Origin: a virus | Strand: one strand, 5' to 3' | Virus record (IMG/VR): IMGVR_UViG_3300045988_137427 | Location: 1 to 22,547 of that record | Length of the DNA: 22,547 nt | The notes under the pieces: model-generated | The model's input: only the letters and a program-made list of their open reading frames with translations | Databases searched by the model: none | Told to the model about the DNA's origin: nothing | In this document: piece by piece, positions 1-22,547 of the stretch | How positions within the stretch are numbered: position 1 is the stretch's first letter | Layout of the letters: each line of letters opens with the position of its first letter | Position numbers and translations under genes: made by a program

Positions 1-75
1 ATTTTTTTTCGGAAGCAAAATATAAAAAGTCTACTTATATATAGACGAGAGCGAAGGAAGAATAGCTACCTTCCC
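1..75. repeat. Terminal direct repeat, copy 1 (identical to 22473..22547); circular-assembly overlap or terminal redundancy
   Basis: Bases 1-75 (ATTTTTTTTCGGAAGC...AATAGCTACCTTCCC) recur exactly as the last 75 bases of the window. Confidence 0.9.
24..40 (+). promoter_or_regulatory. Conserved motif AAAAAGTCTACTTATAT, copy 1 (duplicated at 22496..22512 by the terminal repeat)
   Basis: Near-identical to AAAAATCTACTTATA at 2121..2137 and 2404..2419. Lies about 115 nt upstream of the first gene and is followed by a GGAAG/CTTCC hairpin. No sigma-70 -35 hexamer at the correct spacing. Confidence 0.5.
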
Positions 76-155
76 TAAAGTGTAAGACACAATAGCCTTC
101 CATTGTGCTGCGCACTCTCGTTTTTATTATAAACGGAAGGCAAGGAAGGGTAATT

Positions 156-1115
156 ATGAAATTTGATATTGAAAATCGTCTCAAAGACACCGCAATAGTA
201 AATCTAACTGATTTTGAAAACGCCATTGATTTATATGAAGATGGTGAAATCGAAAAGGCATTGGAACTTATGTTTGGATTGACAGTATTAGGATTTGGCG
301 GTGATTTTGAAGCAGAAGATAGAGAAGTGCGCCGTCTACTGCGCAATAGAGCTTATACAGTTGCTAAAAGTAATGAGACTTACTGTAATAAGGTTTAGTC
401 TAAAGAGGCGGGGCAAAGAGCTAAACTCCAATTAGATGATATTGCCGAAATGATGGCCAATGGAGCAACACAACAAATTATAGCGGATACTCTTTGCGTG
501 AGCCTCGATACTATCAAGTATAGAGTAAAAGTGATGAAAGAAAAGTTTCCGTTCCTTTACGCCGAAGGAGTAAAAAAGTGTAAAAAAGTTGGAGTTAGTG
601 TGAGTAATGATAATGATAATGATAATGATAATGAGAAAGAAAATGACAAAGAGAATAGCGCTTCATCATCCTCTTTTACAGAAAGTCAAGGGTGGGAGAC
701 AGTAGAAAAAATGAAAGAGCTCCATCCTTTTGATGCTGCAAATTCAGTAGAAACAAAAGCTGATTTGATGGCTTTCGTTATCGCCTACAAAGGAGAAAAC
801 TTTGCCACTTCGCGCGTAAATCAACAAATCAAAGATACAAAAGTTTCTCCAAAAGATTGCGCCCGCGCCTTGTATTATCTTGACGCAAAGGAAATGAAAG
901 GTAGATTTTGCAAAGGAATAGAGCCTACCCTCTATCTTTGCCTAAAAGATGAAAATATTGTTTCTGCTAACAACTACTTTGAAAAAGAGATTGCTCAAAA
1001 AGAAGCAATTATGCATAGTTTTCAAGTTGCAGAAGAAAACAAAAAAATTATCCGTGTGCCCATTCCTTCATCAAAGAAAAAAACCCCAACATACAACATT
1101 GATGAAATCAATTGA
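156..1115 (+). CDS. Putative regulatory/replication-associated protein with an HTH segment (DUF6291-like N-terminus, from memory); 1 in-frame TAG
   Basis: ATG 156 follows AAGGAAGGG. Track ORFs 105..398 and 450..1115 are both frame 0, separated only by TAG 396-398, with no other stop in 399-449. HTH-like GATQQIIADTLCVSLDTIKYRV. Stop is TGA. The fusion is less certain than for the structural genes. Confidence 0.55.
606..634 (+). repeat. Hexanucleotide tandem repeat (AATGAT) x ~4.8, encoding NDNDNDNDN
   Basis: aatgataatgataatgataatgataatga read directly; in frame within CDS 156..1115. Confidence 0.9.
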
Positions 1116-1136
1116 ACCATATAGGAGGTAAATATA

Positions 1137-1979
1137 ATGTATATTGTCGAAGCCACAAGCAGCGAAAACCGCACAACCCACGGTTCTATGGGTGATTAGA
1201 CAGGCCGCGAAATTTGCGTATCCAACTTCTACTCCTATCCTTGGGATGTAGTGCTCTACTGCAAGGATGATACCTTACGGCGCAAGGCCGCGCAGATAGC
1301 CCAAGAAATAGCTTCCAATCCTTCTTTTGGCTACTCTCAACCTAACCGCTGGACGGGCTACAACTCAATCGTAGCTAATGGTGGTAAAGTTGCGGGCGCG
1401 CAAGGAGATTTTGACTGTAGCTCCTTGGTTATCTCTTGTTATGTTCTTGCGGGGCTTGCTATCCCTACCGGCACAGGCTACACAGGAACTATAGAACAAA
1501 CCTTCTTATCTACCGGTAAATTTGAAGCTCTGCGCGGGCAGCACATCTTAGATTATATGCGCGGGGCTATTGGGTGTATTTATCTGAACACCGCCAATCA
1601 CACAGCAATAGGAATTACTGATGAAGCATTGCGCCCGCGCTACACAACTCCGAGTGCTGCGGCCTCCATCCCATCCATTGATATAAAAGACACTACCGCC
1701 GCGAATTGGGGAGGAAAAATAACCGTCCCCTTAGATACTTGCTCTGTGAAGTTGCCTATGCTTCAAAATGGTAGTGTTGGCCATTCGGTAGCAATGCTCC
1801 AAACTCTACTTCTGGCTAATGGGGGCTCGTTGCCCACTTGTGGCGCTGATGGGGAATATGGTAATGAGACTTCCAACGCTGTGCGCGCGCTACAACAGAG
1901 TAATGGGCTTGACGTTGACGGCATTGTTGGCGCGCAAACCTGGGCTTGTCTGCTTTGGGGTGGAAAGCTCCAATTGTAA
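1137..1979 (+). CDS. Endolysin: cysteine-peptidase-type peptidoglycan hydrolase plus C-terminal PG_binding_1-like domain; 1 in-frame TAG
   Basis: AGGAGG at 1124-1129 then ATG 1137. TAG 1197-1199 (codon 21) is in frame with track ORF 1251..1979. NlpC/P60-like Cys motif GDFDCSSLV and later NHTAIGI. C-terminal GADGEYGNETSNAVRALQQSNGLDVDGIVGAQTW is a typical peptidoglycan-binding repeat. Stop is TAA. Confidence 0.8.
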
Positions 1980-1993
1980 GTTTGGCTCACATT

Positions 1994-2039
1994 GCGCGGG
2001 CTCCATAGATTTTATGAATGGAATTTATCCAGCCCGCGC
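1994..2039 (+). other. Stem-loop after the endolysin gene (GCGCGGGCT ... AGCCCGCGC, with inner TCCAT/ATGGA)
   Basis: 9-bp perfect outer stem at 1994-2002 and 2031-2039. No adjacent T-run, so terminator function is uncertain. Confidence 0.4.
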
Positions 2040-2081
2040 CTTACAATCCAAAAATCAATTTCCAAAATTTATTTTTGAAAA

Positions 2082-2137
2082 TTTCAAAACCCGCACCAAT
2101 TTTTTCTAAAGTGTAGCCTAAAAAATCTACTTATAAG
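2082..2137 (+). promoter_or_regulatory. Repeated ~55-nt element, copy A (TTTCAAAACCCGCACCAA...CTAAA...AAAAATCTACTTATAAG)
   Basis: Aligns by eye with 2366..2420 (TTTCAACCCTGCACCAAA...CTAAA...AAAAATCTACTTATATCC). Preceded by the palindrome TTTTGAAAATTTCAAAA at 2073-2089. Confidence 0.55.
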
Positions 2138-2368
2138 TGGAAGGGAAAAGAGAACTTTGCCATTCAACTATACTTCCTTCCGCACCTCCTATATTTATCT
2201 ATCTATTTATGCCTAACTTCTTGCTCTGTTAGGCTTTACCCTAAAACTAATCCCTTTTGGGATTAGTTCAGGTTGGAGATACAAGAGAAACACATTCGTC
2301 TCCTGTCCATCTTTCTTTTTCTCCGCTCTTTGTCTCTCCAATCTGAACTAACCCCAAAAATTTTTTTT
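2138..2368 (+). ncRNA. Candidate structured, CU-rich non-coding RNA between the two repeated elements
   Basis: No start codon or RBS in the only open frame. Hairpins at 2139-2181 (GGAAGG/CCTTCC), 2211-2234 (GCCTAAC/GTTAGGC) and 2247-2266 (CTAATCCC/GGGATTAG). A long imperfect hairpin pairs 2259-2287 with 2326-2355, followed by A5T8. ACCTCCT at 2184-2190. Confidence 0.4.
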
Positions 2369-2420
2369 CAACCCTGCACCAAATTTATCTAAACCCTATA
2401 CCCAAAAATCTACTTATATC
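2366..2420 (+). promoter_or_regulatory. Repeated ~55-nt element, copy B; candidate late-operon promoter/regulator site upstream of nuclease-TerS-TerL
   Basis: Same core AAAAATCTACTTATAT at 2404-2419. Followed by the hairpin GAGGC..GCCTC and the RBS of the gene starting at 2456. Confidence 0.55.
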
Positions 2421-2455
2421 CAGAGGCAAAGGAGAAGCCTCAAGGAGACGAAAAA

Positions 2456-2899
2456 ATGACTAATTCAGCACTCATCGGAAAGCAAGGTGAAGCTCTATTC
2501 AAATAGGTAATGAGCGCCAGCTACATAGTTGAAGATGTATCCAACTGTAGCGCCTATTGGGACAAGGACATAGACTTCCTTCTCACTAACCCGCGCACCG
2601 GCAATACCCGTTCTTTTGAAGTAAAGAATGATTGCCGCATAGCGGAAACAGGAAACCTCTACCTTGAACTAACAAACGTCCATTCTAAAGGTGGGCTTGG
2701 TTGGTATCGCTTCACGCAAGCCGACTTCCTCGCCTACTGCGACGCCACTACCAGCACCATATACATAATCCCAATGGATTAGCTCCGCGCCAAGTTGAAA
2801 GATATGCAACGGCGCATAGCGTATTGCGGGAATGATAGTTCCGGCTGGCTTGTCAAGCTTTCTGAAATTCAAAACCATATCAATATAACAATCCTGTAA
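2456..2899 (+). CDS. PD-(D/E)XK-type (YraN-like) nuclease; 2 in-frame TAGs
   Basis: AAGGAGA then ATG 2456. TAG 2504-2506 (codon 17) joins it to track ORF 2510..2782. TAG 2780-2782 is followed by 38 more open codons to TAA 2897-2899. Motif GKQGEALF...DIDFLL...SFEVKND fits the D...E-x-K nuclease core. Confidence 0.6.
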
Positions 2900-2911
2900 G
2901 GAGGTGAGCTT

Positions 2912-3286
2912 ATGCCGAAAAGTATGAAAGACATTGCAGCAAGGCAAAATGCCTTTCTTGATGCCTATCTCGAAAACCCCACCTTGTCGATGAAAGCTCA
3001 CGCCGAGCGATTAGGTATAAATGTCCGAACCGTATATAATTGGAAAGACAACAACATAAACGGCTTTGCAGATAAACTCCAAGAGCGACTATCCCGCAAG
3101 TGGGAAGAGGCCAAACAAATGGCTTCCGAATAGATGTTTTCTCTTGCTCGTGAAGGAGACTTCAAAGCAGTAAAATACATCCTTGACTACCACGGATACG
3201 CGCCAGCGCAAAAAGTAGAGGCTAAAGTTGATGCTAAAACCGTGATAAATGTATGTATAGGAGACGAACCTACTAATGGAGATTGA
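2912..3286 (+). CDS. terS: Terminase small subunit; 1 in-frame TAG
   Basis: AGGAGGTG then ATG 2912. N-terminal HTH-like segment (LGINVRTVYNW). TAG 3131-3133, then the frame continues as MFSLAREGDFKAVKYILDYHGYAPAQK, a motif typical of small terminases. TGA 3284-3286 overlaps the TerL start. Confidence 0.7.
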
Positions 3287-4514
3287 GCTCAATCTTTCTA
3301 AGGCTCTTTTCTCTCCTAAGCTCTTTCCTTTACTTTTTGACTACTCCCACCGTTGGGAAGTCTACCTTGGTGGCGCGGGTTCTGGTAAGTCTTACTTTAT
3401 AACCCAAAAGCTAATTGTTCGGTGTTTGCGCGAACCTATCAAGGTTCTTGTGTGCCGCCGCTATGCTACAACTATTCGTAATTCTTGCTTTGCGCTTTTC
3501 AAAGAAATCCTATCCAAATGGAAGCTTATGGAGTATGTCAAAATACGAGAAACAGACTTCAACATACGCTTTCCTAATGGTTCAGAAATAGTATTTATTG
3601 GGCTTGATGATGAAACCAAACTGCTTTCTCTAACCAATATATCTACTATATTTATTGAAGAGGTTTATGAAGTCTCTAAAGAAGTAGTAGAACAGCTCAA
3701 TTTGCGTATGAGAGGTAAAGCCAAAAACCAACAAATCCTTATGGCTTTCAACCCCATATCTAAGCACCATTGGCTTTATGATTTTTGCGAAGTGAGCCCG
3801 CCGCAAAGCTTCTATTTTTCTAAAACCACCTATAAGGATAATCCTTTTCTTTCTCCTGCCTACATTCAATCTCTTGAAGAACTCATCCAGCGCAACCCCG
3901 CCAAAGCGCGCATATATACTCAAGGCTTATGGGGTGTGCCTTCCGAAGGGCTTGTCCTCACGAATTGGACAGCAGAACAATTTGACATTCACACTCTTCT
4001 TGAAGCTCGCCAATTAGAACACCGTTGCGGGATGGACTTAGGCTTCGTAGATAAAACCGCAATCATTGATAGTTGGTATGACGCGCCCGCGCGCACAATA
4101 TACATTACAAACGAATTTTACAAATCTGGTTGCCAGCTCTCTGAATTAGCGGATGCAATTACCTCTATGGGGCTTTCCAAATCGAAGCTTTGTGTAGATG
4201 CAGCAGAACCGCGCACAATCCAATTCTTTCGCATTCAAGGTATAAATGCTGTGCCTTGCGCGAAGGGTAAAGACAGCGGGAAAGCCGGGCTTATGTTTCT
4301 GCAAGATAACAAGCTCATTGTTTCTCCGTCTTGCGTGAACCTCATAACCGAGCTGGAAAACTTCTCATACATCAAATCCAAACAAACCGGAGAATACACC
4401 GACGATACCACCCACGAATGGAGCCACGCTATTGATGCTCTGCGTTATGGGTATTCTGATATATACACGAATAAGAAGCTAAAGACGCTTGATAAGAGCG
4501 TTTTAGGGCTGTAA
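3276..4514 (+). CDS. terL: Terminase large subunit (PBSX-like); TAG-free
   Basis: 412 aa uninterrupted. Walker A GGAGSGKS near the N-terminus and a C-terminal nuclease-type region (HAIDALRY). Positioned after terS. Confidence 0.9.
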   Translation: MEIELNLSKALFSPKLFPLLFDYSHRWEVYLGGAGSGKSYFITQKLIVRCLREPIKVLVCRRYATTIRNSCFALFKEILSKWKLMEYVKIRETDFNIRFPNGSEIVFIGLDDETKLLSLTNISTIFIEEVYEVSKEVVEQLNLRMRGKAKNQQILMAFNPISKHHWLYDFCEVSPPQSFYFSKTTYKDNPFLSPAYIQSLEELIQRNPAKARIYTQGLWGVPSEGLVLTNWTAEQFDIHTLLEARQLEHRCGMDLGFVDKTAIIDSWYDAPARTIYITNEFYKSGCQLSELADAITSMGLSKSKLCVDAAEPRTIQFFRIQGINAVPCAKGKDSGKAGLMFLQDNKLIVSPSCVNLITELENFSYIKSKQTGEYTDDTTHEWSHAIDALRYGYSDIYTNKKLKTLDKSVLGL

Positions 4515-4526
4515 GGAGGTAAACCA

Positions 4527-4829
4527 TTGGTAGATTATTTATATGACGTAATCAAAGCCGTAGCCGGTGAAGAATTGCAAATTGCGGCGGTAATTACTGA
4601 TGAGAATGGCGCGGACATTAGTGAGGGTTGTGTGCTTGTTCTGGCTTTTGGACAGCACGCAGAACCACACGCACAATTTGATGGAACATTTACTGCCTCC
4701 AATAAAGGAGGTTTTTGGAGCTTTGTGGTTCCTGCCGCGGCCACAAAGGGAGAACACAAACTTTGGTATAAGGTAATGAAGGATGGAGAGAGTTTGTCTT
4801 TCTATCGGCCTTTGTATTTGGAGGGTTGA
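4527..4829 (+). CDS. Small hypothetical protein, possibly Ig-like/beta-sandwich; TAG-free
   Basis: GGAGG at 4516-4520 then a TTG start at 4527. 100 aa with no recognisable catalytic motif. Confidence 0.5.
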   Translation: MVDYLYDVIKAVAGEELQIAAVITDENGADISEGCVLVLAFGQHAEPHAQFDGTFTASNKGGFWSFVVPAAATKGEHKLWYKVMKDGESLSFYRPLYLEG

Positions 4830-4832
4830 GTG

Positions 4833-5936
4833 ATGCCCGTTGTGCTGAAAGGCAAGAAAGATAATATTGAGATAAAGCCTTTATCAAATTCTATTGAACT
4901 AAAGCCTTCTTCAAGTTCTATTGAATTACAAGTGCCTGTGGGTTCTGGTGCGGTTAGTTCCGTGAACGGACAAACGGGTGATGTAGTTATTGATGTGCCT
5001 TCTAAGGTAAGTGAATTAGAGAATGATGTAGGCTACCTCACCGAGCACCAAAGTTTGGATACTCTCGCCACAAAAGAAGCTCTAAATAATGGGCTGGCCG
5101 CGAAACAAGATAAACTTACTGCGGGTGAAAATATCACCATCCAGAATAATGTGATTAGCGCGAGCGGTGGCGGTGGAAGTTCTTACACATTACCACAAGC
5201 CTCTTATTCAACACTTGGTGGGGTAAAAGTAGTTTCAAATACATCACCATATAATAATTCTGATATAGGTAGAATTACAATTTCTAATGATGGTGTGTTA
5301 TATATAAATGATGAGTTGGATGAATAGCCGAAATATGGCTCTAATGGAAAGTCATATGCTTTACTATTTATTGGAAAAGACATTGAAGGCGGGACTAATC
5401 CTCAACGCCGTGTTCCATATATCAGATAGCAAGGTTGGTATTATCCTCTTCCTTTTCGAGCTGGGACAGCTATAAATATTTCAGATGAAGGGATAATTTC
5501 TGTAGATACAGCGCAAGTCTCTGCTAATAATGGCGTTCCATCTGGGGGCGGCTATCCACAAATACTTATAAAGAATACTGTAAAAGACTATGATACTTCG
5601 TGGAGTTCGCTTCCAGATTTATTGAATTATTATGGTATGAGTAGCGGTAGCGGTAATTGGAACATTACAACATCCATATATGAAGGAAATTTATACAATG
5701 CCAAAGAGGTAGTAATTTTCTGGTAGGACAGTAATTATAACTACCATCAAACATATTTGAATGTTGGTAGTGATTATAACGGTAATAATGGATAGACTTG
5801 GGGAAGTTCAAGTTGGATGAATACTTCTATTTATCTTGATAGTTATGATGAATACAATGGCGCGTATATAACTTATGATGGTAATTTTGTTAGCACTTCC
5901 AACTGCTCAATCAATGCGATATGCTACAAATCCTAA
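4833..5936 (+). CDS. Fibre-like protein (SVNGQTGDV.. / SELENDVGYLT motifs); 4 in-frame TAGs
   Basis: Frame 0 is open from ATG 4833 (GTG 4830 is also possible) to TAA 5934-5936, checked codon by codon. The only interruptions are TAG 5325, 5427, 5724 and 5793. This explains the apparently ORF-free stretch 5328-5951 in the standard-code track. Confidence 0.7.
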
Positions 5937-5951
5937 CCGGAGGAAACCTAA

Positions 5952-6335
5952 ATGATAAAAGTAAACTATGACGCCACTACTGGCAAGGTTCTTTCCTTCG
6001 GCAAAGATACAGAACCCTATATTGAAATTACCGAAGCTGAACGGAAGCAACCTCTCCCAACAAAATACCACTACTATGCCGTAGTAGATGGAAAATTCAA
6101 AATTCTTTCGCGCGCACCTTCACCCGCAGAAACAAAAAACGATACTGCGCGCGCCCTACGTTCTCAAATTGCAACTCTGAAAGCTCAATTAGATGCTACT
6201 GATTATAAAGCTCTAAAGTTTATGGAGGGCTGGCTTACTGCTGACGAATACGCCGAGTGTAAAGCAAACCGCGCAGAGTGGCGCGCGCAAATAAACAAAT
6301 TAGAGGAGGAACTTGCTAATGTTCTTTCTGAATAA
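5952..6335 (+). CDS. Hypothetical protein, possibly a fibre assembly/chaperone-like protein; TAG-free
   Basis: GGAGG then ATG 5952. The C-terminal helical segment (ATLKAQLDATDYKALKFMEGWLTADEYAECKANRAEWRAQINKLEEE) resembles tail-fibre assembly proteins from memory. Confidence 0.5.
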   Translation: MIKVNYDATTGKVLSFGKDTEPYIEITEAERKQPLPTKYHYYAVVDGKFKILSRAPSPAETKNDTARALRSQIATLKAQLDATDYKALKFMEGWLTADEYAECKANRAEWRAQINKLEEELANVLSE

Positions 6336-7647
6336 GGATACAGAACTAACTCCCGCGCTTATCAATAAAATGATGAATTAGTTTATAGTTGCGGTTCGTC
6401 CTACGTTGCGCAATTACAAGAACTACTTCGACGGTAAGCAAGCTATTCTAAATAAGTCATATAACGATGCTTCTAAACCTTGTAATAAGGTTATCACAAA
6501 CTACTGTAGCGATATAGTGAGCTCCTATAACGGATACATTGCTTCTCCGGGCTATATCTCCTACAGTAGCGAAACTCCTATTGATGAGATTATGGAGTGT
6601 TTGAAATATAACGATTACCAAGACGAGGACAGCGATTTTCTAAATGATGCTCTTGTATATGGTGTGGCCGCGGAACTTATGTATATAGATAGTGATGGAA
6701 AAGTGCGTTTCCGTCTTATCAATCCGCTCAACTGTTTTGGTGTGTATGATGATAGTTTGAGTTAGGATTTACTCTACTTTGTAAGATGGTATAAGGCTAA
6801 CGAGTGGGATGAAAGCAACACTTACTTTCTTGATGCCTACAGTAATATTACTGTGCGCCATTATAAAATGAGTGGAGAGAATGGTGGACTTGTTTTTCTT
6901 TCCGAAGAGCCCCATTACTTCAATCAATGCCCGGCCAATATCTTCTATTTGGATAAAGATGAGCGCAATATTTTTGATTGTATTTTGAGCCTTCAAGATG
7001 CATACAACGAAATCCTCTCTGGTGAGATTGATGATTATGATGCTTTTTGTGATGCCTACCTTTCCATTACCGGATGCGACGCCGAGACGGATGATATTAT
7101 TTCTATGAAAGAAAACCGCGTCTTGGTTCTTCCGGAGGGAGCTGCCGCGGAATGGCTTACCAAAAACGCGAATGATGCACAAGTTGAAAATATCCTCAAG
7201 CGCATTCACGATAGTATCTACCGCATTGCAAAATGCCCCGACTTTTCCAGTGAGACATTTGTAGGCGGGGTAAGCTCTGGCGTGGCTATCCGCTACCGCC
7301 TTACCGGTTGTGAGACGAAGGCCGCAGCCATTGAGAGTAATATGAAGAAAGCGCTCCAACGCCGTATTGAGCTTATTGCGGGCGTCGCTTCTCTAAAGCT
7401 TGGCGAAGAGGTTTTCCGCGATATTTCTATTACATTTACGCGCAATATTCCTTCTGATAATAGCGACATTCTCAACACAGTCAAGGGACTACAAGGCGTA
7501 GTAAGTGATAAAACATTACTTGGTATGATACCTCAAGTGAGTGATGTAGATAAGGAATTAGAGGCTATTACCGAAGAGAAACAGAAGAAGATGGAACTCT
7601 ATTCTTTCGCGCCAACCAATACACCTGATGATGGTGATGAGGAATGA
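6319..7647 (+). CDS. Portal protein (SPP1 gp6-like); 2 in-frame TAGs
   Basis: GAGGAGGA then ATG 6319. TAG 6379-6381 (codon 21) and TAG 6763-6765 join track ORFs 6406..6765 and 6853..7647, all in frame 1. N-terminus ...YKNYFDGKQAI... is typical of portals. Acidic C-terminus. Stop is TGA. Confidence 0.85.
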
Positions 7648-8900
7648 GCCAAACAGAAGAATATTGGATTGAGCGTATACGCCGGGCGCAAGAAAAGCAA
7701 GCCACGCAATCTATAACCGAGCTTCAAAAAGAGTTGAATATTTACTACTCTAAAGCTATGCGACGGCTCATAAAACAATTTGAAGCTACCTATGAAAAGC
7801 TACTGCGTCAAACTGCGGAGGGTATAACGCCTTCTGTAGCGGATTTATATAAATTAGATACCTACTGGAAGCTTCAAGGCGCTTTACGCTTAGAGCTTCA
7901 AAAACTTGGCGATAAGCAAGAAGTATTGTTCTCTAAGAAATTTGAAGAAGCCTATGAACATATTTGGAAGTCTATTTCTCTCCCATCACAATCAGCATTC
8001 ACCCAACCAAGTATTGAGAATGCTAACCAACTTATCAATTCTATTTGGTGTGCAGATGGAAAGAATTGGAGCGCCCGTGTTTGGGGCAACATTGATAAGC
8101 TCCAAGAAAGCTTGAATGATGCTCTTGTTGATTGCGTGATTACCGGCAAAAAAACAACCGAACTAAAACATATGCTTATGGAAGAGTTTGGTGTTGGATA
8201 CAATCGCGCGGACACCATAGCCCGCACAGAAATAGCCCACATTCAGACGCAAACAGCGCGAGAACGCTATAAAAACTATGGCATTTAGAAAGTGAAAATT
8301 GTGGCTGATAAATCAAGTAGGACGTGCCCGCAATGCGCCGAGCTGGATGGGAAGGAATATCCCATTGATGCTACTATGCCCGTTCCCGTTCATCCGCGTT
8401 GCCGGTGTTGTATTGTGCCCGTAATGGATTTGACTTCACAGAAAGAAGATAGTAGACTACAAGAAAAGCCGAAAGAAAAACCACGGCGCACAAGAGCAAT
8501 GTCTGTTCCGTCTCATAGCAAAACAATCCGCGTAGAACCGCCTGATATTGTCCAGCGGGCTATTGATAAGGTGAAGGAGCTATAGAAGAGTGGAGAACCG
8601 CTGCACTTCTATAAACGAACAAAGAGACATTAGAACCACGCGGAAGAACTCACCGGCCTAACCGGAGATGAAGCGTGGCAGAAGTATGAAGAAATGGCCG
8701 ATGCCTTTATGAAAAAAGACATTGACGGAAAGGATATGGAGGGCTTTATGAGTAGTATGGATTGGCTCTTCAAGTTTGAACATTCTTCCGGGCGAATAGG
8801 TATATTGAGCGATAAAGGAACAATATCAACTCTATTTGTGCCCGATAAGCAATCACCAGAAGAATATTGGAAGGAACAAATAAATGAATACGGAAAATAA
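7644..8900 (+). CDS. Head morphogenesis protein (MuF / SPP1 gp7 family) with an extra ~105-aa C-terminal domain; 3 in-frame TAGs
   Basis: ATG 7644 overlaps the portal stop. Frame 0 is continuous through TAG 8286, 8583 and 8631 to TAA 8898-8900, joining track ORFs 7644..8288, 8292..8585 and 8694..8900. MuF signature RTCPQCAELDGKEYPID...HPRCRCCIVP. No RBS before ATG 8694. Confidence 0.75.
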
Positions 8901-9096
8901 TAAGAAAAACCCTGCTATTCGTCCCTGCCCGGTTTGCGGAAAGTATATCTTCAAAGAACCTTATGAAGATTGCCCTGTTTGTGGGTGGGAGAATGATGTT
9001 GTCCAAGAGAAATGGCTAACAGTTGGCGGGTGTGCAAATGTAATGTCCCTTGAGGAATGCCGTAAGGCATATGCCGAGGGAAAAGAATTTTTCTAA
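8884..9096 (+). CDS. CPCC-family cysteine-rich (zinc-ribbon-like) protein; TAG-free
   Basis: CPVCGKY...CPVCGWENDVVQ...GGCANVMSLEECRKAY matches the remembered CPCC family pattern. Overlaps the 3' end of the MuF gene by 17 nt. Confidence 0.7.
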   Translation: MNTENNKKNPAIRPCPVCGKYIFKEPYEDCPVCGWENDVVQEKWLTVGGCANVMSLEECRKAYAEGKEFF

Positions 9097-9106
9097 GTTG
9101 TTTTCT

Positions 9107-9135
9107 GGAAGAAACGGGATTTTCCCGTTTCTTCC
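9107..9135 (+). terminator. Hairpin GGAAGAAACGGG-ATTTT-CCCGTTTCTTCC after the MuF/CPCC genes
   Basis: 12-bp perfect stem read directly, followed by TTCTATAT, a weak T-tract. Confidence 0.6.
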
Positions 9136-9230
9136 TTCTATATATGTCGCTTTGGGGGTTCAGACACTAAACGAACAATCAAATAATGGGGTTGCGGGCT
9201 TCCCGCAAAATCATAACGGAGGAATACATA

Positions 9231-9812
9231 ATGGATAACGAAAATAAAGGTATGGAAAATAACCAGTAGGGGCAGGGCGCGGAAAACAATCCGAGCACTG
9301 AACCAGAGGCTAAGACATATACCCAAGAAGAGGTTCTCCGCCTCTTACAGAGTGAGAGCGACAAGCGAGTAAATCAAGCTCTCGCAAAGCAAAAGAAAGA
9401 ATACGAGAAGAAGCTTTCCTTGACTTCTCTTGATGAGCAACAGCGTAAAGACGCGGAAGCTCAAATGCGTATTGAAGAGCTCCAAAGCCAGCTCGCGCAA
9501 TTCCAGATTGAAAAGAATAAGAGTGAGTTGAAGTCTGTTCTTTCAAGCAGAGGATTGAGCGCGGAATTTGCCGATATTATTTCTATCGGTGAGGATATTA
9601 CGGAAGCTCAAACAAATATTGATACATTGGATAGACTTTTCAAGGCGGCGGTAAAGGCCGAGGTAGAAAAGCGACTTGCGGGAAATACTCCCAAGGGCAA
9701 CTCTTCTTCTAACGGCGAGATTACAAAAGATGTCGTAAAGAAAATGTCTATGGCTGAATTGAATAAGTTGGCTATTGAACAGCCAGAAATATTTTCCAAG
9801 TTTTTTGGATAA
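9231..9812 (+). CDS. Scaffolding protein (DUF4355-like); 1 in-frame TAG
   Basis: GGAGGA then ATG 9231. TAG 9267-9269 (codon 13) is in frame with track ORF 9420..9812. Charged coiled-coil composition and a position immediately upstream of the major capsid gene. Confidence 0.65.
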
Positions 9813-9827
9813 TGGAGGATTACATAT

Positions 9828-10646
9828 ATGGCAAATACAGTTTATGCGAATAAGGTTATTGAGGCCAAGGCCAAAGACTTACTCACCACTCAAATCAATG
9901 CTCGTTCTATGATGACTATTGATGATAGTCTTGTAGCTTCTGCGGGTATGACGAAAACCATCAACACATATACCTACTCTGGCGTTGCCGAGGCTCTTGG
10001 CGTTGGCGTTGGCTCTACTGCGGGCTCTCGTGGCTCTATTGCTTATGTCGGCAATGACTACACCGTGAAGCTCATTCAGTAGGCCGCGGATTACTACGAT
10101 GAAGATTTTATGAAGGATAACCTCATTGTTGACTTTATGCTCAAGGGCGCGACGCAGGTTATGACTAATAAAATGACAAGCGACTTCTACGCCGCCCTTG
10201 CTACTAAGAACTCTGCCGGTAGTGCGGAACTTGTGTAGGGTATCACTTTTGCTAAGGGCTCTGCGCTTTCTTATGATGTCATTGTTGACGCTATCAGCGA
10301 ACTCAATATTGAGGACGAAAGCAAAATCTTCATTGTCATTCCTAACAAGTGGAAGGCTGCTCTCCGCAAGGATAATGATTATGTTTCCGCTCGCCAAGGC
10401 GAGGTTGTGTATAACGGACAGGTTGGCACTATTGCCGGTATCCCTGTTGTTGCTACAAAGGCTCTGACTGATAAGGCTTATGTTATGACTAATGAAGCTA
10501 TCACTCTCTTCCTCAAGAAAGATGTAGAGGTTGAACAGGAGCGCGACGCCGATACCCGCAAGAACTCCATCTATCTGCGCGATTGCTATATTTGCGCTCT
10601 TACCGACGCTACCAAGGCGTGCAAGATTACCGAGGCGGCTTCCTAA
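9828..10646 (+). CDS. Major capsid protein (HK97-fold type); 2 in-frame TAGs
   Basis: GGAGG then ATG 9828. TAG 10080-10082 and 10236-10238 are the only stops in frame 0 up to TAA 10644-10646. The C-terminal segment GIPVVATKAL...VEVEQERDADTRKNSIYLRDCY..ALTDATKA is typical of capsid proteins. Followed by a hairpin. Confidence 0.8.
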
Positions 10647-10663
10647 TTTATTCTGAAAATAAA

Positions 10664-10681
10664 GGGGGAGTTTTCTCCCCC
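10664..10681 (+). terminator. Hairpin GGGGGAG-TTTT-CTCCCCC downstream of the capsid gene
   Basis: 7-bp GC-rich stem with no clear T-tract. May be an attenuator or mRNA stabiliser. Confidence 0.4.
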
Positions 10682-10702
10682 TCCTAATAGGAGGCTACTA
10701 AA

Positions 10703-10996
10703 ATGATTGATGAAGTGAAAATTTTGCTTGGCGCGGGCGCGGAAAATTTCTCTGACGCGGAGATTGGGCTTGCTCTCAAAATGGCGATTGCTGAAGTAGA
10801 GGATTACTGCCGCAGAGACTTGGATTATTCTCTTGAACTCATTGCCGAGCGTATTGCGGTTATCAAACTCAACCGTATGGGCGCGGAGGGTTTATCTGCT
10901 TATAATGCGGGAAGCGTAAGTGAAAGCTACATTGACGGATACCCCGCCGATATTCTTGCTACACTCAACGCTAAGCGCAAGTTGAAGGTGTTGTGA
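10703..10996 (+). CDS. Head-tail connector / DNA-packaging (gp6-like) protein; TAG-free
   Basis: AGGAGG then ATG 10703. 97 aa. Call rests on position after the capsid gene and typical size and N-terminal pattern. Confidence 0.6.
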   Translation: MIDEVKILLGAGAENFSDAEIGLALKMAIAEVEDYCRRDLDYSLELIAERIAVIKLNRMGAEGLSAYNAGSVSESYIDGYPADILATLNAKRKLKVL

Positions 10997-10997
10997 G

Positions 10998-11279
10998 ATG
11001 CGGCAGCACTTTAGAGAATACACCTATAAGACATTTGGCGCATAGGACGCTTACGGCCAGCCAGCTCTTTCCGATACATCCGCAAAAATCCATATGGCAG
11101 TTAGCCTTCTCAATACTCAACTCACAGACAATATACTCTACAAGGATGCTCAATACTTGGGTATCACAACTGAACCAATAGATGATAAATGCGTTGTGCT
11201 CTATGGTGAGGAAACGTTGAAAGTGCTCTATGTGGTGAAGGGCAGATATAACCAAGTATATATGGCGCGTCAAAAATGA
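10998..11279 (+). CDS. Head closure / head-tail adaptor protein; 1 in-frame TAG
   Basis: ATG 10998 lies just after the preceding TGA. TAG 11043-11045 (codon 16) is in frame with track ORF 11094..11279. Call rests on size and synteny. Confidence 0.55.
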
Positions 11280-11698
11280 GTATTGAAATTCAAGGAGCGG
11301 ACGAACTGCTTGCCAAGTTCTCCAAGATGGAGGATGGCGCAACCATACGAAAAGGAATGTAGCAGGCTTGCGTATTGGTAGAGACAAGCGCAAAAGAAAC
11401 GGCTCCAATAGATAGTGGTGCTTTACGTCGCAGTATTACAAGCCGTATAGAGGACGGCGGCGCCACTATCGAAGGTATAGTATATACACCCTTAGAGTAT
11501 GCGCCTTATGTTGAGTATGGAACAGGGCTTTTTGCCGAAGGAGGCAATGGCCGAAAAACACCGTGGGCTTATAGGGATGATGAAGGGAAATTACATTTTA
11601 CCCACGGCCAGCACCCACACCCATATATGCGCCCGGCGCTATCCGATAACCGCAATCAAATTACACAGCTATTAGGGGAGGGTATAACGAATGATTGA
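11276..11698 (+). CDS. HK97 gp10-like tail-joining protein; 1 in-frame TAG
   Basis: ATGA overlap with the previous gene. TAG 11360-11362 (codon 29) is in frame with track ORF 11375..11698. Motif AKETAPIDSGALRRSI is typical of the gp10 family. Confidence 0.7.
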
Positions 11699-12041
11699 TT
11701 TTCATTCTAAAATGGTTGAAGCTCTCCAAAAAACCGGCTTACCAGTTCACTATGAAATGACGCTGCACAGCGGGCTTTCAACGCCTTGTGTGAGCTATAT
11801 GGAACTGTCCAATGTTGCCGCCGAAGAGGGCGACACACTTGGCTATAGCCGTATCCAATACCAAGTAAAGGTATGGGGTGAACGAATTGCCGATTTACAA
11901 CGCTATGCGCTCCAAATTGATGAGCTGTTGAGGCCGTTAGGCTTCAAGCGCATTAGTTGTGGAGAGCTGTATGATATGAATAGTTCTATGATTTAGAAGA
12001 TTATGGGTTATGAGGCTTTAGCCCTCGAACCTTTTGAATAA
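11691..12041 (+). CDS. Tail completion/terminator-like protein; 1 in-frame TAG near the 3' end
   Basis: Track ORF 11691..11996 ends in TAG 11994-11996. The frame continues for 14 codons to TAA 12039-12041, which abuts the RBS of the next gene. Confidence 0.55.
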
Positions 12042-12055
12042 TGGAGGTAGATTTT

Positions 12056-12445
12056 ATGGCTACAATTTCCAAGGGTATCAAATTATCCTATAAGGAAGCG
12101 AGTGGAAGCGAATATACCGAACTTACCAACTTGCAGGAAATTCCTGATTTGGGTGGCGAAGCGGAAGCTATTGAAATTACCGTTCTTTCGGACGCCGCGC
12201 ATATGTATACCGATGGTATCTTGAACTATGGCGATAGTCTTGCGTTCAAGTTCCTTTATGATAAGACACAGTTCACCACGCTCAATGGCCTTAGCGGTTC
12301 AATCTCTTGGAAGGTTGAGCTTCCTGATGGTGCTACTTGCTCCTTCACCGGCACTTCCAGCGTAAAGTTGGATAGCGTTGGCGTGAATGCTGCTCTTACT
12401 TATGAATTGAGTATCAAGCCCAATTCCGCTATGGCTTGGGCATAA
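12056..12445 (+). CDS. Major tail protein; TAG-free
   Basis: GGAGG at 12043-12047 then ATG 12056. 129 aa, beta-rich. Position before the chaperone and tape measure genes, with a strong terminator hairpin after it. Confidence 0.7.
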   Translation: MATISKGIKLSYKEASGSEYTELTNLQEIPDLGGEAEAIEITVLSDAAHMYTDGILNYGDSLAFKFLYDKTQFTTLNGLSGSISWKVELPDGATCSFTGTSSVKLDSVGVNAALTYELSIKPNSAMAWA

Positions 12446-12458
12446 TTCCCATATGGGG

Positions 12459-12498
12459 AGTTGGGGGAGGTTCCTTTCTCCCCCTCCCCCAACTTTTT
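12459..12498 (+). terminator. Rho-independent terminator-like hairpin AGTTGGGGGAG...CTCCCCCAACT + TTTTT
   Basis: 11-bp perfect stem at 12459-12469 and 12484-12494, followed by a T5 run. Confidence 0.7.
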
Positions 12499-12517
12499 AT
12501 AAATGGAGGAAAAATAA

Positions 12518-12856
12518 ATGCTGTATGTTGATTTTAGCGCGGGTGGGCGTGATTATAAATTACGCTTGAACACCCGTAATATCGTAATGCTTGAGAAGTA
12601 GATTGGATGTAATCCTATTGCTATTTTTGGAGATGGGGATACATTACCAACTATTACCTCTATGGTTGCTATTCTCTACGCGAGCCTTCAATACTTCCAT
12701 CACGGGGTTGGGCTGAATGAAGCCTATGATATTTATGATGATTATATTGGTGATGGACATAGCGCAAGCGACTTTATCAAGGTAATTCTTGAGGTTTATA
12801 AGGTTTCTGGTTTGCTTCCCGCTGACGCCAGCACCGAGGAAGCCGAAAAAAACTAA
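12518..12856 (+). CDS. Tail assembly chaperone (G-like); 1 in-frame TAG
   Basis: GGAGG then ATG 12518. TAG 12599-12601 (codon 28) is in frame with track ORF 12662..12856. N-terminus GGRDYKLRLNTRNIVMLEK[TAG]IGCNP matches the usual chaperone pattern. Stop is TAA at 12854-12856. Confidence 0.75.
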
Positions 12857-13263
12857 TGGAAGGGGGCTCGCAAAATGTAGCCCCCTTTCTTTACACAGAT
12901 AAGATAGTTGAGTTGTTAGATAAGGCTCTTGATTGGGGTATTGGGGAATTTGACTTTTGGAATATGACGCTCACCGAATTGGAGCGCTTGCTCAAAAGTA
13001 AACAGCGCAGACAAAAGAACGAACTTCAAGAAAAAGCTTTCTTTGACTACAGACTTGCTCAACTGATAGGCGTTAGTGTAGGGCGCATATATGATAGTAA
13101 GTGCTCTCTGCCCTCTTTGGAAGATGCCTATCCAACTATTTTTGACAGAGAAAAATTACAAGAGGAAAAGCAAGCTCAAACAGATGAGTTATCTGCTTTG
13201 AGATTTAGATAGTTCGCGCATACCTATAATATGAAATATGGAGGGGATGCGAATAATGAATGA
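12518..13263 (+). CDS. Tail assembly chaperone -1 frameshift product (G-T-like); additional in-frame TAG in the extension
   Basis: Frame 2 shifts to frame 1 at 12847-12853. The -1 frame is open to TAG 13210-13212 and then for 16 more codons to TGA 13261-13263, overlapping the tape measure start. Confidence 0.6.
12847..12853 (+). promoter_or_regulatory. -1 programmed ribosomal frameshift slippery heptamer A_AAA_AAC
   Basis: The zero-frame codons are gaa aaa aac taa. The -1 frame then reads aaa aaa cta atg into track ORF 12856..13212. Hairpin GGGGGCT..AGCCCCC starts at 12863, about 9 nt downstream of the slippery heptamer. Confidence 0.7.
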
Positions 13264-15337
13264 AGAATTGAAAGTTATTATAAAGGCCGAAATTGCCCAA
13301 TTCAAACAAGGAATAGAGTAGGCTAAAAGCTCCATTCAAGGCTTCAAAGCAAAAGTAAATTCAATGAAAGGCGAAGCCGATAAAGTCATAAAGAAAATGG
13401 GTAAATCCTTCGCAGACTTGGGAAAGAAAATTGCAAAGGCGTTCGTTGCCGGATGTGCGGCGGCGGGTGCTGCGGTTTTAGCTCTTGGTAAGAAAGCGCT
13501 AAGTGCTTATAGCGATTATGAACAGTTAGTTGGCGGTATTGATATGCTATTCAAAGAGAATAGCCAAACCGTTCAAGCCTACGCGCGCGACGCTTACAAA
13601 AACCAATAGATGAGCGCTAATCAGTATATGGAAATGGCTACCTCATTTAGTGCTGGCCTCATTGCGAGCGTTGGCGGCGATACTGCCAAGGCCGCGCAAA
13701 TCGCAGATATGGCTATTACAGATATGGCCGACAATGCGAACCGTATGGGTAGCACTATGGAAAGCATTCAAAACGCTTACCAAGGTTTTGCAAAATAGAA
13801 TTATACAATGCTCGATAACCTCAAATTAGGCTATGGTGGCACAAAGCAAGAAATGGAACGTTTACTTGCCGACGCTACAAAGCTCACAGGTATCAAGTAT
13901 GATATAAATAATCTTTCAGACGTATATGAGGCAATCCACGCCATTCAGACAGAAATGGGCATTACCGGCGCGACAGCAGACGAGGCCGCGAAAACAATTC
14001 AAGGCTCTGTTGCTATGATGAAAGCCGCGTGGACAAACTGGCTTGTTGGCTTGATGGATGATAACGCCGATATTGGGCAGCTCACCAAGGATTTGATTAG
14101 TTCTGTAGGGACTGTAATTGATAATATCAAGCCAAGAGTAAAGCAATTCTTCCAGAGTTTTGTAGAGGGTGTCCACACCGCATTAGAGCCCTACCCCGCA
14201 CTTCAAGCAATGTTTGACGGAATTGTGAACGCGCTACAAACTGTATAGAATACAGTAAGCGCTGTGGTGGGTTTTGTCGTGCAAAATTGGGCAACACTTC
14301 AACCCATTCTTATAGCCGTTGCCGCGGTTATTGGCGTAATTGTCGCCGCCGTAGCGATGTATAACGCGGTTGCCGCTATAAAGCTTGCTATGGATGCCGC
14401 GCAAGTAGCTACTTTGGGAGCACTCGCCGCAGCTACTTGGGCAGCTCTCGCGCCATACTTGCTTATCGCCGCAGCCATTGCCGCGCTCATTGCAATTATT
14501 GTTCTTTGCATTACTCATTGGGACGCTATCAAAGCGAAAGTAAGCGAAGTATGCGCCGCGATTGCTAACTTTGTTTCAAGTATGGTTGGCAAGGTAAAAG
14601 AGTGGTTTGGCAATATGAAATCTGCCATTTCTGAAAAGGTTGATGCTATAAAGGCAGAAGCAAGTGAAAAATGGGCTACCATCAAAGGCGTAATTACCAA
14701 TGCTGTCGCCGCAGCCAAAGAGCAGACACAAGCTCACCTTTCCGCTATGAAGTAGGCTTATGAAGAAAATGGCGGCGGTATCAAGGGTATTGTTGCCGCG
14801 TTAGGCGCTGGATTGAAGAGTATCTTTTCAAGTGCATATGCTTCTATTGATGCTCTAACAGGTGGTAAACTTTCTGCTATCCGTGATAAGTTCAGTAATA
14901 TTCTTGGACAAGCCCGTGATAAGGTGAAGGGTATTATTGATAAAATCAAGAGCTTCTTCAATTTCAATTGGAGCTTGCCGCACTTGAAGATGCCTCATAT
15001 CTCTATTTCCGGTAGTTTTAGTCTCTCCCCGCCGAGCGTGCCCAGGTTCGCAATTAGTTGGTATGCGCGCGGCGGTGTGTTCGATGCGCCTACTCTGTTC
15101 AACTATGGGAATGGTGCTCTTGGAGGATTAGGCGAGCACGGCGCGGAAGCGGTTGTCCCTCTGGAAAACAATACCGAATGGCTTGATAAAATTGCCGAAC
15201 GTCTTGCCGCAGGAATGGGTGGAAGTAATACACCTATTGTTCTCCAAGTAGACGGAAAGACATTTGCAGAAATTAGTGTTGATAGTATCAACGCGCTTAC
15301 ACGTCAACGCGGTAGTCTTGGAATAAATCTTGTGTAA
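13256..15337 (+). CDS. Tail tape measure protein; 5 in-frame TAGs
   Basis: GGAGGGG then ATG 13256. Five track ORFs (13364, 13610, 13808, 14264, 14813) are all in frame 2, joined only by TAG 13319, 13607, 13796, 14246 and 14753. Conserved tape-measure motif YQGFAK[TAG]NYTMLDNLKLGYGGTKQEMERLL. Hydrophobic Ala-rich central segment. Stop is TAA. Confidence 0.9.
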
Positions 15338-15349
15338 GGAGGGGTATAA

Positions 15350-15703
15350 ATGGCTTATTTTCAAATTGGCTCACACGACTATAGCGCTTATACAAGCTCG
15401 TTGAAAGTTGGATATACCGTGAATTATACTTCTCAAACTAACGCCTCTTATAATTCCGTAGTTGATTATCACAACACAAAGACAACGGTAGAGGTAGAGG
15501 TTATTCCATTGGATGATGAAACAATGAAGTAGTTGCTCACGGATATAAAATCGTTCTCTATAACGATTTTTTACCGTGAGCCTCAAACGGGGACTTTTGC
15601 GGAACTTCCTGTTGTATGTTCCTCGTATAATACGGACTACTATACCATTCAGCAAAGCAACGTAAAGTATAAGAAAATGAAACTCAAATTTACTCAACTG
15701 TAA
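15350..15703 (+). CDS. Small tail component (distal-tail-like position); 1 in-frame TAG
   Basis: GGAGGGG then ATG 15350. TAG 15530-15532, then 56 further open codons to TAA 15701-15703, checked codon by codon. Confidence 0.55.
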
Positions 15704-15715
15704 GGAGGGCAGACT

Positions 15716-17326
15716 ATGCTAACAACTACAACCGCATATAATACCGCTATTAGTGCGTCTGTCCGCAAAATCAAAGCCAAAGCAGAGTTCTATCAAGGCT
15801 CTGCTTTGGTAGATACCTATACTGATGAGGACAGAATAATTTCCTTTGATATTTAGCGCATAGGTGATGATGGTAAGTTTTTTGGCTTTGGTGTATGCCA
15901 GCGCCTCAATATCCATCTAATAGATAAAGATAGAGAGTTAGCCTACTCAACAGCTAACTCTATCAAAATTGGAATAAGCCCTCGCCTTGTGAGTGATGAG
16001 GTTGAAACGGAATACATTACCTATCCCACGTTCTATGTTTCCGAAATCCACCGAGACGAAAAGACGAATGAGCTTTCTATTACGGCCTATGATGCGATTT
16101 ACCCAGCGGCCGCGCATACAGTTAGTGAACTTGTGGTTGAGAAGCCATACACTACAGCTCAATTTGCAGCGGCCTGTGCTACTCTTTTAGGCGTCGGCAT
16201 TACCGGCACAGATAGCTTTACCGTTTCCTATGAGAATGGCGCGAACTTCGACGGCACAGAGACAATAAGAGAAGCGCTTGATTATTTAGCCGAAGCTACA
16301 CAAACAATCTATTTTATCAACTCTACGGGGACTTTGTGCTTCAAGCAACTAAACAAAGAAGGAAATGCAGTATTAGCAATCTCTAAGGATATTTATTTTG
16401 AATTTAGTAGTGGAAGCGGAAAGCGCCTTTAGACAATTTGCAGCGCTACAGAATTAGGTGATAATGTCAGCGAAAGCACTACACAAATAGGCTCTACACA
16501 ATATGTAAGAGATAATCCTTTTTGGGAACTGCGCGACGATATAGCAACTCTAATTCATAATGGAATTGAGGTAATTGGTAATATAACGATTGATGTATTT
16601 TCGTGTAGCTGGCGCGGAAATCCTGCATTAGAAGTAGGAGATAAGCTTACACTACAAACAAGAGATAATCAAACAATTACCTCTTATGTTCTCAATGATA
16701 AGATTGAATATAATGGCGCACTAAAAGAAACAACTCAATGGAAGTATAACGAGACTTCCGCAGAAACCGAAAGCAATCCCACGAGTATAGGCGACGCTAT
16801 AAAATAGACGTATGCGCGCGTCGATAAATAGAAAAAGCAAATTGACTTGGTAGCGAGTAAAACCGATGAGCTGGAAAGTAAAAACTCCGCTCTCCAAATT
16901 GCTACGGATAAAATCTCTATGGAAGTCAAAGAGAGCAAGCAAACGACAAAAGAAAGTTTGGATGCTCTCAACTCATCTATTCAAGAAGTTCAAAATAGTG
17001 TAAAGACTTCAATCAGCGCATAGGATGTTCAAATCCAGATTGAGAACTCTCTAAAGAATATCAATAGCGTTTCCACTACTACAGGCTTCAAGTTTGATGA
17101 AAACGGCCTCCAAATTTCAAAGACAGATAGCGATATTTCTACTATCGTCAATGAAGATGGTATGAAAATTGAAAGTGGAAGCACGGTATTACTCGATGTA
17201 AATAATACTGGTGTAGATGCTATCAACCTCTTTGCGTCTCAATATCTGCGTATTGGAAACACTCGCTTTGAGGATTATTCAAATAATACGCGCACGGGCG
17301 CTTTTTGGGTAGGAGGGAATAACTAA
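15716..17326 (+). CDS. Tail tip / minor structural protein with coiled coil and a conserved C-terminal ...RFEDY..RTGAFWVG module; 5 in-frame TAGs
   Basis: GGAGGG then ATG 15716. Frame 2 is open to TAA 17324-17326, checked codon by codon. The only interruptions are TAG 15854, 16430, 16805, 16829 and 17021. This fills the ORF-poor stretch 16433-17325. Confidence 0.75.
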
Positions 17327-18978
17327 TGGCTACAAGTTGCAGTATTGGCCTTGTTGACGGCGGTAGGTATCCGCTAAATACCGGAACACTTTATGCTTCT
17401 CGGTGTAATTATGAAGCGTCGCTTTCTTATTCCCAAGTAATCAAGGATGATGGAAAATATATTCGTGTAGTTATCAGCGGAAATTATAGCGTGAGCTATC
17501 ACCAATTATCCGGCTACACAATGAAAGCGCCTAACAATTATTCTTTTATTGTTTAGGATGTAAGTAGCAACCGATATGATAGCGCCGAGCACTCCATTGT
17601 AAATGGTTCTTATGTATATGAGTATAAGTATAATGTGCTATCTGCGCTAAATTTCAAATATCGTATCTATGCGTGGTGTCAATGTGTCCCGCAGTATGTA
17701 GGTAAAGAACAAACAGAATATCTTGAATGTGTTCCATCTACTACTATCGGTGTAAGCGCTATCTCTGCGGTTGGCGCGGATATTGGTAAGACTGTAAATA
17801 TCAATATTGTTGCTATGGATGATAGCTACACCAATAATCTCTCCTACAAAGTGGGAGAAACTATTACCACTATTGCGGAAGGTATTGGCGGCGGCACTGT
17901 TCAATGGACTATTCCCACTTCTCTATTCAATTCATTAGGAGCTACAGATAAGAGTATTCCTATTCGCCTCATTGTTGAGACGTTTGCTTCTAATGGTGTG
18001 AGCTTAGGGCAAGATATAGTAGATATTGCGGGCTATGCTTCGGAAGCTGATTGTAAGCCGACGCTGAACCCCGTATTCACCATTACGAACCCTCAAACCG
18101 CGCTCACAGGCAACAGCTCAACAGCAATTGTGGGGTATGATACGGTTTCAGTAGCCATAAATCCGCAAACAAAATATAATGCTACGCGCAAAGTGCTATC
18201 TGCGAAGCACGGCAGCGTAATAGTGGAGAATAGCACCACTCCAACATTCAATGTTGTAAATGATAGCTTCCAATTTTCTATTACGGATAGCCGTGGATAT
18301 TCTACTACCCAAACCGCCACTATTCCGTTGGTGTAGTGGTTCAAGCCGACAATCTCAATGACGGCAACAAATCCAGATGCAACCACCAACAAAAGCACTA
18401 TCACCATCAAAGGCACATTCTTCAATTCAACCTTTGGCGCTGAAAATAATACCGTAGCTATCAAAGTTCGTTGGAAAGAGGGAAATGGAACATACAGCGA
18501 TTGGGTAGACGCAACAGCTACAATCAAAAATAATTCCGTGAACGCTACCTATGAGGCGACACTTGATTATACAAAGCAATGGACTATTCAAGCTTCAATT
18601 ACAGACAAGCTCACCACCGTCCTCTCCAAAGAAGCTATAGTCATTACCCTACCGGTGTTCGATTGGAGCAAGTCAGACTTCAACTTCAATGTGCCGGTTG
18701 TTGTTCAAAACACTTGGAATGGACTTATGACAAAATCTCCAAATGGAATGTTGAGTGGTTTGCGCGCCGAAAATACTACTACTGGAAATGCTATGTTTGT
18801 AGGATATGAAAGTGATGGTATAACACACGGAATATATTCCTATGCACAAGATACTTGGCTAATTCAAAGTGATGGAACTAACTGCTATATATGTGGTGAT
18901 AAGGTTCGTAAAATTTCCTCTGGAACGTCTGAACCTTCCGGTGGCTCTGATGGGGATATTTATTTCAAATATTCATAA
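17326..18978 (+). CDS. Tail fibre / receptor-binding candidate (DUF859-like by memory); 2 in-frame TAGs
   Basis: ATG 17326 overlaps the previous TAA. Track ORFs 17326..17556, 17635..18336 and 18358..18978 are all in frame 1, joined by TAG 17554 and 18334. Confidence 0.7.
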
Positions 18979-18990
18979 GAGGTGAGATGA

Positions 18991-19890
18991 ATGGGAACTT
19001 GGACAACAACAGCCCCAACTCTTCCTTCTGGTGCATAGTGGCTACAAGGTAAAACAATAGCTGGTAGTTCAAACCATTGGACAATAAGTGGCACTATTTA
19101 TATTGCCTCGATGGGCTCCAACCAATTTGCCGTGCGTATGGCGATGTGGAACGGAAATGGCTCATATGGAACTTACTATCCTCCAAGTAAGTGGAATTTG
19201 ACTTGCCAAGGTAATACAACTACCCAATTCTCTGTATCAAAAGGAAGATAGACTTTTTACTATATTGGGGAAGCAACCGCGGGCACATCAATTACCACGT
19301 CCTTCAATCAAGGTGATAGTGCAATCGCGCAACAAAAGGTAGTTTAGACTGTCCCAACTGGACAAGAGCCTAAAGCCATTTGGACAAACTCCGCTCCAAC
19401 TCTCCCACAAGATAGCGCCTATGAGCAAAATAAAACTTTTTCCGGTGGTTCAAACCATTGGGCAATGAGCGGTAGCGCTTCTATTGCACGTTTAGATGGA
19501 AATCAATTTGTTATAAAATTAGTTGCAACAAGCTCTAACGGCTCGTATGGAACTTATTATGCCCCAAATGATTGGATGTTGCGTTGTGATGTTGGAGATA
19601 GCGTAGGTGGATGGGATACTTCTTTTAGTATGACTAAAGGAACATCTACATATTACTATATTGGAGAAGCTTCACCCAATACTACTATCAAAGTATACGT
19701 CAACGGTGCTGGTGGAACTGGAAGCGCTGTAGCAACGCAAACTATGACTTTTACCGCGCCAGCCTCCTTAGCAATTTTGGTATATGTGAATGTAAATGGA
19801 ACTTGGAAACAGGCTACTCCTTGGGTGAATATAGGGGGAACTTGGAAACAAGTTGTTCCGTATATAAATAATGCGGGCACTTGGAAATAA
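18991..19890 (+). CDS. Tail-associated protein with an internal ~125-aa duplication and C-terminal GTWK repeats; 3 in-frame TAGs
   Basis: GAGGTGA then ATG 18991. Frame 1 is open to TAA, with TAG 19036, 19249 and 19345. Repeats are GTWTTTAPTLPSGA..SSNHWTISG..GSYGTYYPPSKW..FYYIGEA versus IWTNSAPTLPQDSA..GSNHWAMSG..GSYGTYYAPNDW..YYYIGEA. Confidence 0.7.
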
Positions 19891-19907
19891 ACGATGGAGG
19901 TAATCTA

Positions 19908-20132
19908 ATGGACTTTCAACCGATTGTTGAAGTAGTGCTACAGTAGGGTATTTGGTGTGCCCTCTTTGTATGGCTCTTCTACATCAATAAGAAAGAAGCT
20001 ACCGCGCGCGAGGAACGTTTGAACGGCATTGTGGATGAGCAGAAAGAAACACTAAAGGAAATCTCTCAATCTCTCATTCTACTCAATGAGCGCATTGAGA
20101 AGGTAGAAGAGAAAATTTTAGGCAATGACTAA
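19908..20132 (+). CDS. BhlA/UviB-family holin-like protein; 1 in-frame TAG
   Basis: GGAGG then ATG 19908. TAG 19944-19946 is codon 13. VVLQ[TAG]GIWCALFVWLFYINKKE followed by a charged helix matches the remembered BhlA pattern (..TQGPFAVLFCWLLFY..). Stop is TAA. Confidence 0.7.
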
Positions 20133-20137
20133 AAGAA

Positions 20138-20159
20138 GGGATAGGCTACGGCCTATCCC
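20138..20159. terminator. Bidirectional terminator hairpin GGGATAGGC-TACG-GCCTATCCC between holin (+) and integrase (-)
   Basis: 9-bp perfect stem with a T-rich flank (TTTCTC) on the + side. Located between convergent genes. Confidence 0.7.
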
Positions 20160-20166
20160 TTTCTCA

Positions 20167-21138
20167 TTATCTTACCTTTTTGGTTCTCTCATATTTCTTT
20201 TTGGCTTTGTCTAATGGGTTGAACTCGTTTATATCCTCACTCAAATCATTACCATAGAGCTTGACATAGTTCTTCGTCATATCAAGCGTAGAATGTCCAA
20301 GCAATTTCTGTAGCTTGAAGGGGGAACCATCGGCTAAAATCCATTCCCGCGCGAAAGTATGCCGGATACCGTGAAGGGAAGTTTTATCTACCCCGCGCTT
20401 ATGGGAGTAAGTAGCGTATGCTTTGCGGATAGCGTTTCCACTAAGTTTTTCACCCGAAATACTACAAAACAGATAATCACTTGCGCGGGCGTCGCTTCTC
20501 CACATTTTGATGTATTCGCGCAAAACAGAAGCAAGAGCATTTGAGATTGGAATTACTTGAGGCTTTTTGTTCTTAGTGTGGGTGTAGACAATACGCTTGC
20601 TTTTCAAGTCTACTGTGCCTACAGCCAAATTACAGATAGTATCTTCTCTCGCGCCAGTAGCATAGATGAAGTTTACAATAGCCCACATACGCCATTCAAC
20701 AAATTCATCTTTGTGAATGGGCTTGCGCAAGAGCAAATCCATTTCTTCTTTAGAGTAGTCTTTGGGAAGCTCTTCCTGTGTTTTGGTGAGCTGAACTTTT
20801 AGCTTTCCGGTGATATATCCTTTATTCTTACACCAGTTTACGAACGTCCGCATATCTCTTAGATAATGGTTGATAGACTGCGGGCGAATACCATCACTCT
20901 TTAGCGCGGCCATCCATTCAAAGATAGTATCTTCTGTGAGTTCAGAACAAAGAAAAGTATCTCCATCAATTTCACCTTCAAAGGACTGGAGAAAGCGCTG
21001 ATAAGACTTCTGATAGCTTTCTACTGTTGCCGCTGAACGCTGGAGCGCTTCTTTCTCAATAATGAACTTGTTGAAAGCGTCCTCCAAGCAAACGCCGACA
21101 GGATTAGAAGCTCGCCGAATTTTTTTAGGAACACCCAT
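20167..21138 (-). CDS. int: Tyrosine recombinase / phage integrase; TAG-free
   Basis: 323 aa uninterrupted. C-terminal catalytic pattern HGIRHTFAREW...LLGHSTLDMTKNYVKLY (R..H-x-x-R..H..Y). N-terminal SAM-like core-binding region. Stop is TAA. Confidence 0.9.
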   Translation of the reverse strand: MGVPKKIRRASNPVGVCLEDAFNKFIIEKEALQRSAATVESYQKSYQRFLQSFEGEIDGDTFLCSELTEDTIFEWMAALKSDGIRPQSINHYLRDMRTFVNWCKNKGYITGKLKVQLTKTQEELPKDYSKEEMDLLLRKPIHKDEFVEWRMWAIVNFIYATGAREDTICNLAVGTVDLKSKRIVYTHTKNKKPQVIPISNALASVLREYIKMWRSDARASDYLFCSISGEKLSGNAIRKAYATYSHKRGVDKTSLHGIRHTFAREWILADGSPFKLQKLLGHSTLDMTKNYVKLYGNDLSEDINEFNPLDKAKKKYERTKKVR

Positions 21139-21175
21139 TTTTATACCCCCAAAAGTTCAGTTTTTGGAGTTGAAG

Positions 21176-21189
21176 CACAAATCACCTTG
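21176..21189 (-). repeat. GGTGATTT(T)G motif copy (CAAGGTGATTTGTG on the - strand); candidate integrase arm site or operator
   Basis: The same core occurs at 21224..21237 (-) and 21404..21415 (+), flanking the tRNA-like fragment. Confidence 0.45.
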
Positions 21190-21223
21190 TCTAAAATTAG
21201 CTCAAAGATTTTACTCTAACCTG

Positions 21224-21237
21224 ACAAAATCACCGTG
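21224..21237 (-). repeat. GGTGATTTTG motif copy (CACGGTGATTTTGT on the - strand)
   Basis: Forms an inverted repeat with 21401..21417 (AAAATCACCGTGCCCG versus CGGGCGCGGTGATTTT). Confidence 0.45.
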
Positions 21238-21251
21238 CCCGTTTGTTTAGT

Positions 21252-21291
21252 AAAAAAACCGCAAAACCATTGGAAATCAATGACTTTACGG
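21252..21291 (-). terminator. Rho-independent terminator on the - strand, just downstream of the tRNA-like fragment
   Basis: The - strand reads CCGTAAAGTCATTG-ATTTC-CAATGGTTTTGCGG, a 14-bp stem including G-U pairs, followed by TTTTTTT. Confidence 0.65.
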
Positions 21292-21319
21292 CTAAACAAG
21301 CATACAAAAGGCGCTGCCT

Positions 21320-21360
21320 TGATTACGAATCAGCTGCACTACCGACTGTGCTATGCCAGC
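21320..21360 (-). other. 5' two-thirds of a tRNA-Thr(CGU)-like gene (positions 1 to ~41); candidate attP core
   Basis: The - strand reads GCTGGCA TA GCAC AGTCGGTA GTGC A GCTGA TTCGTAA TCA. It has U8, A14, G18G19, U33 and anticodon CGT. No complementary 3' anticodon-stem strand, T-arm or 3' acceptor strand follows. Confidence 0.6.
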
Positions 21361-21400
21361 GTAATTTTTCTTGATTTTTCAAGGGTTTTTGACTGCCGGG

Positions 21401-21417
21401 CGCGGTGATTTTTTGCG
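21401..21417 (+). repeat. GGTGATTTTTTG motif copy on the + strand
   Basis: CGCGGTGATTTTTTGCG. Third copy of the motif, on the other side of the tRNA-like core. Confidence 0.45.
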
Positions 21418-21454
21418 AGCCGGGGAGTTGATTTGCTCTTTCAACGCCTCAAGT

Positions 21455-21483
21455 AATTTATCACGGAAATGTTCATATGTCAA
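21455..21483 (-). promoter_or_regulatory. Sigma-70-type promoter on the - strand (TTGACA-17-TAAATT) pointing at the tRNA-like fragment and integrase
   Basis: Reverse complement of 21478-21483 is TTGACA. The spacer is 17 nt. Reverse complement of 21455-21460 is TAAATT. Confidence 0.6.
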
Positions 21484-21653
21484 GAAGTTTTGTGGTTAGA
21501 ATTTTTTTCTTGGATGTAGCCTATGTTTGAGTGGTTTTTATGGTGCCCGCGCCAAGCGATTAGAACGGGCATACAAGAGGCTTTTGTTTTCAGAATACAA
21601 AGATACTATTGAAGTGCAAAAGACGCTATAAGGCGCGCACAGAGCCCCAGAAT

Positions 21654-21682
21654 TTGAATTACTCTAAAATCTGCGGTATAAT
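21654..21682 (+). promoter_or_regulatory. Sigma-70-type promoter TTGAAT-17-TATAAT for the 65-aa gene
   Basis: TTGAAT at 21654-21659, a 17-nt spacer, then TATAAT at 21677-21682, about 34 nt upstream of ATG 21716. Confidence 0.7.
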
Positions 21683-21715
21683 ATATATAGAAAATAAAGA
21701 AAGGAATTGAGTTCT

Positions 21716-21913
21716 ATGAGAAGTAAAACTACTTTTACCTTTGAGGATGAAACAACATATAAGTCTTTTCTTGCGGCCTTGGGCTATCTGGGCTTTATGG
21801 AGAGCTGGCAGGAGGGCAAAAGCTACATCGTAGAGATTGATGATGCTCTTGTGTGGCTGGATGATAAAGCCCGCGATAGACTTGCGGATTGGGCAGAAGA
21901 GCACGATGTATAA
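21716..21913 (+). CDS. Small acidic hypothetical protein (moron-like unit); TAG-free
   Basis: AAAGGAA then ATG 21716 (the track ORF starts at TTG 21707). 65 aa. Has its own promoter and terminator. No recognisable family. Confidence 0.6.
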   Translation: MRSKTTFTFEDETTYKSFLAALGYLGFMESWQEGKSYIVEIDDALVWLDDKARDRLADWAEEHDV

Positions 21914-21919
21914 GAAAAA

Positions 21920-21942
21920 GAGGTAGGCATATAGCCTACCTC
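21920..21942. terminator. Bidirectional terminator hairpin GAGGTAGGC-ATATA-GCCTACCTC between convergent genes
   Basis: 9-bp perfect stem. TTTCT follows on the + side and an A-rich stretch precedes it. Confidence 0.7.
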
Positions 21943-21961
21943 TTTCTATAGCTTCAATGAC

Positions 21962-22306
21962 TTACTTTCCGTATTTCCGCAAAAGGCTCTCTGCCCAAGT
22001 CTCTTTATGCGCCGTGCCCTTGACGATAGAGGGGAAGAACTTCTTGGCAAACTCCGCGCGGACACTGACGAACGGGTTGGCTTGCTCAACCACTTTCTTT
22101 TCTCCGTCCTTACCCTTTTCAAATTGCACTTTTTTGGTAGCTACACCAATGAGCCATTCAATTTCGTTGTGCGCCACACAGTAGTTCTCAATGAACTCTT
22201 GGCAGATGTCGCTTATCTGCGTGGGGATGAAGTCTGCGTCAATGCGGTATTGAGTGGAAACCTCTTCGCCCTTGGACTTGTGGGTTTTTGTAATGAATTG
22301 CGCCAT
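21962..22306 (-). CDS. Hypothetical 114-aa protein on the lysogeny/early side; TAG-free
   Basis: Strong RBS (AAAGAGGAGG) 7 nt upstream of the ATG on the - strand. Uninterrupted, with a TAA stop. Divergent from the first + strand gene across the circle junction. No family recognised. Confidence 0.65.
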   Translation of the reverse strand: MAQFITKTHKSKGEEVSTQYRIDADFIPTQISDICQEFIENYCVAHNEIEWLIGVATKKVQFEKGKDGEKKVVEQANPFVSVRAEFAKKFFPSIVKGTAHKETWAESLLRKYGK

Positions 22307-22472
22307 AGGGATGCCTCCTCTTTAGTTTGTGAGTATAGGATACTACTACTTTGCGGCGGGCGCAAGAATTAGTTAGATATTCATAGATGTATACCAATGG
22401 GGGATGGTGCTTTTGGGCATATTCACAAAGAGAAAACGAAATTTTCAATTTGGAAATTTTGGAAAATGTAGT

Positions 22473-22547
22473 ATTTTTTTTCGGAAGCAAAATATAAAAA
22501 GTCTACTTATATATAGACGAGAGCGAAGGAAGAATAGCTACCTTCCC
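22473..22547. repeat. Terminal direct repeat, copy 2 (identical to 1..75)
   Basis: Exact 75-nt match to the window start. Confidence 0.9.

Follow-up and report, generated by a model that had tools for sequence, protein, structure and literature searches.

The window analysed here (22,547 nucleotides, the full length of IMGVR_UViG_3300045988_137427) holds the whole genome of a temperate siphovirus in which TAG is translated as Gln (genetic code 15) in nearly the whole rightward gene set, spanning the regulator and the lysis, packaging and virion genes, and in which the lysogeny genes remain legible in the standard code. The searches described below support the conclusion that recognisable decoding machinery is absent in cis from this closed genome, which needs TAG read-through for its virion and lysis genes. 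The terminal direct repeat (Table 1) marks the genome, 22,472 bp long, as closed and circularly assembled. Two independent assemblies with different start positions (L036 and L038) are circular permutations 100% identical to the window, and >15 independent assemblies of the same species (92-100% identity) include none with more than ~22.6 kb of phage DNA. Both integrated and free forms of the phage were recovered, and the genome encodes a full set of terminase, portal, capsid, tail, holin and endolysin. The phage occurs in many human populations.

Phages of this kind have been described by Borges et al. (2022, Nat Microbiol; bioRxiv 10.1101/2021.08.26.457843), who reported ~22-kb TAG-recoded "Topaz" prophages at tRNA-Thr in standard-code Oscillospiraceae, including a curated prophage of 23,706 bp and one or more genomes that carry a suppressor tRNA. 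The window shares the size (22 ± 3 kb), TAG-to-Gln recoding in structural and lysis genes, a TAG-free integrase, free circular copies, close standard-code relatives and a standard-code Oscillospiraceae host in which the prophage is bounded by the integrase and the host tRNA-Thr. It differs from the curated prophage in length and from the suppressor-bearing genome in that its species has no suppressor tRNA. By these published features (size, recoding, integrase and attachment site), the window, a complete gut phage genome, fits the Topaz type. Suppressors are reported missing in 60-87% of TAG-recoded phages, and in the survey by Gulyaeva et al. (PMC9610469) just 13% of 285 complete TAG-recoded genomes had a matching tRNA. 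The missing cis suppressor is real but already reported for this phage group, and the novelty claim of the first-pass annotation was overstated.

Table 1. Features of the window, with coordinates, strand and basis of assignment
Feature	Coordinates	Strand	Basis and remarks
Terminal direct repeat	1-75 = 22473-22547		Exact 75-nt repeat
HTH regulator, 319 aa	156-1115	+	First rightward gene; PHROG HTH DNA-binding protein, weak Pfam GerE match; start as called
Endolysin (ELLD + PG_binding_1)	1137-1979	+	PHROG, Pfam; TAG at codon 21
Conserved non-coding block	2080-2455	+	Repeats, hairpin; not tRNA-like
Terminase small subunit	2912-3286	+	PHROG; 1 TAG
Terminase large subunit	3276-4514	+	PHROG; TAG-free
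Head module	6319-10646	+	PHROG; portal (2 TAG), MuF-like minor head protein (3), small Cys-rich protein, scaffold (1)
Major capsid protein	9828-10646	+	PHROG; 2 TAG
Connector and tail module	10703-19890	+	PHROG
Tape measure protein	13256-15337	+	PHROG; 5 TAG
Tail protein	15716-17326	+	PHROG; 5 TAG
Tail protein	17326-18978	+	PHROG; 2 TAG
Tail protein	18991-19890	+	PHROG; 3 TAG
BhlA-family holin	19908-20132	+	Pfam; TAG at codon 13
Tyrosine integrase	20167-21138	-	PHROG; TAG-free; Gln codons CAG-rich (8 CAG : 1 CAA)
attP core	21320-21360	-	nt 1-41 of tRNA-Thr(CGU): acceptor 5' strand, D-arm, anticodon arm
Promoter-like site	21455-21483	-	TTGACA-17-TAAATT with TG; L050 has the same layout upstream of attR
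ORF65, 65 aa	21716-21913	+	ORF call; small, TAG-free
unk114, lysogeny-side gene	21962-22306	-	TAG-free; divergent from lytic operon; orphan fold

When TAG is read as sense, long ORFs span 83% of the window, compared with 50% in the standard code. The 39 in-frame TAGs are distributed over 20 of the 28 genes, including those for capsid, portal, tail, holin and endolysin, exactly the genes for which a need for read-through had been asserted, and all genes terminate in TAA or TGA. The TAG of the HTH regulator is its codon 81 and lies upstream of the HTH part. PHROG profiles continue through the TAGs (8-441 in the portal, 7-698 in the tape measure), and in standard-code relatives the conserved columns that hold TAG align to Gln in 18/18, 14/16 and 16/23 cases. 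Between strains TAG exchanges with CAG or CAA. A decayed remnant of the phage at the same attachment site in L050 might suggest that the window is itself a decaying, non-functional prophage whose TAGs are inactivating mutations, but the probability of this is negligible. The value of dN/dS 3' of the first TAG is 0.11-0.14 (~0.12), indicating purifying selection on the downstream sequence and refuting decay; in addition, TAG positions are kept across strains in 128 of 134 cases, with CAG in the remainder, genes are not disrupted by TAA or TGA, and circular copies are present in several samples.

No decoding tRNA was recovered from the window. ARAGORN found 0 tRNAs with default settings and no CUA anticodon in the circular, intron, mitochondrial and relaxed (ps80) modes, and Rfam covariance models gave 0 hits at gathering scores and no tRNA in a whole-window scan at E ≤ 10. 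The sole match from a lax Rfam scan of the non-coding blocks, at 21295-21360 on the minus strand (19.2 bits against a gathering score of 29), comprises an acceptor strand, D-arm and CGU anticodon arm. It covers the truncated Thr(CGU) fragment at 21320-21360 that the first-pass annotation had rightly singled out as the only tRNA-like sequence, and lacks the T-arm and acceptor 3' strand of a complete cloverleaf. As positive controls, the same tools recovered tRNA-Thr in host loci and a tRNA(CUA) of 39.2 bits in a related phage, L077 (Hadza NODE_6603). A tRNA was likewise absent from all eight same-species assemblies checked (L035, L036, L038, L039, L041, L048, L049 and L053).

Given that Borges et al. 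suspected non-canonical tRNAs, a highly aberrant, split or permuted tRNA(CUA) could be imagined, and the ps70 mode of ARAGORN did call a "tRNA-Pyl(cta)" at 13752-13837 on the minus strand. However, it belongs to a set of 62 noise-level calls; its stems are mismatched, a T-loop consensus is missing, it lies antisense within the tape measure ORF, and the sequence does not form a cloverleaf in its minimum-energy fold (z = -1.8). With only ~1.4 kb of non-coding DNA in the genome, only the Thr fragment from Rfam at E ≤ 10, and no similarity to the L077 suppressor anywhere in the window, a missed tRNA is extremely improbable. Among the ORFs, none has a PHROG or Pfam match to a release factor (including RF2), an aminoacyl-tRNA synthetase or a tRNA-modifying enzyme, which bears out the earlier statement on release factors and glutaminyl-tRNA synthetase; an RF1 antagonist in cis could have escaped notice, since no protein family of this kind has been defined.

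The first-pass annotation had proposed that the host be sought through the tRNA-Thr junctions, and this succeeded. The attL junctions were recovered in L040, L049 and L050, and attR together with empty attB containing an intact tRNA-Thr in L050 and L054. The D-stem of attP carries a compensatory variant (GCAC/GTGC, compared with GCTC/GAGC in the host), and the promoter-like site upstream of the attP core would, judging from its sequence, drive expression of the tRNA-Thr that is regenerated at attR. The host has a GC content of about 60%, and its GroEL shares 86-87% identity with proteins of Oscillospiraceae MAGs. Integration is thus shown to occur in the tRNA-Thr(CGU) gene of an uncultured member of the Oscillospiraceae. 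No suppressor tRNA was seen in the 21-kb host locus, where tRNA-Thr is the only tRNA.

The distribution of TAG among the phage genes bears on whether this host decodes TAG at all times. Across eight related lineages, the integrase and unk114 contain 0 TAG (pooled P = 10^-19.9, or ~10^-20; the window integrase taken alone gives P = 0.26), and they are the only genes that are TAG-free in all eight. TAG decoding is therefore conditional rather than constitutive. The gene unk114 is a hallmark of the ~22-kb phages, and its product is probably either a repressor or an immunity protein. A host in which TAG is sense, a suppressor is permanent or RF1 is missing would accord with the absence of TAG as a stop in the core (high-GC) host genes (0/13, a small sample), and the scattering of recoding among close standard-code relatives could follow host shifts. 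Against this, TAG avoidance by the lysogeny genes would serve no purpose under permanent TAG decoding, ~5,900 host-contig codons flanking the prophage contain no in-frame TAG, TAG ends 3/20 genes on the same contig (all three in a low-GC island) as well as an IS200-like gene adjoining attB, and Borges et al. assigned standard-code hosts to the clade. Because the flanking host genes lack in-frame TAG, the TAG-sense host envisaged in the first-pass annotation is disfavoured, and constitutive decoding by the host in any form is improbable. Its further suggestion of a host-encoded suppressor tRNA fares poorly in the constitutive form for the same avoidance by lysogeny genes, but conditional supply from the host may apply, as may supply by a co-resident element that bears a suppressor, in line with the helper phage that it also named.

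Misreading of UAG by near-cognate tRNA-Gln is established, and in a 60% GC host tRNA-Gln(CUG) is probably abundant. Leaky read-through by this tRNA with no dedicated factor nevertheless appears very improbable: the base following TAG is the same as background, giving no read-through context, and five TAGs in each of two essential genes would leave a negligible yield. Among ~12 recoded relatives, those with no tRNA(CUA) use TAG for 15-56% of Gln-type codons, as the majority Gln codon in some of them, and a single gene can contain as many as 16 TAGs. Decoding must therefore be efficient.

A tRNA-Gln-like tRNA(CUA) was found only in the least recoded of these relatives, L077. This phage resembles the window in its 22-kb size class, gene order, unk114 homologue next to the integrase and TAG-free lysogeny genes. 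It differs in possessing a genuine tRNA(CUA), upstream of an unk147-like gene and TerS, and in having only 8 TAGs, all in tail genes; TAG density in the window is about twice as high. Given that the L077 tRNA is genuine and carries the tRNA-Gln identity set, suppressor donors exist in this phage group, although no exact copy of it was found in IMG/VR. L077 shows no similarity to the attachment region of the window and its integrase differs in size, so it probably uses another attachment site and possibly another host. In the TerL tree, recoding occurs at no fewer than five separate points and is interspersed with close standard-code relatives. The gene repertoire is common to both groups, and no gene or RNA element was found that separates recoded from standard-code relatives.

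The conserved non-coding block downstream of the endolysin gene occupies the position syntenic with the L077 tRNA locus. It contains 54-nt repeats at 2082-2135 and 2365-2418 (a third copy lies at 22458-22511), and a T-run follows its long hairpin (2254-2362); no tRNA was detected in the block at E ≤ 10. Its identity between strains, 94.4-94.7%, is like that of the flanking genes, compared with 70-79% for the adjoining spacer (1980-2079), and its predicted fold is stable (z = -4.4). No counterpart was found outside the window species, to which the non-coding blocks of the genome are confined. The transcript of this block, ORF65 and the HTH protein's N-terminal 80 aa are candidates for a code switch encoded in cis. 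Such a switch, by which RF1 is inactivated or UAG reprogrammed through a small protein or non-coding RNA peculiar to the lineage, host tRNAs then reading UAG as Gln, would be in keeping with the novel RNAs or enzymes and host-machinery modification proposed by Borges et al., with the coding-like conservation (94.5%), stable fold and position of the block, and with conditional decoding, which a phage-triggered switch explains naturally. On the other hand, the block might just as well consist of promoters and a packaging site, comparison revealed no element common to the tRNA-less recoded lineages, and standard-code relatives have the integrase and unk114 too. With 5-16 TAGs per gene, near-cognate reading would be unlikely to suffice, and at least five independent origins would each need an invention of their own, a pattern that a shared external resource explains more easily. 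A switch in cis is on balance rather unlikely.

We infer tentatively, and with somewhat less than even confidence, that lytic growth relies on a tRNA-Gln-type amber suppressor supplied by another genetic element that shares the cell. Where TAG terminates normally, full-length products would come only from the few genes free of TAG, among them the integrase and unk114, such that infection would default to lysogeny with the lytic genes locked. Lytic growth would need efficient, cognate UAG-to-Gln decoding that the phage does not encode, and the most likely source would be a co-resident or co-infecting code-15 phage of the L077 type or a conditionally expressed gene borne by the host. The first-pass annotation held that decoding must take place in trans. 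Its premise, the lack of recognisable cis machinery, stands, but the necessity does not strictly follow, given that decoding could also depend on an unrecognised cis factor. Obligate dependence on a second element also seems risky for a phage of many human populations and counts against an external suppressor, as do the lack of any observed donor, the lack of an exact IMG/VR copy of the L077 tRNA and the differing attachment region and integrase of L077, and a lineage-specific small protein or RNA, for example from the constrained 2080-2455 block, is a possible alternative.

Several known systems offer comparisons. Code-15 crAss-like and Lak phages likewise use TAG as Gln in late genes and keep early genes compatible with the standard code, but they infect Bacteroidota, have large genomes and are for the most part virulent, and tRNA(CUA) is present in many of them, at times with RF2, whereas the window has no tRNA(CUA), RF2 or aminoacyl-tRNA synthetase. 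Classical amber-mutant phages grow on supE hosts, which supply a Gln-inserting suppressor (tRNA-Gln CUA). With an external suppressor, the phage would be a natural multi-amber mutant growing only in a "supE-like" cell state; both would have multiple in-frame UAGs and growth conditional on a suppressor supplied by the cell, although the laboratory mutants carry one or a few ambers and the window 39 naturally fixed, selected TAGs. Helper-dependent satellites such as P4 and the PICIs provide a possible analogy only, in their dependence on a function from another mobile element. The window departs from that class, since satellites lack virion genes and it encodes complete packaging, head, tail and lysis functions; any dependence here would concern decoding.

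That suppressor-less ~22-kb phages as a group switch the meaning of UAG with no phage-encoded tRNA, through either a new cis factor or an obligate "genetic-code helper", is a broader claim and a doubtful one. If a cis factor were responsible, a new RNA or small protein would disable RF1 or reprogram host tRNA-Gln; if a helper were responsible, lytic growth would be licensed only when another element supplies tRNA-Gln(CUA).

The window begins and ends with an exact repeat, and two 100%-identical assemblies from other samples have different start points. Thus, the window is a single closed genome with a length of 22,472 bp. Its GC content is 42.6%, and only ∼1.4 kb is non-coding. Under the standard code, long open reading frames cover only half of the window. 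When TAG is read as sense, the plus strand is tiled by a near gap-free series of genes with strong ribosome-binding sites, and annotation with PHROG and Pfam reveals a compact temperate siphovirus. The exact window integrase protein was observed on at least 15 human-gut metagenome contigs (Hadza, Peru and others), all of ≤22.6 kb. Samples containing the phage include SRR1761716/SAMN03283289, ERZ4560103, ERZ28575784 and ERZ1034855. A megablast search of the GenBank phage collection gave no match to the window, a search of the IMG/VR viral collection did not recover the species, and a genome collection search returned only three phage-sized MAG contigs and no integrated copy.

Positions of features in the window and in the contigs compared with it
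Contig	Feature	Position	Strand	Basis
Window	Exact terminal repeat	1-75 and last 75 nt
Window	HTH regulator, endolysin, terminase small and large subunits		+	PHROG/Pfam
Window	Portal, MuF-like protein, scaffold, major capsid protein		+	PHROG/Pfam
Window	Connector and tail genes with tape measure protein, BhlA holin		+	PHROG/Pfam
Window	Tyrosine integrase and unk114 (114 aa, no assigned function)		-	PHROG/Pfam
Window	HTH regulator, first rightward gene	156-1115	+
Window	Asn-Asp repeat of HTH regulator	605-646
Window	Structured non-coding block	2080-2455
Window	54-nt element, three copies	2082-2135, 2365-2418, 22458-22511
Window	Hairpin	2254-2362
Window	Portal/MuF junction piece found in L050	7598-7740
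Window	Rejected "tRNA-Pyl(cta)" call	13752-13837	-	ARAGORN ps70
Window	Sub-threshold tRNA match	21295-21360	-	Lax scans
Window	Phage att portion, tRNA-Thr(CGU) nt 1-41	21320-21360	-
Window	Stretch bearing on attL/attR structure	21320-21483	-
Window	unk114	21962-22306	-
L040	Stretch bearing on attL/attR structure	1-120
L049	Host flank	1-4056
L050	Host flank	1-9700
L050	Stretch bearing on attL/attR structure	9700-10822
L050	Prophage remnant	9780-10822
L054	Empty attB, tRNA-Thr	12880-13052
L054	Low-GC island	13381-17302
L074	Complete tRNA-Thr(CGU)	6435-6510
L077	tRNA(CUA)	1834-1907	-

In-frame TAG codons number 39 and are distributed over 20 of the 28 window genes, with two each in the major capsid protein and portal genes, five in the tape measure gene, and single positions at codon 13 of the holin and codon 21 of the endolysin. 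Profile matches cross these codons uninterrupted (positions 8-441 of 444 for the portal and 7-698 of 699 for the tape measure protein). All window genes terminate with TAA or TGA; TAG is the stop codon of 10% of open reading frames in standard-code relatives. The columns occupied by TAG are mostly Gln in these relatives (18/18, 14/16 and 16/23 of conserved columns). Across seven strains that are 92-95% identical, TAG was retained in 128 of 134 cases and was otherwise replaced by CAG, and new TAGs arose mainly from CAG or CAA. The late genes favor CAA over CAG (184:45), and the integrase favors CAG (8:1). The dN/dS ratio 3' of the first TAG of each gene was 0.11-0.14, compared with 0.05-0.12 upstream, and such low values imply that the read-through parts are translated in nature. 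The TAG counts and dN/dS values therefore bear out the first-pass annotation in its claim that the capsid, portal, tail, holin and endolysin genes need TAG read-through.

No read-through bias was observed in the base context after in-frame TAGs. Given that five TAGs are present in each of two essential genes and up to 16 in the tape measure gene of a relative, all without special context, decoding must be efficient, and both the number of TAGs per gene and the ordinary context argue against leaky near-cognate read-through without a dedicated factor. The HTH regulator contains a single TAG, codon 81, located before the HTH region, and translation that is not suppressed yields a fragment of only 80 aa. 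The same protein contains an Asn-Asp repeat, which is (TAATGA)n read in another frame.

The capacity of the window to encode its own decoding machinery was assessed with ARAGORN and Rfam covariance searches. ARAGORN detected no tRNA, whether run in default, circular, intron or organellar mode, and none of the nine calls that it made at ps80 has a CUA anticodon. Rfam gave nothing at gathering scores, and no tRNA was found at E ≤ 10 across the whole window. Lax scans of the non-coding blocks returned one sub-threshold tRNA match, with 19.2 bits where the gathering score is 29. The match covers the 5' strand of the acceptor, the D-arm and an anticodon arm with CGU, and it lacks a T-arm. A "tRNA-Pyl(cta)" call, one of 62 made at ps70 only, was rejected as noise: its stems are mismatched, it has no T-loop, it does not fold as a cloverleaf, and it lies antisense to the tape measure gene. 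No open reading frame of the window matched a release factor, synthetase or tRNA-modifying enzyme in PHROG or Pfam. The same tools detected tRNA-Thr in host loci and a tRNA(CUA) in the related contig L077. These searches uphold the earlier reading that the window holds neither a tRNA(CUA) nor a release-factor or synthetase gene and that its sole tRNA-like piece is a truncated Thr(CGU), and the absence of decoding genes extends to the whole species and to most recoded relatives.

Relatives identified by TerL share 52-72% identity and mostly use the standard code, and the TAG-recoded ones occupy at least five separate positions in the TerL tree. No tRNA(CUA) was detected in two recoded relatives covered over their full length (28.7 and 18 kb), none was found in the other recoded loci examined, and an Rfam scan of 139 kb of recoded relatives likewise revealed none. 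The tRNA-less lineages contain 5-18 TAGs per 1,000 codons, and TAG accounts for 15-56% of their Gln-type codons. A genuine tRNA(CUA) of 39.2 bits with its own terminator is encoded by L077 (22.1 kb, Hadza), upstream of an unk147-like gene and TerS. In this tRNA, U1 does not pair with position 72; together with G2-C71, G3-C70 and G73, this makes up the tRNA-Gln identity set. No exact copy of this tRNA was found in IMG/VR, and a search of the window for a remnant or homologue yielded none. L077 is the least recoded lineage (3.3 TAGs per 1,000 codons; eight TAGs, in tail genes only) and looks like an early stage of recoding, with the heavily recoded relatives lacking any tRNA. Two low-GC members of the same TerL family, L025 and L032, have in-frame TGA (three to four in the aligned regions) rather than TAG, which suggests TGA recoding inside the family. 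A further, heavily recoded relative, L074 (22,019-bp MAG contig), contains 58 in-frame TAGs (54% of Gln-type codons) and a complete tRNA-Thr(CGU) beside its integrase. This tRNA marks either a prophage junction or an attP that contains the entire gene.

The integrase and unk114 were free of TAG in eight of eight lineages (pooled P = 10^-19.9), which implies that decoding must be conditional. A phyletic search revealed no window gene confined to recoded relatives. Initially, all assessable lineages bearing unk114 were recoded, and unk114 and the integrase were the sole consistently TAG-free genes; a role for unk114 as a code-switch factor was rejected upon finding that its divergent members L075 and L076 are standard-code phages. 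The gene is thus a family hallmark and not specific to recoding. A profile search yielded 204 protein clusters (P0121-P0240 among the members), nearly all on contigs of ≤25 kb; a scan of the IMG/VR viral collection returned no member. Always TAG-free and adjoining the integrase, unk114 gave a confidently predicted model with a pLDDT of 84.5 and no structural neighbor in the PDB; it is probably a new repressor or immunity gene. An orthologue from "Siphoviridae sp. ctNEy24" (BFVD A0A8S5U0G0) is 95% identical, and a close relative of the window phage therefore already has UniProt protein entries.

At the tRNA-Thr, whose junctions the first-pass annotation proposed as the route to an integrated copy, attL, attR and an empty attB were recovered in an uncultured Oscillospiraceae. 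Several contigs end within the tRNA fragment. In L040, a foreign stretch of 79 nt contains a TTGACA-17-TAAAAT promoter that reads into the 5' end of the tRNA. Two more loci emerged when metagenomes were scanned with the integrase. L049 consists of 4.1 kb of host flank, attL and phage, and L050, a 52.7-kb host contig, holds a ∼1-kb decayed prophage between attL and attR, the latter restoring a complete tRNA-Thr(CGU). The remnant comprises the integrase N-terminus, a 146-nt portal/MuF junction piece and both att junctions, and shows that prophage decay occurs at this site. The empty attB, in L054, lies downstream of groES-groEL-ldh2; GCA_965147585.1 is an example of a host MAG. Phages usually carry the 3' end of a tRNA gene, unlike the 5' 41 nt, anticodon loop included, carried here; integration replaces the promoter and 5' half of the gene. 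At attL the host promoter and tRNA 5' half are cut away, and at attR the gene is rebuilt behind a phage promoter-like TTGACA-17-TAAATT. The D-stem of the phage copy has a compensatory variant (GCAC/GTGC, compared with GCTC/GAGC in the host).

Proteins named "Oscillospiraceae bacterium" share 86-87% identity with the host GroEL. The GC content of the host flanks (L049, L050 and L054) is 60-61.5%, a gap of ∼17 points from this temperate phage. Directly 3' of the empty attB lies a low-GC island (0.40-0.48) encoding a DEDDh exonuclease, an HTH protein and an integrase-like gene, with TAG stops in three genes; the tRNA-Thr is an integration hot spot. The host contig has no in-frame TAG in 20 genes (∼5,900 codons), and TAG is the stop of three of the 20, all within the low-GC island; an IS200-like gene adjoining attB also has a TAG stop. 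Conditional decoding and the host flank without in-frame TAG together argue against a host that reads TAG as sense or supplies a constitutive suppressor, and this part of the earlier proposal of decoding in trans is disfavored; its premise, that TAG read-through is needed without recognizable genes in cis, stands.

Two options remain, namely conditional supply by another element in the cell or an unrecognized switch in cis. Supply in trans is tentatively favored because gene content does not differ between recoded and standard-code relatives, recoding has arisen several times, and tRNA-Gln(CUA) genes occur among phages of this group. TAG decoding would then be provided, conditionally, by another element in the same cell. 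That a factor encoded by the phage itself switches the meaning of TAG is considered less likely. The best physical candidate for such a factor is the constrained, structured non-coding block, which is syntenic with the L077 suppressor tRNA locus and is 94.5% identical between strains, like coding DNA (70-79% in the adjacent spacer). The 54-nt element, ending in TCTACTTATA, lies upstream of a transcription unit at each of its three copies, and a hairpin of ∼108 nt is followed by T8. No counterpart of the window's non-coding blocks was found outside the species, and the block could equally comprise promoters with a small RNA or packaging site. Whether decoding is supplied in trans, as favored, or in cis, the lytic program would be unable to pass its first step before UAG decoding sets in, given the TAG at codon 81 of the first rightward gene.

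A clade of TAG-recoded temperate phages of 22 ± 3 kb, "Topaz", was described by Borges et al. (bioRxiv 10.1101/2021.08.26.457843). The example that they curated, a prophage of 23,706 bp in an Oscillospiraceae, is bounded by its integrase and a host tRNA-Thr. Its integrase contains no TAG, its host uses the standard code, and free circular copies nearly identical to it exist. TAG suppressors were present in only 40% of their TAG-recoded genomes, for which non-canonical tRNAs, altered host machinery or sensing of suppressor tRNAs from co-infecting phages were proposed. Gulyaeva et al. (PMC9610469) list 18 Topaz vOTUs; of their 285 complete TAG-recoded genomes, only 13% had a matching tRNA. The window shares each Topaz feature compared, namely genome size, TAG-to-Gln recoding of structural and lysis genes, a TAG-free integrase and integration at a tRNA-Thr of a standard-code Oscillospiraceae. 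The finding thus restates a documented gap in a new member of a known group, and the novelty claimed in the first-pass annotation is overstated, as the gap had been published before.

In most TAG-recoded phage genomes, neither a suppressor tRNA nor a release factor is visible. To our knowledge, a change of the host-cell genetic code by a phage is understood only in cases with a visible suppressor tRNA, in some of which a release factor accompanies it. Standard-code gene callers fragment such phages. The window is a clean, minimal case of this gap: a closed 22.5-kb genome recovered many times from human guts, for which the host locus, the attachment site and the integrated, free and empty-site forms are identified. 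The added constraints, lysogeny genes that are TAG-free even where no suppressor is present and a TAG share that elsewhere reaches half of Gln codons, narrow the search for a mechanism. In summary, the window phage is less a surprise than a well-defined system in which to test how such phages decode TAG.

Follow-up and report, generated by a model that had tools for sequence, protein, structure and literature searches.

In-frame TAG codons probably read as glutamine in the operon of a small temperate phage genome of the Topaz type

In the virus contig analysed here (IMG/VR record IMGVR_UViG_3300045988_137427; the whole stretch of 22,547 nt is referred to as the window), TAG lies in frame within most genes. 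This raises the question whether TAG is a sense codon in this genome and, if so, which amino acid it specifies and what decodes it.

Because the first and last 75 nt are identical (a direct terminal repeat, 1-75 and 22473-22547), the contig is a complete genome, either circular or circularly permuted, whose unit measures 22,472 bp. The genome is also present in independent assemblies of 21.9-22.6 kb, and circular units of some 22.5 kb were recovered again and again. We read the window as the entire genome of a small temperate phage of siphovirus type that infects gut Clostridia, most likely Oscillospiraceae. When only TAA and TGA are taken as stops, 26 genes on the + strand tile 156-20132 head-to-tail as one long rightward operon of regulatory, lysis, packaging, head and tail genes. 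A 65-aa gene, the integrase and a 114-aa gene lie outside this operon. The features are:

156-1115, + strand: first gene of the operon, 319-aa protein with HTH (phrog_3855 HTH, weak); TAG at 396
1137-1979, + strand: endolysin (ELLD and PG_binding_1); TAG at 1197, within the ELLD domain
2456-2899, + strand: conserved phage protein of 147 aa; TAGs at 2504 and 2780
2912-3286, + strand: small terminase-like HTH protein; TAG at 3131
3276-4514, + strand: large terminase (Terminase_3 / 3C); no in-frame TAG from the homologue-based start; stop TAA
4830-5936, + strand: variable 368-aa protein; TAGs at 5325, 5427, 5724 and 5793
5952-6335: TAG-free 127-aa gene
6319-7647, + strand: SPP1-type portal; TAGs at 6379 and 6763
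7644-8900, + strand: Mu F-like head morphogenesis protein; TAGs at 8286, 8583 and 8631
9186-9812, + strand: scaffold; TAG at 9267
9828-10646, + strand: major capsid protein; TAGs at 10080 and 10236
10703-13263, + strand: head-tail connector, tail-completion, major tail and chaperone genes; TAGs at 11043, 11360, 11994, 12599 and 13210; the genes at 10703-10996 and 12041-12445 are TAG-free
13256-15337, + strand: tape measure protein of 693 aa; TAGs at 13319, 13607, 13796, 14246 and 14753
15350-15703, 15716-17326, 17326-18978 and 18991-19890, + strand: distal tail, tail and fibre genes; TAGs at 15530, 15854, 16430, 16805, 16829, 17021, 17554, 18334, 19036, 19249 and 19345
19908-20132, + strand: BhlA-type holin of 74 aa (PF10960), last gene of the recoded operon; TAG at 19944
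20136-20161: bidirectional terminator-like hairpin (stem of 11 bp) separating the holin gene from the convergent integrase gene
20167-21138, - strand: tyrosine integrase of 323 aa (PF00589); no TAG, 8 CAG and 1 CAA; stop TAA
21295-21360, - strand: attP-like sequence corresponding to the 5' half of tRNA-Thr(CGU), limited to the acceptor 5' strand and the D and anticodon arms
21716-21913, + strand: 65-aa gene
21962-22306, - strand: TAG-free 114-aa lysogeny-module gene

Since a TAG is already present in the first gene of the late operon, a scheme based purely on early genes switching the code is left without an obvious phage-encoded trigger.

The in-frame TAGs are confirmed. An independent count reproduced the 39 described in the initial annotation, but found them in 20 of 29 genes instead of 19 of 28. 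As had been stated, TAG alone breaks genes, TAA and TGA never do so, and all 29 genes stop at TAA or TGA. Three TAGs were not counted: 2114 and 2264 sit in a poorly conserved spacer ORF (2018-2392), and 3258 lies 5' of the real TerL start, where homologues align from codon 8/9 only. The claim that only first fragments have a Shine-Dalgarno site was borne out as well, an SD-like motif preceding 16 of 25 gene starts versus 1 of the 39 first in-frame start codons 3' of a TAG. Regarding coding density, the proposed check gave 91.7% with TAG as sense and 35.7% with genes ended at their first TAG; the gain was much smaller when TGA or TAA was taken as sense instead. Reading through TAG indeed fills the seemingly empty stretch 5328-5951, which is covered by the 368-aa gene, and Pfam domains span TAGs in the portal (SPP1_portal 29-427), the head morphogenesis protein (Phage_Mu_F 157-257) and the endolysin (ELLD 4-162). 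The tape measure gene, said to be in five fragments, has five TAGs and consequently six fragments. Altogether, TAG makes up 39 of the 268 ‘Gln’ codons of the operon.

Since the genes look fragmented under the standard code, the TAGs could be taken for real stops in a decaying, defective prophage, or for sequencing or assembly artefacts. This explanation is effectively refuted, not only by the restriction of interruptions to TAG, the purging of TAG from gene ends and the repeatedly recovered circular unit, but also by the conservation of the TAGs in independent assemblies from several continents. The same integrase was found on at least 15 contigs of gut metagenomes sampled independently, among them those from the UK, Peru and the Hadza, and the TAGs are kept among variants of 93-95% identity from independent metagenomes. 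Moreover, variable sites at codon positions 1/2/3 number 176/119/777 after the first TAG and 64/42/348 before it; this third-position bias is alike on both sides, indicating that the protein is under purifying selection past the TAGs.

Concerning the amino acid, the reading of TAG in the operon as a sense codon meaning Gln is strongly supported by the residues of relatives, TAG/CAG polymorphism, a distant endolysin homologue, the downstream purifying selection and the lack of TAG stops; the identity of the residue is suggested by alignments together with polymorphism. Opposite the TAGs, Q occupies 146 of 388 aligned cells (37%) in 26 standard-code relatives, compared to a Q background of 3.8% and a conservation of 42% for genuine Q of the window. 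The log-likelihood is -900.8 for Q and -1208.8 for the next residue, E, a difference of about 300 units. Q ranked top in 4 of 5 single-relative tests and was the commonest residue, or tied for it, at 14 of the 28 TAG sites with data, with nearly pure columns at 16805 (11/11), 13210 (14/16) and 11994 (16/21). The endolysin motif put forward earlier, GD[TAG]TGRE at TAG 1197, matches GDQTGTE in two distant standard-code homologues, and the tape-measure motif has Q in 9 of 13 relatives' cases. The argument from the holin failed, as a Paenibacillus BhlA holin has T opposite TAG 19944.

TAG could also be sense with another meaning, either pyrrolysine in a Pyl-decoding host or a near-cognate mixture of Gln, Lys, Tyr and Trp. 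Half of the sites for which relatives could be aligned are variable positions with K, E, D, N, G or T in these relatives, one TAG/TGG and two TAG/GAG or GAA polymorphisms occur, and Pyl would be invisible to alignments. Nevertheless, we consider this very unlikely. The likelihood is by far best for Q, the conservation at TAG resembles that of true Q, the columns named above are nearly all Q, and Y is never aligned opposite any TAG. In addition, 8 of the 15 within-lineage differences between TAG and another codon involve CAG or CAA (position 8286 in the Mu F-like gene is CAG in four same-lineage variants), against a single one to TGG, the other transition-reachable sense codon.

The reassignment had been called genome-wide, which holds for most genes of the operon but not for the integrase, the 114-aa gene and five small late genes, all of them TAG-free. 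For the integrase, whose 9 Gln codons would lead one to expect about 1.3 TAGs, this is not significant in this one genome. Being free of TAG, the integrase and the 114-aa gene could both be made by a standard-code host; TAG-free integrases have been described as a pattern of recoded prophages (Borges et al., 10.1101/2021.08.26.457843). Homologues of the 114-aa gene always adjoin the integrase in similar small phages, and its product may be a repressor, to judge by position only. As for integration, an 18-nt block of the tRNA-Thr(CGU) half-site, GCAGCTGATTCGTAATCA, is common to the full tRNA-Thr(CGU) beside a related TAG-recoded phage. Relatives were located in Oscillospiraceae, Faecousia and Clostridia MAGs; host DNA joined to the exact lineage was not seen, and no contig exceeded 50 kb.

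To find the decoder of UAG, the genome was searched for tRNAs. None was detected by ARAGORN in the linear or circularised genome, and an Rfam scan at E<=1 covering the entire window likewise gave none. A scan of 21139-21961 at E<=10 returned only a partial tRNA-Thr fragment, and a CUA anticodon arm is absent from all intergenic hairpins. As neither a tRNA nor a release factor nor an aminoacyl-tRNA synthetase is encoded by the complete genome, the decoder would have to be supplied from elsewhere. No tRNA(CUA) was present in the approximately 19 TAG-recoded relatives sampled, which weakens the idea that a sibling phage would usually be the supplier; for the 14 TGA-recoded relatives, the ARAGORN output was free of tRNAs altogether.

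A genome without its own decoder, from a lineage never seen joined to host DNA, would also be expected if the host bacterium itself read TAG as sense and the phage mirrored the host code. To our knowledge, no bacterium with TAG as Gln has been described, and we regard this possibility as extremely unlikely. The integrase and the lysogeny-module gene are TAG-free, and the nearest relatives, which come from the same MAG taxa, are standard-code phages. Furthermore, a Topaz prophage (see below) is flanked by DNA of standard-code Oscillospiraceae, and integrases avoid TAG clade-wide with p=1e-16 (Borges et al., 10.1101/2021.08.26.457843).

Alternatively, a non-tRNA factor of the phage (a small protein or RNA from an unannotated gene) might disable or outcompete RF1, so that host tRNA-Gln(CUG) would read UAG by a first-position U·G pair. 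Near-cognate host tRNAs insert Gln at UAG and Trp at UGA in natural suppression, and such a factor would agree with the missing tRNAs in this genome and its relatives of both kinds. The family has also switched repeatedly to TAG or to TGA according to the portal tree, and novel molecules are allowed for by Borges et al. (10.1101/2021.08.26.457843). Still, this seems rather unlikely to us, as the search turned up no candidate gene: few TAG-free genes are limited to recoded lineages, the 114-aa gene belongs to the lysogeny module, and the 127-aa gene at 5952-6335 is present in a standard-code relative too. The base following TAG has the same distribution as the base following CAA, without a sign of selection for weak-termination contexts, and five TAGs per gene by near-cognate reading would need an almost complete loss of RF1 activity.

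Most likely, the decoder is a tRNA(CUA) that receives its Gln from host enzymes; its source, which we infer entirely, would be the host or a co-resident or co-infecting element. The supE-type tRNA-Gln(CUA) of E. coli reads UAG as Gln and is accepted by the Gln-charging system of the host, and amber-mutant phages grow only with a suppressor present. Such suppression is a functional analogue in which the ambers are laboratory mutations, whereas the 39 ambers described here are fixed, conserved and CAG-polymorphic in a natural population, and no suppressor was found.

Overall, it is highly probable that this is a complete temperate phage with UAG as Gln in its operon, a decoder supplied from outside and a recent standard-code ancestry. 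In an uninduced standard-code host, RF1 would truncate nearly every late protein. The recoding may keep the lytic programme locked at the level of translation, following the model of Borges et al., and this lock would open once UAG decoding became available.

The small size had been thought unusually compact for such recoding, but a ‘Topaz’ clade of temperate TAG-recoded phages, 22±3 kb in size, has been published before; it has a tRNA-Thr site, Oscillospiraceae hosts and a TAG-free integrase, and one of its members is a 23.7-kb prophage that occupies the tRNA-Thr site in an Oscillospiraceae genome (Borges et al., 10.1101/2021.08.26.457843; Nat Microbiol 2022). The clade was recognised again in a later Dutch cohort study. 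Our genome matches the Topaz type by shared features, whereas the clade is defined by a TerL tree. Both have TAG as Gln in structural and lysis genes forming one contiguous unit, a temperate lifestyle with a prophage bounded by a TAG-free integrase and host tRNA-Thr in Oscillospiraceae, circular free copies in gut metagenomes (those of Topaz from non-Western humans and animals) and close standard-code relatives in the same clade. Our genome differs in having no suppressor tRNA, whereas every clade was said to include at least one genome that carries such a tRNA, as do about 40% of all TAG-recoded genomes (Borges et al., 10.1101/2021.08.26.457843).

The Garnet prophages of Prevotella (Borges et al.) are likewise small (24-34 kb), temperate and TAG-recoded, with a TAG-free integrase and a tRNA-gene site, but have a Bacteroidota host, a tRNA-Met site and a separate terminase clade. 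The code 15 crAss-like and Lak phages (Ivanova 2014; Yutin 2021; Peters et al. 2022, PMC9523058) share TAG as Gln in late genes, the gut habitat and standard-code hosts, and in crAss-like phages this assignment was validated by metaproteomics. They are virulent phages of 100-660 kb with Bacteroidota hosts, usually having their own suppressor tRNA and sometimes RF2, in contrast to the 22.5-kb temperate phage of a Firmicutes host described here, which encodes no translation component.

In the portal tree, the lineage is nested within standard-code phages, and it is probably of recent descent from standard-code ancestors in which TAG had already been lost as a stop codon. Its nearest standard-code sisters (IMG/VR contigs L002-L005; portal 75-78% identical) share the gene order from small terminase to tail, an extreme avoidance of CTAG and the lack of TAG stops (0 among about 17 orthologues each). 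They differ in having zero in-frame TAGs and mostly CAA or CAG where the window has TAG. The large terminase gene, which stops at TAA here, ends in TAG in 18 of 29 relatives.

The window comprises 22,547 bp with a G+C content of 42.6%, and its first 75 nt are the same as its last 75 nt (100% identity). This terminal repeat indicates a complete genome, circular or circularly permuted, whose unit measures 22,472 bp. When only TAA and TGA are taken as stops, 26 genes follow one another head-to-tail over 156-20132; under the standard code, the plus strand falls into short ORFs. The gene set of a small siphovirus is complete according to Pfam, PHROG and precomputed annotations, and all expected components of an SPP1/HK97-type siphovirus morphogenesis module were matched with Pfam and PHROG.

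Features of the genome (late operon, 156-20132, + strand, in gene order where coordinates are given)
156-1115, +: HTH protein, first gene of the late operon
1137-1979, +: endolysin with ELLD and PG_binding_1 domains, second gene of the operon
Late operon: small terminase and large terminase (Terminase_3, TerL; Pfam/PHROG)
Late operon: SPP1-type portal, 442 aa in the public gene call
Late operon: Mu F-like protein (Pfam/PHROG)
Late operon: Cys-rich protein, 70 aa
Late operon: scaffold and major capsid protein (capsid 9828-10646)
Late operon: connector and tail-completion proteins, including HK97 gp10-like and Phage_connect_1 (Pfam/PHROG)
Late operon: major tail protein, Phage_tail_3 (Pfam/PHROG)
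Late operon: tape measure, 693 aa
Late operon: tail and fibre proteins
19908-20132, +: BhlA-type holin, last gene of the operon
20136-20161: strong hairpin between the late operon and the convergent integrase
20167-21138, -: tyrosine integrase, PF00589, 323 aa
Remaining 1.4 kb: attP-like tRNA fragment, 65-aa gene (21716-21913, +), 114-aa gene (21962-22306, -)

In total, 39 in-frame TAGs interrupt 20 of the 29 genes. The initial annotation had arrived at the same number of TAGs, in 19 of 28 genes. Three further TAGs were discarded together with their frames: two belong to a spacer ORF of poor conservation (2018-2392), and one lies upstream of the true start of TerL, which was placed on the basis that TerL homologues align from codon 8/9 only. 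TAGs are the sole interruptions, as neither TAA nor TGA occurs in frame inside the window genes. All 29 genes end in TAA or TGA, as had been described initially; TAG is the gene end in 0 of 29 cases in the window, 0 of 139 in same-lineage variants and 28 of 332 in standard-code relatives. The earlier statement that restarts after a TAG lack a Shine-Dalgarno site was also borne out, an SD-like motif being found ahead of 16 of 25 gene starts versus 1 of 39 potential post-TAG restarts. The coding density comparison that had been suggested gave 91.7% with TAG as sense versus 35.7% if genes stop at the first TAG, and making TGA or TAA sense instead of TAG resulted in far smaller coding gains. Pfam domains continue across the TAGs. 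In the public collection, the gene calls for this phage are full-length (loci L029-L038; e.g. tape measure of 693 aa, portal of 442 aa), which implies that the gene caller of that collection already used a TAG-sense model. The observation of in-frame TAGs is confirmed.

An exact look-up of the TAG-free integrase matched at least 15 contigs, which come from independent metagenomes of the human gut (UK, Peru, Hadza and several SRA runs); nine belong to the 20-50 kb size class and none to a larger one. Two of these contigs match the window at 100% identity, and the remainder, at 93-95%, retain the TAGs. Lineage contigs of independent origin measure 21.9-22.6 kb. Among the lineage variants, variable sites at codon positions 1/2/3 amounted to 176/119/777 downstream of each gene's first TAG and to 64/42/348 ahead of it or in genes that have none, and these alike patterns indicate the same purifying selection on the protein portions that follow the TAGs. 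Pseudogenes and artefacts of assembly are excluded, both by the TAGs kept across independent contigs and by the selection downstream of them. An artefact of base modification or miscalling was considered as well, because none of the 39 in-frame TAGs follows a C. This, however, is due to an avoidance of CTAG that is genome-wide and common to the standard-code IMG/VR sisters of the window: CTAG occurs 0-1 times in the sisters L002-L004, and at expectation in the loci L006-L012. Its avoidance in standard-code sisters indicates that it is older than the recoding and speaks for something other than a conversion artefact.

The amino acid inserted at TAG was addressed with the results of an IMG/VR portal scan, which returned one near-identical fragment and 26 relatives with portals 42-78% identical to that of the window. 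Since these 26 relatives have no in-frame TAG, they are users of the standard code. The check proposed initially, to tabulate the residue opposite each TAG, yielded Q in 146 of 388 aligned cells (37%) across the 26 standard-code relatives; background Q is 3.8%, and genuine Gln residues of the window are conserved at 42% in the same alignments. Q was the commonest residue or tied at 14 of the 28 TAG sites with data, near-pure Q columns exist (e.g. Q in 11 of 11 at TAG 16805), and Tyr was never found opposite a TAG. Within the lineage, 15 differences between TAG and another codon were detected at 14 sites, including swaps of TAG with CAG (7), with CAA (1) and with TGG (1), the other sense codon that can be reached by a transition. 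Regarding the motifs brought forward for Gln, the endolysin motif GD[TAG]TGRE does align to GDQTGTE in two distant standard-code homologues outside the portal family; the holin argument failed, as the Paenibacillus BhlA holin has T at the TAG position. That TAG is sense but stands for a residue other than Gln, e.g. pyrrolysine, or is subject to mixed decoding, we regard as highly improbable; with an empirical substitution model, the log-likelihood was -900.8 for Q and -1208.8 for E as the next best residue, about 300 units apart, and Q was also best with a non-redundant subset and with 4 of 5 single relatives. Judged from these alignments and codon differences, the assignment of TAG to Gln is well supported, and the initial interpretation was right. 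In all of the late operon, UAG behaves as a sense codon with a Gln-like meaning.

In a wider scan, the portal family was found to contain standard-code, TAG-recoded and TGA-recoded members. In a neighbour-joining portal tree, TAG-recoded and TGA-recoded members each fall into at least five separate groups, interleaved with standard-code members, and the window lineage sits inside standard-code phages. The loci L051-L053, L061, L065, L067, L072-L074, L083-L085, L088 and L094 have several in-frame TGAs but lack in-frame TAG, and TGA presumably encodes Trp in them. For these TGA-recoded loci, the ARAGORN output contained no tRNA whatsoever, and hence no suppressor tRNA. The standard-code sisters L002-L005 have no in-frame TAG and no TAG stops among ~17 orthologues each, which end in TAA and TGA only. 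In more distant relatives, TAG makes up 8% of stops overall, and TerL ends in TAG in 18 of 29. These four sisters look like a 'TAG-unassigned' intermediate state beside the recoded lineage, which fits a loss of TAG stops that preceded the reassignment. A megablast search with the complete window gave no match among GenBank phages, and the best TerL matches among GenBank phages by tblastn were below 42% identity, with distant Bacillus and Clostridium siphoviruses only.

Neither the integrase nor the 114-aa gene of the lysogeny module (21962-22306, -) contains UAG. The genes 21716-21913, 5952-6335, 4527-4829 and 8884-9096 are TAG-free as well. Gln is encoded in the integrase by 0 TAG, 8 CAG and 1 CAA codons, and in the late genes by 39 TAG, 45 CAG and 184 CAA. 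The Gln codon preference is inverted, the integrase favouring CAG and the late operon CAA; this is consistent with many late-gene CAGs having turned into TAG or with a different origin of the integrase.

Adjoining the integrase, the match of the Rfam tRNA model at 21360-21295 (-) is confined to the 5' half of tRNA-Thr(CGU), consisting of acceptor strand, D arm and anticodon arm. The core of this half, GCAGCTGATTCGTAATCA, and its upstream leader resemble a complete tRNA-Thr(CGU) that adjoins L068, a related locus with TAG recoding, and the half is read as a putative attP site. A good promoter-like site, TTGACA-17-TAAATT with TG (21483-21455, -), lies upstream of the 5' half, here counted as 21360-21320, and a 16-bp hairpin with a T-run (21293-21257, -) follows. 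The phage seems to bring its own promoter and tRNA 5' half, so that an insertion within the anticodon-arm region would restore an expressed tRNA-Thr with the 5' half of the phage. The usual arrangement is reversed here, as phages normally carry the 3' part of the tRNA. The MAG contigs that hold relatives with portals 63-67% identical carry the labels Oscillospiraceae, Faecousia and Clostridia, and one of them is 211 kb long; among the at least 15 integrase-matched contigs, there was no host-joined or integrated form of the window lineage.

The genome encodes no decoder for UAG. With default settings, ARAGORN detected no tRNA on the linear or circularised window, and neither did an Rfam covariance scan of the whole window (E<=1); an Rfam scan of 21139-21961 at E<=10 returned the partial tRNA-Thr fragment only. 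No hairpin with a CUA anticodon loop was obtained in a custom intergenic scan, no release factor or aminoacyl-tRNA synthetase is present among the window genes (Pfam, PHROG, precomputed annotations), and tRNA(CUA) was found in 0 of ~19 TAG-recoded relatives. The base after TAG is distributed as the base after CAA, and a readthrough-context signature is thus lacking. Several matches were rejected. Rfam hits to a T-box (634-803, overlapping the low-complexity run of the HTH gene), Termite-leu, CRISPR-DR33 and others score far below gathering scores and are taken as chance matches. Lowered ARAGORN thresholds produced dozens of spurious intragenic matches, such as a 'tRNA-Pyl(cta)' within the tape measure gene. 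A 'tRNA-Thr with 967-nt intron' combines the genuine tRNA-Thr half with part of the integrase gene, and is spurious because its supposed 3' half has no acceptor complement.

According to the model of Borges et al., RF1 of a standard-code host would cut the late proteins short, so that recoding would act as a translational lock on the lytic programme. This lock would be opened by a decoder supplied in trans, the most likely source being a Gln-accepting tRNA(CUA) of the host or of a co-resident or co-infecting element, to which we give an even chance. A simple phage-autonomous early switch is argued against by the TAG in the first gene of the late operon. As the main alternative, a phage-encoded factor other than a tRNA, i.e. 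a small protein or RNA, might neutralise host RF1, with the near-cognate host tRNA-Gln(CUG) then reading UAG. Such a switch is favoured by a genome of 29 genes with 39 UAGs to read that nevertheless encodes no tRNA, release factor or synthetase, and by the lack of a suppressor tRNA in the sampled TAG- or TGA-recoded relatives. If true, the repeated TAG/TGA flips would be swaps between RF1- and RF2-directed versions of the factor. However, a search for TAG-free genes common only to recoded lineages led to two unconvincing candidates, and we consider this switch unlikely. The first candidate, gene 5952-6335, is not confined to recoded phages, as one standard-code relative has it too, and for the second, the 114-aa gene, all homologues are unannotated and belong to lysogeny modules. 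The 127-aa TAG-free protein of 5952-6335 is 61-65% identical in L066, L076, L078 and L080-L082, distant TAG-recoded loci with portals only 42-43% identical, and reaches 72% identity in L008, a relative that uses the standard code. These values suggest that the gene was exchanged horizontally; as a guess, it may travel with the variable upstream gene.

The closest described system is found in Borges et al. (bioRxiv 10.1101/2021.08.26.457843; Nat Microbiol 2022), who reported eight clades of alternatively coded gut phages. Among these, the Topaz phages have a recoded TAG, genomes that average 22±3 kb and one recoded unit of structural and lysis genes; their free copies are circular, and a curated Topaz prophage of 23,706 bp lies in an Oscillospiraceae genome between integrase and host tRNA-Thr (10.1101/2021.08.26.457843). 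In the same study, Topaz integrases avoid in-frame TAG (p=1e-16), close relatives switch code repeatedly, and a suppressor tRNA was detectable in only ~40% of TAG-recoded genomes, the mechanism elsewhere being left open (10.1101/2021.08.26.457843). The size and circularity of Topaz are matched by the 22,472-bp unit with its 75-bp terminal repeat and by the contigs of 21.9-22.6 kb, the TAG-free integrase by that of the window (PF00589, 323 aa, 0 TAG), and the integration at host tRNA-Thr by the tRNA-Thr(CGU) 5' half. The Topaz host is a standard-code member of the Oscillospiraceae, and for the window host labels come only from the MAG contigs of relatives. A suppressor tRNA(CUA), frequent but not obligatory in TAG-recoded phages, is not present in the window. 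Overall, the window matches every descriptive Topaz feature tested, the clade itself being defined by placement in a TerL tree (at least 95% bootstrap).

TAG as Gln in lytic genes, with an integrase kept in the standard code, was described for small temperate gut phages in 2021/22 (10.1101/2021.08.26.457843), and a later Dutch cohort study assigned 18 vOTUs to Topaz. The window is a member of this already described kind and a correct rediscovery; the initial view of an unusually compact example does not hold, as Topaz phages of such size were known. Its value is that of a minimal, clean test case, a complete genome of 22.5 kb in which 29 genes and 39 ambers are found but no component of translation is encoded, and to which the standard-code sisters add (portals 75-78% identical, TAG stops already lost). 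It is suited to the question left by the original paper, namely the decoder in the ~60% of recoded phages without detectable suppressor tRNA.

Some minor observations concern the composition and layout of the genome. CATG, CTAG, GATC, GTAC and TTAA do not occur in the whole window, at expected counts of 57, 75.5, 53, 71 and 81, respectively; other 4-bp palindromes are near expectation (observed/expected: AATT 168/173, AGCT 121/118, GCGC 169/161), and GAATTC and GATATC are likewise absent. The missing palindromes are a case of extreme restriction-site avoidance. Between the endolysin and a 147-aa gene, 476 bp (1980-2455) hold no credible gene, no RNA family or tRNA-like fold was detected in them, and conservation is 87% versus 94-95% for the neighbours; a packaging site or internal promoter would be a guess. 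ORF 2018-2392 was rejected as a gene on account of its low-complexity translation, lack of homologues, conservation of 87% and absence from public gene calls. The lysis genes are set apart, the endolysin (1137-1979) being 18 kb upstream of the holin (19908-20132), but because the genome is circular their distance is ~3.5 kb across the lysogeny module. Codons ~150-170 of the HTH gene (156-1115) form a low-complexity run rich in Asn/Asp/Glu, NDNDNDNDNEKENDKEN, and the variant L033 has two shorter ORFs (150 + 161 aa) in place of this gene.

What the first reader, a model, noticed from the sequence alone, without database searches (positions are those of the whole stretch)
1137..1979. Both lysis genes are amber-gated, and the lysis cassette is split across the genome
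The endolysin (1137..1979) has TAG at codon 21 and the BhlA-type holin (19908..20132) has TAG at codon 13. Neither can be made without suppression.

The two genes are also not adjacent. The holin ends the late tail operon. The endolysin lies about 3.5 kb further around the circle, beyond the integrase/attP module and directly downstream of the HTH regulator gene, so it is presumably in a different transcription unit.

Amber gating fits the published hypothesis that recoding times lysis. The split arrangement is unusual for siphoviruses of Firmicutes.
Basis: partly seen in the sequence, partly recalled or inferred. Interest (0 to 1): 0.65.

Follow-up and report, generated by a model that had tools for sequence, protein, structure and literature searches.

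The report
Amber-recoded gut phage, split lysis genes
This is a complete 22.5-kb temperate gut phage that reads the stop codon TAG as glutamine in almost all its lytic-cycle genes, so the TAGs in its two lysis genes are real but not special, and the separation of those two genes comes from module shuffling in an already described phage group.

Summary
The ELLD+PG_binding_1 endolysin (1137..1979) has an in-frame TAG at codon 21. The BhlA-type holin (19908..20132) has one at codon 13. Both lie inside the Pfam domains and both align with Gln in homologs.

The TAGs are not specific to lysis. The window is a circular 22,472-bp genome with 39 in-frame TAGs in 20 of 27 genes, and the lysis genes carry TAG at or below the genome-wide rate (Fisher p=1.0). 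The TAG positions also move between Gln sites in relatives. What is gated is the whole lytic programme, not lysis timing. The integrase is TAG-free.

This matches the small TAG-recoded "Topaz" prophages of Oscillospiraceae described by Borges et al., including an attP that resembles tRNA-Thr(CGT).

The split layout is real and conserved in every close relative that spans both genes (at least five independent contigs). Sister TAG-recoded phages keep a contiguous holin / small TM protein / CHAP-LysM lysin cassette. One standard-code relative has its lysin between terS and terL. So the lysin position varies in this family and does not depend on recoding.

No suppressor tRNA was found in this complete genome or in 50 related loci. 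How TAG is decoded remains the real open question.

The parts
1137..1979 (+). Endolysin: N-terminal ELLD (NlpC/P60-like Cys-His) catalytic domain plus C-terminal PG_binding_1 wall-binding domain, 280 aa
   Evidence: Pfam ELLD 4.9e-39 and PG_binding_1 1.3e-14. D93-C94-S95 and, in the 24-sequence alignment, H155 are invariant. Many homologs also hit NLPC_P60. The AF2 model has pLDDT 84. BFVD matches are phage peptidoglycan hydrolases.
1197..1199 (+). In-frame TAG, lysin codon 21, read as Gln
   Evidence: Aligns with the Q of the GDQTGxE motif. The TAG is conserved in L001-L003.
19908..20132 (+). BhlA-family holin-like protein, 74 aa, single N-terminal TM segment; last gene of the structural/tail operon
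   Evidence: Pfam Holin_BhlA 35.2 bits, above the cut-off of 22.6. It has 24 homologs of 55-100% identity.
19944..19946 (+). In-frame TAG, holin codon 13, read as Gln
   Evidence: Q in 21 of 23 homologs. In relatives the TAG sits at codon 12 or codon 45 instead.
156..1115 (+). reg319: putative HTH regulator directly upstream of the lysin, with one TAG at codon 81
   Evidence: PHROG 3855 'HTH DNA binding protein', E=2.9e-4. A similarly placed 220-aa protein in L008 has DUF6291 plus Sigma70_r4_2; its homology to reg319 is inferred from position and a shared Asn/Asp-rich repeat, not from a BLAST hit. The neighbour in this slot varies: a DNA methylase in L002 and other ORFs in L050.
1994..2039 (+). 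GC-rich hairpin just after the lysin stop; terminator-like but without a clean U-tract
   Evidence: dG -29.1 kcal/mol, z -4.9. The stems are conserved and the loop varies among relatives.
4..50 (+). Copy 1 of a ~50-nt repeat element (core AAAAAGTCTACTTATA), upstream of reg319-lysin; candidate phage-specific promoter
   Evidence: Conserved at the same place in L001, L046-L049 and L052.
2082..2146 (+). Copy 2 of the repeat element, downstream of the lysin hairpin
2365..2429 (+). Copy 3 of the repeat element, 27 nt upstream of orf147, which heads the packaging/structural operon ending in the holin
2137..2375 (+). Highly conserved, strongly structured non-coding stretch ending in a long hairpin plus T-run; ncRNA or packaging (cos/pac) region
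   Evidence: dG -64.4 kcal/mol, z -7.95. Nearly invariant in 8 relatives. No Rfam match.
2456..4514 (+). orf147 (PD-(D/E)XK-like by motif), terS and terL: start of the packaging/structural operon
   Evidence: Pfam Terminase_3 and HTH_Tnp_1_2. The order lysin / orf147 / terS / terL is conserved.
20136..20161 (.). 11-bp GC-rich hairpin between the convergent holin and integrase genes; probable bidirectional terminator
   Evidence: the scan scored it on the minus strand only. Sequence.
20167..21138 (-). Tyrosine integrase, TAG-free, with atypical Gln codon usage (CAG 8 : CAA 1, against 54 : 189 for the genome)
   Evidence: Pfam Phage_integrase 6.9e-27. Codon counts.
21320..21379 (-). attP-like core: about 17 nt of flank plus the first 41 nt of a tRNA-Thr(CGT) gene
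   Evidence: 41 nt are 97.6% identical, and 60 nt are 88-90% identical, to complete tRNA-Thr(CGT) genes on bacterial contigs of 98 and 203 kb.
21962..22306 (-). orf114: TAG-free gene divergent from reg319; candidate lysogeny or maintenance gene
   Evidence: No Pfam or PHROG hit.
22473..22547 (.). Terminal duplicate of bases 1-75 (assembly overlap of a circular contig)

Best explanation
The window is the complete circular genome (22,472 bp) of a temperate siphovirus-like phage of an uncultured gut Clostridia host, probably Oscillospiraceae-like. It uses genetic code 15 (TAG = Gln) for essentially its whole lytic programme.

The TAGs at lysin codon 21 and holin codon 13 are ordinary Gln codons of that code. 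In a cell that terminates at TAG, the lysin stops after 20 residues and the holin after 12. The same applies to the putative regulator, terS, portal, capsid, tape-measure and tail proteins. The integrase and orf114 remain translatable. The code therefore separates lysogeny functions from the lytic programme as a whole, as proposed for 'Topaz' prophages. It does not time lysis specifically.

The lysis functions are split because this sub-lineage underwent a module exchange at the right end of the tail operon. Sister phages carry BhlA holin / 65-aa two-TM protein / CHAP+LysM lysin / tRNA-Thr / integrase(+). Here only the BhlA gene remains, abutting a convergent integrase with foreign codon usage. 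Lysin function is provided by an unrelated ELLD+PG_binding_1 enzyme at the end of the reg319 unit, just upstream of the packaging genes. By recall, this resembles the lambda order Q / lysis genes / cos / terminase.

Shown: the coding facts, the domain identities, Gln at TAG, gene order in relatives, and the absence of a tRNA.

Inferred: that the ELLD protein is the lysis enzyme; that the three copies of the repeat element are promoters that co-regulate the lysin unit and the operon ending in the holin; and that the phage integrates at tRNA-Thr.
For: Recoding:
- ORF coverage on the + strand rises from 0.63 to 0.91 only when TAG is read as sense.
- There are 39 in-frame TAG and no in-frame TAA or TGA. 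All 27 genes end in TAA or TGA.
- Gln is the commonest residue opposite the window's TAGs in relatives: 121, against 48 for E, in HSPs below 80% identity.
- TAG aligns with the conserved Q in both the lysin and the holin.

Not lysis-specific:
- Lysin observed 1, expected 1.6. Holin observed 1, expected 0.43. Fisher p=1.0. No 5' bias.
- TAG sites shift among relatives.

ELLD as an endolysin:
- Domain architecture and the conserved Cys and His.
- A homolog lies directly after a Phage_holin_6_1 gene in L057, and another lies next to a two-TM ORF in L056.
- BFVD structural matches are phage peptidoglycan hydrolases.
- No other lysin domain was found in the 19 largest or key proteins scanned.

Layout:
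- Conserved in every close relative that spans both genes: L001, L046-L050 and L052, which include at least five distinct contigs.
- Contiguous cassette in the TAG-recoded relatives L041-L045.
- CHAP+PG_binding_1 lysin between terS and terL in standard-code L004.

Topaz-like identity: genome size, TAG recoding, TAG-free integrase, tRNA-Thr attachment site and Clostridia-type host contigs.

Shared repeat element.
Against: - No suppressor tRNA, release factor or tRNA synthetase was found in this complete genome or in 50 related loci. The step that turns TAG into Gln is therefore unexplained.
- The putative first lytic regulator (reg319) itself contains a TAG, which is awkward for a phage-autonomous switch.
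- TAG avoidance in the window's integrase plus orf114 is not significant on its own (0 of 15 Gln codons, p=0.24). It relies on the published clade-level statistic.
- The ELLD domain has no confident structural neighbour in the PDB, and no enzymatic activity is shown.
- The promoter role of the repeat element is inference only. It does not match a sigma-70 consensus.
- Membership in the named Topaz clade was not tested against reference genomes.
Confidence: 0.8

Rival explanations
1. One reading: the TAGs in the lysin and holin are a dedicated timing gate, so that lysis proteins appear only once an amber suppressor accumulates late in infection.
For: Both lysis genes carry an early TAG (codons 21 and 13), which gives a complete block. 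The lysin TAG is conserved in close relatives. Lysis genes are preferentially recoded in crAss-like and Agate phages.
Against: TAG density in the lysis genes is at or below the genome mean, and TAG is not preferred over CAA/CAG there (Fisher p=1.0). Twenty of 27 genes share the feature, including the presumptive early regulator. TAG positions are not conserved outside the near-identical clade. There is no phage suppressor tRNA whose accumulation could act as a timer.
Confidence: 0.1
2. The phage depends on an amber-suppressing activity supplied in trans. This could be host-encoded and conditional, or come from a co-resident recoded phage. Alternatively the phage makes a non-tRNA factor, such as an RF1 inhibitor or the conserved structured RNA at 2137-2375, that lets host tRNA-Gln read UAG. 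In either case the code acts as an external licence for the whole lytic cycle, lysis included.
For: This complete circular genome has no tRNA, even in relaxed, circular and intron-tolerant scans or with Rfam at E<=1. None of 50 related loci has a CUA-anticodon tRNA. The regulator gene has a TAG. Candidate host contigs rarely end genes in TAG, about 1 of 16 long ORFs, so read-through would cost the host little. Borges et al. found suppressor tRNAs in only 40% of TAG-recoded genomes.
Against: There is no direct evidence for any such factor. The structured region may simply be a packaging site plus terminator. Only about 20 kb of candidate host sequence could be examined. The phage carries a full structural module and is not satellite-like.
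Confidence: 0.3
3. The ELLD+PG_binding_1 protein is not the lysis endolysin. It could be a moron, an entry-associated hydrolase or a cell-wall remodelling hydrolase. In that case lysis would rely on the BhlA-like protein together with host autolysins or an unrecognised enzyme.
For: The gene lies outside the usual lysis position, next to a variable cargo slot that holds reg319, a methylase or other ORFs. In L001 a 414-nt deletion removes its wall-binding domain. The ELLD fold has no solved counterpart.
Against: A catalytic domain followed by a wall-binding domain, without a signal peptide, is the typical Gram-positive endolysin design. ELLD homologs sit in classical holin-lysin cassettes in other phages. 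No alternative lysin is present in the genome. The gene is retained in all 15 contigs of the clade.
Confidence: 0.08
4. The TAGs are inactivating nonsense mutations in a decaying prophage, or assembly errors.
For: Under the standard code the genes are fragmented.
Against: Only TAG interrupts genes: 39 TAG against no TAA or TGA. The TAGs align with Gln. The same TAGs recur in independent assemblies from many samples, which are circular and about 22 kb. Sequence downstream of C-terminal TAGs remains conserved (compare orf116 and orf135 with L041).
Confidence: 0.01

Closest known systems
'Topaz' clade of TAG-recoded prophages (Borges et al., bioRxiv 10.1101/2021.08.26.457843; later published in Nature Microbiology 2022, by recall)
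   Same: Genome of about 22 +/- 3 kb and circular. TAG recoding of structural and lysis genes. TAG-free integrase. Firmicutes (Oscillospiraceae) host that uses the standard code. Prophage bounded by the integrase and tRNA-Thr. The window has all of these or their sequence signatures. Relatives L042, L044 and L045 carry a tRNA-Thr next to the integrase.
   Different: Borges et al. describe the structural and lysis genes of Topaz as one contiguous recoded unit. Here the lysin lies 3.5 kb around the circle from the holin, about 19 kb away in the inferred prophage, beyond the integrase and attP. It is a different enzyme (ELLD+PG_binding_1 rather than CHAP+LysM), and the integrase is inverted. Clade membership was not tested against their reference genomes.
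Preferential recoding of lysis genes in crAss-like (TAG) and Agate (TGA) phages
   Same: Lysis proteins cannot be made until the recoded stop is read as sense.
   Different: Those phages are virulent and large, carry suppressor tRNAs, and show a statistically significant excess of recoded codons in lysis genes. Here there is no excess and no suppressor tRNA.
Phage lambda late-region order Q / S-R-Rz / cos / Nu1-A (from general knowledge, not tested here)
   Same: A regulator gene, then a lysis enzyme gene, then a non-coding structured region, then the terminase genes, all on one strand.
   Different: In lambda the holin is beside the endolysin. Here the holin stays at the far end of the tail operon. 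The regulator's function and the cos/pac site are not established.
Firmicutes phages without a lysis cassette, such as Bacillus phages Deep-Blue and Vp4 (PMC9327680)
   Same: The holin and endolysin genes are unlinked.
   Different: Those are myoviruses that use the standard code and are unrelated to this phage.
Standard-code relative L004 (MAG contig JAFYKO010000115.1, Clostridia bacterium)
   Same: Same structural module (terL 55% identical). The lysin carries PG_binding_1 and is embedded in the packaging module. A small two-TM ORF follows the tail genes.
   Different: The lysin has a CHAP catalytic domain and lies between terS and terL. Three TAG codons fall inside tblastn HSPs, but ORF coverage is already 0.87 under the standard code.

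Membership tests
Genetic code 15 (TAG = Gln) phage | Many conserved genes are interrupted only by in-frame TAG and become full length when TAG is read as sense | tested here: met
   39 TAG and no TAA or TGA in frame, in 20 of 27 genes. + strand ORF coverage rises from 0.63 to 0.91.
Genetic code 15 (TAG = Gln) phage | TAG positions align with glutamine in homologs | tested here: met
   Q is the top residue opposite window TAGs (121, against 48 for the next, in HSPs below 80% identity). The lysin GDQTG motif and holin position 13 agree.
Genetic code 15 (TAG = Gln) phage | TAG is not needed as a terminator | tested here: met
   All 27 genes end in TAA (19) or TGA (8) with tidy junctions. This is partly true by construction. 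However, sequence after the two C-terminal TAGs (orf116 and orf135) remains conserved in L041.
Genetic code 15 (TAG = Gln) phage | Phage-encoded suppressor tRNA(CUA). This is frequent but not defining: it was detected in 40% of TAG-recoded genomes. | tested here: not met
   ARAGORN in default, circular, intron-tolerant and relaxed modes, and Rfam at E<=1, found none. None was found in 50 related loci.
Topaz clade (Borges et al.) | Small (~22 kb) circular or integrating genome with TAG recoding and a TAG-free integrase | tested here: met
   22,472 bp and circular. The integrase has no TAG in 323 codons.
Topaz clade (Borges et al.) | Integration at tRNA-Thr in a standard-code Oscillospiraceae host | tested here: inconclusive
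   The attP-like segment matches the 5' 41 nt of tRNA-Thr(CGT) genes on long bacterial contigs that read as standard code and resemble Clostridia/Ruminococcaceae MAGs. No integrated copy was recovered: all 15 contigs carrying this integrase are 22.6 kb or shorter.
Topaz clade (Borges et al.) | Phylogenetic grouping with the reference Topaz genomes | not testable with these tools
   The reference genomes, such as pig_ID_1851_F40_2_B1_scaffold_1589, are not on hand.
BhlA holin family (PF10960) | Profile match above the gathering score, with an N-terminal TM segment and a charged or coiled C-terminus | tested here: met
   35.2 bits against a cut-off of 22.6, residues 5-67. The sequence shows a hydrophobic stretch at about residues 6-25 followed by a charged tail.
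BhlA holin family (PF10960) | Membrane-permeabilising (holin) activity | not testable with these tools
   This needs expression and lysis assays. PHROGs labels the family 'bacteriocin production or immunity'.
ELLD (PF25309) endolysins | Profile match above the gathering score, with a conserved Cys/His pair | tested here: met
   134.5 bits against a cut-off of 27. D93-C94-S95 are invariant; H155 is invariant in the 24-sequence alignment and nearly invariant in the 51-sequence one.
ELLD (PF25309) endolysins | Use as the lysis enzyme next to a holin | tested here: inconclusive
   True for homologs in L057 and probably L056. In the window the gene is not next to a holin.
Canonical holin-endolysin cassette of Firmicutes siphoviruses | Holin and endolysin genes adjacent, downstream of the tail genes | tested here: not met
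   The holin is followed by a hairpin and a convergent integrase. The lysin is 3,477 nt further round the circle.
Lysis-biased recoding (crAss-like and Agate type) | Lysis gene families use the recoded stop significantly more than the standard synonymous codons | tested here: not met
   2 TAG among 18 Gln codons (TAG+CAA+CAG) against 37 among 264 elsewhere, Fisher p=1.0.

The most novel reading that the evidence does not exclude
This phage lineage has no suppressor tRNA at all, yet every lytic function needs UAG read as Gln, including the putative first regulator and both lysis proteins. Induction and lysis would then be licensed by an amber-suppressing activity that is not a phage tRNA. That activity could be supplied in trans by the host or a co-resident recoded phage. 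It could also be a phage protein or the conserved structured RNA at 2137-2375 that disables RF1 so that host tRNA-Gln reads UAG.
Probability: 0.3. Interest if true: 0.75.

Novelty: new member of a known kind. Interest (0 to 1): 0.3.

Why it matters
The main value is corrective. In a genome-wide code-15 phage, amber codons in the lysis genes are expected and do not by themselves show a lysis timer. That claim needs an enrichment test, and the test fails here.

The phage is still a compact and frequently recovered example. At least 15 contigs carry its exact integrase, from human gut samples that include Hadza and Peruvian cohorts. Its lysogeny genes are readable in the standard code and nearly the whole lytic programme is not. 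It has no tRNA of its own.

That makes it a tractable case for an open question in the field: how recoded phages without suppressor tRNAs get UAG decoded. The lysin relocation also shows that lysin modules move freely within this family, independently of genetic code.

Tried and rejected
- True start downstream of the TAG: rejected. The Pfam domains and homolog alignments span the TAGs.
- A second endolysin near the holin: none found. The tail proteins and orf299 have no hydrolase domain.
- A hidden suppressor tRNA: ARAGORN was run in circular, intron-tolerant and relaxed modes. The only 'cta' call appears at 60-70% stringency, inside the tape-measure gene, among 60-115 spurious calls. Rfam at E<=1 gave only three weak, unrelated hits.
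- TGA or TAA recoding of the window: rejected, because the coverage gain is smaller.
- 5' positional bias of TAGs as a design feature: not found.
- PDB fold search for the ELLD domain: only the PG_binding_1 domain matched, and the PDB sequence search gave the same result.
P0001, which is 96% identical, was used instead.
- Megablast of window 1-4600 against INPHARED phages: no match, although BFVD holds a 96%-identical 140-aa fragment from 'Siphoviridae sp. ctNEy24'.
- Integrated copies with host flanks: none among the 15 contigs carrying the exact integrase.
- The sigma-70 promoter scan gave no more hits than shuffled sequence.
Full report
**What is in the window.** The first 75 nt equal the last 75 nt, so this is a circular contig of 22,472 unique bases with 42.6% GC. 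Under the standard code the ORFs are fragmented. Reading TAG as sense gives one tidy chain of + strand genes, and + strand ORF coverage rises from 0.63 to 0.91. Reading TGA or TAA as sense gives smaller gains.

The gene order is as follows:
- reg319, a putative HTH protein (156-1115).
- ELLD+PG_binding_1 lysin (1137-1979).
- A 476-nt non-coding region.
- orf147, terS and terL (2456-4514).
- orf100, orf367 and orf127.
- SPP1-type portal, MuF-like protein, scaffold and capsid.
- Connector and tail genes, then the tape-measure gene (13256-15337).
- Three tail proteins and orf299.
- BhlA-type holin (19908-20132).
- On the minus strand, a tyrosine integrase (20167-21138) and orf114 (21962-22306).

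**Checking the observation.** The lysin ATG at 1137 has a strong RBS. Its only internal stop is TAG at 1197-1199, codon 21. The Pfam ELLD domain spans residues 4-162. The TAG aligns with the Q of a nearly invariant GDQTGxE motif in 23 homologs. Some homologs carry this motif in a permuted position after the catalytic His (P0060 and P0100), so it belongs to the fold. The first possible in-frame restart, GTG at 1251, would delete it.

The holin TAG is at 19944-19946, codon 13. It lies inside the Holin_BhlA match (residues 5-67) and aligns with Q in 21 of 23 homologs. The distance from the holin to the lysin around the circle is 3,477 nt. No other wall-hydrolase domain was found in the 19 largest or key proteins scanned.

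**The TAGs are not specific to lysis.** I counted 39 in-frame TAGs in 20 of 27 genes and no in-frame TAA or TGA. Every gene ends in TAA (19) or TGA (8). Residues opposite the window's TAGs in related phages are mostly Gln: 121, against 48 for E and 47 for K, in HSPs below 80% identity. TAG is therefore a general Gln codon, about 14% of Gln codons.
- The lysin has 1 TAG against 1.6 expected. The holin has 1 against 0.43 expected.
- TAG as a share of all Gln codons is 2 of 18 in the lysis genes and 37 of 264 elsewhere (Fisher p=1.0).
- TAG positions along genes do not differ from uniform (KS p=0.53) or from CAA/CAG positions (p=0.76).
- The TAG site drifts between lineages. In related holins it is at codon 12 (L041, L042) or codon 45 (L045).
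- In another TAG-recoded phage (L056), the ELLD lysin has four TAGs and none is at the GDQTG Gln.

TAG-free genes are the integrase, orf114, terL, orf100, orf127, orf97 and the major-tail-like orf134. For the integrase plus orf114 alone this is not significant (p=0.24). In relatives L041 and L045, the integrase and the three (L041) or two (L045) ORFs just after it are also TAG-free.

**Relation to published work.** Borges et al. (bioRxiv 10.1101/2021.08.26.457843) describe a 'Topaz' clade with these properties:
- Genomes of 22 +/- 3 kb.
- TAG-recoded structural and lysis genes.
- Integrases that strongly avoid TAG.
- A 23.7-kb prophage in an Oscillospiraceae contig, bounded by the integrase and tRNA-Thr.

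The window fits this description. Its relatives L042, L044 and L045 carry tRNA-Thr(CGT) beside the integrase. The window itself has, at 21320-21379 on the minus strand, a segment matching about 17 nt of flank plus the first 41 nt of tRNA-Thr(CGT). The exact 33-mer occurs in complete tRNA-Thr genes on bacterial contigs of 98 and 203 kb. Genes on those contigs are intact under the standard code, and about 1 of 16 long ORFs ends in TAG. The nearest named homologs of an 811-aa protein from one contig come from Clostridia, Ruminococcaceae and Oscillospiraceae MAGs at roughly 31-46% identity. I could not test clade membership against the authors' reference genomes.

The same paper's lysis-timing argument rests on statistically preferential recoding of lysis genes in crAss-like and Agate phages, together with phage suppressor tRNAs. 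Neither applies here. The data fit better their second hypothesis, in which the code separates lysogeny functions from the lytic programme.

**Is the ELLD protein the endolysin?** The evidence for this reading:
- The architecture, a catalytic domain followed by PG_binding_1 with no signal peptide, is typical of a Gram-positive endolysin.
- D93-C94-S95 are invariant, and H155 is invariant or nearly so.
- Many homologs also hit NLPC_P60, which points to a papain-like Cys-His peptidase.
- The AlphaFold model of the 96%-identical P0001 is confident (pLDDT 84; ELLD blocks mostly above 90).
- In BFVD the ELLD domain matches phage proteins annotated as peptidoglycan hydrolases or endolysin-like, with TM 0.5-0.64 and rmsd about 2 Å.
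- A homolog (P0016, ELLD+SH3_3) lies directly after a Phage_holin_6_1 gene in L057. P0012 in L056 is followed by a two-TM 72-aa ORF.

In the PDB, only the PG_binding_1 part finds neighbours such as phiKZ gp144 and SleB. I consider the endolysin assignment likely. No activity is shown.

**The split layout.** Every close relative that spans both genes shows the same order. These are L001, L046-L050 and L052, which include at least five distinct contigs; all 15 contigs with the identical integrase are about 22 kb or shorter. The order is tail genes / holin | convergent integrase … variable gene(s) / ELLD lysin / non-coding region / orf147 / terS / terL. The gene just upstream of the lysin varies: reg319, a DNA methylase in L002, or other ORFs in L050.

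More distant TAG-recoded relatives (L041-L045) keep a contiguous cassette of BhlA holin / 65-aa two-TM protein / CHAP+LysM lysin / (tRNA-Thr) / integrase on the same strand. A standard-code relative, L004, has a CHAP+PG_binding_1 lysin between terS and terL and a small two-TM ORF after the tail genes.

The lysin position is therefore variable in this family and independent of recoding. The window's integrase uses CAG 8: CAA 1 for Gln, against 54: 189 for the genome. That fits a module replacement at the holin / integrase junction which removed the old lysin.

Unlinked holin and endolysin genes have precedent in Firmicutes phages: Deep-Blue and Vp4 'display no lysis cassette' (PMC9327680). By recall, the regulator / lysin / non-coding region / terminase order also resembles lambda's Q / S-R-Rz / cos / Nu1-A.

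**Transcription (inferred).**
- A hairpin at 1994-2039 (dG -29 kcal/mol, z -4.9) follows the lysin. Its stems are conserved and its loop varies among relatives.
- An 11-bp GC-rich hairpin at 20136-20161 separates the holin from the convergent integrase; the scan scored its T-run on the minus strand.
- A ~50-nt repeat element (core AAAAA[G/A]TCTACTTATA) occurs three times. It lies upstream of reg319-lysin (4-50), after the lysin hairpin (2082-2146) and just before orf147 (2365-2429). There are 4 hits, counting the terminal duplicate, against 0.55 expected. It is conserved at the same positions in L001, L046-L049 and L052.

If these elements are phage-specific promoters, the lysin unit and the long operon ending in the holin are separate transcripts under one regulatory signal. 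That would keep the split genes co-ordinated. The element does not match a sigma-70 consensus.

**What remains unexplained.** No tRNA was found in this complete genome by ARAGORN in default, circular, intron-tolerant or relaxed modes, or by Rfam at E<=1. No CUA-anticodon tRNA was found in 50 related loci, and no release factor or synthetase gene is present. Even the putative regulator has a TAG. Borges et al. report suppressor tRNAs in only 40% of TAG-recoded genomes, so the gap is known. Here it can be stated for a complete 22-kb genome. The conserved, strongly folding non-coding stretch at 2137-2375 (z -7.95) has no Rfam match. It may be a packaging site with a terminator, or an RNA of unknown role.

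**Verdict.** This is a new member, with a rearranged lysis module, of an already described kind of recoded prophage. It is of modest interest in itself. The more interesting open point is how UAG is decoded without a phage tRNA.

Noticed in passing
window 4-50, 2082-2146, 2365-2429: Three + strand copies of a ~50-nt element (core AAAAA[G/A]TCTACTTATA). They lie upstream of reg319-lysin, after the lysin hairpin, and upstream of orf147 and the late operon. The element is conserved at the same places in L001, L046-L049 and L052. It is a candidate phage-specific promoter or operator.
   Followed up: partly
window 2137-2375: Nearly invariant non-coding stretch that folds very strongly as RNA (dG -64 kcal/mol, z -7.95). 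It has a long hairpin (2255-2352) followed by a T-run and no Rfam match. It could be an ncRNA or a cos/pac region just upstream of the packaging genes.
   Followed up: partly
whole window; loci L001-L055: No tRNA of any kind in the complete genome, and no CUA-anticodon tRNA in any of the 50 related loci scanned (L046-L055 were not scanned), even though TAG is used as Gln in 20 of 27 genes.
   Followed up: yes
window 21320-21379 (minus strand); L059-L063: attP-like core matching about 17 nt of flank plus the first 41 nt of tRNA-Thr(CGT). Empty attB sites lie on 98-kb and 203-kb bacterial contigs that resemble uncultured Clostridia/Oscillospiraceae. These contigs read as standard code and rarely end genes in TAG (about 1 of 16 long ORFs).
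   Followed up: partly
window 20167-21138 (minus strand): The integrase uses CAG 8 : CAA 1 for Gln, while the whole genome uses CAG 54 : CAA 189. This suggests the integrase module was acquired recently from another source, at the junction where sister phages carry their lysin.
   Followed up: no
L031 and L038 (IMG/VR relatives, terL 59-60% identical): In-frame TGA codons align with Trp in terL, portal and MuF HSPs. The same phage family therefore contains standard-code, TAG=Gln and TGA=Trp members.
   Followed up: no
L001 10001-10798: This close relative has a deletion of about 414 nt that removes the lysin's PG_binding_1 domain and about 70 nt downstream. The called ORF then runs through TAGs into the non-coding region.
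   Followed up: no
L041 16375-17621; L045 6224-8021: In TAG-recoded relatives, terL is split into a 35-aa and a 353-aa ORF in L041. In L045 it is preceded by an HNH/NUMOD4 homing-endonuclease gene. This suggests an intron or intein-like insertion in terL.
   Followed up: no
window 18991-19890: orf299 is an internal tandem duplication: two ~127-aa halves with a 381-nt period (repeats D3, D4 and D6). It also has C-terminal 'N(V/I)xGTWK' repeats. It is a probable tail fibre or receptor-binding protein.
   Followed up: no
window 600-660: reg319 contains a (GATAAT)n-type Asn/Asp-rich low-complexity tract (NDNDNDNDNEKENDKEN). A similar tract occurs in a similarly placed protein of standard-code L008.
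   Followed up: no

What the first reader, a model, noticed from the sequence alone, without database searches (positions are those of the whole stretch)
7644..9096. MuF head-morphogenesis protein with a TAG-gated C-terminal extra domain, followed by an overlapping CPCC zinc-ribbon gene (possible MuF toxin/immunity pair)
Frame 0 runs from 7644 to 8900 through three TAGs.
- TAG 8286 lies inside the conserved MuF core, before the RTCPQCAELDG...HPRCRC motif.
- TAG 8583 and 8631 lie at the junction with an additional ~105-aa domain: ..HFYKRTKRH[TAG]NHAEELTGLTGDEAWQKYEEMADAFM...GILSDKGTISTLFVP...

From established work (Jamet et al. 2017 on MuF polymorphic toxins; Iyer et al. 2017 on PBECR nuclease domains fused to MuF), MuF proteins of temperate Firmicutes phages often carry C-terminal toxin or nuclease domains followed by a small immunity gene. 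The H..K/R..H..H..E..G start and the ..T.F.P.. ending resemble what I recall of BECR-type domains, but this is weak.

The 70-aa CPCC protein (8884..9096) overlaps the 3' end, where an immunity gene would sit. Amber codons at the domain junction could set the ratio of short MuF to long MuF-effector.
Basis: inference. Interest (0 to 1): 0.65.

Follow-up and report, generated by a model that had tools for sequence, protein, structure and literature searches.

The report
Phage head protein toxin with antidote

Summary
The sequence observation is correct. Frame 7644-8900 is open through TAGs at 8286, 8583 and 8631, and a 70-aa CPCC gene (8884-9096) overlaps its end.

The "TAG-gated" reading is not supported. 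The window is a complete ~22.5-kb circular temperate phage with genome-wide TAG recoding: 34 in-frame TAGs in 22 late genes, and none of those genes ends in TAG. All three MuF TAGs align with Gln in uninterrupted homologs.

The toxin/immunity reading is strongly supported:
- **Toxin domain:** the C-terminal ~115 aa model as a BECR fold (pLDDT 95). They match the toxin chain of the E. coli CDI toxin-immunity complex PDB 8EY4 (family profile E=1.8e-13; top Foldseek hit), followed by colicin D tRNase structures.
- **Immunity protein:** the CPCC protein matches the immunity chain of the same complex (E=8e-11).
- **Other carriers:** the domain also ends CdiA, PAAR-Rhs, PT-TG, minor-capsid-2 and portal-NUDIX proteins. 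A CPCC gene lies directly downstream in every context examined.
- **Sister phages:** 93-97% identical relatives have swapped the whole cassette (8543-9139) or lack it.

No Pfam family, PBECR included, covers the toxin domain. Verdict: new member of a known kind (MuF polymorphic toxins). RNase activity and virion delivery are inferred.

The parts
7644..8900 (+). MuF-toxin gene, 418 codons, read with TAG = Gln
   Evidence: One open frame through three TAGs. Phage_Mu_F PF04233 at aa 157-257. phrog_115 minor head protein at aa 3-269, E=1e-52. Uninterrupted 398-435-aa homologs cover 97-100% of it.
7644..8420 (+). MuF (SPP1 gp7-type) head-morphogenesis core, aa 1-259, including CxxC...HPxCRCC
   Evidence: Short relatives (P0002, 265 aa, 96% identical) end just after this point.
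8286..8288 (+). TAG codon 215, in the MuF core
   Evidence: Aligns with Q in P0001 and most homologs (YGIQEVEI).
8421..8558 (+). Low-complexity K/P/E/R-rich linker, aa 260-305
   Evidence: Variable in length and unalignable among homologs. The recombination breakpoint with sister phage L001 lies at 8542/8543.
8559..8897 (+). C-terminal toxin domain, aa 306-418: colicin-D-like BECR fold, homologous to the CdiA-CT of PDB 8EY4
   Evidence: AF2 model of the 73%-identical P0004 tail has pLDDT 95.3. Foldseek: 8ey4_A then colicin D. HMM match to 8ey4_A: E=5.7e-3 with the subfamily profile and 1.8e-13 with the family profile. 741 relatives, and the domain is C-terminal in every hit listed.
8583..8585 (+). 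TAG codon 314
   Evidence: Aligns with Q (ELQQSG) in homologs.
8628..8639 (+). H329-Q330(TAG 8631)-N331-H332: conserved His motif on the helix; H332 is the predicted catalytic residue
   Evidence: The second His is invariant and the first nearly invariant across the family. It aligns with H11..H15 of 8ey4_A. It lies in model helix 22-32.
8817..8843 (+). GTISTLFVP: strand 4 carrying the conserved Thr (T396) and Pro
   Evidence: T and P are nearly invariant. Strand E88-93 of the model. Matches T.FKP of 8ey4_A.
8884..9096 (+). CPCC zinc-ribbon gene (70 aa), predicted cognate immunity protein; its start overlaps the MuF stop by 17 nt, with AAGGAA upstream
   Evidence: PF14206 E=1.4e-13. 8ey4 chain I (immunity) E=8e-11 and 8ey3_A E=7e-11. 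Invariant C15, P16, C18, C30, C33, W35. A CPCC gene lies downstream of the toxin domain in every context examined.
9107..9135 (+). 13-bp-stem hairpin followed by a T-rich tail; terminator-like, last element of the cassette
   Evidence: It lies inside the segment that is not shared with L001.
8543..9139 (+). Exchangeable toxin-immunity cassette: tail domain, CPCC gene and hairpin
   Evidence: blastn against L001: homology of 93.4% runs up to 8542 and resumes at 97% from 9140. The segment in between is unrelated.

Best explanation
Window 7644-9139 is a MuF-type polymorphic toxin locus in a complete, ~22.5-kb, temperate, TAG-recoded phage of gut Oscillospiraceae.

The gene 7644-8900 encodes one 418-aa protein, with its three TAGs read most likely as glutamine. 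It has three parts:
- an SPP1-gp7/MuF minor head protein core (aa 1-259);
- a disordered linker (aa 260-305);
- a C-terminal ~115-aa BECR-fold domain related to the colicin D tRNase and, more closely, to the toxin domain of the E. coli O32:H37 CdiA (PDB 8EY4 chain A).

The overlapping gene 8884-9096 encodes a four-cysteine CPCC zinc-ribbon protein homologous to the immunity chain of that same complex.

Proposed mechanism:
1. Late in infection the MuF-toxin is made together with its translationally coupled immunity protein, which binds and blocks it in the producing cell.
2. A few copies of MuF-toxin are built into the capsid at the portal and enter the next cell with the DNA.
3. There the domain acts as a metal-independent endoribonuclease, most likely on tRNA. 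H332 on the helix would be the general base and T396 on strand 4 would assist.
4. Cells that already express the CPCC protein are protected.

What is shown: the homology of both proteins, the fold, the conserved His/Thr signature, the strict toxin-CPCC gene pairing across secretion systems, the cassette exchange, and the genome-wide recoding.

What is inferred: RNase activity and its substrate, physical neutralisation, virion packaging and injection, and the biological role.
For: Recoding:
- + strand frames tile only when TAG is read through.
- 34 TAGs in 22 late genes, none used as a terminator.
- Gln at MuF 215/314/330 and MCP 85 in standard-code relatives.
- The 97.5%-identical L009 has the same three TAGs.
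- The integrase is TAG-free.
- This matches the 'Topaz' TAG-recoded ~24-kb Oscillospiraceae prophages of bioRxiv 10.1101/2021.08.26.457843.

Toxin:
- AF2 model pLDDT 95.3, with two helices and a 4-stranded sheet.
- Foldseek rank 1 is 8ey4_A (TM 0.73 on target, prob 1.0). Ranks 2-6 are colicin D tRNase (1tfo, 1tfk, 1v74, 5znm).
- HMM E=1.8e-13 to 8ey4_A.
- 741 relatives; the domain is at the extreme C-terminus in all 150 hits listed.
- Carriers include TPS/Fil_haemagg CdiA (4,520 aa), PAAR-RHS, PT-TG, Phage_min_cap2 and MuF.
- The BECR active-site pattern, His in the helix plus S/T in strand 4, is the one PMC5512222 gives for colicin D-like BECR domains. Colicin D His611 is the general base (PMC9990079).

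Immunity:
- CPCC protein to 8ey4_I, E=8e-11.
- A PF14206 gene lies immediately downstream of CdiA (L012), Rhs (L013), min_cap2 (L014), PT-TG (L016), MuFs (L005, L019, plus an uncalled ORF in L017) and FP_Brigit portal-NUDIX-toxin.

Polymorphism:
- L001 (93-97% identical flanks) has a different tail and a different small gene.
- L002-L004 (96% identical core) have neither.
Against: - No enzymatic or toxicity data exist for this domain or, in the literature I could search, for the 8EY4 toxin.
- TM-scores to colicin D are modest (0.47-0.58), and no sequence model of Colicin_D or PBECR matches.
- The equivalence of H332 with colicin D His611 rests on motif position and secondary structure. No 3D superposition was done.
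- The structure model is of a 73%-identical homolog, because the window protein with TAG read as Gln could not be submitted.
- Phage Mu's own MuF carries an inactive BECR-type domain (PMC5512222), so fusion alone does not prove activity.
- Packaging and injection are extrapolated from SPP1 gp7 biology.
- No suppressor tRNA is found in the complete genome, so how TAG is decoded is unknown, and Gln rests on alignment only.
Confidence: 0.8

Rival explanations
1. Injected anti-defence or host-takeover effector instead of an inter-bacterial toxin. The same MuF-BECR fusion is delivered with the DNA, but it cleaves host defence RNAs or mRNAs (for example crRNA, or RNAs of abortive-infection systems) to help the incoming phage. 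The CPCC protein only protects the producer cell during assembly.
For: PMC5512222 proposes exactly this for BECR domains fused to MuF and portal proteins. FP_Brigit carries the domain in a polyvalent portal-NUDIX-toxin protein, an architecture typical of injected effectors.
Against: The same domain with the same CPCC partner is used by CdiA, PAAR-Rhs and PT-TG proteins. Those are inter-bacterial killing systems whose toxins hit essential targets. Cassette swapping between near-identical phages is the pattern of toxin/immunity diversification. The two roles are not mutually exclusive.
Confidence: 0.25
2. The TAGs are leaky stops placed to gate the extra domain, so that the phage makes mostly short MuF and a minority of long MuF-effector.
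For: Two of the three TAGs (8583, 8631) lie near the start of the tail. If suppression is incomplete, any recoded gene will yield some truncated product.
Against: TAG density in MuF (3 in 418 codons) equals the genome-wide late-gene rate (34 in 5,700). The first TAG is inside the MuF core. Gln occupies all three positions in homologs. Standard-code relatives (L005, L007, L017) encode the same fusion with no stops. Sister phages with a short MuF achieve that by lacking the cassette, not by termination.
Confidence: 0.05
3. A degenerate, non-catalytic BECR domain that serves as an RNA/DNA-binding or structural appendage of the head protein, with the CPCC protein as an assembly chaperone.
For: PMC5512222 states that phage Mu MuF carries an inactive PBECR domain and predicts it to bind RNA. 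No activity data exist here.
Against: The His...His motif, the strand-4 Thr and the other signature residues are all intact in the window protein and invariant or nearly so across the family, including the CdiA and Rhs versions. An inactive domain would not need a strictly co-inherited immunity gene, nor co-swapping with it.
Confidence: 0.07
4. Standard-code reading: three separate small genes or pseudogene fragments (7644-8288, 8292-8585, 8694-8900).
For: This is what a table-11 ORF call returns.
Against: The Pfam, PHROG and homolog alignments run straight across the TAGs. The same fragmentation would affect 16 of the 22 late genes. The TAGs are conserved in place in L009.
Confidence: 0.01

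Closest known systems
MuF polymorphic toxins of temperate phages (Jamet et al. 2017, PMC5576092; Apk2 examples, PMC12226406)
   Same: N-terminal MuF domain in the packaging module (terminase, portal, MuF). A variable C-terminal toxin domain that is shared with other polymorphic-toxin families. A small ORF of under 150 aa directly downstream. A temperate Bacillota phage from the gut. Short and long MuF variants among relatives.
   Different: [quoted passage not shown] The immunity partner is a CPCC zinc ribbon. The gene sits in a TAG-recoded genome. No experimental data exist for it.
CdiA-CT/CdiI complex of E. coli O32:H37 (PDB 8EY4; immunity protein alone, 8EY3)
   Same: Both partners are homologous: tail to chain A (E=1.8e-13 with the family profile; top Foldseek hit, TM 0.73) and CPCC protein to chain I (E=8e-11). 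The gene order is the same, toxin followed by immunity.
   Different: The delivery module is a phage head protein, whereas CdiA is a type V secreted filament. The host is a Gram-positive-type Clostridia member. Identity is only about 21%. I found no publication describing the activity of 8EY4.
Colicin D tRNase domain with ImmD (PDB 1V74, 1TFO, 1TFK, 5ZNM)
   Same: BECR fold: a helix packed on a 4-stranded antiparallel sheet, with a conserved His on the helix where colicin D has the general base His611. The domain is the C-terminal killing domain of a modular toxin.
   Different: No sequence-level match to Pfam Colicin_D (PF11429). TM-scores are only about 0.5. ImmD is not a CPCC zinc ribbon. 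The substrate, tRNA-Arg for colicin D, is unknown here.
PBECR domains fused to MuF or portal proteins (Iyer et al. 2017, PMC5512222)
   Same: Same fold class, the same His plus Ser/Thr configuration, and the same fusion partners (MuF, and portal in FP_Brigit). Injection with the DNA is predicted in both cases.
   Different: No Pfam family of any kind, PBECR included, matches the 46 family members scanned. This family is shared with CdiA, Rhs and PT-TG toxins and always has an immunity gene, which that paper does not describe for PBECR.
TAG-recoded (genetic code 15) temperate phages: 'Topaz' prophages of Oscillospiraceae (Borges et al., bioRxiv 10.1101/2021.08.26.457843; code 15 proteomic validation, PMC9523058)
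   Same: A genome of about 22-24 kb, in-frame TAGs in most structural genes, a TAG-free integrase, and relatives in Oscillospiraceae (Faecousia) bins.
   Different: Clade membership was not tested by phylogeny. No suppressor tRNA was detected in this complete genome.

Membership tests
MuF polymorphic toxin (Jamet 2017) | N-terminal MuF/SPP1 gp7 domain | tested here: met
   PF04233 E=2.5e-12 at aa 157-257. phrog_115 E=1e-52 at aa 3-269.
MuF polymorphic toxin (Jamet 2017) | C-terminal extension carrying a toxin domain that also occurs in other polymorphic-toxin families | tested here: met
   The domain is found at the C-terminus of TPS/Fil_haemagg CdiA, PAAR-RHS and PT-TG proteins, and it matches the 8EY4 toxin chain.
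MuF polymorphic toxin (Jamet 2017) | Small ORF (under 150 aa) immediately downstream as candidate immunity gene | tested here: met
   The 70-aa ORF 8884-9096 overlaps the toxin gene's stop and is homologous to a crystallised immunity protein.
MuF polymorphic toxin (Jamet 2017) | Encoded by a temperate phage, within the DNA-packaging/head module | tested here: met
   Terminase_3, SPP1_portal, MuF and DUF4355 scaffold in order, and a Phage_integrase on the minus strand. Circular ~22.5-kb genome.
MuF polymorphic toxin (Jamet 2017) | C-terminal domain and immunity gene vary together between close relatives | tested here: met
   L001 has a different tail and a different small gene between flanks 93-97% identical to the window. 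L002-L004 have neither.
MuF polymorphic toxin (Jamet 2017) | Toxicity of the C-terminal domain, neutralised by the cognate immunity protein | not testable with these tools
   Needs expression assays.
BECR-fold RNase, colicin D-like | [quoted passage not shown] | tested here: met
   AF2 model of the 73%-identical P0004 tail: H22-32, H36-52, E60-64, E70-74, E79-83, E88-93; pLDDT 95.3. The definition comes from PMC5512222.
BECR-fold RNase, colicin D-like | Structural similarity to solved colicin D tRNase | tested here: met
   Foldseek ranks 2-6 are 1tfo, 1tfk, 1v74 and 5znm, with prob 0.95-1.0, E 6e-3 to 6e-2 and TM 0.47-0.58. These values are moderate, not high.
BECR-fold RNase, colicin D-like | Conserved His in the helix and Ser/Thr in strand 4 | tested here: met
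   H332 is invariant and H329 and T396 are nearly invariant. They are placed in the helix and in strand 4 by the model. Superposition on His611 was not done.
BECR-fold RNase, colicin D-like | Match to Pfam Colicin_D (PF11429) | tested here: not met
   No such hit for the window tail or for 46 family members at E up to 1-10.
BECR-fold RNase, colicin D-like | Metal-independent endoribonuclease activity on tRNA | not testable with these tools
   Needs biochemistry.
PBECR (phage BECR) families of Iyer 2017 | Sequence membership in one of the PBECR families (from my own knowledge, Pfam holds PBECR1-5 models) | tested here: not met
   No Pfam-A family of any kind matched above noise, and NCBIfam gave nothing either. 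The fold and active-site pattern are the same, so it works like a PBECR but is not filed as one.
8EY4-type CDI toxin / CPCC immunity pair | Toxin homologous in sequence and fold to 8EY4 chain A | tested here: met
   hmmsearch E=5.7e-3 (subfamily profile A2) and 1.8e-13 (family profile A5) over almost the whole domain. Foldseek rank 1, TM 0.73.
8EY4-type CDI toxin / CPCC immunity pair | Immunity protein is a Cys_rich_CPCC (PF14206) zinc ribbon homologous to 8EY4 chain I | tested here: met
   phmmer E=8e-11 to 8ey4_I and 7e-11 to 8ey3_A. The four Cys are invariant.
8EY4-type CDI toxin / CPCC immunity pair | Toxin and CPCC genes adjacent, toxin first | tested here: met
   All nine independent lineages or contexts examined, plus FP_Brigit.
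8EY4-type CDI toxin / CPCC immunity pair | Physical toxin-immunity complex | not testable with these tools
   No multimer prediction was available. Needs pull-down, ITC or a co-structure.
Genetic code 15 (TAG = Gln) phage | In-frame TAGs in many genes, with TAG not used as a terminator | tested here: met
   34 TAGs in 22 late genes. All 22 end in TAA or TGA.
Genetic code 15 (TAG = Gln) phage | TAG positions align with Gln in standard-code homologs | tested here: met
   Gln at all four conserved columns (MuF 215, 314, 330; MCP 85). The other four TAG sites with standard-code matches lie in variable columns and are uninformative.
Genetic code 15 (TAG = Gln) phage | Phage-encoded suppressor tRNA(CUA) | tested here: not met
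   None in the complete genome by ARAGORN, Rfam or relaxed ARAGORN. Borges et al. detected one in only 40% of TAG-recoded genomes, so this feature is not obligatory.
Genetic code 15 (TAG = Gln) phage | Peptide evidence for Gln at TAG | not testable with these tools
   Needs proteomics.

The most novel reading that the evidence does not exclude
A genetic-code interlock on a toxin-immunity pair. The toxin domain lies downstream of three in-frame TAGs, one of them inside its catalytic His motif. It therefore cannot be made while the cell decodes by the standard code, as in lysogeny or early infection. The TAG-free CPCC gene can be translated in either state. Lysogens would then hold standing immunity to the virion-delivered RNase of kin phages while never risking self-intoxication, and the exchangeable cassette (8543-9139) would define phage 'kin groups'.

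The evidence does not exclude this. CPCC genes are TAG-free in all three independent recoded lineages, and the integrase is TAG-free as well. But CPCC proteins contain only 1-3 Gln, so the absence of TAG carries no statistical weight. The only promoter-like site upstream of the CPCC gene (8777-8806) is at chance level.
Probability: 0.2. Interest if true: 0.7.

Novelty: new member of a known kind. Interest (0 to 1): 0.45.

Why it matters
- **Annotation of two orphan families.** A widespread C-terminal toxin domain with no Pfam, PHROG or NCBIfam model (741 cluster representatives) gets a concrete annotation, as does the 'domain of unknown function'-like CPCC family PF14206. They form a cognate toxin-immunity pair used by type V (CdiA), type VI (PAAR-Rhs) and PT-TG systems and by three kinds of phage head protein.
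- **More MuF toxins may be recognisable.** It shows that some of the 'MuF C-terminal extensions without known domain' are genuine toxins.
- **A candidate experimental system.** It supplies a natural three-state comparison among near-identical phages (cassette A, cassette B, no cassette) that could be used to test what capsid-delivered toxins do for temperate phages of abundant gut Clostridia.
- **A caution for annotators.** In-frame TAGs in such phages should be assessed genome-wide before they are read as gene-specific regulation.

Tried and rejected
- **Sequence families for the tail.** Pfam, PHROGs and NCBIfam on the tail alone and on 46 family members gave no family, PBECR and Colicin_D included.
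- **Phage collection searches.** blastn of 7000-9800 against the phage collection gave no match. tblastn of the tail against the same collection gave no match.
- **Stand-alone tail proteins (P0121-P0144).** I rejected them as independent genes. They come from short contigs, run into the HPRCRCC core, or carry junk leaders, so they are gene-call fragments.
- **Structure of the window's own tail.** I used the 73%-identical P0004 tail instead.
- **Locus search with the broad alignment.** The search for related loci with A3 failed for lack of a conserved block. The narrower A4 gave only 5 loci.
- **Sister phage's alternative tail B.** No homologs were found, and the single-sequence AF2 model had pLDDT 51. 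It was unusable, so I did not fold-search it.
- **Literature.** Searches for 8EY4, CPCC plus immunity, Cys_rich_CPCC, PF14206, and CPCC plus BECR found nothing relevant. Two papers were not held.
- **TAG-free immunity gene as a designed feature.** Not significant: P(0 TAG in 70 codons)=0.66, and each CPCC protein has only 1-3 Gln.
- **Internal promoter for the CPCC gene.** The scan was not above the shuffle expectation.
- **Suppressor tRNA.** Not found by three methods, and none in the related loci held.


Full report
**1. The observation**

The sequence is as described. The frame that starts at ATG 7644 runs to TAA 8898-8900 and is interrupted only by TAG at 8286, 8583 and 8631 (codons 215, 314, 330). 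A 70-codon ORF (8884-9096) overlaps its last 17 nt. Pfam places Phage_Mu_F at aa 157-257, straight across the first TAG (E=2.5e-12), and calls the small ORF Cys_rich_CPCC, PF14206 (E=1.4e-13). PHROGs covers aa 3-~300 as minor head protein / head morphogenesis (phrog_115, E=1e-52). It finds nothing for the last ~115 aa.

**2. The TAGs are a genome-wide sense codon, not a gate on this gene**

- A table-11 ORF call shreds the whole + strand. With TAG read through, long frames tile it end to end.
- These frames encode terminase (Terminase_3), an SPP1-type portal, MuF, a DUF4355 scaffold, the capsid protein, a tape measure and tail genes. An endolysin lies on the same strand and a tyrosine integrase on the minus strand.
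- In 22 + strand genes I counted 34 in-frame TAGs in 5,700 codons. None of those genes ends in TAG. MuF's three TAGs compare with about 2.5 expected.
- In an alignment with 24 homologs, many of them uninterrupted 398-435-aa proteins, the three TAGs fall on Gln in most sequences: YGI-Q-EVEI, EL-Q-QSG and RH-Q-xHAEELTGL.
- I extended this to other genes using standard-code relatives (L005, L007, L017). Gln sits at all four conserved columns, including capsid codon 85. The other four TAG sites with standard-code matches lie in variable columns.
- L009, a 97.5%-identical relative, keeps the same three TAGs.
- The window has an exact 75-nt terminal overlap, so it is a complete circular genome of about 22,472 bp. 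The integrase has no TAG. The only genome-collection relatives are on contigs binned to Faecousia, family Oscillospiraceae.
- This matches the ~24-kb TAG-recoded 'Topaz' prophages of Oscillospiraceae, whose integrase is among the few TAG-free genes (bioRxiv 10.1101/2021.08.26.457843). TAG read as Gln has been validated by proteomics in other gut phages (PMC9523058).
- One gap remains. No suppressor tRNA is detectable in this complete genome. The cited study found one in only 40% of TAG-recoded genomes.

The isoform-ratio idea also fails on anatomy. Termination at the first TAG would break the MuF core. Relatives that have a short MuF simply lack the downstream DNA.

**3. The C-terminal ~115 residues are a toxin domain**

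- A word-indexed search with the full protein returned many ~405-aa proteins covering 97-100% of the query, so the tail is a conserved fused domain.
- The tail-only hits of 109-190 aa are gene-call fragments.
- A profile of 19 tails matched one solved structure, 8ey4_A, a 'PT-VENN domain-containing protein' (E=5.7e-3), across the whole domain and with every conserved motif shared. With a broader family profile that includes the window's own fragment, the match rose to E=1.8e-13.
- AlphaFold2 on the 73%-identical P0004 tail with an 18-sequence alignment gave pLDDT 95.3 and pTM 0.87. The model has helices at 2-11, 22-32 and 36-52, four strands, and two C-terminal helices.
- Foldseek against the PDB ranked 8ey4_A first. 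That entry is titled 'Contact-dependent growth inhibition toxin-immunity protein complex from E. coli O32:H37' (TM 0.73 on the target). Next came four colicin D tRNase entries (1tfo, 1tfk, 1v74, 5znm; prob 0.95-1.0; TM about 0.5), and RelE appeared lower down.
- This is the BECR fold. The family's invariant His (window H332), with a nearly invariant H329 preceding it, sits on the helix. A nearly invariant Thr (T396 in GTISTLFVP) sits on strand 4. Iyer et al. give exactly this configuration for colicin-D-like BECR RNases (PMC5512222). In colicin D the helix His611 is the general base, and the enzyme cuts tRNA-Arg between nucleotides 38 and 39 (PMC9990079).
- The equivalence of H332 with His611 is inferred. 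I did not superpose the structures.

**4. It is a shuffled polymorphic-toxin module**

An exhaustive profile search of 1.84 billion cluster representatives found 741 proteins at E<=1e-3, of which 130 were at E<=1e-10. In all 150 hits listed, the domain is at the extreme C-terminus of proteins from about 70 to 4,520 aa. The carriers include:
- a TPS/filamentous-haemagglutinin CdiA (4,520 aa);
- a PAAR-RHS protein (1,506 aa);
- a PT-TG pre-toxin protein;
- Phage_min_cap2 proteins;
- many MuF proteins.

None of 46 members scanned hits any Pfam-A family, whether PBECR, Colicin_D or another, and NCBIfam has nothing either. Membership of the named PBECR families is not met.

**5. The CPCC gene is the cognate immunity gene**

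- The window's CPCC protein matches chain I of the same 8EY4 complex (E=8e-11) and 8EY3, the immunity protein alone (E=7e-11). Two adjacent window genes are thus homologous to the two chains of one crystallised toxin-immunity complex.
- Gene neighbourhoods agree. A PF14206 gene lies immediately downstream of each of the following:
  - the CdiA, which has CdiB upstream (L012);
  - the Rhs, with VgrG and DcrB upstream (L013);
  - the minor-capsid-2 protein (L014/L015);
  - the PT-TG protein (L016);
  - the divergent recoded MuF (L019);
  - the standard-code MuF (L005-L008);
  - L009-L011.
- In the common prophage L017/L018, a gap left by the gene caller holds a CPCC ORF.
- The only CPCC hit in the curated phage collection is in Faecalibacterium phage FP_Brigit. 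There it overlaps the end of an 828-aa portal-NUDIX protein whose C-terminus belongs to the same toxin family (hhalign 98.3%, E=2.4e-14).
- All eight aligned CPCC proteins keep CPxC...CxxCxW.

**6. A natural exchange experiment**

- L001 is a sister phage on a 22.6-kb contig that is also TAG-recoded. It is 93.4% identical to the window up to 8542 and 97% identical from 9140 onward. In between it has an unrelated C-terminal domain and an unrelated 58-aa Cys-rich gene.
- L002-L004 have a 96%-identical MuF core that stops at 265 aa, and the scaffold gene follows directly.
- The unit 8543-9139 therefore behaves as one exchangeable cassette. It holds the tail, the CPCC gene and a 13-bp-stem terminator-like hairpin at 9107-9135. 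This is the hallmark of polymorphic toxin systems.

**7. Mechanism, and what is inferred**

- **Shown:** homology of both partners, the fold, the catalytic-type signature, strict pairing, cassette exchange, and recoding.
- **Inferred from established MuF/SPP1 gp7 biology and from Jamet 2017 and Iyer 2017:** the fusion is packaged in the capsid and enters the next cell with the DNA. The domain cleaves RNA, probably tRNA. The co-translated CPCC protein protects the producer, and possibly lysogens too.
- **Open question:** I cannot tell whether the role is inter-bacterial or kin competition, a lysogeny decision, or anti-defence.
- **A more novel possibility:** the code difference itself may keep the toxin silent in lysogens while the TAG-free immunity gene stays translatable. 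This is not excluded, but it has no statistical support.

**8. Verdict**

This is a real and well-supported toxin-immunity locus of the known MuF polymorphic-toxin kind. Its toxin family is absent from the domain libraries searched, and I found no paper in the searchable library that describes its CPCC partner as an immunity family. The PDB deposit titles are the only record I found. The amber 'gating' is ordinary genome-wide code-15-type recoding.

Noticed in passing
window 1-75 and 22473-22547: An exact 75-nt terminal direct overlap shows that the window is a complete circular assembly of about 22,472 bp. Even so, no tRNA, and so no TAG suppressor, is found by ARAGORN, Rfam or relaxed ARAGORN. 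How this phage decodes TAG is unexplained.
   Followed up: partly
window 20167-21138 (-): The tyrosine integrase has no TAG and an opposite Gln codon preference (CAG 8, CAA 1) compared with the late genes (CAA 164, CAG 44, TAG 34). This suggests host-like, standard-code usage for the lysogeny gene.
   Followed up: partly
window 4527-6335: Three genes sit between terminase and portal, among them a 368-aa Ser/Gly/Asn-rich protein with 4 TAGs and no Pfam hit. The sister phage L001 has them too. They are absent from the standard-code relative L005, where the portal directly follows the terminase.
   Followed up: no
L001 4900-5401: The alternative cassette of the sister phage holds an unrelated ~100-aa MuF C-terminus (with its own TAGs) and a 58-aa Cys-rich gene (C..C...CxxC). 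No homologs or families were found, and the single-sequence AF2 model was unusable (pLDDT 51). It may be a second, unknown toxin-immunity pair.
   Followed up: partly
L020 (Faecalibacterium phage FP_Brigit, MG711465) 1013-3671: A cultured phage encodes an 828-aa portal-NUDIX-toxin polyvalent protein. Its C-terminus belongs to the same toxin family (hhalign 98.3%), and an overlapping 62-aa CPCC gene follows. It could serve as an experimental system for this pair.
   Followed up: yes
proteins P0127, P0132, P0141 (contigs up to 178 kb): These 151-153-aa proteins carry a complete toxin domain behind an unrelated ~50-aa leader, and they occur on many large contigs. They may be orphan or displaced toxin modules in bacterial chromosomes.
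   Followed up: no
L010 and L011 (contigs binned to Faecousia sp. MAGs): Relatives of the MuF-toxin gene here contain 6-10 in-frame stops under table 11. These contigs are therefore TAG-recoded phages or prophages too, and they may be mis-binned phage contigs.
   Followed up: partly
window 1980-2450: A gene-poor stretch of about 470 bp follows the endolysin gene. The only open frame there translates to low-complexity sequence, and no RNA family was detected.
   Followed up: no
window 634-803 (+): A sub-threshold Rfam T-box leader match (23.9 bits against a gathering score of 93; E=0.1) lies inside a coding frame. It is most likely chance.
   Followed up: no
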